DNA of 64,000 bases from Marsupella aquatica (Eukaryota; Plantae; Marchantiophyta). Below the pieces are notes generated by a model. That model searched no databases, was not told the origin of the DNA, and saw only the letters and a program-made list of their open reading frames with translations. Both the position numbers and the translations under genes were made by a program. Shown here piece by piece: positions 1 to 64,000 of the stretch. Every line of letters begins with the position of its first letter. Within the stretch, counting starts at the first letter, position 1. The DNA is taken from positions 14,476,645 through 14,540,644 of the forward strand of contig OZ316893.1 in NCBI GenBank assembly GCA_973895155.1, given 5' to 3'.

Positions 1-146
1 TTCATTGATGTGAAAGCTTGCTATTGTTAGTTGTGGTGAGATAGTTACCAAGAAATCCATTCTTTCAACCACAGCCTGTGGTTGCATGAGGAAAACCATC
101 AGTACTTGGATCCCTATCAAGGCCCAGTCTACGGATTTTCTTGCTA

Positions 147-350
147 AACTTTTAACTATTTTGCCACTAAAGATGATCTAATTGACAATCTGTCACAATT
201 TTTTTGTATTTACAAATATGCATGTACAACAAGTTCACCACCGTAACGAGGATAACCACATACCAAAACCGCGGTACATACAAGTACAATAAAAAAGTGG
301 TGACAATGTAAATTTGAACATCTTTAATTGCAATTTAGTTAAAAGTTGTT
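147..350. mobile_element. MITE-like imperfect hairpin element, copy 1
   Basis: Left arm (aacttttaactattttgccactaaagatg...tgtcacaa...) is an imperfect reverse complement of the right arm (...gtgacaatg...catctttaattgcaatttagttaaaagtt). A related copy lies at about 7951-8161. No TSD resolved. Confidence 0.5.
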
Positions 351-585
351 TATAGAAATAACCAGTGGTATATGTTTATTTCAAAACCAAAAAACAGTGC
401 AAATTGGTAATTTCTTGCTTTTATGCGTTTCTGTAGGTCAATCGGTTTGGATAAGCAAGTTTTGTGAGATTGTTCTATGTACAGAGAGATGAATGTTAGT
501 CCATGAAGTAAGGCCGGGTAAAAAGGGGGCCCTCTGATCTGTTATTTTTTATGAAATGTTTTATCAATAATCATGCATCAATTTA

Positions 586-930
586 TGTTAGGTACTGCTC
601 TTAGTCTTGTGACTCATGAGCTAACCATAATTAGGCTAACTCGGGTTAGGACTTAGCTAAAGTTAGCAGTAGTGTTGTTATGTATATAGCCAGGTCTGGT
701 GCCAAATCCTATGGGGACTAAGGCTCATTGTTATGGAGCTAGTTGAGAGATAGGGAGAACTAGTGTTGTGGATGCTTGGTATGGACGGTCGGCCTAGAGT
801 GCAGTAAAGCTCTTGTGTGTTCCCGTGGACGTAGCCTCATATGGAGGTGAACCACGTATCTCTCTGTGTCGACTCTTGTGCATTGGATGGTTCATGGGCT
901 TGTCGTTGTGATTGTCGTCTATGCTCAACA
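586..930 (+). mobile_element. Solo LTR, 345 bp, probably Ty1/copia type
   Basis: Starts TGTTAG and ends TCAACA; flanked by 5-bp TSD ATTTA (581-585, 931-935). Contains a cccgtggacgtagcc...ggtgaaccacg motif of the kind seen in copia LTRs. A deleted relative is at 11406-11536. Confidence 0.8.
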
Positions 931-3274
931 ATTTAAGGTAGGAGAGCTACACAAGCTGTCATATGGTGAGATTGTCATATCATTTGTACTTAACCCACCA
1001 CTGGCCTTATAAAAGGGGTCCAAGACTTCTCCCTTTTCACATTACTCTCCTCAACCCTGAGACTTTGTACTAAAAATGGTGATGAATCCAGGTTTTGTCG
1101 TGGCTAGTGGCGCGTAAGCTTAAATGTCACACATTCTATCAACAATAAGTTGTGAATTACCTGCAGTGGTAGAGCACACCATTAGTGTTTGCCATGTTAG
1201 GAACTTACTCAAGTTCCCAGCTTCTAGTTAGTTTGGCCTTACTAGAGTTAGTTAAATCTGATTACATTAGGATAAGATCCACTTTGTTCAGGCCCACGTA
1301 CACAGCTCAGCCCCCTTGGGGGTATAGTTTGGAGGGAGGGCATTCTCTCCCTCATACTTCACATTTACTTTTTGATAAGCTATGGATCCTCTAGGAATTT
1401 CTCCATCGTGGTGGGGTCATTGTAGCGTGCAAGGAAACAGTAGAAATTTTACTCGCATGAGCAAAAAATTTCCTCACATGACCCCTAATTTTTCTATATG
1501 CAATTGCCTCGCTATCAATAACTTGGTTGATAACATCCATTTTGGGGACTCCTCTTTTTGCTAGCTATCTGGCTAGCCATCTAGAGTCATAAAAAACACA
1601 CAAAAATTAGAAAAGGCAACAAAAAGCAAAATAAATTTAAAACCACTGTAAGTGTCGCTCACAATACTCCCCTTGCTAACAAAATTCCTGTTTGCTCGCA
1701 TTATAGAATATCTCATTGTGGTGTCTTGTTGGTATAGTGTAAGATTGAGTGTTCTCATGTTTCGCATTGCTGTCTAGTCTAGAGCGGACTGTTTCTTACA
1801 TGTGAGGTACAATTTTTAAGCCTTGAATATCCATGTGCACATGATGCTATGCAAGTTGATTGACTTGGTGACTCCCTACAAACCAGCAAGAATGCCCCAC
1901 AGGTGGGCAATTGGGCACTCCAAAAGGATGGTTGTGTGCCCAAGGTTTTTCTTTGCACATGGAGTGATGGCCAGATAGCCTTATTGTCCATCTTGAGCCT
2001 ACTCCTCTTAAGAATTGATGTCCTTAGTTGTGTAATTTTCCCGTTTAGTGTACTGCAAATCAGGCCACCTATGGGAATGCTCTTATAAAACAAATGGAAG
2101 AAACAAAGAAACAATCCAATGAGGGAAGAACTCACCAAGAAAGGAAGGAACTTCTGGTAGGCAGTGGCTAAAAATATAAAACTGTCTCCCTTCGAGCAAA
2201 TTGCCGGCTTGAAGTTGAAAGGAAAAGGAGGAGAGAAAAGATTATTCCAATGAGGATCCCTAGGCAAGCTTATCAAAGCCAAAAGGTAAGATTGAAACAG
2301 TATTACATTCCCCTAGTATCTCATGCATGGACAGAAGTCAAATGGACAAGAAAACCTCAATGGGGATGAAATTTAAAGTCGTTCATGAGGGAGCAAAATA
2401 CTATAAAAGGGAACCACAAGGCCTAAAAAAGAAAACCCTTAAGGAAGCAAAGCTTAAAGGTAGTCTTCAAGGCAACAAAGACTTGATGGGGCACCAGGAG
2501 ATAAGAAAATCCCCTGGAGGTCTGTAACTTTCAAAAGAGACTGTCTGGTTAATCCCCTTTGGATTTGCCTCTGTATAGTTGATGTCAGCTGGGTTTACAT
2601 GAAATGGGGTCAGTCCTGGGAATCTCTTCCCACCCCCATCTGGCGCGCAGCACAATTTGATTTGACTTCAAACTAGCTTATTGTCCATGTTCAGTCAGGC
2701 AAAGGGTTGCTACCATCAGTCATTTCTTCAACTAAAAGCTCAATCATGTAGGGCGCTCACATGGCAACATCTGTCCCTGGAAAGCTCCATATATTTGGCA
2801 AAGCCTTGGAAGCGCCTCCAAATACAAGTCAGCATGTTAGTGTAGAAGCTTGCCAAAACCCAAGTTTGAAGCACAAAGTCACTCCATTCATTAAAAGTGT
2901 ATTTTCACTTCTGGGTCTCTAAATATGCACTTTTTAACACAAAAATGTACACTATGGTACAATACTCTACACCTAAAACAATGGTTAACTGTAAGCTTGA
3001 AGGGGCAAAAAGGATCTTTAGTAGAAGGAATCTAGTCCTAGTTAGTTTACAAAAGATGAACATGGTAGTATGTCTAATGGCCATGATCTTTGTTGCTTGC
3101 CCAAATGTACACTTTCTAAAAGTCACATTTACAATTTATATTGCCCAAATGTTCATAACCAAATGATAATTCACTTATAATGAATAGATTGCAAAATTGA
3201 ACCACCTGCCTCCCACCCACAATGTGTTTTAGTCCCACTCTAAATGTATCCTGAATGCAACTGTATGTATATTT

Positions 3275-6200
3275 CCTTGGAAATGTTTTTCTTAATTTAT
3301 TAGTGACCACGAAAACCCCGTGGCAAGGAAAAACAGGAAGTGTCCCACAAAACGCAATCAACCACCCCGCCTGAAGAGCGGAAACAACAACAAGCGATGA
3401 AAACCCAAAGACCAGGCTGTCCATCACGAAAACAATGATCCACGCCAGGTGAAAGCAGAGCTCAAGTACTGTATTCCCCATTGGCTAGCATAATTCCTAT
3501 CTAGATGTAATCCAAGTTTGCCGACTGTTCAGCCACACTAATCTTTCCTGGATAAGGATCTCCTTCACTTGTAACAATCGTGTGTGTCGTCTGCTCGGTG
3601 GTAAACATAGGCCCACCGCCGATGCATGGTCAGCAGCCTCTGAGAGAATAAAGCGAAGATCAAATGTCCTATTGCCATTGGCCTGAAACATGTGCACATT
3701 CCTACTCTGCCATAAAGACCAAAGGATCTGATAGAGAATAAATAGTTTGGCTATTGTGTTGGGGTCCTTCGCTGCTGTGAGAATCAGTAGATCTAGTAGT
3801 CTATCCGAGTAATCCGTAAAGGTCCTTGAAAAACAAGTGGCAGCAAGTGACCAACATCTCTTGGCATGAGCACAGTGTGCAAAAAGATGGGGGATAGTTT
3901 CTATTTCTCCACTACACAGTTTACAGTGCCCTTCTCCTTTATCAATGCGCCTGGCTTGCACACCGGTAAAGAGACCTGAAGCCAATATTCTCCAAAGAAA
4001 TGTCTTAGCACGGGAGGAAAGGTCAGAGCGCCACAGTCCACTCCACCCTGCATTCCATTCACCTTCCGTTTTCATGCTACCCCAAGTGTGATTCAGGCTG
4101 TCATAGTCTCTGATTGGGGGGCGAATCAACATGTATGCCCTCAGATTGGATATCCTAAAAGTATTGACAGGATCAGGTCTGTCAGCCCATCTCCAGCATC
4201 GGGAACCAGTAACATAGTTCATCCTGCAACCATCTATAGCACTGACCTTTTGTAAGAACTCCCTGCAGCAAGTTTTCTCAAGCAGAGTAAAGCCTCGAAG
4301 GTGTTCTAGTTGCTCATTCAGATTACGCCACTCATTCCGTTTAGCAGACCATAAATCCTGAATGCCTCTGATGCCCATTCGGCCACACAGCACAGTGACC
4401 ACATCAAAATTTGTGTTGGGCCAAGATTGGAAACCAATGAGACAGCATATAGTGTCCATGATATTCCACCTACCAGGTATCATAACAGTGGGTGCAAAAA
4501 TCAGGTGGGAACGAAGTTGTACCCACGCCTTCCACAGTCCTCCAGTATATGCCAGTCCATTGAAGGACCGAGGACTGCATAACAACATCTTATCTTGAAA
4601 GGAGTACTTGTTCCGGCGTATCCACTTATAATTCATCCAGCTCACTAGTTTTAGATTTTCTGCAACGAGAGAGGCCCATTCCGTCTCCGGGCAATCTAGA
4701 GCTCTAGTGAACCATTTGGCTAGTAGAGCGTCGGAGTGGCTGCGGAAGTCCTTCAGCCCGAGTCCCCCCTCCATCCTAGGTCTGGCCCATGAAACAAGAG
4801 GGATCCTCTTGCCCCCCTCCGAGTTGTATCCCCATAAGAAGTCCCGGCACAGCGCAATCATTTTCTTCGCAAGTCCCTCAGACGCTCTTAGGAACATGGA
4901 GTGGTAAATAGGAATAGCCTGTAAAATGTGTCTCACCAGAAGTGTCCGTCCTGAAAAGGACAAAAGTTTATTGGCCCAGGAGGATAAGCGCATGCCGATT
5001 TTATCTAGAACAAATTTGTGCAGTTGATCCGCCTTCAAGTCTACCCCCAGGGGGGCACCCAGGTACTCCTGTAGCTCTCCTTTGTGACTAATCACGCAAC
5101 CTGTATTTGATAGCCACCTCGGTATAGTATCCAGTGATAGTGGGATGACAATGGATTTCTGCAGGTTGAGTTTTGCTCCAATTGCTGTTTCATAGCAATG
5201 CAAAACAGTTGTGGCCATTGTAAAGCTCCTCAAAGTGGCAGGGATAAACATCCCCATGTCATCCGCAAATAACCTATAACATATTGTTAGCTCCTCCGTG
5301 ATTTTGATCCCCAGTAGTCTTCTAGCCTCAAGCTCAGCATCCATGAGATCCATGAGTGGTTGAGTGGAGATAACGAACACTAAGGGTGAAAGCGGGCGGC
5401 CCTGTCTAACGCCCTGCTCCACGCCCACCGATTATGACAACACACCGTTAACATGTATTCGCAAAGATGAGTCCCTTAGTAATTCCTGTACCAACTTGAT
5501 AAAGTTGCTGCCAATCCCTAGCAGATGCATTGATTCCCAAATGTACTCATTATCTACTCTATCAAAGGCTTTTTCAAAGTCCAACTTAAGAAATAGGGAT
5601 TCCACTTTCCTATTCTTAACCCAATCACATGTTAGCCAAGCAAGCGAAATGTTCTCCAAAATATTCTTGCCAGGGATGAACCCTGTCTGCTGTACGTTGA
5701 TGAGCTTAACTAGAACCAGCTTCAATCTATTGGCCAAGATCTTAGCAATAAGCTTGTAAATCGTGTTCAACATAGTCAGGGGTCTCCAGTCCTTCAAGAA
5801 ATGTTTATCAGGCTTTTCGGAATAAATTTAATAATCTCATCTTTCACTCCTGCAGCCAGTTTAGCCAGTTTACCCGTCAGCCAGAAAACATGTATCATGG
5901 CAACTATGTCCACTCCCATAAACTCCCAACAGGCCCGGTATACCTCAGCAGTCATACCATCCGGACCTGGGGCCTTATCCGACGGCAGTAGCCAGAGATT
6001 TCGCTTGATTTCCTCGCTAGTGGGCAATGCTTCCATCCTATTCAAATCTGATATGGTTACTGTATGTCTAGTGTGGGCTAGGAGGGTGCTCCTTGCTCTC
6101 AGCCGCTCTCGGTGCTCCCCGGTTGTAAGAGGAGGGGGGGCATACAGTTCTTTATAGTGTCGTACCACTTCCTGCAGAATAGCCATCGGCTCGGTAATAG

Positions 6201-7061
6201 TACCTCCTCCCTCCGTTGACAGAGTCCTCATGGCCTCCCTGCTTCTCTTGGCTTTCACTGTAGCAAAATAAAACCAGGTGGGCTCATCCCCTCCACCCAG
6301 CCATTTGATCCTGGCATGATGTCTGCTCATGTGTGCTTCTTCTAGTTTAGCAACATGCAAAAGATATTCTGCATCGACATACGATCTCAGATCCTCCTCC
6401 GAATGGGCATCCAGTAAAGCCTCCTTGCATTCCCGTAGCTTATTTCGCAGCACCCTCATTTCTTCCGCCCGTTCTTTTGGGGAGCTCTGTTTCATCTTGT
6501 ACATCTGTCGCATCCTACTACTAGCTCGATCAAAAGCCAGCAATGGCTCCATGCAACCTCCCTTTCCTGCGTTCCATGCGCCCTCTAGTGCGGTCAAATT
6601 TTCCTGATTTCTTACCACTGTAGGATCGGCCTTGAACAAAGGGGGGCAGTGTTGTTCGTCCGCTCTCCCAGTCCAATTATCATCACCACTGGGTCGTGAT
6701 CCAAAAGCGTAGATCCCCCATCATGAATCAATTCCATGAGTTCTTCTATCCATTCTCCTTTTCCGCTAAAATAAAATCTATCCAGCCTTGACTGCACTGT
6801 TCCCGTACTCCTGTATCTGCGCCAGGTGAAATGTGCGCCCACGGCTCCTCCTTTAATCCTTATAGCATCAACCAAGTCCAATCTGACTCTCAAGAAACGC
6901 CAGAACTCTGCTTCCCGCCCCTTAATCAGAGGAGAAATTCCCTTAGAATCTTCTGGAAGTTCCGTCATATTGAAGTCGCCCCCTAGAATCCAGTCGCCCT
7001 GGGGGAGGAGTTGCTTCAGCTCATGCCATAGGCCCGCCCTCTGGCGAGGGGAATTATTATG
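3275..7061 (-). mobile_element. 5'-truncated L1-type LINE
   Basis: Flanked by a 14-bp direct repeat CTGTATGTATATTT (3261-3274, 7062-7075). AATAAA and an A-rich tail on the minus strand near 3286-3301. ORF2 remnants inside. Confidence 0.88.
3497..7061 (-). pseudogene. LINE ORF2 (partial APE endonuclease, RT, zf-RVT), disrupted
   Basis: Endonuclease motifs GDFN, SRLDRFY and DHDPV. RT motifs KAPGPDG, WRPLTML, LDFEKAFD, GVRQGRPLSP, FADD and YLGAPL. Zinc motif CKLC...HLFAHC. Frameshifts near 6630 and 5797 and an in-frame stop at 5432-5434. Confidence 0.92.
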
Positions 7062-7950
7062 CTGTATGTATATTTAATTATATAAGGGAGAATGCAAGGG
7101 CAAGTGAAAAATGAGGTACTCTGGTTAGAGAAGAAACAAAGCCAACGTAGAATTTGTTTCCAAGTGTAGATTATAGGTTGAAGGTATGACATTGCATGCG
7201 GGTGATGGTTCTGGGGTTCTGCATAGAGTGTTGCTCCATGTTAGCCATCCCCTTCACTTGACTCACTTTGGGGGGGGGGCGGGAAGCGGCAGGTATTGCA
7301 TTGCATGTCATCATTGGTGGTGGTGATTGTGGGTAGAGGGCGTCAGGCCCTGTTCCATGTTGGTCACCTCCTTCCCTTAACCCCAAAATGTGGTGTTATG
7401 GCATGGGCTTGGTGCCCACTCAGGGATGGCCCATTTCAGAGGGGATTATTTAGCCTGCAAATTTAAACAGCTTAGATCTCATCTGATGACCAGGGTGAAT
7501 TTATGTGGGGGTAAGGGCAAGATAAGAATCGCACATGGAAAATTAAGGGCCAGAGTCTAAATGGGCCCAGGTCCAAATAATGGGGCACAATGACAAGGTG
7601 TGTGTGGGCTTGTCTTGAGGCTCGTGTCCTAGTGCACTTGCTCAGGATTGTGGTTTTCCAAATCTAAGCCCGCCCAATAAAGGTTATCACATTCTCACTT
7701 ACAGATTGGTGTCCAAACTGCATGTTGGTCATTGTGGAGTGGGTGTCAGGTGTTTGGAAAGGAATGTTTGTTCCAGGTTGCAATAGGGCATCTCAAACCT
7801 GTTGTTCCCATTTTTTGGTCAGTTGCTGCAAAAATACCCATCCACTATTGTGACCAAAACCCAAATTTCAGTAAAACTTTGCCCAGGGGAGTTTTTGGCT
7901 GAGATGGGTCAAAACAACACCCGCCAAAGGTTAACTCAAAAAAACATTTA

Positions 7951-8161
7951 GTTACATATATTGCCACTAAAAATGTTCAAAATGAGAATACTGGCTCTGT
8001 TTTATTGTATTTATAAATATGCCATGATTTTATAAATACCCCAGTTATGTTGGAAAACTTGTAGTCTATACATAAAACCATGGCATACTTGTAAATAAGA
8101 AAATGTGACAGTATTGTGAATTAGAACATATTTAGTGGCAAAGTAGTTAAAAGTTGTAACT
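7951..8161. mobile_element. MITE-like imperfect hairpin element, copy 2
   Basis: ttgccactaaaaatgttc...tgtatttataaatatgccatg pairs with catggcatacttgtaaata...gaacatatttagtggcaa. Same family as 147-350. Confidence 0.55.
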
Positions 8162-9200
8162 TAGAATTGTCAGAATTATGAGTTTGGTTGCTTTTCTTAA
8201 GTTAGTGGCCGTATTGATCAATTTTGAAAACCATATATTTTCAACCAGTGACCTGGCCAACAGCATTCCAGACATGTAAAACCTCCACCAAATAGCTGGT
8301 TAGAGGCGCCCTAATGTTGCTCCTCTTTGAAATACTTGGAAACAGACGCCAACAAAGAACGTCCTTTCCAAAAGACACATTTTCAAAGGAAAAGGACTGT
8401 CTCTTAAGGAAGACTAGCCCCAACTGGGTGTGCTATGCATAGAAATACTTGGTGAGACTGTTACACTATAGTTGTTTTTAAGTGCTAAAGCCAAAACTTA
8501 AGTGTCAGTCTGAAAGGTTTCAACAATGGCAAACTCCTAACCAGGAGTTGTCATGCACCCAACAATGTGACGGACTCCCTTATCTGAGTTGAAATGAGTG
8601 AATTCAACCTATGAGTACGTGAAATGTGGATAATTGATTTTGTGTCCTGATTAATAAAAATAATGTACTACAGTCAATGGGAAAAGGAGCCCCTGCAAGA
8701 AAGGGCATGCGTCAAAGGAAAAGAACTTAAAGGAGAATTCACAGACTTTGAGCAAGTCCCAAAGAAATGGTATTGGCAAGAAACAAAATTCATTTTATGA
8801 GACCAATCCTTAAAAAAGTTGTCCTAGCTTTGACCTCAGGACAAGACCTGGAAGAAAATAATAAGAGATCTCACAAGTCTCAACGAAAGAAAGAGAGTGA
8901 GGAGCCAACAAAAACTAGCTTCATGAAACCTATCCTTGAACCCCCCCCCCCACCCCCCCTTCACTCATCTTAAAAAAAAAACCAGTCATGATTTGAAATT
9001 TGTACTCATTAATCACACTTCTGGTCACATCGGAACCAATTTTATTGCAATGCAACAAATAAACAAGCACACTTAGTGCACATGCTGACGAAAAACAAAA
9101 CTCATTTCTTCACACCTATCCTTCACATTTGTCCTTGACCTTAGGAAAAGAACTTGTGGAAAATCATAAGAGATAGTGCAAGTCTCAAGGAAGTGAATGG

Positions 9201-11245
9201 TGTGACGGGGTCCCGCCACGGTAAGTCACCATTAGTGTCACCAGCAAGACACTTGTAAATAAATAAGCCCATAGACGCAAGTTTTTTTTAATGTTCTTTA
9301 AGTTTGTAAAGTTTTTTAAAGCATCTCGGGATAGTCGGAGACCCCAACAGTTTTGTCTAGACCCGGGTTAATTATGGGGCGAGCGAGCCCTGCATAGGGC
9401 CGCGAGCCGCCAGGGAGCTACTAGGTGCGAGGGCGCGAGCTGCGGGTGGAGGGGGAAATTAAAACCCCCTTAGGGGGCTCCGCGAGTGACCGGGCAGGGG
9501 GGCCGCGAGCCCTGCATAGGGCCGCGAGCCCGCGAGGACGCGAGCTGCGAGGAAGGGGGACTCCCGCGAGTCGGGTGTCGTGCGCATAACCATCGCTACA
9601 CAACAGAGTTGGGTGGGTTGGCACCCACAGCCCACGGCCTGTGGCCTCTTGTAGTTTGGTTGCGTGGGTAGGCACCCACGGCTTGTAGCCGATTCATCTT
9701 GGTTGGGTGGGTTGGCACCCACAGCCCACGGCCTGTGGCCTCTTGTAGTTTGGTTGCGTGGGTAGTCACCCACAGCCCACGGCTTGTAGCCAATTCATCT
9801 TGGTTGGGTGGGTTGGCACCCACAGCCCATGGCCACAGGGCAAGTTCTACCGTTGGAGTTGCGGTCCGGAGAAGAGGCTACCCTATGGAAAGACACCATT
9901 GGTGAGGGGTACATCAAGGCGTGGCAGGCCTTGGCCACTTTGAGGAAGCAAGGGAGCGGCAGCACGAAGAGTACCCCGGTAAAGAAGAAGAAAAGTGAGG
10001 TGGCACTCACTCCTGTGAGTGATGAAGAGGAGGCCCACTCACGGGGCACAAGCCGGGGTACCGAGAGTGAAGAAGAGGAGGAGTAGATAGTCGTACGGAT
10101 GTGGTTGTACGGCCTCTGGATTTCCAAATTTTTTGTGAGGGGTCACTCACGGGCTTGTTGGAAAGAGCTCGCGGAGCTGATTCCAACAAGAGGCGGCGCT
10201 CCTCAAACGGAGCCAGGATGAGCAAGTTATGGCCCAGCGAAATTATGTTTTCGCGATACGAAAACGACCATAACTCAGGCGTCCGATGTCCGTTGCGAGT
10301 GCGGCTGAGTGATTCGGGATCAGGAAGAGAAAGGCTATCCAAGGGTGAGCTCAAAAGTACAATTGATAGGGCACCTAGTTTCGGCCATTGTGGGGTGCCT
10401 TGCAATTTCAGGGTTCACTGTGTATAGTTGGGGCGCCGTCGAAGGCACCGTCGGCCCCTTGTTTAGGGTTTAGGGTTTTAGCAGCATGTGTGTGTCGCAT
10501 GCCTTTTTAGTTTAGGGATTTCTTAGTGCAGGGTTTTAGCGGCGCCGCTAGGGTAGCCGCCATCGTTGTGACCCCATGAGGGGTGCTTTGGTGTGGTTTT
10601 TTTTTGGTATTTAGGGGGAGAGCCCCGGAGTAGTGAGGGGGGGAACTCAGCGTAGTGCTTTGATGCTTTTGAGTAGCTTTTGTGAGTAGCGCACCGATTA
10701 GGTGAAGTTCAAGCCAGAGTAGTGAGGTGGAGAACGTAGCACTTGTCCCAGGGAGGCAGGAGTTGGGCAGACGGCAGGAGGCCGGGTTGCCCTTACATGT
10801 GTTACGGGAAACACCAAGAGATATGGATTTGGCTTGAGGTTCCAATATTTTGTGTGTCACTTGTTATTGCTTGTGTTGTTTGTTTTCCTCCCCTAGTGCA
10901 TGTGGTCGGTTTCGTTGTGGAAACATTTGCCCTTGTCACTAGTGTTCAAACTTTATTGTAAACGTTTGTATGCTTGCCCATGAGAGGGGGGTGGTGACAG
11001 CACTCATCCGGTGGGCATGAGTTGTAGATGGTAGGACCAGTCCCTTGGACTTGATCAAAAATGGAGAGACCAGTCGGTAGACTTGATCAAAAAGTACACT
11101 TCCGGGAGCGGAATCAAACATACTCATCCTTAGGTGTGAAAATCCTCCAAATAGCGTCCCTCCACGACCCCGTAATACGATACCAACGGTTTAAGCGAAG
11201 GAAAGTACGGTTTGCACGTATTTATCGTTGGATAGGCAAGTGACA
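9201..11245. mobile_element. Solo LTR, 2045 bp, probably gypsy type
   Basis: Starts TGTGAC and ends GTGACA; 5-bp TSD AATGG (9196-9200, 11246-11250). It interrupts the second copy of an older degenerate direct repeat (8781-8945 versus 9091-9200 joined to 11251-11297), which independently confirms the junction. Confidence 0.85.
9608..9830. repeat. About 95-100 bp GC-rich tandem repeat inside the solo LTR
   Basis: gggtgggttggcacccacagcccacggcctgtggcctcttgtagtttggttgcgtgggtag... repeated about 2.3 times. Shorter gggccgcgagcc repeats lie just upstream (9377-9550). Confidence 0.85.
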
Positions 11246-11405
11246 AATGGTGAGCCGACAAAAATTCATTTTGATGAGATCTATCCTTGAAGCCCGGCCC
11301 CCTCTATTTTAGTGCATTTGTTTTGATAAAAGCCATTAAGAGAGCCAAATTCTTATTTTTGTAGTGAATTGTGATATTCATTATTCACAGATTTTTCTAA
11401 TATAG

Positions 11406-11536
11406 TGTTAGGTATTTACCCTTAGTCTAGGGTTACACTATATATAACTGTAGTTACGGCTTATCTCTCTGTGTCGACTACTTGTGCGTTGGATGGTTCA
11501 TGGGCTTGCCGTTGTGATTGTCATCTATGCTCAACC
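11406..11536 (+). repeat. Internally deleted relative of the 586-930 LTR
   Basis: Starts tgttaggta. About 75 bp (tatctctctgtgtcgact...ctatgctcaac) nearly match 857-929. No TSD. Confidence 0.7.
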
Positions 11537-12385
11537 GGACGCTCAAAATATGGAAGCAATTTTATGGACATTCTGATCTTCACTCAGATCAAGATATTGC
11601 CATTCAGATCAAAATATTAAAAACATGTGTACTACGTGCGTGAGAACCTTTGCCGATGTTGTTCACATACCCTAAGTAGTCCTTGCTTAATGAGTTGGAT
11701 AGGTTTAAATATGGAAAATGAAGTATACGGCAAGGAGGCTATGAGCACGGGCTTGCAAGTACGAGCCCAAGTGCAATAGCCTGATTTTCTTGGGGGCAAG
11801 GCCCTTAGAGCATCTCCAACCCAACATGGTTGTGCTTAGTGGGAACATTAAATACCCACTTTGACAATGTACTTTTATAGTTCACTACATACCTAGTCAT
11901 CATGACCAACTTAAAAGCAACCATGAGGGGGTAGCAGCACCTACCACCATTATTTGACAACTGTGTATTGAAATATTGAAAATCCAACAACAAACTCAAT
12001 AGAGTCAACTAGTGTATAATCTTGTCTCGTATATATACAGATCTAAAACCAAAAACCGTGTTCCTGATAATGAGATAGGGTTCTCCAACTTTGAACAATC
12101 TCCCCCAAATGGTAATAAAAAAGCTTTTAAGTCTATAGTACCTAGATAAATGAGAAAATAAATGTTATTTAAAAAACCTAAAAATGTGATGATTCCCCCA
12201 AAAAGGCAAAATATTTTGTCTTGTACTCTTTCCCTATCAAAAGGATTCTCACATTGTTTTAGAGTTTGGATGGATTTTTTAGTAACACCTAAGTTACAGC
12301 AAAAATAAACTAGTTTTTGGCGATTTAGTATGTGTACGTCAATGCTTATTCCTTTACAAAGTGTCTTCTTCTTGCCGCTCAATCC

Positions 12386-12890
12386 TTTACAAAGTGTTGG
12401 CCCCACTTTTATCTTCACATGCCATTTTTCTAGTAGACAATTGTTCAGCTTCTAAACTATTGTGAATCTGGTCTCTAATCTTTTTCTCATAATTACTTAG
12501 GTTAACAACACATACGTTACTCAAAACCTTCTAAACTTAGGAAAGAGGAATCTGAGCTCCGGTTAAGGGAAGAGGGAGTGAAATGTTTGTTTATCACGAT
12601 TTGGATTCCATCACTCTTGAGAATAGATAGCTTAGGGTCTAGGTATCAATAGTAAATTGAGAATCAAATAGTATTATTTGAATATAAGGATAGACAAGAT
12701 TGAAAAATAAATACAGATCTAAAGAGGAGGTCTCAGAAAATAAATTGAAGACATTAAGAGGGGATAAAAATTAATTAAAATCCAAAAATACAAAGGATAC
12801 ACCTTGCCTAAAATAAATGAAAACAAATATATATATATACAAAATCTCAACAACACAAAGTAACCTGAGTAGGCTCATGAACAAGGTGAG
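12386..12890 (+). repeat. Dispersed AT-rich repeat, copy 1 (copy 2 at 61426-61955)
   Basis: Collinear shared blocks tttacaaagtgttggccccacttt, aatagatagcttagggtctag, tattatttgaatataaggataga, gacaagattgaaaaa and taacctgagta. Confidence 0.8.
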
Positions 12891-13523
12891 AAGGTAAAAT
12901 CATGTAGTATGATCTATTAATATATGGGTTGCTCTAAGTTTAAGCAATCTTCCCCAAATGATCATAAAAAGCTTTTGGGACTATTCTATCTAGATAAACG
13001 AGCCACAATATATTCTTTATGACCCCTAAAAATGTGGCATCCCCAAAAGAAGCCCGGATGGACCACCATGTTGGACATTGTGCTTTATGTACCACATTTT
13101 GGTGGTCTATGGGAGTTTCGGGCTTATAGATAACTTGAAGACTTTGAGTCTTAAAATAATCTTTCTTTTTTCACCTGCAAGGCAACTAGAGAAGGAGGAG
13201 AAGATAAAAACACAAGCCTTAATATTTCATATCAACACAATTAAAATTAATCAACAAAAAATAATTTACTAGAATTTACCGTTATGCATTCCATGATGAA
13301 TAATTCAACAAAAATAACCAAACATTCATGGTCACTTTGATGGAAGTGTACCTTGTATACTCATCTAGCATTGTACCCTCAAAACAAAAAAATATTTACA
13401 GACCCCCATGAGAGGTCCTTTGCAAATTCCCTGCCACGAGGCTGTGCCGCATCAACACAACCAGTCATAAATAGGACAGATCCTAATTTTGACAGTAACA
13501 AAAGTGCACATTCATGTTTGTGG

Positions 13524-16500
13524 TGTGACACCGCCAGCACGGCGGTTAATGATTGATTCGGCCTAGCCATGCTTAGCACGCTCATTAGGGGCACTGTAGG
13601 CCGTAGTTATTAACATAACGACACTAAGTAGGTAGTACTTATGACTAGGGAATCATTAGTTAATAAGGGGCATTTACGTTCGGGATGGCGGCGGAGAGCC
13701 ATTCGTACTCTCGGGTTACGAGCGTGTAAGAGGACACTTCGGGTCCATATAACAAAGTCTTGGAGGCGGCTGCTGACACGCTCTGAACCGGACCCGCGAG
13801 TGGCCAGTACACTGTGAGCGTGAAAAGCTCGGCCTATTGGAAGGGAGGAGGGGCCGGTCGGACGATGAGCCCTCAGAGTATAAAAGGAGGGCCATTCTCT
13901 CGCATTACACTCACACTCCATTCCGCGCGCCAGCTTCAACCTCAACCACTTCGTCCCTCCTTAGTCGTCCACCGTCACTCCTGGATGTCTGTCACGATAT
14001 TGTCCAGTTCGGCCCTTCAATTTTGGCTGCAATTCCTATCCATAGGAAGTCACTTAGCCAAGTCCTTAGCCGAAGTCAACCCGCGCCGATACGAGACCGA
14101 ACGAGCTTACGAGAGAGCCATTCGCTTAGCCGGCCAAAATCACTATAACGGCGACTTCTCCCTCCCTTTTGAGAGTGAGCTTTGCTGAGTCGACAAAATC
14201 AGCAAATACTTTTTCGTCGATGAGAAGTACGTCGGATTTTGGGAAGCACTTCTTTGGCTTTTGGACAAGGTTTACCATCTCTTGGGCACAATAGACTTGC
14301 AACCACACCATTACGACCATATCCCCGCCCAGGTTCAAACCTCCATCGACTGTCAGTTTGGCCCTGCTCAAACAAGTGAGACTCCTATCCTATCATCACT
14401 CAACTTCCCCAGGAACTACTTAAATCTCATGGCGCCTCCACCAGCCGCAACTGGCACCAACCCATCCGCGACCGCACCAACACCACCTCGGCCTCAGCCA
14501 AGTCGATCTCCACCACCGATAGCACCACCTCTTCGAGTGCGATCCATGGTAAATGCGGTGAATATTAGCTCCAAAGATGAGGAAGCTCATCCTCCTCTGA
14601 ATCGATGGCCGCGGGGTACGACTCAACAGGCGCCAAGCAACCCGGCGCCACTCCAGCAAGCCCGAGGGGATAACACGGTGACTCTAGCGGCTCCGGCACC
14701 AATACTCACGGCAGTAGCACTACCGCCGCCCGAACGGGAGGATGGGGAGATGTCCCCCTCTTCTAGTCACCCCGGGAATCAGCCTCGGGGTAGAAAGAGA
14801 AAGGAACCCGCAGCTATATCCGGGTTGCCTTTAGCCACAGTTGTAGTGGCCAAGCGGACCATGCATCGCATGGGGGAGAATGTTCACAAGAACATCCTCC
14901 ACCCCAAGCATGCATGCTACCTGAAGACCCAAGGGTTTGAGCACCTCGCCTCCCTCCCTTGGAATGGAAGCAGGTATTACGGGCAGGATATGACGGAGTT
15001 CATTCAAAACTTTGACGAGGCCCTTCAACAAACCCGGGCGCACGGGAGAGTGATGTGTCTCAATGAGGCACGTTTGAAGATGATTTTTGGCCTACCCGAG
15101 GGGATAAACCAGGTAGAGTCTCGGGCTCCTGGGGGCAAGGGAGCTAAATATCAGTCCTCTAGCTTCCCGGCCAAGGGAGCAGTGGACAATGGATTCTTGA
15201 TGAGGACGTGCCTCATCCCGGAGGTAGCATAACGCCTGGAGTTCCAGCGGTACGCCCTCCACATGATGGAACCACGGGGTGAAATGTCCGCCGCCCAGGT
15301 CATCCAAACGGAGAACTTTTGGCCTAGGAAATGGGCATCCTTCTTCGTTAAGAAGTTCCACGAGGAGATGGAGCGGAGAAGGAAGACCTTATACCTCGGC
15401 GGAAAGGCGTACTTTGCGAGCCACATCAAGATCATCATCGAGTGGTACGCCCATTTTGACCCCCAAAGCCTTCCCCAGAGCAACGAGACGGAATTGACTC
15501 CGTCAAAGTGGGTGTTCCCAGCTCAGAAGAGGCGACCGCAGCCTGAGGCCCAAAACCTGGCTGTCGCAAGACCTGCTTCCCCGAACCCGCCACCAGCCGC
15601 TCCCGCCCTGCCCAGCGTACCCATGGATGCAGTTATAGCAACCTTGGAAGCAATCAACCAGGTCAACGCAATCAAAGTCGGGCCGGCCGAGGCCATACCC
15701 AAGCCCAATACTGCGGTGGCCGAGGAAATCTTGTCACCTCCTGCGACTATGCAGGAGGACCACCCAGACCAGCCCCTTTGACTGACTTACCTCAAGGGCT
15801 GGATGTTTCCACTCCTACTCCCTCGCGGGCTGGGGTCTGCCTGTGCCCAAGTCCAGATGGGCATAGTCTGGATCACCCAGAACTCTTTGCGTCGGGCACG
15901 TTTCTGAACGGGTTGTTGGGAGATTTCTCTCAACAGATCACACGGGATACCGGAGAATACATGGCACGGAAGGTGGCCTTCTTCTTCACCCAGGAGTTGG
16001 TTGCGGCTGTAAAGGCAGGACATGCGCAAGCTGAGACAGCGCAGAGAATAGAGCAATACCATGTTGAGTCTGCCTACCTGAAGGACAAAGTGGCAGCCCT
16101 GGAGACTAAACTCCGGCAACTGCAACCTCAGGTAACGGCCATGGAGGATCAGGTTGCTGAGGCCAGGGCCCGGGCAGCCTTAGCAAAGCAGGCCGAGCTT
16201 GGAAAGGACTCCAAGATCGCCCGGCTCCGGACCAAGATTGACGGTTTGAAGGGACAAGCCGTCAGTTGGCAGAAGGATCTGGAGGAAGCTGACTCTCGAT
16301 CTTAGCGGACGCAGCCGAGATTAATTGACACCTTGAAGACAGAGGTAGCACGGCTTCAGGGAGAGGCCACCAAGCAGGCCCAGTTGGTGGATAAGTTGAC
16401 GAGCGACGTCCAACAACTGGAGGAGGCATGTCAAGAGGCCGCGGAAGAGACGGACACGGTGAAGCGTGAGAATGAATCTCTGCTGGACCAGGTCCAGCTG

Positions 16501-17475
16501 CTCAAGCAGGATACCGACAGGCTTAGGAGGCAGCGGGATAGCCGCTTCCACTCAAGCGGCTCTGGCAAGCGTGCCAGACATTAGCGGCGGAGTAGGATTA
16601 AAGTAGAGTTAGGAGTAGCTAAATCGGGCTATAGGGACAAGCGCCTGCCTAGTTAAAGCGGCGCTACCATACTGTCCAGCCTGTGTAGAATAGAATCTTC
16701 TAATAAGACAAGCCATTTCCCGGCCTGACAACCAGCTTAGTTAGGATCTTAGTTAGTAAATATTCGGGCACGAAGGCACTCCGGTCCTCGGCCCTTAGTA
16801 TTTAGTGCACCCCTCAGTAGAGGCAGGGGGTTTTTAGTCTCAGAGTTGGACATCCACGGTATGTGCGGGGAGTCCCAACCTCTGTGAGTGAAGGAGTACC
16901 AAGGGGACGGCGTAGGACTAAGCTCGTTGGGCGAGTGCGGAGCCGGGCTCCGTTGTAGTGTGTACACCCTCGGCCTTGGACCTGTTCATTCAGGAGCTTT
17001 CGGGTCAACTAAGTGTATGTGTATGTCCCCTATGTAGTAAAATCCTTTCCCATTATTTCCTTCATGTAAATCAAGATTGTATGCTAGTGTGTGTATGCAT
17101 GTGTGAATCTCGTGTATGGGTGCTAACGCTTGGCCAAACGCACTACCCGAGCCGTGCACAGGGTGCAGGTTGCAGGCAAGTGGTTGCGAGCCCGGGTTGA
17201 GTAACCGTATCATCGAATCCGGATCAAAGGCGGACAACATGAAGGCTTAGAAGCCCGTAAGCCAGGGTCGATCCCGCTATCGACTAAGGTACATTCCGGC
17301 GACGGAACACAAACCATACCTAGGAGGTGTCCGTACATGATAGTGGACGCACTTAGCGCTAGTTTACGTGAGTTAGGTGCATTCCGTGCTTCCCTCCCTG
17401 CCCGAACCCTCATATTTACGAAGGATTGCCTGTCTAAGCCGAAATCGGGTTAAGGCCTAGGCTGATGACGTGACA
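13524..17475 (+). mobile_element. Large solo-LTR-like insertion, 3952 bp, containing a decayed ORF
   Basis: TGTGAC...GTGACA termini; 5-bp TSD TGTGG (13519-13523, 17476-17480). No internal terminal direct repeats and no gag/pol. TATA-like TATAAAAG at about 13879. Confidence 0.8.
14429..16584 (+). pseudogene. About 700-aa retrotransposon accessory-type protein (Pro-rich N-terminus, globular plant-transposon-like domain, C-terminal coiled coil), disrupted
   Basis: Four ORF-track pieces join into one frame: in-frame stops at 15230-15232 and 16303-16305 and one frameshift near 15778. The central segment YLKTQGFEHLASLPW...EFIQNF...LKMIFGLPEG resembles plant-mobile-domain/transposon proteins. The tail is heptad-rich and ends in KRARH. 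Confidence 0.6.
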
Positions 17476-18142
17476 TGTGGCAAAAACAATGTAATTTCTG
17501 GGCGCCATGCCGTAAATATTAAGCGTAAAAAATCCAGAATACAAAGGAAGAGATGTCATTTAGTAAAGTAAAGTTACCAGTTGTCAATGATATATCAGTG
17601 TTTTACATCAAAATGCTTGTATTTTTTAATTGTTTGCAAGTTTAAAAACATAACCAATTGATAAAAATGTACATATCACTATATTCATTAAAACTGTACT
17701 TTTAAAAGTCCATAAGATGAACCCTAAAGTTATTTTTTTTCAGGCCAAATTTCTATTAAAGCATTCCCAAAAGCTAATTTTTTTCAGCCCAAATATACAC
17801 TTTTGAACGCCCAAAATTTTGTTTTTTTCACCCAAATGTTTAATAATAACTTAAATCATATAAATATTAATTTAAAAATTAGAGTAAATTTAATTTAGTC
17901 CAAAAATCAGAGGCCAATACCACTCAGACCATCTATAAATTAAAAAATATAGATGGTCATAAATCAAGGGTCAAAATGAGATTGACCCACTATATAATTA
18001 TTAAATTGTCCAGTCCAGTGAGAGAGCCTCACACTAAGCATATATCCTAATTATTTACTTTATCCTACATGTTCAAAACATATCCTTTCAAGACATAATA
18101 TGAATGTACAATTCAGGGTAGGCACTAGAGCAACCCTATCTC

Positions 18143-19168
18143 CTAATGATCAAGACAAAACTCATTTGAACAAGAAAGTCTGCTTCCTGATTTATCATAG
18201 CGGATGTCACGGTTGCAAGTATCTCTCGCATGGTGGTTCTTAAACTTATTGGTGATATCCCTAGTTCTGAGAACTTTCCAAATAAAATGCCTTCTATTTT
18301 GTGTATGAGGACCAGAATAGTTGTCTCCAAGTATTACGTTTGCAGTTTCTTCGATCTCATCCGTGGTCCACGTCTCCAGTGGTGGGTAGTGCTGCACCTC
18401 GTTCTTTCCGTCCCAAGGAATCTCTTTAGGAGTCACATCCAAGATGGTTCCAAACTCCCTATGGATACAACGACAATCTCCCCACTTCTATTCCAAAAGA
18501 GCATAGATGGCAGCATGATCCTCCTTGCTTGTTAATAAATTGAAAACAGACCACTTTGGATTGTTGACAGTGATATAATGTCGAACGCAGTAAGCCTTTC
18601 TCAATTTGCAAAGATACGGCCATAATATCTCGGGCAAAAAAGTGTCATTTGAAGCTGTGTGAGTAAATGGATTTGGAAACAATGCCTTCAATGGAGAATC
18701 ATCAATAAGCACTGTATTAGAAACATCATATTTTTCTGGAAAACGGTCCCAAATGGTTTGCAAATTCTTCAGAAGTAAATTGGCCTTCCCATCTGTTATA
18801 TCTGGCCTTTGGATGCAACTATCAAAGGTATCTTCTTGAGTAAAGACAAACTTGAACTTCTGTCGCTCCTTCTCAGTGAAAATCAACTCCATTAAGTCCA
18901 TTGTTTTTGGCCTCCTTGCACAGGTCCAAATTGCGACGTCAAAAACCATGAAAGCTGCATATAGAAATTCGTGGAGGTATGGGCGCTCCACATACATGAA
19001 ATTAAACCCTCAACGTCTCCCCCAGTGCACACCACGTAAACTTGTTTGATTTCGCCATGGTCCTGAGCTTCTGGTCTTAATGCAATCCCAACAAATCTTG
19101 TTAAGGTCAAGAACCAAGAGCTTTCGCCGGATCGGAGAGTGTAGTATTGGAGTGAATTCTGGAAACAT
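18143..19168 (-). pseudogene. FCP1/NIF (HAD-family CTD-phosphatase-like) protein with two premature stops
   Basis: One frame from the ATG at 19168: RKLLVLDLNK...ERPYLHEFL...FDVAIWT...KNLQTIW...NTVLIDDSPLKA. Stops at 19010-19012 and 18488-18490; the frame continues to 18143. The DxDxT motif reads DLNKI. Confidence 0.8.
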
Positions 19169-19512
19169 TAACATAAGCCCTTAGTCAATGCGACTCAAAG
19201 TTTAAACAATTACTACGGAGGAAAATTCTCAAAATTTGAAATCAAACAAACTTTGTTATAGCATTTGAAGTAGAGAGGAACGACCCTGGGGCAACCCTCC
19301 TAGAAAAACATTAATTACATTCAATTGCCATTTTTTAGATCCAAAGTATACCTGGGTCAAACCCTTCCTCCACAGCAACGCTTTCCGAGGGAATGCCAAC
19401 AAAATCCTTTGAGGAAGGAGATTCTACGACGGAACTTTGGTCTGTAAAAAAGTTTATTATTACAAAGATAAAGCTTAGATTGTCATTAAAATACCAAGAA
19501 CCAAAGAAAGGG

Positions 19513-20737
19513 CTAATAATTTCCAATGCTAAAATGCCCAAATTCATCTATTGTTTGATCACCTAGAACACTCTGTATCTCGGAATTGATACCACTGGGA
19601 AGTTGCTCTTCAAAGGATGGGGGTGCAAAAACTAGGCTCAGTCTCAAGTTCAGTTTTTTGTAATCTGATTTTGCCATTATCTTTGGAGCATCGTCTAGTG
19701 ATTCTATCATTCCAACCTTTGGTCCATTTCTCCATATAAAATGAGTTGCAGGACGGACTGTTTTCATATATCCAGTCCTGCCGATCTCGGATCCAGAATT
19801 TTGTGAAAATGATAATACTACAGGGCTTCCTGTAGAAGCACTTGTAAAACCAAATTTAGTCTCTGATGAGCAATATAGAGGAGACATGGGAGGATTTGAA
19901 GCACCTGCCTTCTCTTCTTCATTTGCAGCGGTCTCAGGTACTTGACGATCATCCGCCTTTGCAAGTGCAATGTCTGACATTTCTCCCAATTCTACTGCAT
20001 CAATATTGCCTAGACCATCTGCGGTTGCCTTCCAATGTGCGTCCGATGTGGACGATGTAAGATCTGGGTCCGATTGGTGCATCCAATTCTCTACACCGGC
20101 AAAGGGATTTCTTGGTGGGTCGCCCTCAGGTCGACCCACAACATCGGCCAACCCCACACCAAAGTAGGGAATACCTACCACTTGTGTTCCACGTTCATCC
20201 AAATGTCGAGTGACCCTGTCGTCTGTGTCGTGACCCAATTCTCCTTCCTCAATATCATCTTCGCCCTGGTCTACGCCTTCTTTGGCACCAACATGCTCGG
20301 AAACCCCATCGCGGGCTCTACCAAATTTGGAACCGCCCATCCGGTCACTCATTATGGAAGGAACTTTCTCACAGAGAACCCTTCCATATGCCTGAGTGAA
20401 ATCATATTCATCCTCAGTGTCTGAATACGCAAAGCATTCTCTGAAACACAACAATGACACCTTCATAACCTGTCCTCCCGAGAAAAAGTCAAGTATAGTC
20501 TCCCCTTCAGCCGAAAAAAAATCAATAATACTCTGCAGCATACATTTTGGCTTAGCGTGAATATTCACAAAGCCACCTCTACTTCCCACCATCTCAAACA
20601 TGGGAGCCTTTCGTAAGACATCTCCAATGTGAAATGCCGAAGTTGACTTAGTCTCTGTCTCCTTACTTGTCTTACTCTTATTCTTATCTCGCTTCTCCGT
20701 CTTGTCTTCCACTTGGAAATCAGGGTCGATCGCCGAA
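19513..20737 (-). pseudogene. 3' part of the ParB-like/DNA amino-methyltransferase-like gene (SAM-binding region plus acidic tail)
   Basis: HAKPKCMLQSIIDFFSAEGETILDFFSGG matches the HPxxKPxxLxxxII...SxxGDxVLDPFxGSG pattern of beta-class N4C/N6A MTases. It joins in frame to 50134-51188 once the CACTA element and one TTG are removed. Confidence 0.75.
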
Positions 20738-23700
20738 TTGCACTAGTAGAAACCGGGGCAATTTAGACCAAACCTTATAGGACTAAGGCCACTAAGTCCT
20801 TTTTTACAACTTCAAATGACTCGGAACCATTGCACCGGTTCACATGAACACTACAAAAGACTTTGAGTGCTTTTTGGTTTAGGATAAGACTATGAAAAGT
20901 TTCCACGTACCCTACTTTGTGAAAGGGTGAACACTCTCGCACATGAGTGTTGTAGGGTTTAGTTGTGGGCCTCAATTTGATAATGGGCATATGGGGGGTT
21001 TACGTCCGCTATATTGAACACGTACAAACTCACTACATGTCTAAATGCCCTAATGTCTCATATACTCCATAGTGGGTTTAGGGGGGGTTTACGTCTCAAG
21101 GGTGGGCCGGTTATATGTGAAGGGTGTGGGTGGTCACCACTAAAGGGGGTTTAGTAGGGTTTATATGTCAAGGGTGGGCCGGTTAGGTCTCAAGGGGGTG
21201 GGGGTCACCAACATCCCGTTCTATTCAAGTTTGCCAAGCCAAGAACCGGGTGCACACATACCCAAGATTTTTGGGCTAGCATGATTTTCAATTCACAGCC
21301 GGCTCTACTTCACCAACATCCGGCTTTATTGAACTTTTCCAAGCCAAGAAAAATTTGCTGAAATACCCAAGATGGCCATGCAGTAACACTTCAATGTAGT
21401 GGTGTCTCACTTTGGGTGACACTCAACGGCTCACTCAAACGGTAAGGTTGAGTGGCTCCCCTTAATGACTTAAGTCCCCTAATCTAGTAAAGAGGCACTA
21501 AACTGGTCTTTGGGAGTGACTTTGGAGTGTTTGGGCCATCGTCATTGGACGCAAAACGTGAGGGGTCCAAGGTTCGGGGTTTTACGTTGGATTTAGGTTT
21601 TGGCTGTAGGGCTAAGAAGGTTGTGGCTGCTGCAACCTTCGATCGGAGCTAGTTGTGAGGGCTTCATTCTTCGGGGATTTTTGAGAGAAGGGCCTCTCAT
21701 TGTTGCACAATTCTCCTGACCCGCACTGCCGATGTGTTGTGGCTGCACCCAGAGCGACTTGGTGTTGCCATTTGTTTCAAGAAGGTTGTGCTACCATCGC
21801 GAGCTGTTGAGGAGAGGGCCAGTTGCTTGCAAAAGGATTTGTAGATTGTGTCGGAGGTCTAGATTTCTCCATTTCTACCAAGAAACGACGTGCAACAAGG
21901 CAATGTGGAGCGCAACGGCAATGTCCAGGGTAGTCCTGAGTGCTTAGGTCATTCCATTCCTTATGAGAAATGTCGTGCGGCAGGGCAATGTGCAGTGCAA
22001 CGGCAACAATGTCGAGGGCACTCCTTAGTGCTTAGGTTTTCAGTGAGTTGCAGTTCGAGAGGAGCTATGATCTGGGGACTGAGGCGCTGAGGGTTTAGCT
22101 GAGGGGAGGAGCTGTGATCTGGGAAGGTGTTGCGGTGCCAAGGTCTATTGTAAGGTGAGGTGATTGTTGCGGAAGTTTAACTGTAGTGGGTCCTTAAGGT
22201 CGCGGAGGCATTCAAAGGAGGCGTGAGTAGGGCGGCAATCGTTTGTTGCTGCGGAAGGAGGACATTGGAGTTGTGAAGGCGCTGTGGAAGGCGACCACTG
22301 CGGAAGGTGGACTGCAGTGGGTCCTTAAAGCTTGCGGAGGCATTGAAAGGAGGCTGAGCAGGGAGGCAATCGTTGCTGCTGCGGAAGGTGGACATTGGAG
22401 TTGTGAAGGAGGTCGTGGAGCTTAAAGAGCAGTTGCAAAATCGGGAGCCGGTTGTTTGTTAGGAGGAAGCAGTTGATAGTGCTGCCATTGGTTATCAGTG
22501 TCATCAGCCAAAGGTTAGTCCCGGCCATGCAGCTGAAAGTGCGCTTCTTTCATCCCTTTTCCAGCAACTTTAGTTCCACATTGTTTTGTTGGGTTGTCTG
22601 TTGAATACTTTCATTGCCTCTACAGGCTGAAGGTTACTATAGGCCCTGGCTTGCGCACCCACTCCTTACACTCATGCCCAAAAACCAAACAACAAGTAGC
22701 AGAGCTCAAGCAGATCCGCTCCGCTCTGTTCTCAGCTGGCTGCGTAGTAGCTACATCTCCTCTGGTCCATCCTATTTTGAGCAATGTCATACCTCCATAG
22801 CATACAGCTTGCCTGATTGAATGGTACATTAGGTTCAGCACATTCTCCCTATGGCTGAAGAGTTATGGAAAACCCCAACACAATGAAATTCGTTATGATT
22901 TGTCTTGGCAGTCGAAGCTGCTGAAATTGCCGATTCTGATTGGATTCGGTAGGAATTCAGAATTTGTTGAGTTTGTTTGTCGCTGGATATGAGTTATTCA
23001 AGACTCCATGATTTGAGAGAAGCCATTTAGCATCCCTTGTAGATCCTGGTACCATCTGACATTGTGAGGGCTCGAAAGCCTCAAGTGACCGGGCCATCGT
23101 TGTATGCAAATTTTTGTTGTTGTATTCATGTACATCCCTGCTTGGATGAGGCGTGGTGTTGCTTGTAATCATGTATTTCTTCACACTAGAAAAGCAGTCT
23201 GTCATATGAGGTTGTCGGGATTGTCTTCCGGTCAGTCATCTTACATCTTTGTGTTGTTTTGCGTTTCAGTGAAGGGCACTAGCAAGTAGCAAGAGCAGCG
23301 AGCTGGTGATTTGCACCTTAGGCTTGGGCTACGGAGGGAGTTGCTGCAGCACCACGACAGAGAACGAAAGCACGGGTAACATTACCACTATAATTGTTGA
23401 AGAAAATACCTTTACCTGCTGCCATTTAAGCCGAGTGCACCGCCTTAAGTTTAAAGATCCCGTTGCTGGTAAGACATCATGGCTACATTGCTTTTCGATG
23501 TTGTCCTCTGTCCTTTTGTGGGATTCAGCCTGAGCTAGCTGAATCCAATCCAGGAGTTGTTGCGCTAAGGTGAGACTTTGAGTTTAGGGTTGCTTGAGTG
23601 TCCGAGTAGGTTTTCTCTTTGCGTGGGCAGCTAGAAGGTAAGCTCGGGGGCTTTACAAAGGGTTAGTGTTGCGGACTTTCCCTCCTGGACGTTGTGTGTC

Positions 23701-25596
23701 TTCATTTGCAACTTGTTTGTGGACCTGTGATCCTGAGACTGTCAAAATTGTTGTGGCCGCACTGACAACTTGATGACGCGTTTTGTGGATGCACCGTTAG
23801 TAATCGCGAGTACAGCTCTCCAACAATTGCACTTACCATTTTTGACCACCTTGCATGATGTCCATCCGTGGGCTGGACCCCAAGAAGTAGATTTCGGTAG
23901 ATTTCGGTAGATTTTGGTAGATTTTGTCTCTGCCCCCGGTCCTCATTTTGTGCAATGTCCGCCTGGCACTTGGTTCTTGATCCCTACATTATCGTCTGCC
24001 GCTCGGCTGCTTGCGGAAGGGATCAAACAGATTGGAGGTGCTTGGTCTTTTCATTTTGAGTGTCAGAGTTTAGGAGGACAGCTTGCACCATCGCCGACAA
24101 GAATGACCTGCTTGCAGAACAAGAGGGACGAGCGTGAGCTGCTTGCAGAATAGGAGATTGACCGCGAGCACGAGCTGCTTGAAAAATAGGAGACTGAGGC
24201 CAACCTGCTTCTTTGTTGCTACTCTGGTTGCGCTGCTACATTGGTTGTTGATCTTCACCCACCCACTTGCCTACTCAATTGATAGAGTACAGCTTTGTCT
24301 CTGCGTCTGTTACTGTTGTCTTTGTCCCTCCCCTTGAAATTGTGGGCCTTAAAAGGTCAGTAAGTTGGCTTATGTAGTTTTTATGTCCCTCCGCTATGTC
24401 AATGTGTGTTTCATTGCATCAGGGCATCAGTCGCTGTTTGCCTATAACCGGACTGTTCATTCTCTGTCCACTCATTTGATGTAATTCTTCCCATTGCCGC
24501 CCAATGCTATGGCGCCCATGCTACAATTTGTGGTTTTTGTCTAAGCACAAATCCTCTCTGTGCCTGGTTTCTGTGTCCCGTCATTTGGATTGATTGTGTA
24601 GACGTTTCCTCTTCTCCCAGTCCTTGTCATCCACCAGCCAAAGCACATTGGATTGTTTTCAAAGGAGGGCTGTGTAGTTTGGAGGGTTTGATCTATGCAA
24701 CGGATTTGAGCAGATTGGCGGTTGTTAGTTTCTTCTTGTAAAACCTGTCTGTCTTTTCTGCTTTTGGCCATGCTCCTTCACTTCTTGCTGCAAGCTCAAT
24801 GTGCTTCAGCTATGGCAATATTCACTTACCCTATCCCAACGGCACTACCGTGAGCTGTAGGACAGCCAACAGAAGCAGATTGTATCGATTGCATGTAAGT
24901 CAGGGTATTTTTATGTATTGCGGAACAACTGTCCAAGTATGCTGCAATGGCCGGTCTTGCACAGCTGAATGAGCCAATTTCATTTTCCCTGTGCACTTCT
25001 ATTTCTCAGAGAATTCCCTGGTCATGCTCATTTCCCCCAGAGTTAGAAAACAAAGAAGAAGAGCTGACTAATTGTAATTCCAATCCATATCCTGATCGGT
25101 CAAGGATTGTTCACTACATTGGCCTTGTCATTGGCCGAGGTCACCAAATTTTGCTTGGTTTCATTCCTGTGGAGCACTGCTGTGATGGATTTGTCGTAGC
25201 ATTCTGCAAACTCTCACGGTTTGCTTATGGCCATTATTTGCAATTTGCTGCTATTAATATGTCTTCTTCTGAGCAGCATACACCAGAAGTAAGCAATAGT
25301 GGAGGTTTAACTGCACATCAACACATCTACTAAACTACCTCTCTGCTGCTCACTGGAGGGTGAGACTTTCACTCTTTCTGGATATTGTAGTTTGTAAGCA
25401 AGTTGATTAGGAGTGTTTCATGCTATGTTTACAGTGTGACCCCTAGCTGGAACCAATGGAATGACACAGTGAGTGGGAACTGATAATTTAAGGTTGGTTG
25501 CTGTTGGTGAGGCAAGTACAGCTCCTGCTCACCTTGCTGATCGAAGGTGCTTATCAGAGGACGTGAACACACGACTTGTCCACAAAAGCAACACTT

Positions 25597-26046
25597 ATGG
25601 TGAGGACCCGCAACGCTGAACATGTGCGGCTTGCACGCAAGGCAGAGATGTTGCGCCTTGAGTATGTCAGACTTGGGATCCTTCCAGCCCAGTCTGCATG
25701 GTACTTTGAGTACCCAGTTGTTGCCAGGAACAACTACAGTCGGCCTGTACCTGCTTCTCCACCCTTCTCAACATCCTTGGTATTTCTGTCTCTAGTACAT
25801 GACCCGCCACAAATTAGGGCCCAAGGGTGTGTGCACAGTTGCCAATATGACTGTCCTGCCTATAGGGCTTCTGGCCTAGAGTTGGATGACCGTTCTCTTG
25901 GATGTCGGTTTTTTCACAGAGCACAATGTATCATCTGGAACCACTCGCCATCCTGCAGTGTGCCTGGCGATGTCACTTGTCCTGCCCTCCCAGACCCCAC
26001 CACCGGTCACTTTGGTGTCTACACATGTTTGGATCACACGCTCTAG
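25597..26046 (+). CDS. Hypothetical Cys/His-rich protein (possible CACTA cargo)
   Basis: About 149-aa ORF (MVRTRNAEHVRLARK...) with a Cys/His-rich C-terminal half. Same strand as the adjacent cargo ORFs. No family recognised. Confidence 0.35.
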   Translation: MVRTRNAEHVRLARKAEMLRLEYVRLGILPAQSAWYFEYPVVARNNYSRPVPASPPFSTSLVFLSLVHDPPQIRAQGCVHSCQYDCPAYRASGLELDDRSLGCRFFHRAQCIIWNHSPSCSVPGDVTCPALPDPTTGHFGVYTCLDHTL

Positions 26047-26715
26047 AGGACCACTTGTCACACCGCATGCACAAACCAGAGACCATTGACCTATAACTTA
26101 ACACTTTGACTTGAACAGAGAGGATATTTACTTAAGATTTTGAATTATGACCAATTTTGGGTCCAGGGTTTAGGGTCAACAGTACATAACTTATCCTATT
26201 ATGGCTGCACTAAGTACAATATCCTAATTTAAGAGGCTAGCAAGCTCACTTAAAAGTCTCCTTTCAAAGATTGGAATTAATGGGCCATGTGATAACCTGG
26301 AAAAAGTGATTTCTGCCTAACTTATTTGTCTCATTCACTATCATAGCCTATTTAGGATGTATAAATTACAACCCTGATCACAGTGCTTGATACCAATCCT
26401 GTTCAAAAAATGCCTGTTTTACATGTCACGACTGTTATATGTGATTCAAATGCATTAAATCTTGTTGCAGATCTCCTTTGGTGAATCATAGCCACAAAAT
26501 TGAGGTGTAGGTGGAGCTATTGTACGAGGGGATCAGTTTTTAGTGTGGGCTCAACAAACCAAAAAGTATGTCTACTCTGCACATGTGTGTGAACATTTCA
26601 TTGCAGTAGCAATTGCCACTCTAGTCTATATGCTACACTGTACTTTTTGTACACTGCACTAAATTGTATTGTCTGTGCACTCTGCTAAATTGTACTATCT
26701 ATCTCATGCGTAGGC

Positions 26716-27396
26716 ATGGCACGCCCTAAAATCCGAGCCAAGAAGCGGGGGACAGAGGTGAGCAACACAGGTGTAGTTGGGCCAGATGGTAGTAACTTCT
26801 CCGCAAGTCAGATTTTCCAGAAGGCAGCTCATTGTTGTGCCATTTGTGACGATGGTGGTGGCTTAGCCATATGTGAGGGCCCTTGCATGAGGCATTTCCA
26901 CCTCAACCCGGAGTCTGACCTTGCTGCAGAAAACAACTGTCCAGGGGTGGGCCTCCCGTCAACACACCAGGGAGGCTGGATGTGCACTGATTGTTTGGAG
27001 AAGCAGGCTAAGTGTGCACAGTGTGGGAAGTTGGGGTCTTATGAGGGCTCTGTTGATGCTCCACCACTTGTTAGGAAATGCCCTGACAGATATTGTGTGA
27101 GGTTCTTTTGTTTTTCATGTTTGTCCGATCTTGCCACAGCTTGCCCACTTCATAAGTGCAAGGCATGTGGTCAGCACGATGAAGATTTCTGGGTGGACAT
27201 AGTCCACTGTGTTAGGTGTCCCACCATGTGGCACTTTCATTGTTTGAAGGAGCGTCAAGCAGAAGGCTATGCTTGTGACAGACACATCTATGATCACTCT
27301 GCACATGGTGTTGATCGATGGATCTTCTATTGTCATCGCCATGCCATAGATCCTACTTTGCACACTCCCATGAGAGATCACATTTCTTGGCTTTGA
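26716..27396 (+). CDS. Stand-alone EDM2-type multi-PHD-finger protein, 226 aa
   Basis: CAICDDGG...CEGPCMRHFH, CxxCGKLGS, CPLHKCxxC, CxRCPxxWHxxCL and the terminal YCHRHAIDPTLHTPMRDHI closely follow the PHD cassette of plant EDM2. Basic NLS-like N-terminus. Intact and intronless. Confidence 0.88.
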   Translation: MARPKIRAKKRGTEVSNTGVVGPDGSNFSASQIFQKAAHCCAICDDGGGLAICEGPCMRHFHLNPESDLAAENNCPGVGLPSTHQGGWMCTDCLEKQAKCAQCGKLGSYEGSVDAPPLVRKCPDRYCVRFFCFSCLSDLATACPLHKCKACGQHDEDFWVDIVHCVRCPTMWHFHCLKERQAEGYACDRHIYDHSAHGVDRWIFYCHRHAIDPTLHTPMRDHISWL

Positions 27397-27994
27397 ACCT
27401 GAATAATGTACATGCATAGTGCACCTGATGTGGATACCTTGGAGATTGCAGACATTCCAATTTTGAGAAGAAGGACCTCTGTAGGAGAGGATGCTTAGGC
27501 AACAAGTACCCTAAGTTCATTACTTGTTCCTGGGTACATGCCTTCAAAAACTCCCCTTAAGCCTTCTAGGAACTTTTTTAACTCTGCAATCATTTTGATC
27601 ACGACTTACATGACACTGCTTAAATTAAATCAGGACTTCTCATTATGAGCATATAAGTTACAAGGCTATTTAATTTGCGAGAATTCCCTTAAAGTGTACC
27701 AACATTTTGTATTCTCATTGAATGTCTGCCCATTTACAACATCTGTATGTGGCATCACAAAACAATTGCACTTGTCACCTTCAATATTGTGAAGGCACAT
27801 ATTCAAACTATGAGGTGCATGCTTGCAGGTGTCTAGTACGTTTGTCCCAATATTTCTCCCGTTTGGAATCGGAGCAGAGACTCACCAGACGATTGGACTG
27901 GACCAAGTTATAAACGCAGCATTTTAAGGGCCCTCCGATTATCAGGTGAACGCATTATCTTCCGGTCTGCAGTGATTAGGTGGCCCGTGTGTAC

Positions 27995-28843
27995 ATGGCC
28001 TCTAGGAAACGTACAAAGGTTGACCACCCGCCTCTGTTGGCTGGAATCAAAGCCATTTTGATTCCTGGCCACTATGGGTTCACCCAAGTGAGTTGGCCAA
28101 TCGTACAAAAACGATTCTCAGAGTTCCATGGGACTGAAGTCAAGGACATCACTCCACAGACTACACATGTTGTTGCGGGGACATGGCTGGATGTGATGAA
28201 CAAGTGGTCATGGTCCTTCATTGATTCTGCCATTACCAACCAAGGTCTAAAAGTAGTTGAAGTCTCTTGGCTGACCAATTCTGTTAAACATAGGTGTGTA
28301 CAGAGTACTGAGCAATATGAGTTGTGGGAGAGTGAGGAGGCCACTGCAGAGGCTTTGGCTGAAAAGGAAGCCTATGAAGTAGCGGCAGAGAAACCCAACT
28401 TTGCTTCTGTCCAATATGGACCTGTTGTCAACATAGGACACCATCCTATGCGTGCAGATGCTATATTGAATGAGCATGGCAAGGAGAGAAATACCATTAT
28501 GAAGGGGTTCAGTGTGGTATTTGCAGAAGAAGGAATTGGGGAGACTAAGTGCAGACTGTACAAGTCTATAGTTGTTGAGCTAGGTGGGACAGTGGAGGAG
28601 AGTCTAACAGAAACCTCCACTCATGTTGTAGGTCTGTCATACATGAAAATATGCAGAAAATTCTTTAAGACAACAGTGCGTGATTTTGTCATGAACAACA
28701 ATCTTTGGGTGCTTTCCCCTGATTGGCTTCTGGAATCAGCAACTAGAGGGAAGCGACAGAATGCTTGGGACTTTGATATTTTTGAGGCCTGGCCCTCCAA
28801 GATTCAGCGGAGATGTATGCTTAGCAAAGGTGGGAGAGAGTGA
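27995..28843 (+). CDS. Tandem BRCT-domain protein, about 282 aa
   Basis: Two repeats with THVV and W-L-x-x-S hallmarks (TTHVVAG...VEVSWLTNSV; STHVVG...LSPDWLLESA). Basic N-terminus RKRTK. Intact ORF. Confidence 0.85.
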   Translation: MASRKRTKVDHPPLLAGIKAILIPGHYGFTQVSWPIVQKRFSEFHGTEVKDITPQTTHVVAGTWLDVMNKWSWSFIDSAITNQGLKVVEVSWLTNSVKHRCVQSTEQYELWESEEATAEALAEKEAYEVAAEKPNFASVQYGPVVNIGHHPMRADAILNEHGKERNTIMKGFSVVFAEEGIGETKCRLYKSIVVELGGTVEESLTETSTHVVGLSYMKICRKFFKTTVRDFVMNNNLWVLSPDWLLESATRGKRQNAWDFDIFEAWPSKIQRRCMLSKGGRE

Positions 28844-29531
28844 GGAGTAGGAGTCCCTCATATTTTTGTATAAATCACAATTTTGTAATAAATGTGATCC
28901 TTGAACTAACTCATCTTGTCATGGTTGGTCGCAGTTGAAGTGATTGTTGTTTCCTGCTGCGTGGGGTGTGACTGTGAATCTACTTGCTGGGCTCTGTTTG
29001 GCTGAAGACTTTGGTGGGTATGCTGCCTCTTCCAGACCGTCAGGCCCTATGTAGGGTCCTCCTACGGGTTGCATCGTGCATGGCTACTGCTTGGGCTTAC
29101 TTGTGTGGATTGGTAACCAGACAGAGTGTAGCTCCATCCGAGATAATGCCTACAGACCTTGGATGTGTTGTGAATGCTGTGGTGAATGAGGATGCACAGT
29201 CGGAAGAGGACATTTACTTTTCAGCAGATGAGTTAGACAAGCACGATGCTGTAGGTGGTTCCTTGTTGCCTGATTTGGCAGATGATATAGTTCTTACACA
29301 TGTCTGGCCGAGGGTTCTTGTGGTGTCTGGCGCACAAGATATCTGAAAATATAGACTAATTAGTACCCAGTGGAGGGACTTGGTAGCAACATGTGCACCA
29401 TGGAGGGCACTGCTGCCACTGCTTGTAGGCACGGATCGAAGACCACCATGGCATGAGCAGGGTTTAGACCTTGATGACTTAATGTACATGCCTGAGTACC
29501 TCAGGGCTGAGTGGCATCGACAACAGGATTG

Positions 29532-32500
29532 TGTGGGATGGCTCAGTGTCAGCTAGTGTAGAGAAACATGACATTCTTTCGTTTAGAAGAGGAAATAGTT
29601 AGGGAAAAAGTTTTAGTGCTATCAGAGTAGCTAGGTTTAGGGCACTTAAGTAAGAAGGGAAGCTTAGTAGAGGTAAGAGGGAATTTAGTTATGCAAAGTT
29701 ATCTAGGGGTAAGCAAGTTACTATAGGAGGGGCAGGAAACTAGTCCGTCCTTAGTTATAATAGGCGACTAAGTCGGGACCGAAAAATGACCCGACACCGG
29801 ACATCTTATTTTTGGCTGATATTTCTCCCATGGGTGCTGGGAGGTCCCTAGGGAACCCTGAAAAAGTATGAAGTCAAGTGGGGTCTTAACCTAGGAGTTA
29901 TAAGTATTTTGGCAAAAATCAAAGTTACCAAATAGCGGGTCCCGGGAAAAATAGCTGATGGGTAAATGTAGGGGTTCCAAGTTTGGAAGTGGGTTAAGTA
30001 TGGTCCCCTCTATCCCTAGAAACTTGTGGGACAACTTTGTCACACTTGGTTACTTTTTGGGAGCATCTCAAAGTTGAGAAGAATTTTGGAAGACATAAAG
30101 ACTTGACCCTCTTTGCCTAATTTTAGAAAAGTTGTTATAGGGTTTTGTTTATATCTTAGTAAACCCGGACATAGTCCTATGTCCATAGAATCAGTGGAGC
30201 TACTCAGAAGTCCTTTTGGACTTATGTGTGAGTTTTGGAGGGGGGTCCAAAATCGCCCCAAAATGCTGTTTTTCCAAAAAAAAATGTATTTTTTTCTAAG
30301 TGTAAACCGCGTGGGCGACGATCACGCGGCGAGCACGAGGCAAGGAGGAGCGAGCACGAGGCAAGGAGGAGCAAGCACGAGGCTGGTGAGGACGTCAAGC
30401 ACCGGGAGGCTGTCCAAAGGTGCTGCATGATTACTTGAGGAATCAATTGAGCACAAGGGCGGCTGAATTGAAGGAAGGGCGGCTGAATTGAAATGGCTGC
30501 TGCTGATTGAAGAAGCTATGGCTGCTGAGAAGGAAAAGAGCTATGGCTGCAAATTAGGATCGCTGCTGGCTTTGAATTGGGAAGGCTGCTTGCTGCTATG
30601 ACAGCTGCACACTAGATTAGAGGTGCTCCTACTAATCAGGCACGAGATGCTCATGAGAATTGGCTGGCTGCTGCCTTGATGCTGCTGAATTGAATGATGC
30701 TGCTGCTAGCTGCGAAATTGCAAAGGTGGGCAGCTACGAAATTGAGAAGAGAGACCTGCTTGACTGAGAAGGAATCAAGCTATGGTTGCTGCTGCTGTGC
30801 TTCAAATCTGCTGTTGTTGTGCTGTAAATGCGCTGATGTGACTGTGCTGCTAGCTGCGAAATTGACTGTGTTGCTAGCGGCAAAATTGAAGAGGTGGGCT
30901 AGCTGCGAAATTGACTAGTCTGGCTGTGAGCTATGGTGGCTGTGAAATTGAGGGGCTGGCGGCTGATCAGCTGGACTGCTGCACAAGAAAGAATCCAATA
31001 GAGAATGCTGTGGTTTTAGATTGAATTCACGAGAGAGAAATGGCTGCAAACATTGCTGTCCTTACAATTTCTTCATAAGAAACATGAGTATAATGAGAGT
31101 GCTCTCCCCTCATGACACGTGGAATCCCCATAAGGGGCATGTAAGGTAAGTGTAATCGGGCCGCCGCTTACACCCGCTTTACACCAAAAACAGGCCTTGG
31201 GAGAATGGGCATAACTTTGGCTAGAGGTATCCGTTGGGGCCCAAATTTTTTTGTGCTGAGTTAGGGGAAGATAAGGCACCCCCTGGTGAAGGTGGAACCC
31301 CAGAAAAGTAATCACTCAAATATATTTTTAACCGAGGCCACGAGGGAGTCCCGACAACTTGCAAACCAAAGTCGGCATAGGGGAATGAATACCAGATTTA
31401 GGGGCTGACCTTTCTTGCACCCATACCACTTGAGTTAGGCTCTAGAGAAGGGTACTTACCTTTGGCCAAAGGTGTAAGGCCATCAAGTTAAGAAAAGTAA
31501 ATATAGGGGGTAGTTTACTTAGGGTAGTAAAGGGGTTACAAGTAAAATAAGGCCAACTTTGACTAGGCACAACTTGAGACTCACTCACTCTTTTTGCGAG
31601 CTTTCAAGTGGGTTGGTAAGCTGGTGAGGAGGACCATAAGTGGGAGTAGGTTTGGAAGTCAAAGCATACCACTCATGTGTGGCATATTCCAGGGCTTGGA
31701 AGGAGGCAAAATAGCAAGTAGTAGGGTGGGCTATGAACTATAGAGTTGGACTTTGTGTGTTAGGAGGACTTGGGGGAGGTATAGTTGGACCCCAGGTCAA
31801 GCTTGGTGTGATGTGGAAGGAGATAGTATATAAGGAGGAAGTTTTCATTTGTTAGGGACCGGGAGTCTCATCTCTTAAGTGAAATCTCTACCTTGCCAAG
31901 GTAGGGCTAAGCTTGAGAAAGGAGAGGTGGTCCATGCTTAGTGTGGAGAATGTGTAGTGAACTTTTGTTGTAAAGGTGATGCAATAAAAGGAGACTTACC
32001 AATCTTCATTGTGACCATTAAGTGTGAGTGCATTTGAAGTATATGAGAGCAAGAGAAGAGTCCATGCTATGGTATAATCTTGGTCTAAGCTTGAAGGGGA
32101 TGTGCTAGTACAAAACCAAGGCCAAGGAGGCAAGGTTAAGGTATAGCATTACTTTGAGACTTAGAGAGGATTATAGCTTGAGGGTGGAAAGTACTTTGCT
32201 TGGTGTGTGGTGTTAACAAGAAGTAAGAACAAGAGGAAGAGTCCTTAGATAGAGGAGCCTTCTCTAGGGCTCAAAGGGGATGTGTGGACCCAAACCAAGG
32301 CCAGGGGGGCAAGGTTGAGGGGTAACACTACTTTGAGGGTCTTGAGGAGACTTAAGCTTGAAGAGGAAAGTACTTTGGGTTCTTGGGTGTTTGTGTGAGA
32401 ATCTACTCTAAGGTGACAGCTTGGAGCGGAGATCCCCCTTGCTGATCCTTGGAGTAGAGGAGAGGGGAAGGGGTGAGTACAAAAGTAGTCAAGGGGACTA

Positions 32501-32668
32501 CCTCTCTAGAAGTGGAGAGTTGAAACTACTTATGTATGGAGTGATTGGACATTGTAAGCACACTTCAGAAGTTTTGTCAATCCTTTGTGACCTGGTATGA
32601 CATGGAGCAGGTATTAGGTAGTCTTTTGGGGAGAAAAGCCGCTTAAGCTCCTTGGCAAGTGTTTGACA
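29532..32668 (+). repeat. 5' LTR, 3137 bp
   Basis: TGTGGGATGG...GTTTGACA, repeated at offset 9294. Contains short internal repeats (gagcacgaggcaaggag x3 near 30330) and a diverged duplication at about 32084-32198 and 32263-32377. Confidence 0.97.
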
Positions 32669-32688
32669 TAGAGTCCCACCCTTGTTTT

Positions 32689-32706
32689 TGGCGCCGCTGC
32701 CGGGGA
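32689..32706 (+). promoter_or_regulatory. Primer-binding site, tRNA-Asp type
   Basis: TGGCGCCGCTGCCGGGGA, one mismatch from the Athila-type TGGCGCCGTTGCCGGGGA. Located 20 nt downstream of the LTR end. Confidence 0.85.
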
Positions 32707-32812
32707 CAACTCTTTACAGTTTTTGTTGGAGTGGAGCCACAAGACTTGGAGGTGTGTTTGCAGGTTTGCTGTTCAAGAGAAGAAGGGAGATAAGAAGGTG
32801 ATTGTGAGTGGC

Positions 32813-35800
32813 ATGCCCACTACAAGGAGTCAAGCACTAAAAGAAGCCTCTCTTAGTTTCAACTTTGGTGACCAGTTGGAGCAACCAGATTGGGTGGACA
32901 TTCATTTGCAAGCTGAAGCGGAACCTGGTGTAGGGTGGAGTGATACATCTTCTTCCACTACCAACACAAGTGAAGATCAAGAAGCAGCCATGGTGGTGAC
33001 TCAAAGAGCAAGATTTCAGTACAAGACATTCCATGGCAAGCCCAAGGAGGATCCTGATGCTTGGTTGGAGGACTTCATTGGGACAGCCCAAGCCAATGGA
33101 GAGTTTGATATTAAGTTGACCACTTTGGCGGGGGTCTTGAGAGGAGAAGCAAGACCTTGGTTCAATAGCCTATCAAATGCCATCAAGAATGATTGGGATG
33201 CCTTCAAGCTAGCATTCTTGCAGGAGTTTAGGAAGGTGGGAGAAGAATCGGAAGCTCTGATCAAGATGGGAGAGATCAGAATGGGATCCAAGGAGTCAGT
33301 AAGGAGGTTTCTGCAAAGGTTTCAAAGGTTAGCTACCAAGCTTGACCCCAGACCAGTAGACTCCATGTTGTTGGCTTGGTTTGTGGCAAGCCTACCCAGG
33401 AAGATGGGTGTCTCAGTAAGGCAATCTCACCCTAATACGTTGGATGAGGCCATTGAGGCGGCTCAGTCTTATAGGAGTGCTGAGATCTCTAGTTCCAAGA
33501 GTAGGAGAAAGAAGAAGCGATTTGCTTATAGTGATTCTTCTTCTAGCTCAAGTGAATCAAGTAGTTCAGTTGAGGATACTTCTGAGTCGGAATCTGAGGA
33601 GAGTAGTTCCAGTTCTGATTCAGAATCTGATTCTGAGGAGGACTCCGAGAAGAAGAAGAAGAAGAAGAAGGCAAAGAGAAAAAGCGACCAGAAGAGGAGA
33701 GCCAGCAAGAAGAAGCCAGGTGGTAAGCACCACAAATCTGCAACCTTCAACTTGGTGGAAGGTTCTACACCAGCAACCAAGGAGAAGAAGGTGATGGATA
33801 ACAAGATGAGTGAGATCACCAACCAACTCAAGGCCCTATCAGTTCACTTTGCTGGTGTGCAACCTGATAGGAGAAAAGTGCCGGTGAATAGAGCCCATGT
33901 ATGGTGTGTCAAGTGCAAGAGTTTTGGCCATACACCTCAAGAGTGTCAAGGTTGGAGGAATCAAGTTCAGTATGTCAATGAAGAGTCCAACGATGTTTAT
34001 CAAGCAAGTGAAGTGGTGGACTACTTCTATGAAGAAGCCCCGGAGATGGTGTACCAGATTTCAGGAGGCCCAAGAACTTTGCAAGGAAGACCAGCTCCAC
34101 CCATGGCACCTCAACTGATGCCTGGTCTTCAACCAAGGATGGTGGATCAAATGGGACCTCAAGGACCTGGGGGAGTGGCAAGAACTACCGTGGTGATCTG
34201 CTGGAACTGTCAAAAACCAGGGCACTATTCCAACAGTTGCCCCGAACCAAGGAGGCAGGGACAAGGAGCTCCCTATCCTCTTTGTGCTGTGTGCAAAAGG
34301 GAGGGTCATACCACAGCCAACTGTCCTATTGGATCTGCTGCCAAGATGATGATAGGAAGGATAGAAGCACCACCACCAGCGGTTGCCAAGGCTCCCGGTG
34401 AAGCCACAGTGAACTTCTTGAGTATGGAGTGGCAAGAGGAGGCCAAAGATGGAGTGACACAAGTTGCTGGTGGGGAGAACCAGCCAGATCTACCAGGAAT
34501 GGAGACACCTGAGGAGGAAGCTGTGTGTTACAAGGTGTCTACCAGGTCCACAAGAAAGAAGGAAAGAGTGGAAGAGAGGAAGAAGAGGAAGGAGAGAAAG
34601 GAGCACTCAACGGAGTCACCAATCGAAGTTGAAGTTGGAGCAGAAGTTCAAGTCCCACCAGCTGAAGATAGTGACTACAAGAGAGACCATCCGAAGCTCT
34701 TCTATCCCAAGGTGAATGAGGAAGTCAAGAGGCAACTAGAGGAGATGGAGGCTAAGGAGCATCAAGAGGCCATCAACAAAGACCTGAAGGTTGCTAAAGC
34801 TTTGAAGGAAAAAGCTGAGGTGGAAGAGAAGAAAGAGACCAGCAAGGTACCCTCTTATGACATCAAGAAGGATGTGAAAGATTGTTTGGTTACTGCTACA
34901 GTGGGGCAGCTGATCAAAGACAACCCTTTGTATAGGAGGCAACTGAAGGAGATGTTGGTAGGAAGGAGAAGAAGGAAGCTTCCAAAGGTTGGTACCCCAG
35001 CTGATGTGATGATGGTTTGTGAAGACCTTGGAGCACCTGAGATTGATGTTCAAGTAAATGGGTGTGTACTCTCGTATGTACCAGTTGATGGAGGCTCAGG
35101 TGTGAATATCATGATTGAGGCTACTGCCCAACAACTAGGTTTCAAGAAACTTCAGCCAACAGCAAGGACAATGAGGCTAGCAAATGGAGCAAGAGTGCTA
35201 CCGGTGGGGACTCTTACTCAAGTACCTACTCTCATTGGGGGGCAGGAGTTCTTGTTGAATTACTTGGTGATGAGACCAGCAAGGCCATCTACTTACCCAA
35301 TCTTGATTGGGAGGCCTTGGCTATATGGAGCCAAAGTAGTGTCTGATTGGGGCAAGAAGGAGTTTAGGTTTGGCAAACCAGCCACTTCAGTTTCATGGGG
35401 TCATGACAAGCATCAAGGAGAGACTACTGATGAGTTGGATGAATATGATTCTGAACTTTCCGATGAGTTGAGTACCAAATCTGAATCTGATGAGGATGAG
35501 GTATACATGTTGAACATGGTGAGCCAATGGACTGAAGAAGAAGTGTTTGGAGAGGAGCAAGAGCAGGAGGCTCTTACCAGCCATTCACCTCTGCCCAGTC
35601 TCAGTGAAGTGACCAGTCTCGAGGAGGTGAAGCAGGCTGAGACCTCGGCCAAGGAGAGCAACCAAGAAGACACTATCACAATGGCTCAGGAGGTTGATCA
35701 GACCAGCAAGGGTGCTGCCCAAGTTGAGATCAAGACAAGGAGTAATGACCAGAGTTTAAAGGCTAAGCACTTAGCCTTGTTAAAGCTCAAGATAAAGGAG

Positions 35801-38785
35801 CTAGAGGACCAATTGAAGGCTGCAAACTCAGAGGAGGATGAGACTCAGGAAGACCAGCATTCAAGCAAGGAGAAGGAGGAGTTAAGTGCTGAAAATGCAC
35901 CCGTCTATGGAGGCATGAGGTTGGCACAACTTGAGGGCACTTTTGACTCCACAATGAGGAACAAGATGGAGGTGATTCGAGCTGAGCAGTACAGAACCAT
36001 CTCTGTCCAGCAAGACAAGACCTTCAACTTGGGAAATGCCCTGGGATCAGGTGAAGAGAAAACTATCCAAGATTTGCTAGGTGAATATGTGGATGTGTTT
36101 GCTTGGAGTCACTTGGATCTTACTGGTGTAAACCCTGAACTTGGTGAGCATAGAATCGACTTGATGCTAGGAGCTTCACCTGTGAGACAAAGGCAATATC
36201 GGATGAATCCCAAGTACTCCTTGATGGTGAAGGAAGAGATAGACAAATTGCTGGAAGCAGGTTTCATCTATCCTGTGTTGAATAGTGAGTGGGTTTCTCC
36301 AATTGTCATAGTACCAAAGAAACCAGGCTTGGATGGTAAGCCTAAGATCCGAGTTTGCCAAGACTTTAGGAAACTCAATGAGGCCACTAAGAAGGACCAC
36401 TATCCCATTCCATTTACTGATATGGTACTTGATTTAGTAGCTGGTTGGGAAGTGTATAGCTTCCTAGATGGGTACTCAGGTTACAACCAGATTTGGATAA
36501 GGAAGGAGGACCAGTTGAAGACAGCCTTTACTACTGAGTGGGGGATTTATGCCTTTCGGAGGATGCCTTTTGGTCTTTGTAATGCCCCTGGTATGTTCCA
36601 AAGGTTGATGATGAATATCTTTCATGACTACTTGAGAAAGTTCTTGGAAGTATTCATAGATGACTTTGCTGTTTTTGGAAGGGGGAAGGACCATGTTGAA
36701 CATTTGAGGATGACCTTCCAAAGATGTAGGGAAGTTGGTTTGAAGCTTCACCCAGGGAAGTGCTTCTTTGGTGTGGAAGAAGGGATACTACTTGGCCACA
36801 AGGTATCCAAGAAGGGCATAGAAGTGGACCAAGAGAAGGTTGCTGTTTGGATGGCTGTCAAGTTTCCAACTTCAGTGACAGAGTTGAGGGGATTCTTGGG
36901 ATGTTTAAACTACTATAGAAGGTTCATTAAGGACTTTGCTAAAGTAGCTTTACCCCTAACCAGCATGCTTAAGAAGGGGGCTGAGGTTGAACCCTCAGTT
37001 GAGAGGCTAGCAAGTTTTCAGGAGTTGAAGAACAGGTTGGTTGAAGCCCCTATCTTGATAGCACCAGATTGGAGTAGAGAATTTCATGTGTATGTGGATG
37101 TGTCTGGCTTTTGTATTGGTGTGGTGCTTAGTCAACTTGATGACCAGAATAGGGATCACCCTATCTACTTTGCAAGTAGACTATTGGCACCAGCTGAAAA
37201 GAATTACTCACCAACCGATAGAGAAGCTCTAGGAATCATCTACTCTTGTAAGAAGTTTAGGCACTACTTGTTGGGCTATAAGGTGGTCTTTCATACTGAT
37301 CACAATGCTCTCAAGTATATGGTGAATAAACCTGATGTAACTGGTAGAGTGGCAAGGTGGATCTTGTTGCTCCAAGAGTTTGATTATGAGGTGAGGGTCA
37401 GGCCTGGTAAGAAGCATGGGAATGCAGACTTCTTCTCAAGGATTGAAGGAGAAGAGGACTTGAAGGAGGTGGATGATCAGTTTCCAGATGAAGACCTCTT
37501 TCATGTGGGAAGTGGAGGAGATACATGGTATTTGGATATCATCCAATTTCTTCTCACAACCCGGCTACCAAGAGATTTGAACCAAGAGGAGGCTGCTGTT
37601 TTCCTGAGAAAAATCAGACCTTACTTATTGGTGAAGGGTGTCCTTCACAAGGAAGGAGTTGATGGGAGACTAAGGAGGTGTTTGGAGAAGAAGGAAATCT
37701 CCATTGTGATGAGAGCTATGCATGAGGAGGAGGCTGGTGGCCATTATGCAAGTGCAACAACAGCAAGGAAAATTCTTGATGCAGGGTATTGGTGGCCAAC
37801 ACTTCATAAGGATGTAAGTCTTTTTGTGAGGGGATGTGACCCTTGCCAAAGGACAGGTAAGCCAGCTCACTCAAGGCATCACCCTCTTACCACCATCTTA
37901 CCTCTTGCACCTTTTGAGAAGTGGGGTATAGATTTCATAGGTCCCATCACTCCTGTGACCAGGTCTAGAAGGAATCGATACATCCTTCTTGCAACTGATT
38001 ATGCTACTAAGTGGGTAGAGGCAAGACCAACCAGCAAGGATAATGCTCTCACAGTAGCAAGGTTCATGTATCAACAGATTTTTACCAGATTTGGGCCACC
38101 TCTAGAGCTGGTTAGTGATAGGGGGACTCACTTCTTGAATGAAGTTGTGGAGGAGCTCACTAACCATTACTTGATTAAGCATAGGAAGACCACCCCCTAT
38201 CACCCCAAGGCCAATGGATTAACGGAGAGAGCTAATGGCATCATTGGCAAGATCTTGAACAAAACCGTGGCGGCACACAAGACTGATTGGGATGACAAAT
38301 TATACTCAGCTGTGTACTCCTACAACCTTGCTTTCAAGACCACAACCGGCCATAGTCCTTTCTACCTAGTATTTGGACAACACTCCCTTGTACCTGTTGA
38401 GTTTGAAGTGCCTACTTTGAGGGTAAGTGTGGAGGAGAGAATGGAGGCTGACCAGAGTTTAATGGAGAGAGCTTACCAGCTGGAGGAGTTGGAGGAAATC
38501 CGGGAAGAGGCAAGCAAGCAAGTGAAGAAGAAGCAAGCTCAAGTGAAGCAACATCATGACAAGAAGTTGAAGAAGCCAACTTCTTTACTTGCTGGACAAC
38601 TGGTATTACTCTATGACAGTAGGTATGCTCATTTTCCAGGCAAGTTGCATACTCGGTGGTTGGGTCCTTATGTTGTTCACCAGGTTTATGCTAATGGGTC
38701 AATTCAGCTTGCTACTCTTGAAGGAGAGGTGTTCCCTACTAGAGTGCATCATGATAGGTTGAAAAGGTACTTTAATCAGGAATAA
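32813..38785 (+). CDS. Gag-Pol polyprotein (gag, three CCHC knuckles, protease, RT, RNase H, integrase)
   Basis: Uninterrupted ORF of about 1990 aa from MPTTRSQ. Three CxxCxxxxHxxxxC motifs; VDGGSG protease; FLDGYSGY, MPFGLCNAP and FIDDF; YVDVSG RNase H; integrase HHCC with WGIDF, SDRG and NGLTER; C-terminal GPY. Gypsy domain order. Confidence 0.98.
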   Translation: MPTTRSQALKEASLSFNFGDQLEQPDWVDIHLQAEAEPGVGWSDTSSSTTNTSEDQEAAMVVTQRARFQYKTFHGKPKEDPDAWLEDFIGTAQANGEFDIKLTTLAGVLRGEARPWFNSLSNAIKNDWDAFKLAFLQEFRKVGEESEALIKMGEIRMGSKESVRRFLQRFQRLATKLDPRPVDSMLLAWFVASLPRKMGVSVRQSHPNTLDEAIEAAQSYRSAEISSSKSRRKKKRFAYSDSSSSSSESSSSVEDTSESESEESSSSSDSESDSEEDSEKKKKKKKAKRKSDQKRRASKKKPGGKHHKSATFNLVEGSTPATKEKKVMDNKMSEITNQLKALSVHFAGVQPDRRKVPVNRAHVWCVKCKSFGHTPQECQGWRNQVQYVNEESNDVYQASEVVDYFYEEAPEMVYQISGGPRTLQGRPAPPMAPQLMPGLQPRMVDQMGPQGPGGVARTTVVICWNCQKPGHYSNSCPEPRRQGQGAPYPLCAVCKREGHTTANCPIGSAAKMMIGRIEAPPPAVAKAPGEATVNFLSMEWQEEAKDGVTQVAGGENQPDLPGMETPEEEAVCYKVSTRSTRKKERVEERKKRKERKEHSTESPIEVEVGAEVQVPPAEDSDYKRDHPKLFYPKVNEEVKRQLEEMEAKEHQEAINKDLKVAKALKEKAEVEEKKETSKVPSYDIKKDVKDCLVTATVGQLIKDNPLYRRQLKEMLVGRRRRKLPKVGTPADVMMVCEDLGAPEIDVQVNGCVLSYVPVDGGSGVNIMIEATAQQLGFKKLQPTARTMRLANGARVLPVGTLTQVPTLIGGQEFLLNYLVMRPARPSTYPILIGRPWLYGAKVVSDWGKKEFRFGKPATSVSWGHDKHQGETTDELDEYDSELSDELSTKSESDEDEVYMLNMVSQWTEEEVFGEEQEQEALTSHSPLPSLSEVTSLEEVKQAETSAKESNQEDTITMAQEVDQTSKGAAQVEIKTRSNDQSLKAKHLALLKLKIKELEDQLKAANSEEDETQEDQHSSKEKEELSAENAPVYGGMRLAQLEGTFDSTMRNKMEVIRAEQYRTISVQQDKTFNLGNALGSGEEKTIQDLLGEYVDVFAWSHLDLTGVNPELGEHRIDLMLGASPVRQRQYRMNPKYSLMVKEEIDKLLEAGFIYPVLNSEWVSPIVIVPKKPGLDGKPKIRVCQDFRKLNEATKKDHYPIPFTDMVLDLVAGWEVYSFLDGYSGYNQIWIRKEDQLKTAFTTEWGIYAFRRMPFGLCNAPGMFQRLMMNIFHDYLRKFLEVFIDDFAVFGRGKDHVEHLRMTFQRCREVGLKLHPGKCFFGVEEGILLGHKVSKKGIEVDQEKVAVWMAVKFPTSVTELRGFLGCLNYYRRFIKDFAKVALPLTSMLKKGAEVEPSVERLASFQELKNRLVEAPILIAPDWSREFHVYVDVSGFCIGVVLSQLDDQNRDHPIYFASRLLAPAEKNYSPTDREALGIIYSCKKFRHYLLGYKVVFHTDHNALKYMVNKPDVTGRVARWILLLQEFDYEVRVRPGKKHGNADFFSRIEGEEDLKEVDDQFPDEDLFHVGSGGDTWYLDIIQFLLTTRLPRDLNQEEAAVFLRKIRPYLLVKGVLHKEGVDGRLRRCLEKKEISIVMRAMHEEEAGGHYASATTARKILDAGYWWPTLHKDVSLFVRGCDPCQRTGKPAHSRHHPLTTILPLAPFEKWGIDFIGPITPVTRSRRNRYILLATDYATKWVEARPTSKDNALTVARFMYQQIFTRFGPPLELVSDRGTHFLNEVVEELTNHYLIKHRKTTPYHPKANGLTERANGIIGKILNKTVAAHKTDWDDKLYSAVYSYNLAFKTTTGHSPFYLVFGQHSLVPVEFEVPTLRVSVEERMEADQSLMERAYQLEELEEIREEASKQVKKKQAQVKQHHDKKLKKPTSLLAGQLVLLYDSRYAHFPGKLHTRWLGPYVVHQVYANGSIQLATLEGEVFPTRVHHDRLKRYFNQE

Positions 38786-38812
38786 GTGTGTTTGCGGGGA
38801 CGCTGCACACTT

Positions 38813-38822
38813 AAGTAGGGGG
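38813..38822 (+). promoter_or_regulatory. Polypurine tract
   Basis: AAGTAGGGGG, ending 3 nt before the 3' LTR. Confidence 0.75.
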
Positions 38823-38825
38823 CTA

Positions 38826-41800
38826 TGTGGGATGGCTCAGTGTCAGCTAGTGTAGAGAAACATGACATTCTTTCGTTTAGAAGAGGAAATAGTTAGGGAA
38901 AAAGTTTTAGTGCTATCAGAGTAGCTAGGTTTAGGGCACTTAAGTAAGAAGGGAAGCTTAGTAGAGGTAAGAGGGAATTTAGTTATGCAAAGTTATCTAG
39001 GGGTAAGCAAGTTACTATAGGAGGGGCAGGAAACTAGTCCGTCCTTAGTTATAATAGGCGACTAAGTCGGGACCGAAAAATGACCCGACACCGGACATCT
39101 TATTTTTGGCTGATATTTCTCCCATGGGTGCTGGGAGGTCCCTAGGGAACCCTGAAAAAGTATGAAGTCAAGTGGGGTCTTAACCTAGGAGTTATAAGTA
39201 TTTTGGCAAAAATCAAAGTTACCAAATAGCGGGTCCCGGGAAAAATAGCTGATGGGTAAATGTAGGGGTTCCAAGTTTGGAAGTGGGTTAAGTATGGTCC
39301 CCTCTATCCCTAGAAACTTGTGGGACAACTTTGTCACACTTGGTTACTTTTTGGGAGCATCTCAAAGTTGAGAAGAATTTTGGAAGACATAAAGACTTGA
39401 CCCTCTTTGCCTAATTTTAGAAAAGTTGTTATAGGGTTTTGTTTATATCTTAGTAAACCCGGACATAGTCCTATGTCCATAGAATCAGTGGAGCTACTCA
39501 GAAGTCCTTTTGGACTTATGTGTGAGTTTTGGAGGGGGGTCCAAAATCGCCCCAAAATGCTGTTTTTCCAAAAAAAAATGTATTTTTTTCTAAGTGTAAA
39601 CCGCGTGGGCGACGATCACGCGGCGAGCACGAGGCAAGGAGGAGCGAGCACGAGGCAAGGAGGAGCAAGCACGAGGCTGGTGAGGACGTCAAGCACCGGG
39701 AGGCTGTCCAAAGGTGCTGCATGATTACTTGAGGAATCAATTGAGCACAAGGGCGGCTGAATTGAAGGAAGGGCGGCTGAATTGAAATGGCTGCTGCTGA
39801 TTGAAGAAGCTATGGCTGCTGAGAAGGAAAAGAGCTATGGCTGCAAATTAGGATCGCTGCTGGCTTTGAATTGGGAAGGCTGCTTGCTGCTATGACAGCT
39901 GCACACTAGATTAGAGGTGCTCCTACTAATCAGGCACGAGATGCTCATGAGAATTGGCTGGCTGCTGCCTTGATGCTGCTGAATTGAATGATGCTGCTGC
40001 TAGCTGCGAAATTGCAAAGGTGGGCAGCTACGAAATTGAGAAGAGAGACCTGCTTGACTGAGAAGGAATCAAGCTATGGTTGCTGCTGCTGTGCTTCAAA
40101 TCTGCTGTTGTTGTGCTGTAAATGCGCTGATGTGACTGTGCTGCTAGCTGCGAAATTGACTGTGTTGCTAGCGGCAAAATTGAAGAGGTGGGCTAGCTGC
40201 GAAATTGACTAGTCTGGCTGTGAGCTATGGTGGCTGTGAAATTGAGGGGCTGGCGGCTGATCAGCTGGACTGCTGCACAAGAAAGAATCCAATAGAGAAT
40301 GCTGTGGTTTTAGATTGAATTCACGAGAGAGAAATGGCTGCAAACATTGCTGTCCTTACAATTTCTTCATAAGAAACATGAGTATAATGAGAGTGCTCTC
40401 CCCTCATGACACGTGGAATCCCCATAAGGGGCATGTAAGGTAAGTGTAATCGGGCCGCCGCTTACACCCGCTTTACACCAAAAACAGGCCTTGGGAGAAT
40501 GGGCATAACTTTGGCTAGAGGTATCCGTTGGGGCCCAAATTTTTTTGTGCTGAGTTAGGGGAAGATAAGGCACCCCCTGGTGAAGGTGGAACCCCAGAAA
40601 AGTAATCACTCAAATATATTTTTAACCGAGGCCACGAGGGAGTCCCGACAACTTGCAAACCAAAGTCGGCATAGGGGAATGAATACCAGATTTAGGGGCT
40701 GACCTTTCTTGCACCCATACCACTTGAGTTAGGCTCTAGAGAAGGGTACTTACCTTTGGCCAAAGGTGTAAGGCCATCAAGTTAAGAAAAGTAAATATAG
40801 GGGGTAGTTTACTTAGGGTAGTAAAGGGGTTACAAGTAAAATAAGGCCAACTTTGACTAGGCACAACTTGAGACTCACTCACTCTTTTTGCGAGCTTTCA
40901 AGTGGGTTGGTAAGCTGGTGAGGAGGACCATAAGTGGGAGTAGGTTTGGAAGTCAAAGCATACCACTCATGTGTGGCATATTCCAGGGCTTGGAAGGAGG
41001 CAAAATAGCAAGTAGTAGGGTGGGCTATGAACTATAGAGTTGGACTTTGTGTGTTAGGAGGACTTGGGGGAGGTATAGTTGGACCCCAGGTCAAGCTTGG
41101 TGTGATGTGGAAGGAGATAGTATATAAGGAGGAAGTTTTCATTTGTTAGGGACCGGGAGTCTCATCTCTTAAGTGAAATCTCTACCTTGCCAAGGTAGGG
41201 CTAAGCTTGAGAAAGGAGAGGTGGTCCATGCTTAGTGTGGAGAATGTGTAGTGAACTTTTGTTGTAAAGGTGATGCAATAAAAGGAGACTTACCAATCTT
41301 CATTGTGACCATTAAGTGTGAGTGCATTTGAAGTATATGAGAGCAAGAGAAGAGTCCATGCTATGGTATAATCTTGGTCTAAGCTTGAAGGGGATGTGCT
41401 AGTACAAAACCAAGGCCAAGGAGGCAAGGTTAAGGTATAGCATTACTTTGAGACTTAGAGAGGATTATAGCTTGAGGGTGGAAAGTACTTTGCTTGGTGT
41501 GTGGTGTTAACAAGAAGTAAGAACAAGAGGAAGAGTCCTTAGATAGAGGAGCCTTCTCTAGGGCTCAAAGGGGATGTGTGGACCCAAACCAAGGCCAGGG
41601 GGGCAAGGTTGAGGGGTAACACTACTTTGAGGGTCTTGAGGAGACTTAAGCTTGAAGAGGAAAGTACTTTGGGTTCTTGGGTGTTTGTGTGAGAATCTAC
41701 TCTAAGGTGACAGCTTGGAGCGGAGATCCCCCTTGCTGATCCTTGGAGTAGAGGAGAGGGGAAGGGGTGAGTACAAAAGTAGTCAAGGGGACTACCTCTC

Positions 41801-41963
41801 TAGAAGTGGAGAGTTGAAACTACTTATGTATGGAGTGATTGGACATTGTAAGCACACTTCAGAAGTTTTGTCAATCCTTTGTGACCCTGGTATGACATGG
41901 AGCAGGTATTAGGTAGTCTTTTGGGGAGAAAAGCCGCTTAAGCTCCTTGGCAAGTGTTTGACA
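38826..41963 (+). repeat. 3' LTR, 3138 bp
   Basis: Near-identical to the 5' LTR; the ORF-track peptides are identical in both. The only difference noticed is one extra C near 41885 (gtgaccctgg versus gtgacctgg). Confidence 0.97.
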
Positions 41964-42314
41964 GATTGGTATCCGTATTTGATGTGGTAGTAAGATGAGG
42001 ACATCTCACACCGGTCTCACACCTGGCACCTGTGTCTATGACTATACATGATTGGACTCTGATATGGTCATGGATGTACGTGCAGAGGCAGTACATGTGA
42101 GGACAGCGGAGGAGTTGACACCCTCAAACATTTAGGAATTTTATCTCATTCACTTGAGAATAGGTACATGACTCAGGCACCTATATTTTTTGTTTTTTTG
42201 TTTTTTCGGAACGTTACGTATTTTGGCAAGTACAGTCGGGGGTGAAATCCTTAACAGGAAGTGTATTTTTCACTTGCATAATAAAATGACAGGGTGCTGA
42301 GTGCGTGTATAGTG

Positions 42315-45300
42315 ATGGCTCCAAGGTTGCCTCTTCACAACCCATTTAGGATTAGGCATCATGATTCTAAATTGTGGATGCGTGAACAAGCCCGGGCCGC
42401 CCAAGGTAGGAGTAGGAGGATGAGATGCCCATGCACACAGTGCCAAGGATTCAAGTCGTTGAGTTTGAACACTGTGCACCTTCACCTGCTGTGGCATGAA
42501 AGGCACCCTCGGTGGAGGGTTTGGAATGTACCAGCAGAAGAAGACTCCTCTGATGAAGAGTGGAGAGCTGACTTTGTGGATTCTAATACAGCTAGGCGTA
42601 GAGACTACGTAGAGCAGGACATAGACTGTGCAGAGGATGGTCCTGGGGTCCAACATGAGAACGTGGATGACCAAGATGGAGAGGCAGAGGCAGTCATTGA
42701 GGACGGTGGGATGGATGTCCCAAGAATGGTTCAAGAGATTTTTGAAGACCTTGATGCTTTTTACGACACAGTGGAATCAGAAGAGGACAATGAACCGCAG
42801 CCACACATTGGCGACGGCCAAGCTGAACCTGACTTTGACATTGGGGAAGGTGCAGCAGAGAGGGAGTGGGTGTTTGGGGGCCCAAAACACATCAAAGAAG
42901 CTTGCATTCCTATCTACGAGGGGTCGAACTGCTCCAAGCTGGGTTTTGTCGTGTTGTTGTTGAACATCTGTGGCAATCACAATGTTCCCAATATATTTGT
43001 GACAGAGTTGTTGACCTTCCTGCGCCGAAATGTGTTACCAGATGGTAATTCAATTCCAAAAAATATGTACGAGGCTAGGAAATTGATGTCTAACCTTGGG
43101 CTGAACTATGTGTCTATTGACGCATGCCCTGATGGGTGTGTTCTCTTTCGCAAAGAGCATGCAGATAAATTGACATGCCCTCATTGTGGTAAGCACAGGT
43201 ACAAGAATGTAGGGAAATGTACACACCCTGCCAAGGTTCTTCGTCATTTTCCTCTCATTCCTAGACTACAACGTCTATTTAGATGCCCTGCCATTTCCAA
43301 GCTGATGACATGGACTCTTGATAACAAGAGCAATGATGGCCTGCAGCGTCACATTGGAGATTCCAACCATTGGAAATTTGTTGATGAGAGGTGGCCACAG
43401 TTTGCTGCAGAGAAGCGGAACTTTCGATTTGGTCTATCACTGGATGGAGTAAACCCATTTGGAGACAAAAACAACCGTTATTCATGTTGGCCGGTTACGT
43501 TGCTAAATTACAACCTTCCCCCATGGATGACTACAAAGAGGTTTTTTGTCATGATGGTGTTGTTAATCCCTGGACCAGCTTCTGTGACCGAGCAATTCAT
43601 AGATATCATGTTGGCTCCAGCAGTGGAAGAGTGGAAGACTTTGTGGATAGAAGGGGTGTTAACCCATGATGTTCTGAAGGGGCTTCTTCGACCCAGCCCC
43701 TTTAGACTGCATGCAATTTGTTTGCTGGATATAGCAGATTACCCAGGCCATGGCATCATATCTGGACGAGTGACAAAGGGCTATGTGGGGTGCACACCAT
43801 GTGGAAAAAATGTGACAAGTGAGTGGTCGCATGCCCTGCACAGTATGAAATTTCAGGGGCATAGAAGGTATCTGCCTGTTGATCATCCTTACAGGCACAC
43901 ACGGTCTCAAATTGCACACTTCAACAACAAAACAGAGCTTCGTGGCCCACCACAGAGGGTCACCAGAGAGCAAGTCCTGAGGTGGGCAGCCAGGAAGGTT
44001 GATTGGGACAAGAGAAGTGCCACTGATCGAGAACCTGAGGATCCAGTGGTGAAACACGGTGTGAAAAGACAGACCTTGATGGACTTGGAGTTGGAGTACT
44101 GGAGGGTAATGTACTTAGCCTCCAGCCCCTGTATGATTGCAATTTTAGATTGGAGCAATGGTGGATTGATGTTGGTTACAATCCTCCTCTGTGGTTAATT
44201 AGTGTTTCTGTTGTTGAATTCTTTGCTTTGTGGAGTGCAGGAATTCGAGCCCAGCAAACACAATGTAGACGTCATGCACATTGAGAAAAATATTTGTGAG
44301 AGCTTGCTGAAGTTCTTGTCGGGTGAGAAAGATACAGGAGCAGTTCGAGCTGATATGCAACAGAAGGGGATTCGCCCTCACCTTTGGTTGAAGCCCCATG
44401 CAAGCAATCCCAATGTACTTCTCAAGTTCCAAGCTCCCTATGTGTGCACACAGGATGAATGGAAGACATTCTTGTATAGATTGAGCTGTCTGAAAGTGCC
44501 CTCTGGCTATGCTGGTGCCTTCAAGAAGCATATTACAAAGAATAAACTTGGCAGTATGAAAACACATGACTACCATGTGTTGATGCAGCACATTCTGCCC
44601 CTATGCCTTAGAGGTCTCATGCAGAAACCAGTCCGTAATGTCATTCTTCGACTGTGCAATGTATTTCGCCGTATATGTGTGAAAGTGTGGGATCCCCAAG
44701 GATTGGAGCAGTTGAAGCAGGATGCTGCTTATGTCCTTTGTGACTTGGAGATATACTTCCCCCCTGCTTTCTTTGATGTTATGACTCATCTCCTAATCCA
44801 TGTGGTAGAAGAGCTAGGGCAGTATGGGCCAGTCAGTACCAGATGGATGTACCCTATGGAGCGATACATGAAGTTGTTGAAAGGTCATGTGAGAACATAC
44901 TACAGGCCAGAGGCTTCCATGGCATTGGGGTACATTAAGGATGAGACGTTGGGATTCCTAACAGAGTACATGGCTGGGTCTGGTGAAGCTATGACAAGAG
45001 TTTGGAAATCTGGTGAAGATGATGGAGTGAGTGGCGAGGTTGTTGAAGGTGTGGGACGTGCTGTTCAGCTGCCTGTTGCAATTCGAGACAAGGCTCATTC
45101 ATATGTGCTGGCAAACACAGAGCCTATGCAACCATGGTGGAGGTGAGTGATTGAATTGACTTGTCTTTGTTGTGATGCTTCTTGTCTGTTCCAAGGGTGA
45201 TCTTAGGTTGTCATGTGTTGTTTAGACCTAACTATGCCTGTACCTCATATTGCAGGGAATATGATATGCAAAAAGCTGCACACTCTGGGCAGCAGGATCC

Positions 45301-46015
45301 CTTCCCACAGTTCGAGCAGTGGATTCGGGTGACAATTCGAGAGCATAGTAGACATCACCCAGATATGGAGAAGGATTTGTATCTTCTATCTGTGCCACCG
45401 CGATTGTCTATTCTGACCTACAAACGGATGAGAGCTTATGGAAATCATTATCGAGTGAGGGATGAGCAGGGTGACCATTGTGTATCATATGATTGTGGTT
45501 TGATTTCTGTGTTTGAGCAGAGAACCTCTGAAGAACAGAGGGGGTGGATGAAGATGGGTTACGTGGGGGAGTTGACCGACATTTGGGTGTTGAATTATGG
45601 TAACACAAGTGTCCCAGTGATATTGATGAAGGGATCATGGGTGAAATCAGAGTGGCAGAGACCAAGGGCCACCATGAAGCGTGATCATGATGGGTTCTTG
45701 TTGGCCAATTTTAGGTCCAGAGTACCAGAATGGTCTGAGCCTTTTGTTTTCCCTAGCCAAGTTGAACAGGCTTTCTTTGCAGATGTGGAGGAGTCACATG
45801 GCTGGAGGGTGGTATGCCATAGCCAAGCACGGAACAGGCGGATGGATGGAAGTAAAGTAGAGTTTAGTTTGGATGACCATGCTGCATTCGAGCATCCTAG
45901 TCATGAGACTGTACTTCCAACTCGGGCAGGGACTGACTACATCCCCTTAACATTGAGAGAGACATATGATGAACCTGGGAAAATGGAATATGATGAGGTT
46001 GATGATTTGCAATAG
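42315..46015 (+). CDS. CACTA TnpD-like transposase; predicted exons 42315-44105, 44241-45142 and 45256-46015
   Basis: CPCxxC transposase-associated domain, IDACPDGC, LRHFPLIPRLQRLF, GLSLDGVNPF, YNLPPW, DYPG, DVMHIEKN, MKTHDYH, WMYPMERY and EPFVFPSQVEQAFF. GT-AG introns keep the frame, so the gene appears intact. Confidence 0.93.
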
Positions 46016-46192
46016 GCAACAGCTGGCGATTGGCAAGTATGAGGTTGAGGATGACTACGTGCACAGAGTCACAGAACGGGAATTGCTGCCTGGAATGATG
46101 TTTAGGATAGTTGGATATGCATGAAATTGATTGATACTTTGAATTTAGTGTGCTGATTCTCCCTGTTTGGTTGTGGGTGCTGTGCAGAAGCT

Positions 46193-49100
46193 ATGGGGGA
46201 AGAGGGTGATGACATGGAGACAGACATGGGGCTTGGAGAGTGGGGTGAAGAGGAAAGATTGGATATGGATGGAGACCTAGATGCAGGGGGCTCACAGAAA
46301 AATGCACCTGTGCAAGATGCACAGGGCCCTCATCAAGTCCCAGGTAGGTGGGCAGCTAGAGAGAAATCACATAATCCATACCTTAGAAGGAGCCAGAGTT
46401 ATTGGCAAGGGACGCCTGATAATTATGATGATGACTATGATGGAGCAGAAGATGGATGGGATGAATATGAACACCCAGAGCGTGGTAGAGACGGGTACAG
46501 AGGGCAATGGAAAGGTGAGGAGGATGATTGGACAAGTAAGTGCCTTGTGCTAGTGATTTTGTGATGGTAGTAGAGATTTAGCTCAATATGCACTTATCTG
46601 ATGTGTAGCTAGGGCAAAGAGTTTATCTTACAGGTCCATGAGTGTGGCATGTACCTGTTGGTATGCAGACTCTGATTGGGACAATCACGAAAACAACAAA
46701 GGCCATCCACGTTCAGATAGGAGGCAATCATTCACAGGCGGGAGAAACGCCCCTAATTCATCAAGACAAAGCAATAGGACAGGTGGTCCAGAACCATCTA
46801 TGCACCAAGGGAGAGGTAACTTGGTCATTGCAGAATTGCTCCGAAGTCCATTGTATATTTGGCAGTGGGATTTATGATTCATACTTACCTAATGTAAGTG
46901 ACTGTAAATGGATCCTGTAAATGTGCAGGGACTCCAGGGAGGTTTGGACAATGCAATCCAGGCCGTGGGGGGAGATCAGGCCGTGGAGGGACCCCAAGCC
47001 GTGGGGGGACACCAGGCCGTGGAGGGACACCTAGTAGCGCTTCAGGGAGTACCAAGGCAGGAGACAGTAACAAATTTGGTAAAGTAGAAGTGAATTCCGA
47101 AGGTTGGATAACTCCCACATGTGATGGTAAGAACCGTTGGCATTCTGACCTAAGAGGAGAAGTATTGCGTTGGTTAGATTTGAGCATTACAGAGTTTAGG
47201 AGTCAGAACAAAGCTGATTGGGCTGCTATCTGCAAGGACATTCTTGAACGGTGGGACTATGTTGGTAATGATGGTAAGGGCCCAGTTGAAGATTGCATAT
47301 CAGATTATGCAATGAAGATTTTGAAACAAGAGAGGCATAGGTTGAAAAGGATGTGGATAGACAATGGTTCTAACAGGAGAATGCCACCACCCCCATCATT
47401 GGAACTGGATCAATGGACACGGTTAATCAAAGGGTTCATGTCGGAGGCTGGACAGAGCAAGAGTGAACTAATGTCAAATGCTCGAGGCAAAGTGAAACAC
47501 CTTTCACAAGCTGGGAGAGGAAGTTATGCTCCAGTGAAAGAACAATTGGTAAGGCAGTGACATGCCTGATAGTAAGCCTCAAACTTATCATCTTGCTACC
47601 ATTATTACATTTTCATTGACAATCAACACTTGGTTTCATTCATATGTATGTTGATGTGGACTGCAGAAGAAATTGACAGGTGAAGAACCATCAGCACAAG
47701 AAGTGAGAGAGGAGTTCATGAAACAAAGGAGTGAGGTGACAAGTGTGACTTCCAAACAGGTGATTATGTTGTAATTATGTATGTTCTGTGACTATTTGGC
47801 CTTGAGCATCAGAAAGAAATGTAGTAGGAAGTAAGCAACCAGTTCTTGGGGACAGTTATCTGAGATATGTAAGCTGTGTTATGATAGGGAACTGTTACAA
47901 CTCTCACAGAGATGTGTGAACGGTTGAAGTCATTAGAGTGTGGACTCCCTCGAGTGGAAAGTAAATTGGCTGATCGTTTGGATATTGTGGAGGCATCTGT
48001 AGCGAACCTTCTTGCATCAGTGGAATCTAATTTCAAGCTTGTGATTGAAAAATTGGGTGGTTCCCAACCAAACAATGAGGGCAACATTGTACAAAGTGTG
48101 CCCTTGTTAACAAAAAAGGGAATTGGAAAATCTGACACAGGTATGGAAATGACACCAGCACATTGTTCATTGTGTCCTATGTTCAAATGTTAGAAGTAAG
48201 TTTTCATGAATTGAGTGAATGGTTTGAATGCAGGAAGAGTGGAGGCAGAGAAGGACCCTGTAATCAGTAAGCAGAAGGGCAAGAAGGTTGCTGAGACAGG
48301 TAACCTGCTATGATCCAGTACATTACATTTGAAAAGTGCATGGAGTTTTGTGAAGCTTAAGCCGGTTGGAGGTAATCTTTTCTGTAAGAACTGGTTGGAT
48401 GAACTGGGATCTGAAGTGACATCATGATTGATGTATCAGGTGATTCAAAGAGCAATAATGAAGAAGATGTGCCCAGTGCCTCAGTGACCATAGCCAAGGA
48501 GGTATCAAGTAAGCTGATGCTTTAAATTCCTCTATATGAATGTTGAGCAACAATTCAGTGGTTAATAGATTCAACCTGAATATTGTGGTGTGTTTATTGA
48601 TCAATAGAAGCAGACATGGAGCATATGGCAATGGCAAAGAAGGGGAAGAAGGCTGTTCATAATGGTAAGGAGATAGTGACAACTTTGTGGTTGGTGACAT
48701 GTACATTTAGCACATGTGATGAGTGATTGACTTATGTTGGACATGACACTGAATTGTAGTTGATGCAGAGTTGACAGACTCTCAACCAAGTGGGAGTAGG
48801 GTGAAGCGACGTCGAAACTTGGGAGCAACATTGGATGCAAGTAAGATTGTAGATGCTTCAATTGAAGCAAGTACAATGTTGGCAGATACTGAGATGATGT
48901 CGCAGGGAAATCCTACTACACAATCAGAAGTGTCAAATATGGATGCAGATTCTTTGAAGAAGAGTGTAGCCAATTCTTGATCACCAGCACAAAACACTCG
49001 TGCCAAAGTCATGACTCGCAACCAAGGTATGAATAATGTCATGTATAAGCCACCCAGGAAAGCCAAGAAAAACAGCCAGGGTAAGGTGGAGGTGATAGCC

Positions 49101-49360
49101 ACAGCAGAGCCAGTCCATAATCTTCTATCATGGGAGGATGACTCGCAGGTATGTGTGGGTACAGGCATTTTGCGACCGAATCATGCAAAATTCCATGGCA
49201 AAGTGGTCCCGGATGACCATGTAGTAGTGTTGTTGACTACAGTGATTGTATCTGATTGTAATTTGCCATTTCCGAATAGAGACGATGATCCACCTCAGGA
49301 AATAATTGCAGATGCAGTAGGATCTCTTGTGCTCTAGCCATCAGAGTGTGTTAGTCTGTA
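46193..49360 (+). CDS. CACTA TnpA-like second gene, multi-exon, possibly degenerate at the 3' end
   Basis: Series of plus-strand exons with GT-AG junctions: acidic N-terminus, RGG repeats, a helical domain (LKQERHRLKRMW...DQWTRLI...SELMSNAR), a coiled coil, and a C-terminal domain VGTG...FHG...LPFP...DAVGSLVL ending in a stop where Trp would be expected. Confidence 0.65.
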
Positions 49361-49809
49361 GTAACTGAATGCAAGTGTAGATAGAATCATGTGAATTGTG
49401 TCACATTTTGACATTGCCTTGGAAAGATCCAAGAAATATCTGTACCAGTTTTTCCATTTGGTAAAAAGGATGAAGGAGACGTTGTGTGTGACATTGATAT
49501 TTCTGAATTCTGTATGTATGAAACAAGTGATTGATGTCAAACTATGGCTCTATGGTGATTGTCTATGATACTTGAATCTATTTTATCATTTCAGTATTAG
49601 TGTGTATGGTATAGAGGAATACTTTGTGACCTTCTTTGTAGTCTATGAAGTTTGAATCTGTGAATTCATATTAGTGTGGTGAACTTATAGAGTGAGTTCA
49701 TTCCAAGTACACAATAAAACATGAATGCAATATGTTATTTGTGCACAAGAGTGGGTTCATTCCAAGTAGTATAGTGGGGTCTTCATCACTCATATCCAGT
49801 TGACATGAA

Positions 49810-50100
49810 AGACTTATACATACCCCACAAAGTATATTTAAAGACTACCCTCCATAACCTTTTTAGTCGTTCCCAACGACTCATCATCGCAGCCCATAAA
49901 AGACTGAAAACGACTCACCAAAGCTACCCACACAAAGACTAAAATAGACTGAAAATCCAGTCTATTAAACGACTTATAAACCAGTTCTATAAAGGACTCA
50001 GTTGATTATAGTAACAAAACATACGACTCGCAGTCCTATAAAGGACTGGAGTCCTTCCCAGTCGTTTCCAAGTCGTATACGGTACTGAATAGTCGTTTAA
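49810..50100. repeat. CACTA subterminal repeats
   Basis: More than ten short (A/C/G)GACT or AGTC(G/C) cores (aaagact, aacgact, agtcgtt) in both orientations next to the right TIR. Fewer copies lie near the left TIR (20778-20895). Confidence 0.65.
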
Positions 50101-50133
50101 TGGGGTCTAAATACCCCCCGGTTTCTACTAGTG

Positions 50134-53019
50134 TTGTAAGAAAATTTGCAATTAAATCCAGGCCTGAACACTTGCTTCCAATCAAATTTCTCCTCAGTGG
50201 TGATTCCTGCAAAGATTATCTCCTCCATACCACAACTGAAAAGTAAGCCCTCTGGAACTGGTGTATCACTCCGTCGATAGCTCCCGTAGTCGACGTGTAT
50301 GTCCATTCCCTTTTCATGTTGCAATTTCCTAAGGGCACTCAAAATGTTTGCAGCAAGTGGCCCCGGATGCACAGTCATGACAACAACAATTGTTGGATTT
50401 CTTGGAAGATCCACAATGTATTGCAGTAATGCAATAATTTCAGCATCGGTCCAAACATGTTGTCGGAGCCTACTGAAGTCAACAATGGCAAGAGGACACA
50501 AAGGCGAAGGCTCTTGTAGCATTTCTGGAACGGTCGTCTTCATCAAATTCTCACTAAAAAATGTCAAGAAAGGCTCCGTGCGAGAACGACCAATCCCACC
50601 AAATTCTTTACAATACAACCCATCTAGTCTGACCATCAGACTTTGTGGGAAACTCTCCTTGACCACATTCTTCTTCAATGAATTGTTGAGGTAAACCTCA
50701 CCCGCTGCTCTCCTCAATTTTGTCATCTCAAGCTCAGATTTCAAGGAAGGCAACAATATCACCAGAGACTCCCAAGATGTGCCAACAGGAAACTTCTCAC
50801 GATACTTTTCCACGAAATAGCCAATAATGACTGTTCTCAATTTGGACATTATCTTGATTGTAAGGGCCAAGTCTCCCATTGCGACAAGCTCTGATTTGTT
50901 GGTGATATCCTTCTTCAGCAAGACACGCTCCTCTTCAATGTCCTTCAAGATCTCAATTATCTGTTTGCTACTAATCTCTCCTTCAAAGCATCGAAAGGTA
51001 CCGGGAGTGATCAATTTTGGGGGTCTTGGCCCTCCATACCCACCAGCCCCGTCTTGGAGCTTCCCACTCAACCATTTTGCACACACGTTCCGCCATAATT
51101 CAAAGAGCTCATCTTCGGCAAAAAGTAACCAATAAATGCTCTTTAGGCTTGACTTCCCCATTGTAACCTTTGCCAGGGCAAACCAATCCTGCATATCCAA
51201 TGGACTTGACATTAGTTTCAGGGTACAATGCATATGTTAGAAAATTTATACCTATGTTTGAAACAGGCTAAGCCACCTCGCCCCAAGGGTGTGGCGAACC
51301 TCTACATCTAACCGCAATTGACTGAAACGGAACTAGGGAATTATTCTTAGAGAGACTAGTCTAGGTTGCCTCGCCCTGAGGGCGAGGAAAACATTTGCTT
51401 TAATCTTCTAACCAAGGAAAATAAGAAAAGGCAGCCTCGCCCTTGGGGCAAGGCAAACCTCTACCATTGACAATCTTTAAACAAAGCGGATCAAGAATAG
51501 TTTGCGTTGCTCTAACATGTACCTGATAGTTTTTCCTGTCTATATTTTGATTGGTCCCAATCCCTGGACGCGGCGGTTTCCTGCACTCCTCAAACTGCCT
51601 TCGTGCATGAACAATAGTCTCTAAAAAACAAGACTTAAATTGCATAGTATCATTGACAGCATTCGATAAACTTGAATGCTCAACCAAAATTGTCTTTGGA
51701 GTGAGGTCAGATAGGATCCTTGCTTTCCTATACTTTAGTTTGTTGGCAAGATCTGTCAGCTTGGCGTCAGTCTCGGCCCACCCTTGGATCCATTGGGCAG
51801 CTCTTGCAGAATGCTGGCCACTGATGGCAAGGAATTGGATCTCATGCTTCTTCACACCAATCAAAAACTCTTTCCTATCCTGAGGTGTGTTGTCATAATG
51901 AAGCAACTGTTTAGTGCTCTCGCGATACGGAATCAAATCAGCAACTTGTGGTTCCTGTCCAGGGTTTTTCATCATAGACTTTGATATCTCCATTGCATGC
52001 GAAAGATTGAACATTCGATATACAAAAATGGCCGATGGCGGATTAATACTTTTTACAGGAATATCAAAAACTTCGCGGATGCCAAAAGTATAATACTGCT
52101 CAATATTACGCAAAACCTCTTGGCCTTTGAGCACATCATCTTCTTTGGGTCCTTCTGTCGGACACATATCATCCTCTGGATGCAAGACAAAGTTTGAAGT
52201 TGACCCTGACATTGGTTTTGATTTTGCAACCTTTGCCTTCTTTGTTTGCTTTTTTTGGGGGCCCTCATCGTCTTCATTTTTTTTAGCCATCTTCTTACGG
52301 CGTGAACTCCCAGATTGTTTCTCTTGTTGAACAACCGGCTCTTGAAGCTTTCGTTTCTTCTCTGTCTTTGATTGCACACTTCTTTCCACTGTCTTCTTTC
52401 TCTCCTTTGCCTTATGCTTTGCTTCTTTTTTCTTCATCTCTGAAATCCACGTCCGGCACGCGGCCTCTTGAAACTCTGGACAAAAAATGAAACTCTTGTC
52501 GATTGCTTGCTCGTATGAAAAATGTGCCTTATCAATCATCCTTTGGACTATCCAAGTAGACGGAGGGTCCACACTGTCCGCATTGTCATGCATGTGCTTC
52601 TTTACGTAGAGAAATCCAAACACTAGGTCAACTCCACTTATTTGAGAACGCGTCTTCTCAAACATCTGATCAATTGTTACTCCATCTGGGAAGAATCCCA
52701 TATCAGCTACGCTTATCTCCAATCGAGCCATCCACTCAACATTCAGTAAAGTCAAGTAGAGTTTTATTGGCACTAGAAGTCTCATCCACTGAGATTTCTC
52801 ATTGGACTCAACAATAATCGTTGCATTGCGGTTGTTGTCCGTGTTCACAAGGACGACTGGACCTAGAGTAACAATTGTCTTGCGGTCATTCAATTGACTT
52901 GTGAGGCCCTTGAAACAAATCAAGAGACTGCCTTCCGCCGACACCCCAACTTCTAGTGCCCATCTAAATCCTGGAGTATCTTGGTCAGGGAAAACAAAGT
53001 CCTTGATATCCTCGTCCAT
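50134..53019 (-). pseudogene. 5' part of the ParB-like/MTase-like fusion gene; exons 53019-51523 and 51188-50134; interrupted by CACTA
   Basis: ParB/Srx-like segment FDIPVKSINPP...YRMFNLSHAMEISKSM...FLAISGQHSARAA after a Lys-rich linker. Phase-0 GT-AG intron 51522-51189. The second exon has a strand ending LAIVDFSR at the position expected for MTase motif IV. Confidence 0.7.
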
Positions 53020-53219
53020 AATATTTAACTCCGGCTTCTCAAGATTTTTTCCTGGTAAGAAACATTGAAAACAAAATGGTCAGCATCATATTTTTAACAT
53101 TGACATGTGGAAAACTTTCAAGGTGCCTCGCCCTTGGGGCGATGCGACAAATAGAAGATTGCAAAATCTTCTTTGCTCCTAATTAGCCCTGCCACCTCAT
53201 CCAAGCAATCAAACATTAT

Positions 53220-53590
53220 TTAGGAATGCAGACGATATCGCCTCGCCCCAAGGGCGAGGCAACTTCTAGGAAAGCAAACAATATTTAGGAATGCAGACAA
53301 CGTCGCCTCGCCCCAAGGGCGAGGCAACTTCTGGAAAGCAGACAACATTTAGGAATGCAGAGGACATCGCCTCGCCCCAAGGGCGAGGCAACTTCTGGGA
53401 AAGCAGACAACATTTAGGAATGTAGAGGACATCGCCTCACCCCAAGGGCGAGGCAACTTTTGGGAATGCAGACAACATTTAGGAATGCAGATAACATCGC
53501 CTCGCCCCAAGGGCGAGGCAACTTCTGGGAATGCAGACTACATTTGAGGAATGCAGACGACATTGCCTCGCCCCAAGAGCGAGGCAAAAA
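53220..53590. repeat. Six-copy tandem array of about 65 bp with a 21-bp palindrome GCCTCGCCC-CAA-GGGCGAGGC
   Basis: Palindrome starts at 53240, 53305, 53369, 53434, 53499 and 53565. Further dispersed copies at 53125, 53682, 51275, 51368 and 51434. Confidence 0.95.
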
Positions 53591-55132
53591 ATAGAATATA
53601 GCTAAAGATCCTTTATTAATGTAAGATACAAGGTCCAATACGCCTTCCGAGCAACAAGAAATCTAGAATGAAGTAGACGTCGCCTCGACCTTGGGGCGAG
53701 GCGACTGCAAAGGAATATAGAAATTTTCCTAATAAGAAGTTTGAAATCCAAATTAAAGTAAAGTTGGCGAGGCAAGAAGTTGAAGCAGGTGGTGCCTTAC
53801 ATGGAAAAGTTAACTGGGCTTTCTTTGACGCCTCCAACGCATTGTTAACCAATTTTTGGACATCTGGGTCTTCAGGGTCATATTCATACAGAGAGTTATA
53901 ATTGAAGTTCAATGACTCTTGAGAACTGGCGGAGGTGGTGGAAGCTTCAGAACTGGAGGAAGTAGACATTGTAAGGGGCGAGTGAGATTTAAGATGACAT
54001 GTGGCAGCAATGGAGAATGCCACAGGCTGCAAGAGGGCACTAACAGGCAAACAATGATCGAGGGAGCGACCCAAAAGGGAAGGGAGCAAGGCGGAAATAA
54101 AAGCCTTAGAGCGAGGTGGAAAACAAATCCCAAGAGCGAGGCAAAAACAAAAGCCCTAGAGCGAGGCAAGAGGGAGGCAAGGAGTGAGGAGACGAGAGAG
54201 GAGGCAAGAGGGAGGCAAGGAAATGAGGCCTCAAGCGCAAGGCCTGCCTTCCTATACCCCCTGCGAGCGAGGAGTCCGAGGAGGCAAGGATCCGAGAGGG
54301 TACGGAGGCATCAATGTGCGCCAATGATGGAGACCCTCCTCGGTGCATGTGATCATGAGTCACCGATGGTGTGACCACTCACGACCACTCGCGACTCACC
54401 TACCAATTTTAAACTTCCGAGCTGTCAGCGGTGTGTGCTTGCAACTCACCTATCACTCGTGAGTGATTGGCTGACACCCTATCCGATGTCTACTTGTGTG
54501 CTGGGTGCGTGCCTCATCCACCCGTGCCCGATCTGTTGGTGTCCACTCGTGTGCTGGGTAATGTGTGGGCTTTTTGCCTCTCAAACTGAGTATAGACCTC
54601 CCACAATCCATTTTTTGGTTCATTGTCATTTAGACAGTGATTGGTACAATCACTGACTCTCCTCTGTCCGAGTGCCTTGTTTAGGTCCGCATGGTTGAAT
54701 GCAAGGTTTAGTAAGGGCACTGGTGAGCACTGTGGTGCTAAGAGTTACAATACTGGCATCCAAGGTACCCATTTAGCTTGTACAAGGGTGGACAGAGATA
54801 TATTGCAGAGCAGGTTAGTGATTTTATTTATTTATCTTAGAAGTACTAGCTCAACTACATCTAATTCAATACCTTTAAGCCAAACCTAGATTAAGATTTA
54901 CACATTAGGTTCTAGATCATATATTTTACTCATTCTAGACCTTTATCCACAATCTAGCATGTGTAGAACTTACTGTACCCCTTTATGTGATTACTAACAT
55001 AGTTTCTAGAAGTGGGTCGGAATTATTTCGTGCCGACCTGACTATGTCATCTTAACTAGCATTTTAAACTGGTATATAAAAGCATAAGCAAGATAGTTTC
55101 ATAAATAGTTTTGACATAATTTCAACTTAATA

Positions 55133-55533
55133 GTTGGAGTAGGGTCGAAATAATTCCGACCCAACTTATCAATGTTTAGTCAATTAAATCATTTTAAGAC
55201 ATATTGTTGGAGGAGGGTCGAAATAATTCCGACCCGACTTGTAAATGTTTAGTCAATTCAATCATTTTAAGACATATTGTTGGAGGAGGGTCAAAATAAT
55301 TCCGACCCAACTTGTAAATGTTTAGTCAATTCAATCATTTCAAGACATATTGTTGGAGGAGGGTCGAAATAATTCCGACCCGACTTGTAAATGTTTAGTC
55401 AATTCAATCATTTCAAGACATATTGTTGGAGGAGGGTCGAAATAATTCCGACCCGACTTGTAAATGTTTAGTCAATTCAATCATTTCAAGACATAATGTT
55501 GGAGGAGGGTCGAAATAATTCCGACCCGACTTG
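55133..55533. repeat. Six-copy 73-bp tandem array with palindrome GGGTCG-AAATAATTC-CGACCC
   Basis: Palindrome starts at 55142, 55215, 55288, 55361, 55434 and 55507. An inverted diverged copy is at 55014. The array ends about 130 bp upstream of the transposase ATG. Confidence 0.95.
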
Positions 55534-55659
55534 AATGTATTTAGGGTTTTGAGTGATTTTACAATATTTTTTGGAGGAGAGTCCAGATTTTGAAACATGA
55601 TTGTAACATGGGGAACTTAACAATTTCTAACTTTATTTGAATACAGATAGTCCGCTATC

Positions 55660-58600
55660 ATGATCAATTTTACACGAGGGGATGAAGTGTCATTGGTGAT
55701 CGATGGATTTGAAATGGCAATTGGGATAGTTCAAAAGGTTGACCCCCAGGATACTATACAGAACATTTGTCTAGGGGACAATCGAATTGGGGTATTGATC
55801 GAAAAGTGTTTTGATAGATCGCGTCAACTTCCATTTCCTTCGCCCAAATTTTCTACATTGGCTGAGGCAATTGACTCCTGCGTGATTTGGGATTGTGCAT
55901 TGGCATACTTGAGGTCATCAACTCAGCGCCGAAGAATCAATGTCGATGATTTCTCTTTGGCTGGAGATGCTGGAAATGATAAATCCAAAATTGATGCAAG
56001 GGTTGAAGAGGACGTGTTCAAGGAAGGAGATGAAGTTCAGATGTTCATTTTTGATCAGTTGGTTGCAAATGGAGTCGTTTTCAAGACAAATCCGATGGAT
56101 ATTTGTCATACTGAAACACTCGAGGTTGGTCGCATCAGTATAAGAATATCTGATATTGTTAAGGGAAATCAAAAATTGCCATACTCGCACCCTGGAGCTG
56201 ATACAATAGAAGAGGCCTTGCATACCTGGGTTATCTGGGATGTTGCGCATGTTTCTAGAAAGGGCACTCTACGAGATTTTGGCGTGTTTGGTAGTTCAAA
56301 TATTTTCAATGATCTCCCATTAAAAGATCTTACACTACGTTCCAACTGGATGGCGGAGGAGGTTGATTTGTATGACGCTTCTCGTTGTCGAAAGGTTGCA
56401 ACAGGTCTTATCACGGTCCCATTTGAAACAGGTGCCATTGACGATGAACTTCTTGGTGCAGATCATGTTGGTGTTGCTGTTGTGAATATCAATGAACCCG
56501 GATTATTTCCAAATATCCGTGTTGGTACCCCTGGCTTGGTGAGGTGGGAAATCAAATCCCTTCTATTGATTTCGTCTCAAAGGTTTCTTGGGGATATCCT
56601 TGAGGAAGTTTCAAAGAAGTGGATGGAGTCGGGTCGAACTAAGGGCGATCCGGATTCGGATGGTGATGGTAAACCTACAAAAAGACCATACAATTTCATT
56701 AGGAGGACAAAAGTTGATCTTGAGGAGAGGAAGAAAAGGCATTTGGAGTCGAGGGCACTTTTGAAAATTAATGAGGAGTCCATTGATTCCATCCAAAGAG
56801 AAGGTTGTTGCAAGCTGAAGTGTTGCTTGAACATGCCCAGGGAGGACTTAGAGGCAATGAGGAGGGAATACCATGGAATGTCAAGTGACAACAAAACAAG
56901 TCACATCTTTAGTCTCTTTGGGTGTAGAGAGGAGCAAGTCAAGAGAAAGGGATTTTTTGTTCTAAAGGGACGTGTGGTTTGTAAAGATGCATTTATTAAA
57001 ATGCATGGGTTCAGTACAACAAAGTACTATGACTACAAAAATCAATACGAAGCTGGTTGCACAATTGGTTTCCATGGAAATCAGGGACAACGGAAGACAT
57101 GATCAAGCACTTTGCACGCTCGCGCCTTGTTGGAGTCCATTTTAATCCAAAATGGGGAACCAATGCCACATCTTCCCTATGGTGGGTCCAACGGCACTGA
57201 CACTATTGAATATCGGCTCCCATCTTGTTTTACTAAGAAGGAGATTTTCCAAGAGGTGTTTACCAAGATGGAATTAGATGGGTTTGCTAAGGTTACTGAA
57301 GTTACTAGGTACAACATCTGGAAAAACTCATTTGATAATTTTGACTTTCACAAGGGAAGTGCATTTGCCAAATGCACATTTTGCACTGAGTTCAAAGATC
57401 AATTGATGCGGGAGAAGAGAAAAAAAGAGCGTGCAGAGATTGAAGAGAAAAGAGCGCGACATCTTCGTGAACAAATGTCAAGAAGATATGTTTACTATGC
57501 TCATAGGGTTCTTGCAAAGAAGGATCCTCAAAATTATCTTTGCATTATTCACGATAAGATGGATCAAGCCAAGACTTGGATCCCCAGGTTGGTCCCCACT
57601 CCAAAATCCCTCTCTGGTAGTGGTCAGCCTTTGCCTATTGCTCTTACTGGGATGTTAACCCATGGAAGAGATCCTGGAGTGTATGCACATTTCAGTTTGA
57701 CTGGACTTTGGCCTGGAGATGCAGACTTTACCGTGACATCTTTGGCCAAATGCCTCCGAGATTTGGAAGATTACACAGGAGACAAAACTGGAGACCTTCT
57801 TGAAGGATTGAATTGGAATGCAACTAGGCCAATATTTCAGTCCCTTCTAGACTTTGAAGCATTTCTGGCCGGTTACTTGGAACCCAAAAATGTTTCAATT
57901 GTTCGATTTCAAGGCATTGAAGATGGTCAGGAGACTAAAAAGTCAAGCACAGTGGATGTTGGTTCTAAGGATGATCCTGAGACTACTAGGGGCTCTTTCA
58001 AGCCCTTACCAAGGCACCTAACGTTGCAGATGGACAATTCAGGGAAAGCTAACAAAAATCAATATGTGATGGCATTTTGCACTGAGCTTGTTAGCAGGGG
58101 GTGTTTGAAACTGTGCAAATGTCATTCCTCATGGTTGGCCACACCCATGAAGACGTGGATGCATTATTTTCTCAAGTATCCAAACAGGTCAGATACAAAG
58201 AGGTTGCTACCCTCTTGGGGTTGATGGCTGAGGTTTGGGAGTGTGAAAGCATTCATCCTGTACCACGATTGATTCAAGAGGTTGCATCTTACAAGGAGTA
58301 TTTGAAAACTTTCCAGGTGAAAGAGATAGAAGGTCACTCAAAACCAGTGGCATTTCTTTTCTCCATGAGGGATAATGTGCCAGTGTATCAATATAAAGCA
58401 CATGTCAAGCAACCTTGGCTTCCGGCAATGGGGAGGTCCATTTGGAGAACTGATCCCATCACAAATGCGCTCATTTTACCGGAAGGCCAACCATTTGCAA
58501 AACCTATATCTGGGGATGTACAAAAGAAGGCTGGAGAAATCATCCCATTCCTTAATCGCTATATTGATTTCTTGAAGAAAAGTTGTAAGGATGAGACCTC

Positions 58601-59374
58601 TGCAGCATATAAAGAGAGATTTCCTCTGGTCAAATATTGGGAGAATCTTGTGCAAGCATTGTCCGAGGAACTTACAATAGAAGGGGAGGGGGGAATACAT
58701 TTGCCATTGACAACTGATTTTTGGCCAAAGACTAACCATGGCACAGGTTACAAGATGATTTTGGGGACATCTCAGCCGTCAAGTGAACCTTCTCAAAATC
58801 CAGAGATGATGGACCTTCAAAATGAGTACATGGAAGAGATGGAAGATCAAGCTGCACCCTTTGTTGGTGCACGACAAGAGCGAGAACCTGCACGTTGGAT
58901 TCCTCTACAAGATATTCAAGAAGGTCACTTTGTATTTTTACGTCCAGAGGATGAATGGGAATAGGAAAATGGCAAAGGGCGTTTCTGGTTGGTTCGAGCT
59001 TTGGGTGGTGTGGATCCAAACATGAGGTTCCCTCAACAGATTTGCAACATATTGAAGGGTCTTCTTCAACGTCTGTTGAGAGCATTCCTCTCAGGAATGC
59101 TCCTATGTTCCAAGTACAATGGTGGAGGCCTAAACATGGTAAGCATGATGCAAAGGATGATGTTCGATATGAACGTTGCTTTCAAACCACTAAGACTTGG
59201 GAGCTGGATCCTAGGTTTGACAATGTTACTCAAAGTTGGCAGTTTGCAAATTTTGCAATGTATGGGTTTAAGTCAGGTGCTAAAGAACAAAATATTATGG
59301 ATAGAGGTTTGACAATTCCTAAGAATGTTTTGAAAACTCTCAAAATTTACATGGAAGGTATAATTGATGAGTAG
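55660..59374 (+). pseudogene. Sola-like/DUF7869 DDD transposase, about 1230 aa, disrupted
   Basis: CCxxxC...VCxxxF region, FAKCTFC, IIHDKMDQ, LQMDNSGKANKN and SFLMVGHTHEDVDALFS. In-frame stops at 57100-57102 and 58962-58964; frameshifts near 58100 and about 59030. Confidence 0.85.
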
Positions 59375-60049
59375 ATTGATAGAACTCGTAGGTTACAAGT
59401 CTCCACTCAAATGACTTGTGATTAAGAGGGTCGAGTTGATTTCCATGCGTTGGTCTAAAGTGAGAGAACAAGACAATCAAATTAATACTCTATGATCTCT
59501 CAAAGCTATTGAATGGACTTTCTTATAATTATTATTTTATTTGTCTTAGTATATTTTAATTCTAGAAAATGATGCCATTTCATTCCTTCTAGTAGGTTGG
59601 ATATCATCCTAGTTAACTTTGTCTAGACACTATAGTCATTCCATTGTATTGGTGCTTAGTTAGATATCTTACTCAAGCTAAATGTTTTGAATATAGATGC
59701 TATCCAAGCTTATATGTTATTACTAGATTCTATCTATTTTCCAACCAAATGAACACTTTTATCACCCAAATGTTTTTTAATATCATCCAATTTAATATTT
59801 TACTTTCCCAAAATTTCATTTTTTTGGTCCCCAAATTTACATTTAATGATGCTTGAATTTTCATTTTTCATCTTCCAAATTTACAATTTTCATGCCTAAA
59901 ACTATGTTTTTAAATCGCCAAATTTCCCTATATCCTTTATAATTTCAGTTTTAATGAATATAGTGATACATAGTTAGAACCTCTTTGGCTCCACATTGAA
60001 AAACTAAATAATCAATCTCCTTAATACTTGATGAAATCTGTCAAAATTT

Positions 60050-60495
60050 GATTCATTGGAAAGCTCAAGATCAAGAAACTCATAAACTATCTAGTACTGT
60101 CTTGATGAAATTACTCAATGTCACACTCATTGGAAAGGTAGAGTACAATTAGAAACTCATCAACTTCTTAGGACACAAAATCTATCAATGTTAGGTTCAT
60201 TGGAAAGCTAAAGAAATTTGGATACTCATGATCCCTCTAAATCTTGACGAATACTCCCAATGGCACACATTAGCTAGAGAGATTGAAAACCTCATGATCT
60301 CTTTAGTACCGTGACAAAATCTGACATGAAAATTTTCAATTTCAGACTCAATGTTGGAAAGCTAAAAGAATTCATGAACTCATGATCAAAATTTCTTATT
60401 GTCACACTCATTGGAAAGGCATATAAATTCAAAAAGTGACAAAAACTCATTTGGAACTTGACAAAATTTGTCAATTTGAAGTTCATTGGAAACCC
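60050..60495. repeat. Degenerate tandem repeat, period about 55-75 bp
   Basis: Recurrent (t)cattggaaag...aactcat cores at about 60054, 60128, 60198, 60354, 60409 and 60484. Lies just outside the right Sola-like TIR. Confidence 0.65.
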
Positions 60496-61425
60496 TTTCT
60501 TGATTAAGAAATGTCACAATCTCCTGATAGTCACAAACTTAGCCGCTGCAAATTGATTTATTTGATTACATCATCATTGTTTGTCTACAATGCTTGCTTC
60601 CTGGCTCAAATTGTTTGTGTCCCTCCAGTCTTCAACTGGAGCTCACTCTAAACATAGTTTGATGCCAAATGCAGCCTTTATGTTGAAGAAACAATTGTTG
60701 ATCTCCCCCTCACACCATAACTTTTTTAAATAAAAAGCTACAAAACATTCATATGAAGTGATGGCTCGTCCATTTTGTGCATTTTTCCCACCAAAACAAC
60801 AAGTGCTCTTTTGTCAACAGTTGAGTGTTGTCCTCCAATTTGTCTTGTGGCAGTATTGTTTAATGTAAGTCACAAATGATCAATCAAGAATGATAGAAAC
60901 ACAATTTCTCCAATATATAAGCGAAAACAGTCAAAAAACTCAATTCCTCCAATTCAACCTTCCATTTTATAAACCAGAGAGATCATCTCAACCAGATCAA
61001 TCTCCTCTATCTTTCGAGTGTTCTCTTTTGTACGAGCACACACCAAGACCACCAGGAGACTCAAAACCATTGGTTACCTCCTTGCTGAAAATTGATTTCA
61101 CTTCATCAAACGCACATTCCTTGGATGAACATGGGGTCAACGGATTAATTGAATTTATGAGCATCAAGTTACTAAAATTACACTCAATTTCTGGGATATG
61201 TGGCCCATGGGGGTTCAAAAGAACAATGTGTTCCCCAAAGAAAGTAAAGTAGTTTGGTTTGTAATCCTCGCTCCCTCCCTCCCCCCCCCCCCCCCAAGAA
61301 TTCCCATGTTGAGAAGATCAATCATTCCTTTTTAAGAGTTTGGATGAATTTTGTAGTAATCATCTTAAAACAAGAGTAAATTTGTTTTGAGTGACTTGGT
61401 ACTTGTGCATCAAATTGTTTATTAC

Positions 61426-61955
61426 TTTACAAAGTGTTGGCCCCACTTTTATCCCACATGTCAATTTTCCAGTAGATAAAGTTTATAAACTATTGTAAAT
61501 CACTTAAAAAAATGGTGGGCTTCTCATGTTGTTCTCATAATGACAGGTTAGTAACACGTAAGTCACTAAGGATCATAAACTTAGGAAACATAACTCTAGG
61601 TTGGCATTACCTTGAAGTGTTTACTTTTCACACCCCTTGGATTAGACCACACTCTTGGAAATAGATAGCTTAGGGTCTAGCTATCTATAGCCTATGAGAA
61701 ATCAGTTTAATATTATTTGAATATAAGGATAGAAAAATTCTATTCCAACAAAAGATGGACAAGATTGAAAAACAAACATAAACTTAAAGAGGGGGTCTCA
61801 AAAAAGAAAATTGAAAATATTAAAAGGGGTTTAAAATATAATTTCAAAGTGCAAAAATACAAAGGATGCACCTCTTTAAAATAAATTGCAACAAAAACAC
61901 AAATGAAATTCTTAATAAGACAAATTAACCTGAGTAAGTTCCAAAACCAAGGTAA
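61426..61955 (+). repeat. Dispersed AT-rich repeat, copy 2
   Basis: Collinear similarity to 12386-12890. Confidence 0.8.
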
Positions 61956-63608
61956 CACCAGATATCCATCTCAAACTTGAAATCCAATCCAGAGGTTCAA
62001 CACTCTCCCGTGGGTCAGCTGGGCTAACGATTCCAAGTTACCTTTTGCAGGAACCACATATTTTTGGTCCGTGACCTGGCCATAACATTTTGGTCACTGG
62101 AAACCTTTGGGAATGAGCTGGTTTGAGGCGCCCTGATTAAGGCAAGAATGACAAATTCTACCACAAAGGAATGAAGATACCAACTAAGCAAGAACACGAG
62201 AGATTAACAAACAAGTGTAGGATGCCAAAATATAAACCCATGGTTGGTCAGATAGGGTTGTGGAGGGTGAGTGTGTGGGTGGGGTGTGGTGGTGAGAGTC
62301 CAGCCCCTGGCTAGTCCTTTTTGGGGCTCTGGTCCAACCCCCTTTCTCTCTCTCTCTCTGTACTGGGTATGACCCCCTTTGACCCCCTTTGTAGACTACC
62401 CTAGAGAGATGCATGCTCCAAAATTGATGTCTATCTCTCTTGGATGGATAGCTTTCTATATTCAAGGGAAAATAAAATGGCTGATAAAATAATGAATTAT
62501 TGTTTGGCAAACTTGGGCGGGAGCCCACAATAATATGGAGGACTGGGACAGCACTCTATGGAACCCCATGAAGGAACCCCATGAAATAGGGGAACATTAA
62601 TCAGGCGTAGATTTAATGAGGGGTCAAGCAAGATGCCTCCTGATTGACTGATTCGTTCGAAAAAGAAAAGGTGATCCACATTCGCAATGCGTCAGCTGTG
62701 ATCGTCACAATCGTGACTCCCATTGCACTTCTCCACGCCAGTCAAATCAGCTGTCACGAAGCTCATCGAGGATTCGAGGATGCAAATAATGGTGTGGCGA
62801 TCGATCACCATCGCCCTCGTCCGCTCGCAGAGTCGCAGTAACTCACTGTACTCGGTCTCGTGATTTGATCGAGATTATTAGTGACGGATTTCGGTGACGC
62901 ATGATTATTATTATTACAGGAACATCGAAACGAGGAGAAAGGTCTGTACAGGTTTTCCTTCTGTCGGTGTAAACTTGCCGAACGAGCTCTTTTCCCGAAA
63001 TTGAAGACAGAGTGCTCTTTCCTGTGCTTCAAGCTTTTGAGGGAGCACAGAGTTATTTTTACTGTGGAACAAAGGAAAGGAAGTTGGGGCAGGAGCTTCG
63101 GACCCGGAATCTCGTCCGTCCTCATGACGTCTGCTTCTGTTATCGTCACTCGATCCATTCTCGCATGGGCCCGCCCCGCCCGGCACCGGGCCCCCCGGCA
63201 GCCATCGGCACCATGGCTGCTGCCGTTCTGTTTCCCTTCGCTGCTGATGTGCCGTGGGAAGCCGCCGTGACGGGAGCGATGTGGGGCGACTGGGCGAGGC
63301 TCTGGCAGTCCGGCACACTTTGTTAGCGCGAATGGCGGAGAGAAGTGATTAAACAATACGCTGTGCAATTAAAAAAAGATTGAGTGAGATGAATAAAAGT
63401 TGTGAAGGTGAGTGAGATCCATTGCCTGGTCGAGCACGACAGAATTGGGAGGAAGGTGGTCTTCGCCTTCTTACTCTGCGTGCTTCTTGTGAGTGGGATT
63501 GGGATCGGGATCGTGGATAAGTAGGGAGAGTTCCGTCGACAGGCAAAAGTGGAGTGGTCGACCGAAGGGTTGCGAGGCTTCGAATAAATTCGTCTCCTCC
63601 GCTCAATT

Positions 63609-63610
<2 letters not shown>

Positions 63611-63662
<52 letters not shown>
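63611..63662 (+). repeat. (GA)26 microsatellite abutting the start codon
   Basis: Perfect GA run whose last A is the A of the ATG at 63662. Confidence 0.97.
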
Positions 63663-63667
<5 letters not shown>

Positions 63668-64000
63668 GAAGCTGCAGCGTTGGAGGGAGTGAGGCAATGC
63701 AAGACAGACATTGACAAGTATGTCTACCTGCGGATCTTGCAAGCTAAGGCTCCGGAGCTCTTCTATTTGGTGCTCATCAACAATGCGCAGGAGCTGCTTC
63801 CGGTGGTGTACACGCCCACGGTAGGGGAGGCGTGTTTGAAATACAGCCATTTGCCAATTAAAATGCACGGGCTGGTGATCCGGCCCAGCGACAAAGGCAA
63901 CGTGTTGAGCAAGCTCAAGCAGTGGGCAGGCAAGAACACAATCCGCGTCGTGGTGGTGACCGATGGAGAGCGAATTTTGGGATTGGGAGATCTCGGATTC
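63662..64000 (+). CDS. NAD(P)-dependent malic enzyme, 5' part (runs off the window)
   Basis: Manual translation, absent from the ORF track: MAEAAALEGVRQCKTDIDKYVYLRILQ...ELLPVVYTPTVGEAC...VVVTDGERILGLGDLG, containing the malic enzyme signature motifs. Confidence 0.93.

Follow-up and report, generated by a model that had tools for sequence, protein, structure and literature searches.

The window, by which we mean the whole 64,000-nucleotide stretch from the liverwort Marsupella aquatica analysed here, carries a 12.9-kb element that its transposase and termini assign to the Sola-type cut-and-paste DNA transposons. The present copy is broken, with the transposase, an FCP1-like gene and a passenger gene for a fusion protein all interrupted. 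The fusion protein joins a ParB fold to a methyltransferase fold that is probably inactive, and we tentatively propose, as a reading that we regard as quite possible, that it likely binds the 21-bp palindromes of its own element and would keep host silencing away from the CpG sites in them and from promoters nearby. The element adds a land-plant member to a class that has hardly been described and that, in the accessible parts of the algal genome papers, is mentioned only in passing and without a binding site.

The unit is flanked by a perfect pair of 22-bp terminal inverted repeats (TIRs), whose similarity continues beyond 22 bp (33 nt at 91%), and it represents a true insertion because the empty site is present in sequencing run X5. 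Both ACAT (4 bp) and TACATA (6 bp) fit this one empty site as the target-site duplication (TSD), 4 bp being the length expected of Sola transposons; a 2-bp TA duplication of the Tc1/mariner type is ruled out by it. An earlier note on this DNA had described a TIR/TSD-bounded unit of about 12.9 kb enlarged by nested inserts, and both descriptions hold: excision of 20741-50136 leaves 12,897 bp with the reading frame open again over the junction, and the inserts lengthen the unit to 42 kb. The outer CACTA insert is identified by its CACTAG termini, a TTG duplication (20738-20740 and 50134-50136) and Transposase_21, DUF4218 and DUF4216 domains, and holds a Ty3 element with near-identical LTRs (29532-32668 and 38826-41963) and a GATTG duplication. 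The divergent layout that the note had proposed is likewise observed, with the FCP1-like and fusion genes on the minus strand, two palindrome arrays, and the transposase on the plus strand (Table 1).

Table 1. Features of the Sola-type element and its nested inserts (window positions)
Feature	Position	Strand	Remarks
Left TSD ACAT	17671..17674	+	6-bp alternative TACATA, 17670-17675
Left TIR	17675..17696	+	22 bp, no mismatch
Two degenerate palindromic sites, left non-coding end	17968..18136	.	2 mismatches each
FCP1/SCP-like HAD phosphatase-like gene, broken	18140..19445 (ends approximate)	-	Read from Pfam NIF, frames and splice sites
Fusion gene 3' part	19513..20739	-	Motifs X (VNIHAKP), I (DFFSGG), II region; acidic linker; small conserved C-terminal domain
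Perfect palindrome match within coding DNA	20117..20137	.	
Nested CACTA/EnSpm element	20741..50133	+	Cuts methyltransferase-like exon; outside unit proper
Ty3 LTR retrotransposon	29532..41963	+	Inside CACTA element; outside unit proper
Fusion gene middle part	50134..51188	-	Helical region after ParB, then first half of methyltransferase fold with strand-4 DFSR
GT-AG intron	51189..51522	-	Three palindrome copies: 51275, 51368, 51434
Fusion gene 5' exon	51523..53019	-	AlphaFold2 mean pLDDT 84.7
Array 1	53125..53702	.	65-bp unit, eight palindromes GCCTCGCCC-N3-GGGCGAGGC; possibly within further 5' intron
Array 2	55014..55533	.	73-bp unit, seven palindromes GGGTCGAAA-N3-TTCCGACCC; directly upstream of transposase
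Sola-type DDD transposase (DUF7869)	55660..59372	+	Two stops, two frameshifts; one palindromic site 56631-56651
Degenerate palindromic site, right non-coding end	59428..59448	.	2 mismatches
Right TIR	59946..59967	-	Inverted pair with 17675..17696
Right TSD ACAT	59968..59971	+	

The transposase matches DUF7869 (E 7.1e-15 and 1.1e-22), which we take to be the mark of Sola-type transposases, and its motifs HDKMD, QMDNS and GHTHEDVD in the window are each found again in relatives. Its reading frame is interrupted by stops at 57100-57102 and 58962-58964 and by frameshifts near 58097 and 59020. Sola DNA transposons have been described with a DDD transposase and TIRs of 11-1,124 bp (PMC10741241), and both the three motifs with DUF7869 and the 22-bp perfect TIR agree with that description. 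The FCP1-like gene claimed for the minus strand was confirmed by a Pfam NIF match on 18491-19009 (E 4.3e-10, 39.9 bits against a cut-off of 21.8), and carries two frameshifts, near 19100 and 19010, and a stop at 18488-18490. Given that the FCP1/SCP catalytic motif is DxDx(T/V), an intact catalytic motif is absent, since the first motif reads LLVLDLN rather than DxDxT and is followed by a frameshift.

The fusion gene runs from 53019 to 51523 (499 aa), across an intron (51522-51189), and on through 51188-50136 (351 aa) and 20739-19516 (408 aa), adding to the ~1,260 aa that the earlier note had given for it. The spliceosomal intron is also borne out, its GT-AG junction being matched by gene model P0020 of Calypogeia fissa, which is spliced at the equal place, and its position by the related locus L001. 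A possible extra 5' exon at ~53800-53970 is not counted in the protein length because the simplest splice yields a stop in the present copy. The 5' exon comprises a weak PH-like fold (residues 1-150), a Lys-rich disordered linker and the ParB-fold domain (residues 316-459, box SGQHS). For the N-terminal domain, which appears to be a generic PH-like fold (Z about 5), a DNMT1 RFTS domain was rejected, with weak Foldseek matches (probability 0.07-0.15, rmsd about 15) and no occurrence among the 50 VIA-align matches listed. Profile searches of solved-structure sequences returned Lys-rich noise only.

The predicted structure contains the ParB N-terminal fold, as had been claimed: it superposes on Myxococcus ParB with Z 9.6 (rmsd 2.3 over 94 residues), sulfiredoxin scoring lower (Z 5.9), and matches Noc at a Foldseek E of 1.7e-3. 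The best six matches of an unbiased structure search are all of the ParB/Srx fold, 7BNR is among the best structural matches, and Noc and KorB follow at Z 8.9 and 7.8. The likeness to bacterial ParB/Noc/KorB CTPases (Z 7.8-9.6) thus covers the N-terminal fold and extends to palindromic sites, parS being palindromic. By contrast, the fusion protein has an added N-terminal PH-like domain and a C-terminal methyltransferase fold, no ParA was seen in the element, and the arginine patch, GxxR in ParB, is replaced by S-G-Q-H-S without the second arginine, so that CTP-dependent spreading may be lost. The box itself is well kept (G401 in 55/59, H403 in 58/59 and S404 in 52/59 sequences), as are R335 (53/58) and N453 (50/52), and ParB-box residues are retained in 88 relatives. 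Helices run on across the intron after the ParB fold, in a region that was folded in pieces and that gave no helix-turn-helix match in profile searches; a helix-turn-helix is possible there, read from the helix pattern only. A homodimer prediction for residues 175-474 of P0055, made with no alignment, scored 0.00 and counts neither way.

A beta-class amino-methyltransferase fold is present as modelled on relative P0001 (50% identical), which matches MboIIa at a Foldseek E of 5.4e-8 and CcrM at Z 17.6, so that the Rossmann fold that the earlier note had expected was recovered. Motif IV precedes motifs X and I in this permuted fold, the order being that of beta-class enzymes (CcrM, MboIIa, RsrI, PvuII, bdelloid N4CMT and Marchantia DN4MT1). 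The window's own piece matches Pfam N6_N4_Mtase (PF01555) at E 0.0016, under the cut-off, and for the methyltransferase half the ESM Atlas returned unnamed clusters first, with an N6_N4_Mtase cluster at 0.90. Unlike these enzymes, the protein is transposon-carried, fused to ParB and has motif IV replaced: the pattern [DNSH]PP[YFW] is absent in all 19 sequences scanned, hence motif IV in its (D/N/S)PP(Y/F/W) form is lost, and the strand-4 motif reads DFSR, DFGR, DFSQ, DFAR or DLI in 13 of the 13 members readable there. Because the catalytic loop is DFSR-like and not DPPY in these 13, ordinary methylation is doubtful, and so is the self-marking by methylation that had been suggested for the element.

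Both arrays (period 65 in 5.7 copies and period 73 in 5.5 copies), the intron and scattered sites share a 21-bp palindrome, GSSTCG-N9-CGASSC, and the two otherwise unrelated repeat units have this core and its spacing in common. Nineteen matches with at most one mismatch were found, all 19 inside the unit, against 0.27 expected; with two mismatches, 23 of 27 lie inside the unit (5.39 expected across the whole window), of which six are neither in the arrays nor in the intron. Since the pattern was taken from the two arrays, only non-array sites test it. The sites occupy the intron, the intergenic region and both element ends; at the left end they lie at 17968-17988, where both CpGs are changed symmetrically, and at 18116-18136. 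At palindrome positions 51388 and 51450 other copies have the consensus base from which the present copy departs. The palindrome, with about 20 copies along the element, is likely the binding site of the fusion protein, and this shared candidate site is new here. The arrays have observed/expected CpG ratios of 0.79 and 1.08 and the fusion exons ratios of 0.51-0.65, compared with 0.13 for the Ty3 ORF and 0.32 for the CACTA transposase. CpG retention is unremarkable in the element's own transposase (0.44), which is similar to the flanking LINE (0.43) and the left CACTA half (0.42). In arrays that are short and young, CpG may persist for other reasons.

Relatives are scattered over liverwort genomes. 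In run X1, near-identical contigs have depths of 480 and 474 for passenger exons and 517, 509 and 555 for the transposase, contig depth there not being copy number. That the genes travel together is supported in part: fusion gene and transposase co-occur at similar depth in other sequencing runs, but adjacency was not seen among the small samples of locus tags and accessions examined, namely 7 passenger and 17 transposase tags in Riccia, where the nearest pair is 28 genes apart, and accessions in Calypogeia. Riccia gene model P0091 is the sole one with pieces of both, and the two contigs found in a metagenome scan (1.2-1.6 kb) do not extend far enough to show linkage. The dN/dS ratio against L001 is about 0.25-0.33, with dS near saturation and L001 itself decayed.

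The combination, of which the earlier note knew no description, has in fact been published. In the accessible part of its account, Sola1-1_Ec32 of Ectocarpus is a Sola1-type element with a 4-bp duplication and A...T termini, bearing one opposite-strand accessory gene for a 1,104-aa protein (~1,260 aa here) with ParB-like and N4C/N6A methyltransferase domains, which is suggested to bind its own element and to modify it (PMC12477816). The present element, likened to it by description, has the same two domain types in one protein, opposite the transposase and inside the TIRs. It differs in host (land plant versus brown alga), length (12.9 versus 21.5 kb) and TIRs (22 bp versus 282 bp and imperfect), and that part of the account makes no mention of a palindromic site, catalytic-loop loss or a phosphatase-like gene (PMC12477816). 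In the red alga Bostrychia, Plavaka (EnSpm) elements are described, in the part of the preprint available, with ParB-like accessory proteins PAG2/PAG3 (best hit there also 7BNR), which are proposed to bind their own element, beside tandem inverted-repeat arrays; these elements differ in having ParB fused to a 2OG oxygenase, an adenine methylase on a separate SET fusion, and an EnSpm transposase (10.1101/2025.02.11.637652). VANC of Arabidopsis VANDAL is likewise an element-encoded accessory protein, whose short motifs form tandem repeats within introns, between genes and in the terminal non-coding parts of the element, a distribution that the palindromic sites share; its motif is 9 bp and non-palindromic, and the portion of the paper at hand describes neither a ParB nor a methyltransferase fold for it (PMC5735166). 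Anti-silencing has been demonstrated for VANC in that same portion, and for the present passenger we infer it by analogy (PMC5735166).

Self-modification, the reading put forward for Sola1-1_Ec32 in the accessible text (PMC12477816), would here require the methyltransferase to be active via a non-canonical loop, writing 4mC or 6mA in or close to the TCG/CGA half-sites as a self mark, with the ParB part for targeting. The SAM-binding side is indeed conserved, with K-P in motif X, DFFSGG in motif I and an acidic residue after the next strand; DFSR is well kept among close relatives, eukaryotic clades that are permuted and carry uncommon motifs at strand 4 have been predicted to be active (PMC4738411), and 4mC writers are known in Marchantia and bdelloids. 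However, both motif IV prolines and the stacking aromatic are missing in all 13 readable members, the loop drifts to DLIA or DFAR in distant ones, and Marchantia's eukaryotic 4mC writer DN4MT1, which is without extra domains (PMC8885841), retains TSPPY, making this reading unlikely in our estimate. We give a similarly low probability to binding that serves transposition or self-restraint, with the protein acting as a KorB-like repressor of divergent promoters or as a clamp that joins the ends of the long element or keeps the element tethered once it is excised. In favour of this are the place of KorB and Noc among the nearer structural matches, the position of the densest arrays between the two divergent genes and the presence of sites close to either end, but it leaves unexplained both the retention of a methyltransferase fold and the CpG centre of each half-site, CpG being best kept at the arrays. 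That the passenger genes are hitch-hiking cargo, with palindromes that bind the transposase or stem from simple repeat expansion, seems quite improbable: a gene of the same design on the strand opposite the transposase of a brown-algal Sola1 element, as far as that account extends (PMC12477816), the ParB-box residues kept in the 88 relatives, the mostly internal rather than subterminal sites, and the convergence of two unrelated repeat units on one spacing all argue against it, although all three genes are broken in the present copy and homologs examined in other assembled genomes lack transposase adjacency.

For the reading that we prefer, shielding by a palindrome-bound fusion protein, the helical region following the ParB fold would read DNA, the protein would thereby sit on the element's 21-bp palindromes, and the methyltransferase fold would hold DNA without methyl transfer. 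The outcome would be relief from 5mC silencing, comparable to that given by VANC to VANDAL elements, which are Mutator-like elements. In favour of this reading we count both folds, the loss of the usual catalytic loop, the palindrome and where its copies lie, the higher CpG ratios of the arrays and fusion exons, the dN/dS ratio, the depths in run X1 and the repeat arrays next to a ParB-like gene in Plavaka. A wider proposal, conceivable but on balance unlikely, is that Sola elements of bryophytes recognise themselves by means of a ParB-derived system. The protein would load at the CpG-bearing palindrome and spread from there over the element; together with an FCP1-like partner at RNA polymerase II and a methyltransferase fold put to new use, either to shield or to mark non-canonically, it would keep the element unmethylated and transcribed. 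If true, land plants would possess a second sequence-specific anti-silencing system, one that evolved independently and was assembled out of bacterial parts for segregation and modification, and it would offer a sequence-specific tool for keeping plant DNA unmethylated. The candidate site is now precise, the family is dispersed in liverworts, and the evidence leads away from simple self-methylation; because 5mC silencing operates in liverworts and a transformable model is available among them, escape of cut-and-paste elements from DNA methylation is directly testable there.

A prokaryotic or viral donor was sought by pattern scans, in which none of the candidate stretches (11 and 48 in viral contigs, 60 in prokaryote genomes) could be confirmed as a relative, and a tblastn search with P0137 found three phage methylases at marginal E values (0.7-0.9) and nothing in plasmids; such searches do not show absence because they are insensitive at such distance. 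In PHROGs, DNA methyltransferase families were matched around motifs X and I only.

The unit of about 12.9 kb delimited in the earlier note by terminal inverted repeats (TIRs) and a target-site duplication was borne out. Excision of the nested CACTA element in silico restores an open reading frame and leaves a unit of 12,897 bp, and in sequencing run X5 six contigs extending rightwards past 59967 carry a match to the left flank of the window on their left, as an empty site would. The empty site demonstrates precise insertion and rules out a TA duplication, while the same empty site is expected from a 4-bp (ACAT) or a 6-bp (TACATA) duplication. The 4-bp duplication given for Sola elements in PMC10741241 fits the ACAT reading, with which the A...T termini listed for Sola1-1_Ec32, an Ectocarpus Sola1 element, also agree. 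Because the flank, too, is high-depth repeat DNA, the empty site could belong to a paralogous locus; to the right (59968-60504), the repeat in which the element sits has subrepeats of 70-75 bp.

Coordinates of the element, its genes and its nested inserts in the window
Feature	Position	Characteristics
TIRs	17675-17696 and 59946-59967	perfect 22-bp inverted repeat; ACAT on both flanks
Fusion gene (minus strand)	exon 53019-51523, intron 51522-51189, 51188-50136 + 20739-19516	about 1,260 aa
Array 1	53125-53702	palindromic sites
Array 2	55014-55533	palindromic sites
Transposase	55660-59372	three acidic motifs recurring in relatives; DUF7869
CACTA element	20741-50133	TTG duplication; splits methyltransferase-like exon
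Ty3 element	29532-41963	3.1-kb LTRs; open 2,037-codon gag-pol frame with a CpG ratio of 0.13

The fusion gene has the spliceosomal intron and both folds that had been ascribed to it. An identical junction is present in the Calypogeia gene model P0020, a related sequence (L001) has an intron at the identical position, and four Riccia gene models (P0062, P0077, P0079 and P0094) hold ParB-like and methyltransferase-like parts in a single protein. The ParB half has 88 relatives in a search of 1.84 billion representatives. An AlphaFold2 model of the first exon built from 64 sequences (mean pLDDT 84.7) matches ParB, Noc, PadC and KorB, with Z up to 9.6 and the top six rows of a wide search; residues 1-150 gave a generic PH-like fold only, and residues 223-277 are predicted to form a disordered, Lys-rich linker. 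The ParB box reads SGQHS, without the second arginine of the GxxR patch of ParB. The split methyltransferase part was modelled via its relative P0001 (50% identical). Mean pLDDT is 49.4 across all 901 residues of this model, with most values in the structured core between 70 and 90, and the model matches beta-class amino-methyltransferases (E 5.4e-8; Z 17.6). In comparisons with L001, dN/dS comes to about 0.25 for 201 codons and 0.33 for 209 codons, at a dS close to saturation. A small folded C-terminal domain (19516-19830, minus strand) follows an acidic linker, is conserved in P0001, P0002, P0102 and P0137, and has pLDDT >80 in part. A possible short first exon lies at 53800-53970 (minus strand) with an acceptor at 53053, which would place array 1 in the first intron; its simplest splice leads to a stop in the window copy.

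The transposase has 26 relatives among 1,859 candidates, with identity up to 77%; two of them, P0126 and P0128, have Pfam PF26133, and P0128 also PF03017. The window copy is broken by two stops and two frameshifts, and near 59020 some or all contigs of all four runs compared have one extra base. At its N-terminus (55660-56600), a small beta-rich module that is conserved in the Calypogeia and Riccia relatives is repeated about three times. That the genes travel together was upheld in part. All 30 bins of 50000-60300 were covered in each of the four runs compared (of eight listed). In run X1, near-identical contigs have depths of 421-555 from the two passenger exons through the spacer to the transposase (diverged contigs near 32-37; CACTA end near 1,600), which fits co-amplification of passenger and transposase, though depth does not equal copy number and the stretch is not bridged by any single contig. 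The Riccia gene model P0091 combines pieces of ParB and of DUF7869, and the methyltransferase half in Calypogeia forms a five-member cluster over four scaffolds, as expected of mobile cargo; in small samples, no passenger and transposase homologs with neighbouring locus tags were found. The FCP1-like gene lies inside the TIRs of the window copy, the one copy from which it is known, and is broken, its first motif reading DLN. An internal exon whose acceptor and donor are both clear (19353-19445, minus strand) lies between the FCP1-like frame and the fusion-gene stop, which raises the possibility of a transcript common to both genes.

The array units are unrelated (65 bp and 73 bp), and both contain 21-bp palindromes with TCG at 4-6 and CGA at 16-18. 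The window has 16 TCG-N9-CGA words, all but one of them (15) within the unit. The union pattern GSSTCG-N9-CGASSC with at most one mismatch gave 19 matches, all inside the unit (0.27 expected); 17 of these are the array and intron copies that had served to derive the pattern. The remaining two fall within coding sequence (20117 and 56631) and combine traits of the two palindrome types. With two mismatches there were 27 matches, 23 inside the unit (5.39 expected for the whole window), and six of those in the unit belong to neither an array nor the intron; by our own arithmetic, a length of 12.9 kb should yield about 1.1. At 51388 and 51450, where the intron copies depart from the consensus, other runs have the consensus base, among 40 of 807 rows listed. 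Such a shared pattern is what would be expected of a candidate protein-binding site under selection. Five half-site-like words GAGCGAGG, four of them spaced every 25 bp within 54084-54272, look like one arm of the array-1 palindrome.

As the most likely role we tentatively propose that the fusion protein would recognise the element's own palindromes and, once bound, guard the element against 5mC silencing, its methyltransferase fold serving as a putative non-catalytic grip on DNA. The site layout parallels that of the targets of VANC, the VANDAL anti-silencing protein, as described in PMC5735166. CpG observed/expected is highest in the arrays (0.79 and 1.08), followed by the fusion exons (0.51-0.65), and its support for anti-silencing is weak because the value for the transposase (0.44) is on a par with that for the flanking LINE (0.43). 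The modifying role suggested earlier fared less well than the folds and their co-occurrence with the transposase: the catalytic motif [DNSH]PP[YFW] occurred in none of the 19 sequences scanned, the strand-4 motif being DFSR or a variant in all 13 members having that strand. The SAM-side motifs are kept. A putative non-canonical self-methylation is given a small share of the probability.

A putative role as a KorB-like repressor or as an aid to transposition receives an equally small share. Neutral cargo is the least probable reading.

The combination had been thought undescribed, and this did not hold. Sola1-1_Ec32 (PMC12477816) has, on the strand opposite its transposase, a single gene for a ParB-like and an N4C/N6A methyltransferase domain, and in a preprint on Bostrychia (10.1101/2025.02.11.637652) inverted-repeat arrays adjoin a ParB-like accessory gene; for green algae it points to a review chapter by Iyer (2011). 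The part of PMC4738411 consulted describes eukaryotic ParB-HTH Dam fusions and inactive DIRS methylases, none with the present layout, and that of PMC5890265 describes C5 methyltransferases in retrotransposons. Literature searches outside subscription journals found no land-plant description, and judged from sequence the element appears to be a land-plant member of this known class. New are the defined candidate binding site and the family-wide loss of the catalytic loop. In the Ectocarpus and Bostrychia supplements, arrays or a degenerate motif may be on record already.

The surrounding window is eukaryotic, CpG-depleted and rich in repeats (LINE, CACTA, Ty3), and those relatives that have a species name belong to two liverworts, Calypogeia fissa and Riccia sorocarpa, which makes a liverwort the probable host. 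The Ty3 element, whose LTR spans are identical at 3,138 of 3,141 columns, was inserted very recently and belongs to a family that has long been methylated. A 1,675-nt X1 contig matches 50134-51086 with six differences and has 722 extra letters not matching the CACTA end, suggesting a CACTA-free allele. The CACTA element has chromatin-type cargo at 26689-28843 (plus strand), namely an ORF with an NSD-like PHD finger (Pfam E 1.2e-5, slightly under cut-off) and one with tandem BRCT (E 3.2e-13). Around the LINE remnant (1779-7073), a 43-nt inverted repeat (147-189 and 8113-8155; 91%) possibly delimits a further TIR element, with the LINE nested inside it.

Follow-up and report, generated by a model that had tools for sequence, protein, structure and literature searches.

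The 64-kb window (the whole stretch of DNA that was analysed) contains a gene lying in two halves about 29 kb apart, which is a passenger of a Sola-type DNA transposon and is interrupted by a CACTA/EnSpm element that itself holds a Ty3/Gypsy retrotransposon. An earlier note had proposed, from the letters alone, that the two halves rejoin in frame, and insertion-free contigs and collinear homologues bear this out. The enclosing Sola-type element and a ParB-like domain, neither of which was named in that note, explain what the split gene is. The split is an ordinary nested insertion, routine in itself, and the insertion exposes a variant of a known transposon accessory protein with a predicted function. 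Taken as a whole, we lean modestly towards an explanation in which the accessory gene was killed in this copy and the intact protein would bind its own transposon rather than act as a standard DNA methylase.

Anatomy of the nested insertion

The CACTA element (20741-50133, forward strand; 29,393 bp) has 18-bp inverted ends, in which the first 18 of 18 bases are inverted-identical between left and right, and is flanked on both sides by a TTG target duplication (20738-20740 and 50134-50136). It has the termini that define CACTA/EnSpm elements, with CACTA in short inverted repeats and a 3-bp duplication, and it encodes a Tnp2-family transposase (PF02992, E = 1.3e-59, plus DUF4218 and DUF4216), the gene for which (42285 to about 46500) carries stops and a change of frame that disrupt it. 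The element also contains a PHD-like ORF (26689-27396) and a BRCT ORF (27980-28843). Nested within it is a Ty3/Gypsy LTR retrotransposon (29532-41963, forward strand), recognised from its protein domains and from LTRs (29532-32668 and 38826-41963), the alignment of which shows 3137 identities over 3137 aligned bases and a single gap. The target duplication of the retrotransposon is GATTG (5 bp).

Insertion-free contigs at the CACTA site were found in three of the four public sequencing runs examined (X1, X2, X3, and X5, of eight listed). A 1675-base contig from X1 (depth 479.9) matches 20016-20740 with its letters 1-725 and 50134-51086 with its letters 723-1675, the two halves overlapping by precisely the three bases of the TTG duplication. 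A 1107-base contig from X5 likewise joins 20415-20740 to 50134-50917, and in X3 the short loose ends of seven contigs at 20740, with a median of 14 letters, match the sequence after 50136. No empty-site contig was present among the matches listed for X2. An uninterrupted allele of the split gene thus exists.

The host transposon spans 17675-59967 (42.3 kb, of which 12,897 bp remain when the nested CACTA element is left out). Sola elements are recognised by a target duplication of 4 bp together with terminal inverted repeats at least 11 bp long (PMC10741241), and this element has an ACAT duplication (17671-17674 and 59968-59971), 22-bp terminal inverted repeats (17675-17696 on the forward strand, with the right copy at 59946-59967), and insertion-free flanks, seen as loose ends in 16 contigs of X3 and six of X5, and in X5 also at 59967. 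A TA or 5-bp duplication was considered for this element and ruled out, as symmetric ends occur only at 17675 and 59967. The order of nesting is Sola, then CACTA, then Ty3, and we regard the anatomy of the nested insertion and of the split gene as virtually certain.

Opposite the strand of the accessory gene lies a DUF7869 transposase gene (55670-59374, forward strand; PF25273), which we take to be Sola-type. The DUF7869 match is above or near the cut-off, and three acidic motifs, as sought in a DDD transposase, are present in 29, 28, and 26 of 34 homologues. The element also carries a second passenger, a broken FCP1/NIF-like HAD gene (18146-19180, reverse strand, start uncertain; PF03031, E = 4.3e-10). 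The linkage of the split gene to the transposase is seen in this element alone, the other loci being too short to show neighbours.

The split gene and its predicted protein

Excision of the CACTA element and one TTG preserves the reading frame on the reverse strand, giving 351 codons (51188-50136) and 408 codons (20739-19516), or 759 in all. With 499 codons from the exon at 53019-51523 the gene amounts to 1258 codons, identical to the 499 + 759 aa estimated in the earlier note. The three ORFs from which that note had built the gene also stand, except that the last reaches 20739 and not 20712, and that the gene probably begins upstream of the ATG at 53019. The upstream exon (51523-53051) encodes an N-terminal beta-rich domain, a Lys-rich linker, and the ParB-like domain; because a conserved-looking phase-1 acceptor is likely at 53052/53051, the first part of the protein probably exceeds these 499 aa. 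A candidate upstream coding exon may lie at 53801-53969 (reverse strand), the best-looking donor of which gives a stop if joined to the 53051 acceptor. The 5' part of the last exon (50136-51188, reverse strand) encodes a helical region and the first half of a predicted methyltransferase fold, in which D-F-S-R takes the place of motif IV. Its 3' part (19513-20739, reverse strand) encodes the motif X/I half of that fold, an acidic low-confidence region, and a conserved C-terminal stretch, and matches PF01555 with an E-value of 0.0016, below the cut-off.

Collinearity was assessed with ten homologues hand-picked from 103 collected proteins. Eight cross the junction, with the 51188-50136 half followed by the 20739-19516 half, and the other two are too short. 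Homologues also support the proposed phase-0 GT-AG intron (51189-51522, reverse strand), which contains three palindrome copies (see below). Four of the ten read across it (P0012, P0016, P0023, and P0096), of which P0012 and P0016 are Calypogeia fissa gene models and P0023 and P0096 belong to one 90% cluster; P0096 (1009 aa) is a single ORF through both the intron position and the insertion site. The donor position corresponds to Val, a GT-starting codon at which similarity ends, in 12 of 12 ORF-called homologues listed, and a metagenomic locus that is 29% identical (L001) has a GT...AG intron at the equivalent place, so that splicing at 51522-51189 can be inferred from comparison with relatives.

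Conventional domain searches returned little. Pfam gave no match for the ORFs at 50100-51236 and 51403-53079, NCBIfam gave only weak matches, DndB matched weakly in 2 of 20, a phmmer search of the 3' half against PDB gave no matches, and a profile search with the second exon matched only Lys-rich noise. Structural searches were conducted with a model of P0096, in which pLDDT is mostly 75-95 over residues 290-750. In this model, residues 463-756 are predicted to adopt a beta-class amino-methyltransferase fold (against CcrM, Z = 17.6, rmsd 3.7, 221 aligned), and solved beta-class entries occupy ranks 1-18 (Z 14.7-17.6); Foldseek agrees. The modelled Rossmann fold is permuted, with motif IV ahead of motif I as in the beta class, and a profile match to M.RsrI spans the insertion junction (E = 1.4e-6). 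Previously, a motif IV half and a SAM-binding motif X/I half had been placed on opposite sides of the insertion in beta-class order; the split of the fold holds, while motif IV is recognisable by position only.

None of the 103 collected family proteins contains [DNS]PP[YFW] (DPPY or SPPY). Instead, the motif IV position is mostly D-F-x-R (D-F-S-R in 14 of 32), with Asp first in 31 of 32 sequences, Arg fourth in 28, and an aromatic fourth residue in one, counting near-duplicates and fragments, and this conservation holds across homologues that are 30-60% identical. The equivalence of D-F-S-R to DPPY is suggested by strand order and range offsets; a profile alignment to the distant bacterial enzymes described below paired motifs V-VIII and X-I (probability 97%) but left D-F-S-R unpaired with DPPY, and the global alignment mode was incoherent. 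In CcrM and N4CMT, the target amine is held by a Pro carbonyl (PMC10406627). With D-F-x-R at motif IV and no [DNS]PP[YFW] in the family, a working methylase is not established. On the SAM side, where beta-class enzymes have a motif I of the form F-x-G-x-G and an acidic motif II, motif I reads DFFSGG in 11 of 13 sequences, one residue short relative to bacterial enzymes, and 8 of 9 have an Asp at the place where M.RsrI has one. The residues on this side are partly retained (K-P, D-F-F-S-G, and this Asp). The retained first Asp of motif IV and the partly retained SAM side would fit a live enzyme, and speak against a non-canonical reading. A metagenome scan with the methylase alignment returned 14 loci, of which one is a true family member (L001, 1.8 kb). 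The other 13, and eight viral loci, match motif X/I only, and DPPY/F is present in 18 of the 21 ORFs; these loci are distant and were rejected as donors.

The ParB-like domain is predicted to have the ParB N-terminal fold (Z = 10.2, rmsd 2.2, 94 aligned), again in agreement with Foldseek, and is followed by a helical region in the model. The N-terminal beta-rich domain appears weakly PH-like (Z up to 5.0, in a narrow structure search with weak rows only). In 20 of 21 homologues, near-duplicates and fragments included, the arginine box of ParB is replaced by SGQHS, its probable register to G-E-R-R being read from motif and fold. R103 and R104 of Caulobacter crescentus ParB are required for CTP binding (PMC8367383); as SGQHS in this register lacks the CTP-binding arginines, parS-type clamp loading may not occur. 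The ParB part had no sequence match to the ParB of a phage ParB-methylase fusion (L021; E = 0.21), and a metagenome scan with the ParB alignment gave 44 pattern matches and no relatives. Its comparison with fungal DUF3723 clusters scored 0.95, which is a lead only. DUF3723 is a conserved passenger of Starship elements with no assigned role (bioRxiv 2021.12.13.472469). The apparent family-wide loss of both the catalytic motif and the ParB arginine box, read from sequence, is new here.

Palindrome arrays and comparable systems

Two different palindromes are confined to the non-coding DNA of the Sola-type element and are found nowhere else in the window. A 19-bp palindrome has 11 copies (51276-53701), distributed between introns and the 65-bp tandem array at 53218-53587, against 0.10 expected, and none of 100 shuffles reached 11. 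A 21-bp palindrome has seven copies (55014-55527) against 0.00 expected, and six of the seven lie upstream of the transposase in a 73-bp tandem array. The arrays sit between the two divergent genes, at least 4.4 kb from the nearest element end, and are not subterminal. Their spacing could reflect plain tandem duplication.

The closest published design is Sola1-1_Ec32 of Ectocarpus, a large Sola element with a 4-bp duplication and an accessory gene opposite the transposase strand; the encoded 1104-aa protein combines a ParB-like domain with a predicted N4C/N6A methyltransferase, and is proposed both to bind and to modify its own element (PMC12477816). As far as the two layouts can be compared by description, both elements have a ParB domain and an N4C/N6A methylase fold in one gene opposite a Sola transposase. 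They differ in size (12.9 kb here against 21.5 kb), inverted ends (22 bp against 282 bp, with other terminal letters), and host, which here is of bryophyte type and probably a liverwort or moss; the present element also has an extra FCP1-like gene and a non-canonical motif IV throughout the family. Brown algae were absent among the named matches in homologue searches with this gene. The combination of ParB and methyltransferase in a transposon is already published, while the bryophyte-type family is new here; our literature searches found no land-plant description of such a transposon accessory gene.

The accessory genes PAG2 and PAG3 of Plavaka (EnSpm) elements in the red algae Bostrychia and Chondrus include a ParB-domain passenger beside inverted-repeat tandem arrays (bioRxiv 2025.02.11.637652). 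The likeness extends to an N6-adenine methylase passenger and to proposed self-binding, but those elements belong to another superfamily and keep the two domains in separate genes, one of which fuses ParB with a 2OG oxygenase and the other the methylase with a SET domain. Phage fusions of ParB_N and N6_N4_Mtase (L021) resemble the present protein in having a ParB fold before a beta-class fold and palindromic candidate sites. In contrast to ParB and Noc, the protein has S-G-Q-H-S in place of the G-E-R-R box and no ParA partner. It shares its predicted fold and motif order with CcrM, M.RsrI, M.PvuII, M.BceJIV, bdelloid N4CMT, and Marchantia DN4MT1, but differs from beta-class enzymes in lacking DPPY/SPPY, in its shortened motif I, in its low identity (7-14%), in its fusion to ParB, and in being transposon-borne. 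DN4MT1 is set apart by its description as a host gene that retains TSPPY (bioRxiv 2021.02.12.428880). VANC of VANDAL transposons is an anti-silencing accessory protein of demonstrated activity with candidate target motifs in tandem repeats (PMC5735166). The present protein is likewise transposon-encoded with candidate target motifs in internal tandem repeats, but is probably unrelated to VANC, and its activity is predicted whereas that of VANC is shown.

Candidate functions of the accessory protein

In the mechanism that we propose, a CACTA element inserted into the accessory gene of one Sola-type copy, likely killing that copy of the gene. Intact copies would encode the predicted protein with ParB-like and methyltransferase-fold parts. 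By analogy with ParB-parS and with the algal proposals, the ParB part would bind the palindrome arrays of its own element; the methyltransferase fold would serve as a DNA- or base-binding module; and the protein would protect or activate its element in the manner of VANC, as an anti-silencing factor. Since the usual catalytic motif is missing, binding and shielding of its own transposon seems likelier than standard methylation, and we judge this self-binding mechanism with non-canonical activity to be about evenly poised between right and wrong. That both active-site motifs have changed throughout the family points either to a shield that binds DNA as a dead enzyme or to a catalytic variant that is new, and either outcome would bear on how transposons resist silencing. 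As bryophytes are genetically tractable, the question is testable.

A possible, if clearly less probable, reading is that the protein is an active DNA amino-methyltransferase (4mC/6mA) whose motif IV is unusual and which the ParB part directs to the palindromes, marking the element as self. The complete beta-class fold of the model, the Asp kept in 31 of 32 sequences, and the partly retained SAM side are consistent with this, as are the role suggested in the literature for the Ectocarpus protein (PMC12477816), the unusual strand-4 motifs noted by Iyer et al. in permuted clades (PMC4738411, section 8), and the occurrence of 4mC in a liverwort (bioRxiv 2021.02.12.428880). Against it, [DNS]PP[YFW] occurs in 0 of 103 proteins, the amine-holding Pro is absent, 31 of 32 sequences lack an aromatic fourth residue, and motif I falls one residue short of the bacterial enzymes. 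It is doubtful that bryophyte Sola transposons carry a ParB-guided epigenetic writer with a D-F-x-R active site not described before, which marks the element's palindromes (4mC, 6mA, or another base modification) and so evades host silencing. If true, land plants would have, besides Marchantia DN4MT1 and independently of it, another source of bacterial-type DNA marks, one carried by transposons.

We find it unlikely that the protein is instead a transposition helper with no epigenetic effect, for instance one that bridges or compacts the element at its internal arrays in the manner of a TnpA-type cofactor. Conservation of both domains despite the loss of canonical catalytic residues would fit such a role, as would the position of the arrays between two divergent genes and the DUF3723 lead to a Starship passenger (score 0.95, bioRxiv 2021.12.13.472469). 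The arrays are internal, though, lying in this copy at least 4.4 kb from either end, and reviews put Sola elements mostly at 2-9 kb (PMC10741241), which would leave little space for a required 4-kb gene.

The earlier note had counted four lesions in the transposase and two in the FCP1-like gene, and had suggested that the split gene, with none, might have stayed under selection longer. The counts hold: the transposase has stops at 57100 and 58961 and frameshifts near 58100 and 59020-59100, and the FCP1-like gene has stops at 19012 and 18490. The note did not list a further lesion of the FCP1-like gene, an in-frame deletion of 24 bases at 18680. The suggestion is not supported. With the insertion excluded, 0 stops or frameshifts over 1258 codons against six lesions in the two other genes gives P = 0.030, but P rises to 0.11 or 0.068 once the insertion is counted as a lesion of the split gene, and 10 of the 14 differences listed from other copies change an amino acid, as in neutral decay (expectation 76%). 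That the split copy is kept under purifying selection, or is expressed whole with the CACTA element spliced out, is very improbable, as its exon holds a 29-kb insert containing a nested retrotransposon and the first splice junction may bring in an extra stop. Misassembly or a chance join has a negligible probability: among the contigs listed (from which rare variants were dropped) none spans the junctions between CACTA element and gene in this copy, but the 18-bp inverted ends match, the 3-bp duplication is present on both sides, and for the gene itself an artefact is refuted by the empty-site contigs and collinear homologues.

A gene interrupted by nested insertion

A Sola-type element occupies 17675-59967; its inverted ends are 22 bp long, its target duplication is ACAT, and it measures 12,897 bp once the CACTA element inserted in it (20741-50133; 18 identical inverted terminal bases, TTG at either side) is removed. 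Within the CACTA element lies a Ty3 element (29532-41963; 3.1-kb LTRs, GATTG duplication), and this nesting gives the insertion order Sola-type, CACTA, Ty3. The Ty3 insertion is very recent, with LTRs identical at 3137/3137 aligned bases (one gap) and a gag-pol frame open over 2037 codons. On the minus strand, the CACTA element breaks a frame into 351 codons (51188-50136) and 408 codons (20739-19516).

The uninterrupted form was looked for in four of the eight listed public sequencing runs (X1, X2, X3 and X5). A single 1675-base contig from X1 represents the empty site (letters 1-725 correspond to 20016-20740 and 723-1675 to 50134-51086), and a 1107-base contig from X5 has an identical 3-base overlap. 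Seven X3 contigs have a short loose end at 20740 that reads on as the sequence after 50136, and X2 gave no empty-site contig among the matches listed. The earlier note had proposed one gene split by insertion; the in-frame codons, the contigs from X1, X5 and X3 and collinear homologues bear this out, and such a split is what ordinary nesting of one insertion in another produces. Contigs from X3 and X5 also pass directly from the left to the right flank of the host element, although they may derive from further copies of the flanking repeat and not from this exact site. The host element is embedded in another repeat with 70-75-bp units (17600-17674, 59968-60500).

In the CACTA element, ORFs at 26689-28843 match NSD-like PHD fingers, at a score below cut-off, and a BRCT domain at E 3.2e-13; they may be chromatin-reading cargo. 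A broken minus-strand LINE (endonuclease, RT, zf-RVT) lies at 3497-7073. Several long plus-strand ORFs at 13787-16305 (GC ~55%) have no Pfam match above cut-off and are likely another repeat.

Homologues, intron and gene start

Searches returned 74 relatives of the middle piece (50136-51188) among 50%-identity representatives and 14 of the exon-2 protein (51523-53051). Two liverworts, Calypogeia fissa and Riccia sorocarpa, are the only organisms named among the family's matches. The earlier note had called for uninterrupted paralogues; 8 of 10 homologues, hand-picked out of 103 for alignment, match both halves in order, and 4 of the 10 cross the intron (51189-51522). One 1009-aa homologue (P0096) is a single ORF spanning both the insertion site and the intron. 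The predicted intron is supported by these crossing homologues, by valine at the donor position in 12/12 ORF-called homologues displayed, and by an intron at the same site in a metagenomic member of the family (L001).

The gene probably starts further upstream. Six homologues extend further at the N-terminus (P0003, P0004, P0009, P0013, P0014 and P0102); their translations, read by eye, have an acceptor-like pattern just ahead of the first domain, and a comparable acceptor is present in the window at 53052/53051. A putative first exon lies at 53969-53801, but joining it to this acceptor would create a stop.

Altered active sites and relation to known systems

The P0096 model (residues 463-756) matches beta-class amino-methyltransferases, with CcrM first (Z 17.6, rmsd 3.7, 221 aligned), followed by M.RsrI, M.PvuII and rotifer N4CMT. 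An M.RsrI sequence-profile match spans the insertion point (E 1.4e-6). The earlier note's beta-class reading holds for the predicted fold but not for the motif IV letters: [DNS]PP[YFW] occurs in 0/103 homologous proteins (near-duplicates and fragments included, as in all counts in this section). Among 32 proteins caught at the motif IV position by a pattern, Asp is first in 31, Arg last in 28 and an aromatic residue last in one. In CcrM and N4CMT, the motif IV groups put to use are the Asp/Ser and the carbonyl of the first Pro (PMC10406627). D-F-S-R was placed at motif IV by strand order and range offsets, and profile alignment to bacterial enzymes did not confirm this placement. Motif I is DFFSGG in 11/13 and lacks one residue relative to its bacterial counterparts.

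The model of the window's exon-2 protein (316-460) matches ParB (Z 10.2, rmsd 2.2, 94 aligned). The ParB box is SGQHS in 20/21 homologues; CTP binding by C. crescentus ParB requires two arginines in this box (PMC8367383). Both active sites, ParB and methyltransferase, are non-canonical family-wide, and this alteration across the whole family is the gene's notable feature. The ParB-like part (51523-52149) also scores 0.95-0.96 to fungal clusters, some of them DUF3723, a Starship passenger family (bioRxiv 2021.12.13.472469) that may be a ParB-like domain. A phage locus (L021:771-2081) encodes a ParB_N and N6_N4_Mtase fusion with DPPY intact, the prokaryotic counterpart of this domain arrangement.

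In Ectocarpus, the 21.5-kb element Sola1-1_Ec32, which has a 4-bp duplication, carries on the strand opposite to its transposase a gene for a 1104-aa protein with ParB-like and N4C/N6A methyltransferase domains; its transposase's best match is given as Sola1-1_PPa_tp, and its authors propose self-binding and self-modification, citing similar proteins from green and red algae (PMC12477816). Our host element fits the Sola description of a 4-bp duplication and short ends (PMC10741241). The split gene is a bryophyte-type variant of this recently described class of putative transposon accessory proteins. The sections of Iyer et al. covered here contain no such land-plant clade (PMC4738411). Our literature search turned up no description of the gene from Sola elements of bryophytes, though a record of it may already exist in Bao et al. 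2009, Repbase or Iyer et al. 2011, which lay outside that search.

Possible function and decay of this copy

Two palindromes are confined to the host element's non-coding DNA, a 19-mer (11 copies against 0.10 expected) and a 21-mer (7 against 0.00). In Bostrychia, ParB passengers adjoin inverted-repeat arrays (bioRxiv 2025.02.11.637652), and VANC is an experimentally tested functional precedent (PMC5735166). The most likely reading, to which we give roughly even chances, is that the intact protein is an accessory factor: its ParB-linked part would recognise the element's palindrome arrays, the methyltransferase fold would serve as a binding module, and the protein would shield or activate its own element. 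That the protein is an active methylase whose motif is unusual, for which the fold speaks and the motif IV letters do not, is a distinctly less probable reading. A structural transposition cofactor is less probable again, and we consider it unlikely. CpG observed/expected reaches 1.12 in the palindrome array of 73-bp units (55010-55540) and 0.79 in that of 65-bp units; the transposase has 0.44 and the nested elements 0.23-0.42. The higher array values could come from protection, or simply from a CG-rich motif and recent duplication.

The host element encodes two further genes. Its plus-strand transposase has two stops and two frameshifts; the transposase domain is DUF7869, which we take to be the Sola type. 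Its FCP1/NIF-like gene (18146-19180) has two stops and a 24-base deletion absent from other copies. With lesions spread by length, none of six falling in the split gene has P 0.030 (0.017 for none of seven), rising to 0.11 or 0.068 when the insertion itself is counted as a lesion. Of 14 coding sites where the X1 majority differs from the window (the best-supported rows listed, with 814 and 245 further rows beyond them, the window base assumed derived at all 14), 10 change the amino acid, against a neutral expectation of 76%. These values do not uphold the idea that the gene stayed longer under selection, and its data are compatible with neutral decay.

At the transposase N-terminus (55670-56600) a small domain is repeated about three times, and many homologues have PF26133. 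FCP1-like proteins usually have D-x-D as their phosphatase motif; the passenger here reads D-L-N at that place, and may on this reading be a third non-canonical cargo domain.

What the first reader, a model, noticed from the sequence alone, without database searches (positions are those of the whole stretch)
25597..29531. CACTA element with a co-oriented cassette of captured single-domain genes: PHD, BRCT and F-box
Seen: three or four short intronless plus-strand ORFs in a row upstream of the transposase. The PHD and BRCT ORFs are intact, each trimmed to the domain and each with a basic NLS-like N-terminus. Known: CACTA elements capture host fragments, usually as decaying pieces, and some DNA transposons encode anti-silencing proteins (for example VANC of VANDAL MULEs). 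Inference: a histone-mark reader, a repair-complex adaptor and a ubiquitin-ligase adaptor together look like a host-manipulation toolkit rather than random capture.
Basis: partly seen in the sequence, partly recalled or inferred. Interest (0 to 1): 0.82.

Follow-up and report, generated by a model that had tools for sequence, protein, structure and literature searches.

The report
Transposon carries miniature EDM2 chromatin reader
A plant jumping gene carries its own stripped-down copy of the histone-reading part of the host protein EDM2, with signs of being kept by selection, which likely binds silenced chromatin and would help the element stay active there.

Summary
The element is real: a CACTA transposon (20741-50133, TIRs, TTG duplication, uninterrupted 1150-aa transposase frame) with plus-strand passenger ORFs. 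The PHD ORF is not a generic finger. It is the whole PHD module of EDM2, the plant reader of H3K9-methylated transposon chromatin, cut out exactly (29% identical to Arabidopsis EDM2, 35% to the Marchantia homologue), intronless, with a basic leader. Nine such stand-alone proteins (36-81% identical) form one clade (100/100) apart from all host EDM2s and share a His-to-Cys ligand swap and a ~20-aa deletion. Variants among copies are enriched for silent changes (11 of 24; omega about 0.3-0.4), and cysteines are kept. So it is neither a recent capture nor neutrally decaying. The BRCT ORF has two repeats and one 61% homologue; selection among copies is not shown (4 of 9 silent). The 'F-box' matches no profile, is broken here and in some other copies, and lacks a basic leader. 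The fourth ORF is unidentified. Expression, histone binding, and that the distant homologues also lie in transposons are untested. I found no report of a transposon-borne EDM2 module. Verdict: a new variant of transposon-encoded chromatin accessory genes; the three-part 'toolkit' is only partly supported.

The parts
20738..20740 (.). Target-site duplication TTG (left)
   Evidence: empty-site junction seen as loose ends in run X2 at 20740
20741..20758 (+). Left terminal inverted repeat of the CACTA element
25597..26046 (+). ORF0, 149 aa, Cys/His-containing, unidentified; may not be a gene
   Evidence: no family or look-alike; chance of such an ORF 49 of 200; highest summed contig depth bin in 3 of 4 runs
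26716..27396 (+). Mini-EDM2: 226 aa, basic leader plus the complete EDM2 PHD module, intronless
   Evidence: selection signs
27995..28843 (+). Twin-BRCT ORF, 282 aa, basic leader, donor unknown
   Evidence: PF00533 E 3e-13; internal repeat; one 61% homologue cluster
29020..29531 (+). F-box-like frame (motif by eye only), in-frame stop at 29344-29346 in this copy, 3' end split by the LTR element; start codon uncertain
   Evidence: all laid contigs of 4 of 4 runs differ from the window at 29346
29532..41963 (+). Nested Ty3 LTR retrotransposon, LTRs 3137/3138 nt, 5-bp duplication GATTG; a later passenger, not part of the cassette
   Evidence: empty-site junction in runs X1 and X3
41964..41990 (+). 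LTR target duplication and last codons plus stop of the F-box-like frame
   Evidence: loose ends at 29531 continue into this sequence
42315..46015 (+). TnpD-type transposase, three predicted exons (42315-44105, 44241-45142, 45256-46015), 1150 aa, no internal stop
   Evidence: PF02992, PF13960, PF13952, PF13963; GT-AG introns and C(2)C / H(3)H motifs; splicing is inferred
46190..49360 (+). TnpA-like multi-exon gene, in-frame stop at 48978-48980 in this copy; limits approximate
   Evidence: weak PF03004 E 0.014
50116..50133 (-). Right terminal inverted repeat
50134..50136 (.). Target-site duplication TTG (right)

Best explanation
This CACTA transposon carries a small gene made of EDM2's PHD zinc-finger module alone, which was likely captured once long ago and kept by selection, and whose protein likely binds histone H3 tails on silenced chromatin and would help the element stay expressed or mobile there. 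Shown: the module's identity and exact trimming, its separate clade, silent-site excess and cysteine retention, multi-copy state. Inferred: capture through an RNA copy (host-type genes have introns in this module, this ORF has none); nuclear import through the basic leader; H3 binding. Proposed working: lacking EDM2's replication-foci and methyltransferase-like parts, the protein would be a reader with no effector. It would sit on H3K9-methylated nucleosomes of the element and either displace host EDM2 and other readers that reinforce silencing, or bridge the element's own proteins to silenced copies. The twin-BRCT protein is probably a second maintained accessory gene, by domain type an adaptor to repair factors at transposition breaks; the F-box-like frame is a looser passenger.
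For: Profile search of 1.84 billion proteins: 550 hits at E<=1e-3; of the 150 listed, most are long proteins with the module near residues 220-430; those named are EDM2 or non-seed-plant homologues (20 clusters looked up). Window ORF residues 41-225 align with Arabidopsis EDM2 225-432 (29%, E 1e-25) and the Marchantia homologue 598-811 (35%, E 1e-29), including the EDM2-type tail that the NSD-like rows lack. Nine stand-alone proteins form one clade, 100/100, stem 1.03 changes per site, on the EDM2 side of 5 NSD-like outgroup rows (39 rows; also 97* in 144 rows). All nine share a His-to-Cys swap in finger 2 and loss of a ~20-aa linker; most stop within a few residues of the module's end. Cysteines kept 22/22, 22/22, 20/22, 20/22, 18/22 against 135, 130, 89, 57, 55 of 166 other core residues (p 0.015 to 4e-7). 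Variants at >=20% share in run X2 (40 of 46 shown): PHD 11 silent of 24, expected 21-27%, p 0.005-0.03, omega about 0.3-0.4; 15 of 24 at third positions (p 0.003); none makes a stop; the 3 listed indels all fall in the spacer. Thousands of variant contigs lie on the region in 4 of 4 runs; in LTR-free copies the cassette runs on into the sequence just upstream of the transposase. 13 of 14 short or frame-broken database proteins tested match the mini family better than hosts, as expected of a gene with many dead copies. EDM2's PHD domains are reported to bind H3K9 methylation (PMC5364540, PMC4980392, PMC9910501 passages) and EDM2 represses the DNA transposon Mu1 (PMC3632883 passages).
Against: No binding, expression or mobilisation data. 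Only this copy and its near relatives are shown to lie in a CACTA; the 36-53% homologues have no genomic context, and no laid contig spans the cassette. The acidic stretch before finger 1 in host EDM2 is replaced by a basic leader and finger 2 is remodelled, so mark specificity may have changed or been lost. Omega of 0.3-0.4 is moderate, rests on 24 non-independent sites from one run and includes this copy's private changes. A histone reader has no sequence specificity, so how the benefit stays with this family is unexplained without an untested tether. EDM2's effect on transposons goes both ways (represses Mu1, favours COPIA4; PMC3632883). BRCT: 4 of 9 silent, not significant; a 1-nt insertion at 28418 in 8% (X2) and 47% (X5) of depth; F-box-like frame: a 43-nt deletion in X2 and X5. 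The tree does not resolve a donor lineage.
Confidence: 0.42

Rival explanations
1. The mini-EDM2 is a selected accessory protein, but it steers where the element inserts: a reader partner of the transposase that directs integration into heterochromatin or other repeats, as a PHD partner serves the RAG1/Transib-type transposase.
For: Same selection evidence. EnSpm and Transib/RAG1 share the CMCT transposase motifs (PMC12730594 section 4), and a RAG1-type transposon with a Kelch-PHD partner is proposed in PMC4411706 (passages). This copy landed inside an ORF of another multi-copy sequence in a repeat-dense window. A targeting partner needs no sequence specificity of its own.
Against: One insertion site only; repeat-dense genomes give such sites by default. 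No interaction with the transposase was tested.
Confidence: 0.22
2. Passive cargo: Pack-type capture that hitch-hikes with a successful element; conservation reflects the gene's earlier life in the host or survival bias among many copies.
For: Pack-CACTA capture is common and mostly yields pseudogenes (PMC13317346, section read). Many broken fragments exist; deletion derivatives and frameshift variants occur among copies. Databases of called proteins favour copies that stayed open.
Against: Silent excess among present copies; cysteines kept across a clade up to about 60% diverged that arose after the split from host EDM2; shared trimmed ends and a rebuilt zinc site; no host gene closer than about 35%.
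Confidence: 0.16
3. The family is mainly a host gene (a short EDM2 paralogue of one plant lineage, kept for the host's benefit) that this CACTA picked up more recently.
For: PHD-only EDM2-like host genes exist in grasses (252-339 aa cluster named from wheat and Aegilops; loci L001-L004, L006, L007) and short paralogues in liverworts. The window's own genome is not available, so a closer donor cannot be excluded.
Against: None of the 7 mini-family clusters looked up comes from an annotated genome; the grass proteins keep the His ligand and introns and fall elsewhere in the tree; many frame-broken relatives suggest a repeat-borne gene.
Confidence: 0.12
4. Small-RNA camouflage: the captured sequence protects the element by sharing silencing signals with an essential host gene.
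For: Proposed for captured genes in general (PMC13317346, passage).
Against: At 29-35% protein identity to known host EDM2s no shared small RNAs are expected; the constraint seen is on the protein, not the DNA.
Confidence: 0.03

Closest known systems
EDM2 (ENHANCED DOWNY MILDEW 2) of the ASI1-AIPP1-EDM2 complex (PMC7529245 introduction read; PMC9910501, PMC5364540, PMC4980392, PMC3632883, PMC9292364 passages)
   Same: The complete 2.5-repeat atypical PHD module with its C-terminal tail; 29% identical to Arabidopsis, 35% to the Marchantia homologue.
   Different: 226 aa against about 1300; no replication-foci domain (PF12047 in 7 of the long hits scanned) and no methyltransferase-like domain; His-to-Cys swap and ~20-aa deletion in finger 2; basic instead of acidic leader; no introns; inside a transposon.
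VANC / KIU of VANDAL MULEs (PMC13317346 section and passages; PMC13547354 passages)
   Same: A separate accessory gene of an autonomous plant DNA transposon, traced to a host chromatin regulator (MAIN) or carrying a captured domain (Ulp1).
   Different: VANC is sequence-specific and shown to remove silencing; this protein is a predicted histone reader with no function shown; different superfamily and no sequence kinship.
TET/JBP genes of fungal DNA transposons including EnSpm, and SET genes of HarbingerS / oomycete MuDR (PMC12730594 abstract, section 4, passages)
   Same: Captured chromatin-acting host genes carried intact between TIRs, in the same superfamily for fungal EnSpm.
   Different: Those are enzymes (erasers, writers); this is a reader without a catalytic part, in a plant.
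Pack-CACTA / Pack-MULE transduplicates (PMC13317346)
   Same: Host-derived coding pieces inside CACTA ends, upstream of or without a transposase.
   Different: Pack elements mostly carry recent, near-identical, decaying fragments; here the piece is old, trimmed, intronless and shows purifying selection in an element with an open transposase frame.
RAG2-like Kelch-PHD partner of Transib/RAG transposons (PMC4411706 passages)
   Same: A PHD-bearing second gene beside a CMCT-clade transposase.
   Different: Different PHD type, no Kelch propeller, no shown partnership with the transposase here.

Membership tests
CACTA / EnSpm DNA transposon | Termini 5'-CAC(TA)...(TA)GTG-3' as inverted repeats | tested here: met
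CACTA / EnSpm DNA transposon | 3-bp target-site duplication | tested here: met
   TTG both sides; empty site in run X2
CACTA / EnSpm DNA transposon | TnpD-type transposase (Transposase_21, DUF4218, DUF4216) with C(2)C and H(3-4)H motifs | tested here: met
CACTA / EnSpm DNA transposon | TnpA-like second product | tested here: inconclusive
   weak PF03004 match E 0.014, below cut-off; in-frame stop in this copy
EDM2 family (PHD module) | 2.5 atypical NSD-type PHD repeats ending in C4HC2H plus the EDM2-type C-terminal tail | tested here: met
   finger 2 has a Cys in place of one His ligand
EDM2 family (PHD module) | Groups with EDM2 rather than other NSD-like PHD cassettes | tested here: met
   the 5 outgroup rows were labelled NSD-like by me from Pfam and the missing tail
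EDM2 family (full protein) | N-terminal replication-foci domain and methyltransferase-like ELP domain | tested here: not met
   ORF ends right after the PHD module; it is a derivative, not an EDM2
EDM2 family (PHD module) | Binds H3K9-methylated histone H3 | not testable with these tools
   needs peptide binding assay
Transposon anti-silencing proteins (VANC-like in function) | Encoded by the element and maintained by selection | tested here: met
   PHD ORF only; moderate strength
Transposon anti-silencing proteins (VANC-like in function) | Lowers methylation or restores expression of its own family | not testable with these tools
   no methylome, ChIP or transgenic data
Pack-CACTA (recent passive capture) | Captured piece near-identical to a host donor and decaying neutrally | tested here: not met
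   best long host matches 28-35%; silent excess; the host's own genome could not be searched
BRCT-domain proteins | BRCT profile match above curated cut-off | tested here: met
   PF00533 50.2 bits against 21.3
F-box proteins | F-box profile match | tested here: not met
   no Pfam or PDB hit at E<=10, pieces or read through with X; resemblance is by eye and recalled

The most novel reading that the evidence does not exclude
An old CACTA lineage has turned the host's own reader of the transposon-silencing mark into a mimic: a stand-alone EDM2 PHD module that occupies H3K9-methylated chromatin to block or redirect the EDM2 pathway, working with a BRCT adaptor and an F-box-like adaptor as a multi-gene host-manipulation cassette.
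Probability: 0.27. Interest if true: 0.87.

Novelty: new variant of a known kind. Interest (0 to 1): 0.7.

Why it matters
Few transposon-encoded counter-silencing proteins are known in plants, and those described are sequence-specific DNA binders or enzymes. A selected, stand-alone copy of the EDM2 reader module would be a different route: using the host's reader of the silencing mark itself. It gives a small, directly testable protein for asking how elements are expressed or targeted inside heterochromatin, a natural truncation for dissecting what EDM2's PHD module does alone, and possibly a compact probe or competitor for H3K9-methylated chromatin.

Tried and rejected
Whole-genome copy collection: no genome is held, so full-length copies, copy number and a proper dN/dS could not be obtained. 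Expression: no RNA holder listed among 5 runs; this says nothing either way. 'Longer' word-based search found only 1 NSD-like algal protein among 3562 candidates and missed EDM2, which the full profile search found. Metagenome scan: 11 loci of 221 pattern matches, none a mini-family member; 7 are host-type EDM2-like contigs and none matches the cassette's other ORFs or the transposase. Viral contigs: 0 of 42. Structure models: PHD mean pLDDT 54, only PHD/PZP-type matches in PDB; BRCT model pLDDT 32, unusable. BRCT donor: only weak PDB matches (DNA ligase 4, BRCA1, TdT; E>=0.009); a resemblance to DNA polymerase lambda's BRCT is recalled and untested. ORF0: no usable Atlas hit. Shared promoter or leader among cassette genes: no meaningful similarity. 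The neutral open-frame simulation (0.108, 0.045, 0.003, 0 and 0 of 1000 runs staying open at 81, 75, 53, 39% PHD and 61% BRCT identity) was not used as main support, because protein databases select for open frames. Summed contig depth is higher over the cassette than over the 5' arm in 4 of 4 runs but is not a copy number. No complex prediction was run: the key partner is a modified histone tail. Four primary EDM2 papers (PMC3890799, PMC5584460, PMC4203584, PMC3773791) are not held; binding claims come from passages of later papers. Six look-ups of earlier scan notes gave nothing on this element.
Full report
THE ELEMENT. Both ends are flanked by TTG. The element splits a minus-strand ORF that is open for 775 codons across the empty site, and the empty junction itself is seen in contigs of run X2, so the limits are secure and the insertion is probably recent. 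A TnpD-type transposase (PF02992 E 1e-59, PF13960 E 2e-27) can be spliced through two GT-AG introns into 1150 codons without a stop. The TnpA-like gene has only a weak Pfam match and carries a stop in this copy. A Ty3 retrotransposon with LTRs differing by one indel sits at 29532-41963; contigs of X1 and X3 show the junction without it, so in other copies the cassette ends about 325 nt before the transposase start. The host is a plant by inference from these element types and from EDM2; I did not determine the lineage, and no genome is held.

THE PHD ORF IS THE EDM2 MODULE. Pfam sees three NSD-type fingers, each below the curated cut-off. A length-limited search gave 5 homologues among 107 candidates, 217-245 aa and 81-38% identical, all unnamed. 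A profile of these six against 1.84 billion representatives gave 550 hits; 150 were listed. Of 20 clusters looked up, those with names are EDM2 of flowering plants and Selaginella or unnamed homologues of liverworts, a moss, a lycophyte, a fern and algae. Residues 41-225 of the ORF align with Arabidopsis EDM2 225-432 (29%, E 1e-25) and the Marchantia homologue 598-811 (35%), through to the tail motif that NSD-like cassettes lack. The ORF stops one residue later. EDM2 is described as having 2.5 atypical PHD repeats plus a methyltransferase-like domain, binding H3K9me2 chromatin at transposons and suppressing premature polyadenylation there (PMC7529245, introduction read); its PHD domains are said to bind H3K9 methylation (PMC5364540, PMC4980392, PMC9910501; passages); it represses the DNA transposon Mu1 but favours COPIA4 (PMC3632883; passages). 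I could not read the primary binding papers.

AN OLD, SEPARATE FAMILY. In a 144-row FastTree the nine full-length stand-alone proteins, with two long unlabelled rows, lie on one side of a 97* branch. In a 39-row IQ-TREE run on rows I picked to cover named lineages plus five NSD-like outgroups, the nine form a clade at 100/100 with a stem of 1.03 changes per site, on the EDM2 side, with no sister resolved. All nine replace a histidine ligand of finger 2 by cysteine and lack a ~20-residue linker. By a pattern count, 125 of the 150 listed hits carry the host form, 7 the mini form, 18 neither. Of 14 short or frame-broken proteins tested, 13 match the mini family better than any host, the picture expected of a gene with many dead copies. 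Host-type EDM2-like contigs carry GT-starting inserts at four places in this module while the window's ORF has none, which suggests capture through RNA or later intron loss; those contigs need not represent the donor.

SELECTION. The 22 core cysteines are kept far more than other residues in all five first homologues. Among contigs of run X2, 46 places differ at >=20% share over 26700-28860; 40 were shown: 24 in the PHD ORF, 9 in BRCT, 7 in the spacer. PHD: 11 silent against 21-27% expected (p 0.005-0.03 by assumed transition bias; omega about 0.3-0.4), 15 at third positions (p 0.003); read in the two off frames the silent counts are 2 and 8 of 24. BRCT: 4 silent, not significant. None of the 33 makes a stop, and the three listed indels are all in the spacer. 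Limits: one run, linked sites, neighbouring changes in one codon counted singly, and this copy's private changes included.

BRCT, F-BOX AND ORF0. The BRCT ORF holds two repeats and has one homologue cluster among 637 candidates, 61% identical, same start and basic leader. That it stayed open and aligned over 270 residues suggests maintenance, but its donor is unknown, and a frameshift variant at 28418 makes up 8% of depth in X2 and 47% in X5. The F-box-like frame has a stop at 29344-29346 that is private to this copy: all laid depth in 4 of 4 runs reads another base. Yet no profile recognises it even read through, and a 43-nt deletion inside it appears in X2 and X5. ORF0 is unidentified and of chance-compatible length. 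No laid contig spans the cassette, so constant gene order across copies is not shown.

HOW IT LIKELY WORKS. Shown steps end at: an element-borne, constrained, reader-only protein. Inferred: it enters the nucleus and binds H3 tails, most plausibly on H3K9-methylated chromatin as its donor does. Finger 1 keeps the core pattern shared with AIRE PHD1, but the acidic stretch that precedes it in host EDM2 is replaced by a basic leader, so specificity may differ (the role of such residues is recalled). Without EDM2's other domains it would act by occupancy or as a bridge. I put about 0.7 on 'selected accessory gene of the element', split into counter-silencing (0.42), insertion targeting (0.22) and other uses; passive cargo 0.16; mainly a host gene 0.12.

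NOVELTY. Transposon-borne chromatin proteins are known: VANC and KIU (PMC13317346 section and passages; PMC13547354 passages, which also trace a TnpA domain to NODULIN HOMEOBOX), TET/JBP in fungal EnSpm and SET genes in Harbinger and MuDR (PMC12730594 abstract, section 4, passages). I found no report of a transposon-encoded EDM2 module or of PHD/BRCT cargo in CACTA in ten library searches (listings and abstract starts only); the 2026 review has no 'PHD' and the Arabidopsis TE-product atlas no 'PHD', 'BRCT', 'F-box' or 'EDM2' in its main text. Repbase entries, subscription journals and supplements were not seen and could hold a description. Verdict: new variant of a known kind, interest 0.7.

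Noticed in passing
window 19513-20740 and 50137-51236 (-), with 18488-18997 (-) and 51400-53079 (-): The CACTA interrupts a 775-codon ORF with a weak DNA-methylase match (PF01555, E 0.0016) flanked by a NIF-phosphatase-like ORF and an unidentified 559-aa ORF; the empty site is in several contigs of run X2, so this looks like another multi-copy element with its own cargo.
   Followed up: partly
proteins P0045 and P0182-P0195; loci L001-L004, L006, L007: Grasses have an independent PHD-only EDM2-like family (252-339 aa in wheat and Aegilops), some with a basic N-terminus, keeping introns and the His ligand: a convergent truncation of EDM2. Whether those genes are transposon-borne is unknown.
   Followed up: partly
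proteins P0015, P0018, P0020, P0030, P0032: A clade of shorter EDM2 paralogues (619-768 aa; named members from the liverworts Riccia and Calypogeia) ends at or soon after the PHD module.
   Followed up: partly
window 25683-25981: The ORF0 region has the highest summed contig depth in 3 of 4 runs although it matches no family; it may be a conserved non-coding part or an unrecognised gene.
   Followed up: partly
window 55651-58964 (+): Broken transposase-like gene with DUF7869 matches, preceded by a 73-nt tandem array at 55057-55640.
   Followed up: no
window 3497-7073 (-): Frame-broken LINE (endonuclease and reverse-transcriptase-like pieces, recognised by eye).
   Followed up: no
window 53120-53706: 65-nt tandem array with inverted copies of a GC-rich unit.
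   Followed up: no
window 29532-41963: Very young Ty3 element with unusually long (3.1 kb) LTRs and an open 1990-aa polyprotein frame; strong G-over-C skew runs from 28 kb to 49 kb.
   Followed up: partly

Follow-up and report, generated by a model that had tools for sequence, protein, structure and literature searches.

Why should a DNA transposon of a liverwort carry a small gene that encodes little besides the PHD fingers of an EDM2-family protein? The question is raised by an intact open reading frame (ORF) of 226 amino acids on the plus strand at positions 26716-27396 of the 64-kb window, by which we mean the whole stretch of DNA analysed. The ORF runs from an ATG at 26716 to a TGA ending at 27396 with no internal stops, and was characterised by translation, Pfam and BLASTP searches, ligand alignment and an AF2 model. 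Target choice and persistence under silencing are known for few plant DNA transposon families. A 226-residue, enzyme-free reader from a host silencing-related pathway would be easy to express and assay, and would provide a direct test of histone-mark reading by a cut-and-paste element through a separate protein.

The predicted protein has a basic N-terminus (MARPK...), which we infer to be NLS-like, three EDM2-type zinc fingers (C41-C93, C100-H146 and C148-H209) and, at its end, the terminal motif of the EDM2 family. Three Pfam families of NSD/EDM2-type PHD domains match it in the order PF23011, PF22908, PF23004 (E 1e-5 to 4e-3, each match below the gathering cut-off), and in BLASTP its residues 41-225 align with residues 225-432 of Arabidopsis EDM2 (EDM2_ARATH) at 29% identity over 211 columns (E 1e-25). 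In PMC3776765, the EDM2 family is defined by atypical PHD repeats, with C4HC3 and then C4HC2H units. The ORF contains this cassette except that a finger-2 His has become Cys; the other 23 of its 24 finger ligands are the same as in EDM2. The ELP methyltransferase-like domain and N-terminal RFD that characterise an EDM2 ortholog are absent from it. A preliminary description of this locus took the ORF to consist of the PHD cassette only, and this is borne out: neither the ORF nor its short relatives were matched by profiles built on the RFD and on the methyltransferase region of EDM2, and tblastn with seven host EDM2-family proteins found no RFD or methyltransferase exon in the six frames of the 64-kb window.

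The same description had the ORF stopping exactly at the end of an EDM2-specific motif. The motif (YCxxH-x-I...TP-x-RDH-I) is present, but three more residues follow before the stop (end H222-I-S-W-L), and full EDM2 proteins continue for about 600-1100 residues beyond it. Because YCxxH...TPxRDH is found across EDM2-family proteins but had no match in five NSD-like outgroup proteins, it is a marker of the EDM2 family with its paralogs, and not of EDM2 alone.

Immediately upstream, a pyrimidine-rich tract ending in TAG (26690-26713, plus strand), two bases 5′ of the ATG, is a predicted splice acceptor; its pyrimidine content ranks 17th among 252 YAG sites. The joints listed for the public sequencing runs, which were examined as contigs, include none of the GT-AG kind. 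It is likely to be the end of a 5′-UTR intron, rather than evidence that the ORF is an exon of a longer gene, because the start 'MAR' is conserved (in 11 of the 19 related short proteins with a listed N-terminus) and other EDM2 exons are absent from the window.

That the ORF is transposon-borne, as had been proposed, is clear from its position inside a CACTA (En/Spm) element at 20741-50133 (plus strand), which measures about 17.0 kb when a nested LTR element is excluded. The element has terminal inverted repeats (TIRs) of the form CACTA...TAGTG at both ends, with 16 of 16 terminal bases matching, subterminal GACT-type repeats, and a 3-bp target duplication, TTG, at 20738-20740 and 50134-50136. 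It encodes a TnpD-type transposase at 42315-46015 (plus strand; Pfam Transposase_21, E 1e-59, with DUF4218 and DUF4216), for which removal of two predicted introns (44106-44240 and 45143-45255) leaves 1150 residues in open frame, several other splice pairs being likewise open. The TnpA expected beside TnpD in a CACTA element is represented by a TnpA-like exon at 46898-47560 (plus strand) with a weak Transposase_24 match (E 0.014-0.026), and further TnpA exons are likely to lie between 46.1 and 49.3 kb. The CACTA element is in turn inserted into another DNA transposon, again as first described: its excision in silico rejoins an outer-element frame of 775 codons (minus strand, 51236-50137 continuing into 20740-19513), and the empty site is present in contigs of two sequencing runs (X2 and X6). 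The suggestion that this nested insertion reflects targeting was set aside, as it is compatible with chance in a window of which at least about 70% is transposon, the outer element and a LINE together taking up about 46 of the 64 kb.

The PHD ORF is not the only cargo. A tandem-BRCT ORF of 282 amino acids (27995-28843, plus strand; Pfam BRCT, E 3e-13) lies 600 bp 3′ of it as a second cargo gene, with one unannotated homologue at 61% identity. Further downstream, a broken ORF with an F-box-like stretch (29146-29531, plus strand) was recognised by eye and had no Pfam match; it has a stop at 29344-29346 and is cut by the LTR element. On the 5′ side, a Cys/His-rich ORF of 149 amino acids (25597-26046, plus strand), putatively coding, lies in the most deeply covered part of the CACTA element and had no usable match in the ESM Atlas, PDB or Pfam. 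The bin 25666-25963 within it ranks first in depth across the element in runs X2, X6 and X1 and near the top in X5, and two of five variants listed for this ORF are synonymous. Depth over 25.4-29.5 kb exceeds that over 21.5-23.5 kb several- to many-fold in four of four runs, as summed contig depth, which is not copy number.

Where does the cassette come from? A word search of 107 candidates yielded five relatives of 217-245 amino acids, 38-81% identical to the ORF, each ending at the same terminal motif. An HMM built from the ORF and these five closest relatives was then compared with 1.84 billion representatives, giving 550 matches at E ≤ 0.001. Among the best 150 of these, the named matches that were looked up belong to the EDM2 family and come from angiosperms, liverworts, a moss and a fern, in line with the original assignment to EDM2 rather than to unrelated PHD proteins. 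The search also added about a dozen more short proteins of the ORF's kind, hereafter minis; those looked up are unnamed or 'hypothetical' and come from Logan, JGI and ENA contigs. A word search among longer proteins gave one match in 3562 candidates, an NSD-like protein of Mesostigma. None of the 11 loci from 221 pattern matches in metagenomes belongs to the mini clade (L001-L008 are angiosperm-like EDM2-family loci and L009-L011 weak PHD matches), and a viral scan found no mini-type locus in 42. A single prokaryote match (1 of 20, E 3e-4) was judged to be due to chance. The longest contigs of the relatives span 1.0-13 kb, and the location in a transposon is known for the family in this window only.

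Phylogenetic trees were built with EDM2 and NSD-type PHD proteins, as called for at the outset. In them the unannotated PHD-only proteins, the ORF included, form one monophyletic clade with identities of 36-81% within it. Its support is SH-aLRT 91 in a 67-row tree with 14 minis, 100/98 in a 38-row tree with 11 minis, from which 29 short, long-branch or redundant rows had been dropped, and 100/100 in a 24-row tree with seven. The stem branch is long in all three, at 1.0-2.5 changes per site. The placement of the clade with EDM2, by contrast, varies by tree: the minis are weakly sister to short liverwort paralogs in the 67-row tree (SH-aLRT 92, with one long-branch row) and in the 24-row tree (73/29), fall outside all EDM2 rows in the 38-row tree, and in an AU test their grouping with liverwort EDM2 is not rejected (p 0.27).

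These short paralogs are annotated host genes. Marchantia has a full EDM2 (Mp2g00350) as well as Mp1g03210, which lacks the methyltransferase and ends near the PHD motif, and short liverwort paralogs without methyltransferase are also found in Riccia (R1sor_003797) and Calypogeia. A moss short form is KC19_N034500 of Ceratodon, and PHD-only host genes include Mp4g03050 of Marchantia (280 aa) and one of the grass Eleusine (386 aa). Full-text searches listed no paper on the Marchantia paralog identifiers and no functional study of these paralogs. Across grasses, moss and liverworts, EDM2 paralogs that have the PHDs only or that are without the methyltransferase turn up repeatedly (among them L001-L004, L006, L007, P0034, P0045 and P0059). 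Most host short paralogs end 5-50 residues from the same motif as the ORF, grass proteins up to about 130. Mp4g03050 is PHD-only like the ORF and has a similar basic RPK-M-K-A-S-K stretch, and the liverwort paralogs share Trp172 and often His60 with the ORF. Unlike the ORF, the host paralogs retain a full finger 2, the His ligand and an acidic residue upstream of finger 1. Since the PHD-only architecture arose repeatedly in host genes, the novelty here is the location in a transposon and the remodelling of the fingers.

The sequences indicate that the donor is an EDM2-family gene. In this respect the label 'mini-EDM2' given to the ORF is apt as to family, but need not name EDM2 proper as the donor: best tblastn scores to the window are 111 and 87 bits for short host paralogs and 76 for EDM2, and mean identity to the minis falls from 0.353 (moss short forms) and 0.345 (liverwort short forms) through 0.344 (liverwort EDM2) and 0.328 (angiosperm EDM2) to 0.313 (NSD-like proteins). 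The donor may therefore have been either EDM2 proper or a methyltransferase-less bryophyte paralog, the paralogs being slightly closer in score.

The cassette could be a mere passenger, a gene fragment captured passively, as in Pack-CACTA elements, that does nothing for the transposon. The capture of gene fragments is common in plant DNA transposons (described for MULEs in PMC6446971), and several homologues, some of them frameshifted-looking, appear broken (P0009, P0013, P0015, P0050, P0139, P0144 and P0148). Pack-type fragments, however, have high identity to their host source and decay neutrally, and the ORF does neither: its identity to any host gene compared is about 30-35%, and the mini clade has diverged to 36% identity with frame, start and stop kept.

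Variation among copies points in the same direction. Eight public runs were examined, all as contigs; seven give cover, X7 being without, and many divergent contigs lie across the PHD ORF. Among the best-supported variants (40 of 692 and 40 of 82 rows), 38 distinct alleles fall in the ORF, 21 of them at third positions; 17 are synonymous, 21 non-synonymous and none is a stop. The resulting pN/pS is 0.34 (binomial p 8e-4 against site counts), with alleles scored singly, no correction for transition bias and the best-supported subset as the sample. H190, outside the conserved zinc ligands, is the sole Cys or His changed in the listed variants, and no indel in the ORF reaches 5% among 40 of 82 rows. 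Broken copies of the ORF are seen at two joints with deletions and in one gapped contig. The synonymous excess suggests that purifying selection acts on the copies of the PHD ORF. Passive capture is in consequence very improbable; given an old monophyletic clade and this signal of selection, the ORF is likely to be a long-kept accessory gene rather than a fresh capture, and we consider it real and probably functional.

If so, what might the protein bind? An AF2 model from 28 sequences has pLDDT 77 and pTM 0.75, with the first 25 residues disordered; an earlier model from six sequences had pLDDT 54. Its fold matches are nearly all PHD-type histone readers, mostly weak (JADE1/BRPF1 PZP, NSD PHD-C5HCH and Ehd3), and with Foldseek TM-scores of 0.15-0.29 and Z up to 5.2 they indicate finger type only. 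The matches of the PDB searches include no EDM2 structure. In an alignment with AIRE PHD1, finger 1 retains the D-x-G-G-x-L-x-x-C-D/E strand together with the Trp before the last Cys pair. In AIRE PHD1, residues of this core strand hold the N-terminus of H3. Against this conserved frame stand the changes shared by the minis. Finger 2 lacks about 20 residues, and Cys takes the place of its His ligand in 13 of 14 minis, compared with His at this position in 38 of 41 EDM2 rows and in all six short paralogs. The acidic run upstream of finger 1 in EDM2 is gone; three residues before the first Cys, D or E is found in 39 of 41 EDM2 rows and six of six short paralogs, while 11 of 12 minis that cover the site have A or P.

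EDM2 fingers bind H3K9me2 together with other marks, and EDM2 partners with ASI1 via AIPP1, according to PMC7529245, PMC7472560 and PMC9910501. For the minis, the loss of the acidic patch, the shortening of finger 2 and the exchange of a His ligand for Cys make an H3K9me2 specificity doubtful; H3 binding may be changed or lost, EDM2-like reading is uncertain, and functional identity with EDM2 appears doubtful. These alterations, together with the long stem branch and the neighbouring BRCT and F-box-like ORFs, would suit a zinc scaffold repurposed away from histone reading, which binds DNA or a protein partner, for instance as a BRCT/F-box-like module for repair or turnover. Such a scaffold would hardly have been expected to retain the finger-1 core strand and all ligands, or to match mostly histone readers in fold, and we regard it as unlikely.

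A reader without an effector domain can only compete or recruit. By competing, the protein could serve as an anti-silencing decoy: free reader molecules would sit on H3K9-methylated nucleosomes of the element's own copies and exclude host EDM2 or other silencing readers. The absence of an effector and the apparent selection on the ORF fit this proposal, and free-standing anti-silencing genes such as VANC are known from plant DNA transposons (PMC6446971 and PMC12973397). A decoy should nevertheless retain the binding surface of the host protein, and here residues invariant in EDM2 are altered; nor does the protein have any obvious means of recognising its own family by sequence, and PMC12973397 describes broad anti-silencing as uncommon in plants. 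The decoy is rather unlikely on these grounds, though less so than the scaffold.

A different role would follow the host protein more closely. EDM2 secures full-length, correctly polyadenylated host transcripts across heterochromatin, and performs this role for host genes (PMC7529245 and PMC7472560); a mimic acting in the manner of ASI1-AIPP1-EDM2 might ensure the same for the element's transcripts through its own heterochromatin. The genes of the element all lie on one strand and extend over about 24 kb, and the ATGs of the PHD, BRCT and TnpD frames are each preceded by an acceptor-like site; for such a string of genes read-through would matter. Every EDM2 domain besides the PHD cassette is missing, though, and we rate such mimicry as very improbable.

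Since the binding face has drifted from that of the host, recruitment on behalf of the element fits better than mimicry. Our preferred reading, which we put forward as a tentative possibility, is that the ORF encodes the element's own chromatin-binding adaptor, which would dock the transposition machinery on nucleosomes. The cassette would have entered an ancestral CACTA element by capture from an EDM2-family gene of a bryophyte, which may have been a paralog already without methyltransferase, and selection on the element would have maintained it. The protein would be made from a spliced transcript, enter the nucleus via its basic N-terminus and bind the tail of histone H3, probably with a specificity that departs from EDM2's. 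Because it is without an effector domain, it would work via partners, most likely docking TnpA and TnpD on nucleosomes of the element itself or of its target sites, perhaps together with the BRCT protein. Two precedents bear on this adaptor: plant TIR elements encode accessory proteins that bind to the transposases of these elements (PMC12973397), and accessory proteins of transposable elements incorporate co-opted host chromatin domains (PMC13547354). Counting against a free adaptor, the known targeting readers of transposable elements are usually fused to the transposase, as in Rehavkus (PMC6446971). The wider proposal that a bryophyte CACTA lineage anciently took and retuned an EDM2 reader, which with the BRCT gene steers the element into silenced chromatin or keeps it active there, is more doubtful than the adaptor role itself.

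How does this compare with known systems? With Arabidopsis EDM2, a member of the AAE complex with ASI1 and AIPP1, the ORF shares the whole PHD cassette and the terminal motif; it differs in lacking the RFD, acidic, methyltransferase-like (ELP) and Pro-rich regions and in being carried by a transposon. The PHD1-3 fingers of NSD1/2/3 have the same arrangement and give the best PDB sequence match (profile E 9e-11) and the best, though middling, VIA match (Z 5.2), but lack the terminal motif and form part of large SET enzymes. Chromatin-related or host-derived domains are likewise present in VANC, MURB, TnpA, EN/SPM NDX-B, ATLANTYS ASY2 and the PHD-bearing transposases of MULE and Rehavkus elements (PMC12973397, PMC13547354 and PMC6446971); compared with these, the PHD of the ORF is EDM2-type and free-standing. 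Table S6 of PMC12973397, from a survey of elements of 2-12 kb, assigns its PHD rows to MULEs (5 of 5, none to CACTA) and among its PHD and BRCT rows there is one CACTA accessory entry, an RTT107-type BRCT. Full-text searches listed no paper on a CACTA element with a free-standing PHD gene, whether EDM2-type or of another sort; a Repbase annotation is possible. Host-derived chromatin domains that transposons retain as accessory genes are a known kind, to which an EDM2-type PHD on a CACTA element is added here. If the wider proposal is true, a free-standing histone reader would be a targeting or counter-silencing factor of a DNA transposon. The minis would also offer a natural series of variants with which to map the EDM2 residues that set mark specificity.

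The remainder of the window holds several further features. The LTR element inside the CACTA element is a Ty3/Gypsy retrotransposon (29532-41963, plus strand) with LTRs at 29532-32668 and 38826-41963, a GATTG target duplication and an open gag-pol frame of 2037 codons. Between its LTRs, 3137 of 3137 aligned bases match and there is one indel; with 3.1 kb of identical LTRs it is very young, and its CpG observed/expected ratio is 0.13. The outer DNA transposon (17675-59967, no strand assigned), which we take to be Sola-like, has TIRs, a 4-bp target duplication (ACAT) and DUF7869 transposase-like ORFs. The intact ends of all three layers mark the nest as young. The 775-codon ORF of the outer element has a weak N6/N4 DNA-methylase match (E 0.0016), and a methylase-like gene in a plant DNA transposon is worth a separate look; another of its ORFs, at 18488-19009, is NIF/CTD-phosphatase-like (E 4e-10). 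Tandem arrays of 65-bp and 73-bp units with internal palindromes (53120-53706 and 55057-55640) lie between its divergent ORFs. Outside the nest, the LINE (3497-7073, minus strand) comprises endonuclease-like, RT and zf-RVT pieces that stops or frameshifts interrupt, and at the far end a GA repeat precedes a coding-like region at 63660-64000 that, judged by motif, is presumably the start of a malic-enzyme-like gene.

Follow-up and report, generated by a model that had tools for sequence, protein, structure and literature searches.

Transposons that encode a ParB-like accessory protein have been described in algae. In the brown alga Ectocarpus, Sola1-1_Ec32 is a large transposon with terminal inverted repeats (TIRs) whose accessory gene, opposite the transposase, encodes ParB-like and N4C/N6A methyltransferase domains; the protein is predicted to make 4mC or 6mA and has been proposed to bind and modify its own element (PMC12477816). 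In the red alga Bostrychia, tandem arrays of inverted repeats adjoin the ParB-like PAG3 genes of Plavaka (EnSpm) elements, which carry PAG2 and PAG3, and self-binding has likewise been proposed (10.1101/2025.02.11.637652). As far as the passages on these elements go, neither paper gives a site sequence; those on Sola1-1_Ec32 name no binding motif and contain no occurrence of 'palindrom' (PMC12477816; 10.1101/2025.02.11.637652). The VANC protein of the Arabidopsis VANDAL transposons is also an accessory protein encoded by its element, and its short motif has spread through introns and upstream regions in tandem repeats whose copy number varies (PMC5735166).

Here we describe a comparable element in a land plant, the liverwort Marsupella aquatica, from a stretch of 64,000 nucleotides (the window). 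The design is in print for the algal Sola1-1 of Ectocarpus and Plavaka of Bostrychia; new here are its occurrence in a land plant, a defined site and indications that this site is under selection. A search of the open-access literature, with bioRxiv preprints covered by their main text, found no land-plant report of such a system. Compared by description, the element shares with Sola1-1_Ec32 the architecture given above and, in one possible reading, a 4-bp target duplication (PMC12477816), the length typical of the Sola superfamily (PMC10741241). It differs in size and ends (12.9 kb with 33-bp TIRs, against 21.5 kb with 282-bp TIRs and AACCG ends), and its degenerate catalytic motifs are followed by a HAD-like module (PMC12477816). 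With Plavaka it has in common a ParB-like accessory gene beside inverted-repeat arrays and a PF01555 methylase-like domain. In Plavaka, however, the partner fused to ParB is a 2OG oxygenase, and a gene of its own encodes the methylase, with SET, whereas here the ParB and methylase-like parts form one protein, the transposase is of the DUF7869 type, and the sites come in two variants and also lie in introns and coding linkers (10.1101/2025.02.11.637652). As in the VANC system, tandem repeats have raised the number of motif copies in non-coding DNA of the element. VANC motifs, in contrast, are 9 bp long, non-palindromic and in one direction, VANDAL is Mutator-like, and binding and demethylation by VANC were shown by experiment, whereas the present element is described from sequence and structural models (PMC5735166).

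The bacterial systems ParB-parS, Noc-NBS and KorB-OB (6sdk, 7bnk, 7ol9, 8qa9) resemble the accessory protein in an N-terminal ParB/Srx fold followed by a helical segment at the place of the helix-turn-helix, and in palindromic sites near the gene. Unlike bacterial ParB, the accessory protein has no GxxR patch, is fused to a methyltransferase-like domain and is encoded by a eukaryotic gene with introns, and no ParA partner was seen in the host element. The site, at 21 bp, also differs from the bacterial parS, which is 16 bp long, and 9 bp separate its TCG from its CGA.

The host element is a TIR DNA transposon that extends from about 17675 to 59967, including a nested CACTA element whose removal leaves the 12.9 kb, and it holds two genes on opposite strands, for the DUF7869 transposase and for the accessory protein (Table 1). 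Its terminal arms are 33 nt long and 91% complementary. The target duplication of this single copy can be read as ACAT (4 bp, ends 17675/59967), as TACATA (6 bp) or in three 2-bp ways. A reading of the element as a Replitron was rejected: Replitrons have a Rep HUH/HUQ transposase, a length of 2-4 kb and short direct terminal repeats (PMC10288648), against the greater length, inverted ends and DUF7869 transposase found here. The transposase copy is broken by a stop near 57100 and by frameshifts near 58100 and 58960-59020; it has the acidic motifs HDKMD, QMDNS and GHTHEDVD and three N-terminal repeats of a small domain. A PDB sequence search with its core returned nothing relevant, and no paper naming DUF7869 was found in the literature search.

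Table 1. Features of the host element and its palindromic sites (window coordinates)
Feature	Position	Strand	Remarks
Left terminal inverted repeat	17674..17706	+	first base 17674-17677, by reading of target duplication
Possible decayed B-type site	17968..17988	.	both CpGs changed; 0.3 kb inside left end; uncertain
NIF/FCP1-like HAD phosphatase-like coding pieces	18146..19009	-	PF03031, E 4e-10; stop-interrupted; inside host element
Weak site, likely intron	19277..19297	.	15.3 bits; null about 0.04 per element at >=14 bits
Accessory exon 3, distal	19516..20740	-	methyltransferase-like motif I region (DFFSGG), low-complexity linker, conserved C-terminal block
Lone hybrid site GGGTCGCCC-TCA-GGTCGACCC	20117..20137	.	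in accessory-gene coding DNA; linker not conserved among homologues
Nested CACTA element, TTG duplication	20741..50133	+	splits accessory gene; contains Ty3 LTR element
Accessory exon 3, proximal	50134..51188	-	predicted helix-turn-helix, helical domain, first half of methyltransferase-like domain
Accessory intron 2	51189..51522	-	three A-type sites: 51275-51295, 51368-51388, 51434-51454
Accessory exon 2	51523..53051	-	N-terminal domain of unknown family, basic linker, ParB/Srx-fold domain (about 51523-52176)
Candidate intron 1	53052..53800	-	splice signals; holds 53125, 53682 and 65-bp array
65-bp tandem array	53218..53587	.	5.7 copies; six A-type sites GCCTCGCCC-CAA-GGGCGAGGC
Three half-sites 53765, 54134, 54159	53765..54167	.	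last two in 25-bp tandem repeat
Dispersed reversed B-type site	55014..55034	.	one of seven B-type sites
73-bp tandem array	55133..55533	.	six B-type sites GGGTCGAAA-TAA-TTCCGACCC, 5' of transposase frame
DUF7869 DDE-like transposase gene	55651..59371	+	PF25273, E 7e-15 and 1e-22
Lone hybrid site GGGTCGAAC-TAA-GGGCGATCC	56631..56651	.	in linker of transposase frame
Right terminal inverted repeat	59936..59968	-	pairs with left arm

The exons of the accessory gene in the window were joined by homology. Homologues P0012 and P0013 are unbroken across the CACTA insertion point in exon 3, and in the sister contigs of sets X1 and X5 the match ends at that point, 50134. The second intron is confirmed by the Calypogeia proteins P0004 and P0010, which read through it, and the three palindromes that the earlier note had placed in the gene's own intron do lie there. 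The same note had put eight further sites upstream of the gene; these are present, but likely fall inside a candidate first intron (donor 53800, acceptor 53052), and homologues have a similar acceptor-like stretch ahead of the conserved start. The candidate exon 1 frame (ATG near 53970) meets a stop at its junction with exon 2 when donor 53800 is used, which suggests either an untranslated exon 1 or a different donor. Among 4986 candidates no longer homologue of exon 2 was found, which is weak evidence. The HAD-like pieces near the left end are possible 3' exons of this gene. P0087, P0133 and P0102 (Riccia sorocarpa) each combine a ParB-like with an N4/N6 methyltransferase-like domain.

According to the structural models, the accessory protein has a ParB fold. 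The assignment rests on structure, because sequence searches gave no significant ParB match in Pfam (best DndB, E 0.03), NCBIfam or PDB sequences; alignments with misplaced exon-3 rows were left out of the folding. The best Foldseek matches of the domain were Noc and ParB (E 7.6e-4), and it superposed on KorB (VIA Z 8.9, rmsd 2.7, 94 residues) and on M. xanthus ParB (Z 9.8, rmsd 2.5, 95 residues). The model of the spliced homologue P0004 has helices at 169-182, 198-215, 221-227 and 231-245. Helices 198-227 are included in its alignment with DNA-bound KorB 8qa9, which reaches KorB residue 192 (Z 7.2, rmsd 3.8, 137 aligned); P0004 also aligned with most of pNOB8 ParB (Z 6.9, rmsd 5.1, 198 aligned) and with Spo0J 42-208 (Z 4.0, rmsd 4.4, 154 aligned). 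The helix-turn-helix match is weak, the N-terminal domain alone being aligned in most ParB/Noc chains. GxxR, the arginine patch with which ParB binds CTP, was found in none of the 80 motif matches among 168 proteins; all 80 have an SGQHS-type sequence and 60 read SGQHS. A CTP clamp is therefore doubtful, and the proposed parS-type reader keeps its ParB fold and partial KorB superposition but not the arginine patch, which is replaced. A likeness of the ParB domain to dynein in a protein atlas amounted to sub-threshold clusters and was discarded.

The methyltransferase-like domain has the permuted order of beta-class N4C/N6A enzymes, with motif IV ahead of motif I. PF01555 matches were obtained for the distal part of exon 3 (E 0.0016) and for five homologues, all with Pfam scores below the curated cut-off, and the nearest solved relative is M.RsrI (E 0.002). 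Motif I reads D(F/I/L)FSG(G/S) in 6/6 examined homologues containing that region. The xPPY of motif IV was found in none of the ten homologues examined, which read D-F/L-x-x, and the window reads IVDFS. A non-catalytic DNA-contact module is a likelier reading of this domain than an enzyme. Methylation of the palindromes by the accessory protein is doubtful, and of the binding or modification suggested earlier the second part is the one that suffers.

A scan of the window for GCCTCGCCC-N3-GGGCGAGGC with up to 3 mismatches gave exactly 11 matches (starts 51275, 51368, 51434, 53125, 53240, 53305, 53369, 53434, 53499, 53565 and 53682), against a mean of 0.01 and a maximum of 1 in shuffles. The eleven palindromes of the earlier note were thus all recovered in place, but only 4/11 are perfect; six have one mismatch and 51275 has three. 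The array of six sites was confirmed, as were the flipped copies at 53125 and 53682, in which the spacer is reversed (TTG instead of CAA). As had been claimed, the five dispersed copies lack the 65-bp unit; common to them are the 21-mer and a weak RTY..RAC flank. Two of them, 51368 and 51434, may form a second small tandem, since their spacing is 66 bp and loose ends in sister contigs point to one more unit at this place. An origin from a MITE or satellite, named beforehand as evidence against the idea, is not apparent; no MITE-like ends or duplications were seen around the dispersed copies, and Rfam gave no match in 50134-60000.

The motif extends beyond this A-type family, the only one listed previously. 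Seven B-type sites form a second family of 21-bp palindromes with the same geometry, and two lone hybrids lie in coding linkers; the 18 non-coding sites of both families and the hybrids make about 20 sites in two sequence variants. The arrays have unrelated units (65 vs 73 bp) and a common site length, 9-bp gap and core, G-S-S-TCG-N9-CGA-S-S-C; the 73-bp array is likely within the transposase's first intron. In the 64-kb window, on which confinement was tested, all 14 matches to G..TCG-N9-CGA..C, a core defined after both arrays had been seen, belong to the 12.9-kb element, for which the null gives 0.016; the remaining 51 kb, with the nested CACTA element, has no match. A joint matrix trained on the 18 non-coding sites finds both hybrids outside its training set (20117 at 26.0 bits, 56631 at 25.3 bits), with a null of 0 in 2 Mb at >=20 bits, and nothing in the window outside the element reaches 14. 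Each hybrid is also recovered by the A-only and by the B-only matrix, and 20117 is the top A-only hit. The B array is not among the top 14 new hits of the A-only matrix and A sites are likewise not in the B-only listing, so the kinship of A and B rests on the shared core and the two hybrids. The inner arms of 56631 pair poorly (-4.6 kcal/mol, vs -12.0 for A sites), and a sequence reading thus fits this site better than a hairpin; within each array the inner arms remain complementary, as a hairpin would require.

A search of sequencing runs found sister sequence in eight datasets, with no RNA dataset listed among them. The motif is kept in these copies, its absence there having been named beforehand as a refutation. 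In intron 2 of sister copies in three organisms, variation is free except in the palindrome arms. Among the 40 of 46 rows listed, variable positions outside the arms number 28/280 (X3) and 31/280 (X6), those in the arms 0-1/54 (X3) and 0-2/54 (X6), and the one-sided Fisher p is 0.006-0.034 (X3) and 0.003-0.07 (X6), the two sets being one organism and reads having been required to show 80% likeness. The arms are thus less variable than their surroundings although they are CpG-rich, and the four arm differences listed in those rows are all towards the consensus. Single sites are dispensable: 51434 is missing in some sister contigs (joint 51432>51517 in X3, X5 and X6), and in one contig of X5 site 51368 has lost 11 bp. 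Joints also show that the copy number of the tandem arrays varies between sister contigs. No distant relatives with flanks were found in metagenome contigs (ParB alignment; P0016) or viral contigs.

On sequence and model grounds, we read the palindromes as predicted binding sites of the element's ParB-like accessory protein, likely for a VANC-like self-recognition, and give this a probability of about 0.6. Two copies of the protein would each read one 6-9-bp arm through the predicted helix-turn-helix, the two CpGs of the site being 11 bp apart and predicted to lie on one face of the helix. Tandem duplication would multiply sites in introns and protein linkers, where the cost should be small, and a high site density would thereby be reached only by copies of this transposon family. 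The bound protein would then act on its own element, most likely by countering host cytosine methylation, or else by aiding transposition. That it keeps the element open against this methylation, as VANC does for VANDAL, is an analogy to which, granted binding, we give somewhat less than even odds.

The sites could instead be bound by the transposase, or by a splice product with its three N-terminal repeats, much as TnpA and the AtMu1 transposase bind the elements that encode them and activate these, with the ParB-like gene incidental. Array B lies directly 5' of the transposase frame and one site lies inside it, weak B-like sites (17968, 59428) are found 0.3 and 0.5 kb inside the ends, the N-terminal repeats have a weak likeness (E 0.02-0.04) to a domain in the accessory frame of the nested CACTA element, and transposases can be sequence-specific activators (10.64898/2026.08.24.746577). 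We nevertheless consider this unlikely, as the terminal repeats are without the motif, the strong sites stay at least 2.4 kb from either end, and in Plavaka ParB-like genes accompany inverted-repeat arrays with a different transposase (10.1101/2025.02.11.637652). Improbable, too, are arrays that are neutral or structure-driven, as slippage-promoting GC-rich hairpins or intron RNA stem-loops that share a core by chance. Such an origin does not sit well with two lone mixed-arm sites in coding DNA, two unrelated units of the same length, gap and core, arms that vary less than their surroundings, and the negative results for Rfam and MITE-like ends. It would agree with the position of 12/18 non-coding sites in tandem arrays of varying copy number, the folding of A sites and complementary inner arms of both arrays, and the loss of single sites.

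The proposal that the accessory protein methylates the sites (4mC or 6mA) as a self-marking modification system appears very unlikely: PPY is lacking in all ten homologues examined and the Pfam scores stay below the cut-off, while Marchantia enzymes retain TSPPY (10.1101/2021.02.12.428880). The PF01555 matches, the relationship to M.RsrI, the prediction for the Ectocarpus protein (PMC12477816) and the existence of 4mC enzymes in Marchantia (10.1101/2021.02.12.428880) would be in its favour. A host dimeric transcription factor, recruited by the sites to drive the two divergent genes, would explain why sites cluster around the shared upstream region and the likely first introns. It is nevertheless highly improbable, given that other sites are found in coding linkers and as far as 4 kb inside the accessory gene, that the 51 kb of host sequence outside the element contain no match, and that a TCG-N9-CGA site is not known for any plant factor.

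Binding by the ParB-like accessory protein, the preferred reading, can be extended to a bacterial-type site-and-reader system run by liverwort transposons. A ParB-derived dimer with a dead methyltransferase fold would read TCG-N9-CGA, its CpGs one helical turn apart, and shield or free the element from host CpG methylation, and the A and B arrays and their hybrids would record a site changing in step with its protein. Taken as a whole this is rather unlikely; if true, land plants would have a second sequence-specific anti-silencing system that evolved independently, and they would have it in a lineage where transformable models exist. Should both binding and anti-silencing be borne out, the protein would stand beside VANC (and Spm TnpA) among the means by which single families counter host silencing. 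It would be one built on a partition protein of prokaryotes, and epigenome engineering would gain a reader of long DNA sites. The element supplies a concrete site in two variants, for which natural hybrids and decayed copies can serve as internal controls, and it represents a land-plant family that has numerous relatives in Riccia and Calypogeia.

Half-sites had also been reported at 54105-54290. This was borne out in part: two 9-mers are present at 54134 and 54159 (11/500 shuffles reach 2) and the 6-mers GAGGCA (7) and GCGAGG (4) are enriched (0/500 shuffles for each). The tract itself, however, consists of a GA-rich tandem repeat, and the whole window contains TGCCTC/GAGGCA 66 times. The possible decayed site at 17968 is the top non-training hit of the B-only matrix (15.9 bits) and reaches just 5.8 bits with the joint matrix, and the B-only matrix gives a further weak B-like site at 59428, 0.5 kb inside the right end.

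The palindromes are genuine and probably have a function. Each of the eleven copies of GCCTCGCCC-N3-GGGCGAGGC (A-type sites) was recovered where the earlier note had placed them (11/11; shuffle mean 0.01), four being perfect, six carrying one mismatch and that at 51275 three. Repeat analysis bore out that six form a 65-bp tandem array, and the claim that dispersed copies keep the palindrome and not its flanking unit was upheld by five that share the 21-mer without the 65-bp unit. As for the half-sites, those at 53765, 54134 and 54159 are real though modest; the 6-mers cited with them weigh little, since they are located in a GA-rich tandem tract.

The motif set is larger than these eleven. A second palindrome, GGGTCGAAA-TAA-TTCCGACCC, occurs in a 73-bp array (55133-55533) and, reversed, at 55014 (B-type; 7 sites against 0 expected). 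Both palindromes are 21 bp long with the common core G-x-x-TCG-N9-CGA-x-x-C. In the window this core matches exactly at 14 positions, every one of them inside the host transposon (14/14; null 0.016 per element, an optimistic value because the core was defined once both arrays had been seen). The shorter TCG-N9-CGA has 15 matches within the transposon and 1 outside. When the 18 non-coding sites were used to train a joint matrix, it scored two further sites in coding DNA at 26.0 bits (20117) and 25.3 bits (56631), besides a weak site of 15.3 bits at 19277; in 2 Mb of null sequence 0 matches came to at least 20 bits, and no match in the window outside the transposon reached 14 bits. The two coding sites combine A and B features and were recovered by the single-family matrices (ranks 1 and 3 for A-only, 4 and 2 for B-only), neither of which recovered the other family's array. 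Both sit in protein linkers: that at 20117 is not conserved in the homologues P0012 and P0013, and 56613-56730, around 56631, is unaligned in one diverged contig. The nearest strong sites are at least 2.4 kb from the transposon ends, and weak B-like sites may lie near both.

Host transposon, its genes and the nested element (window positions)
Feature	Position	Strand	Remarks
Terminal inverted repeats, 33 bp	17674-17706 and 59936-59968		Bound the DNA transposon holding the palindromes
DUF7869 transposase gene		+	Broken in window copy
Accessory gene		-	Intron 2 at 51189-51522
HAD/NIF phosphatase-like coding pieces	18146-19009 (whole module to 19190)	-	Inside transposon, after accessory gene
CACTA element, 29.4 kb	20741-50133		Ends CACTAGTAGAAACCGGG, TTG duplication; inserted in host transposon

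Without the nested CACTA the transposon measures 12.9 kb, and the sequence on either side is equally compatible with a target duplication of 4 bp (ACAT), of 6 bp (TACATA) or of 2 bp (three readings). Public runs show many copies of the family: contigs of organisms A and B have depth in 30 of 30 bins across 50000-60100, those of C in 30 and those of D in 23. Run X1 (organism A) also contains another, diverged family, whose coding parts are about 81-86% identical. At the transposase N-terminus (55651-56600, + strand) a small beta-rich domain is present as three repeats (r1-r2 34% identity, E 5e-13), which had no Pfam match and weakly resemble the CACTA frame 48981-49334. The first motif of HAD proteins is usually DxDxT; with DLNK in its place, the HAD/NIF-like module is a third, possibly non-catalytic domain travelling with the transposon.

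The middle domain of the accessory protein has a ParB/Srx fold in the predicted model (pLDDT 76.6), with Noc and ParB as top Foldseek matches and Z 8.9 to KorB (rmsd 2.7, 94 residues). The naturally spliced homologue P0004 (pLDDT 81.7) matched M. xanthus ParB (Z 9.8, rmsd 2.5, 95 residues), and its match to DNA-bound KorB up to residue 192 included helices 198-227 (Z 7.2, rmsd 3.8, 137 residues), reaching the region of the KorB helix-turn-helix. A helix-turn-helix is thus likely from the models, not proven, because most other ParB chains align to P0004 solely in the N-terminal domain. Judged on the GxxR arginine patch, present in 0/80 motif matches, the protein falls outside the ParB CTP-clamp family. 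A beta-class methyltransferase-like domain follows the ParB part (PF01555 below cut-off; M.RsrI match E 0.002), and the xPPY catalytic motif was found in 0 of the 10 homologues examined. The conserved N-terminal domain (52450-53020, - strand, about 190 aa) belongs to no Pfam family. A profile search returned 145 proteins at E <=0.001. The named homologues belong to two liverworts, Calypogeia fissa and Riccia sorocarpa; P0004 and P0010 read through intron 2, and P0012 and P0013 run across the CACTA insertion point.

Contigs of sister copies from three organisms were placed on intron 2. Among the 40 of 46 difference rows listed, four fall in arms, every one towards consensus, and three reverse CpG-type transitions of the window copy. 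With these four and 51422 left out as private to the window, and with arm bounds from a hand tally of the remaining rows against change-type counts, the arms are conserved relative to the rest: run X3 varies at 28/280 positions outside arms and at most 1/54 within, X6 at 31/280 and at most 2/54 (one-sided Fisher p 0.006-0.034 and 0.003-0.07; both runs are from one organism). Against this stand the loss of site 51434 in some contigs, an 11-bp deletion within 51368 in one contig and a mismatch at 51292 apparently common to most copies. Loose ends include a complete third site (organism C), an additional repeat unit and a diverged intron retaining a GGGCGAGGC arm.

We predict, with a probability of roughly 0.6, that the palindromes are cognate binding sites of the ParB-like accessory protein. 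A dimer would read the two arms, their CpGs 11 bp apart; tandem duplication within introns and linkers would have built up site density, and the bound protein would act on its own transposon family. Binding by the transposase is unlikely, and neutral or hairpin repeats are slightly less credible still. It is improbable that the sites serve as methylation targets, and a host factor as their binder is the least probable reading. If the accessory protein does bind, the likeliest outcome, put forward tentatively, is protection from silencing like that by the Arabidopsis VANC, since site behaviour matches that of VANC targets, as does the layout (PMC5735166).

The putative site-protein pair can be likened in its working to ParB/parS. 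Its design has recently been proposed for other elements, and the present system is a new variant of it. In Ectocarpus, a gene opposite the Sola1-1_Ec32 transposase encodes ParB together with an N4C/N6A methyltransferase (PMC12477816), and Bostrychia Plavaka elements have a ParB-like gene with inverted-repeat arrays next to it (10.1101/2025.02.11.637652); in the accessible portions of both, self-binding is a proposal without test. Methylases fused to ParB-HTH are listed for chlorophytes and for chytrids by Iyer et al. 2016 (PMC4738411). Sola superfamily traits (PMC10741241), Marchantia 4mC enzymes (10.1101/2021.02.12.428880) and transposases acting as regulators (10.64898/2026.08.24.746577) are described elsewhere. 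No land-plant report of such a system was found in the literature covered, which excluded subscription papers and bioRxiv supplements. Comparison with PMC10288648 excluded a Replitron identity for the transposon.

Besides the Transposase_21/DUF4218/DUF4216 frames, the left part of the CACTA has frames that encode NSD-type PHD fingers (26689-27393) and a pair of BRCT domains (27980-28840). A Ty3-type LTR retroelement within it (29532-41963) inserted very recently, given its 99.97% identical 3.1-kb LTRs and single 2037-codon open frame. Outside the transposon, two diverged copies (about 70%) of an AT-rich repeat lie one on each side (12078-12871, 61331-61936), a weak 70-74-bp repeat family occupies 60034-60494, and stop-broken LINE-like reverse transcriptase and endonuclease frames, judged from translation, occupy 3500-7073 (- strand). 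The start of a host gene that resembles malic enzyme in its motifs lies at 63664-64000 (+ strand), preceded by a (GA)26 tract.
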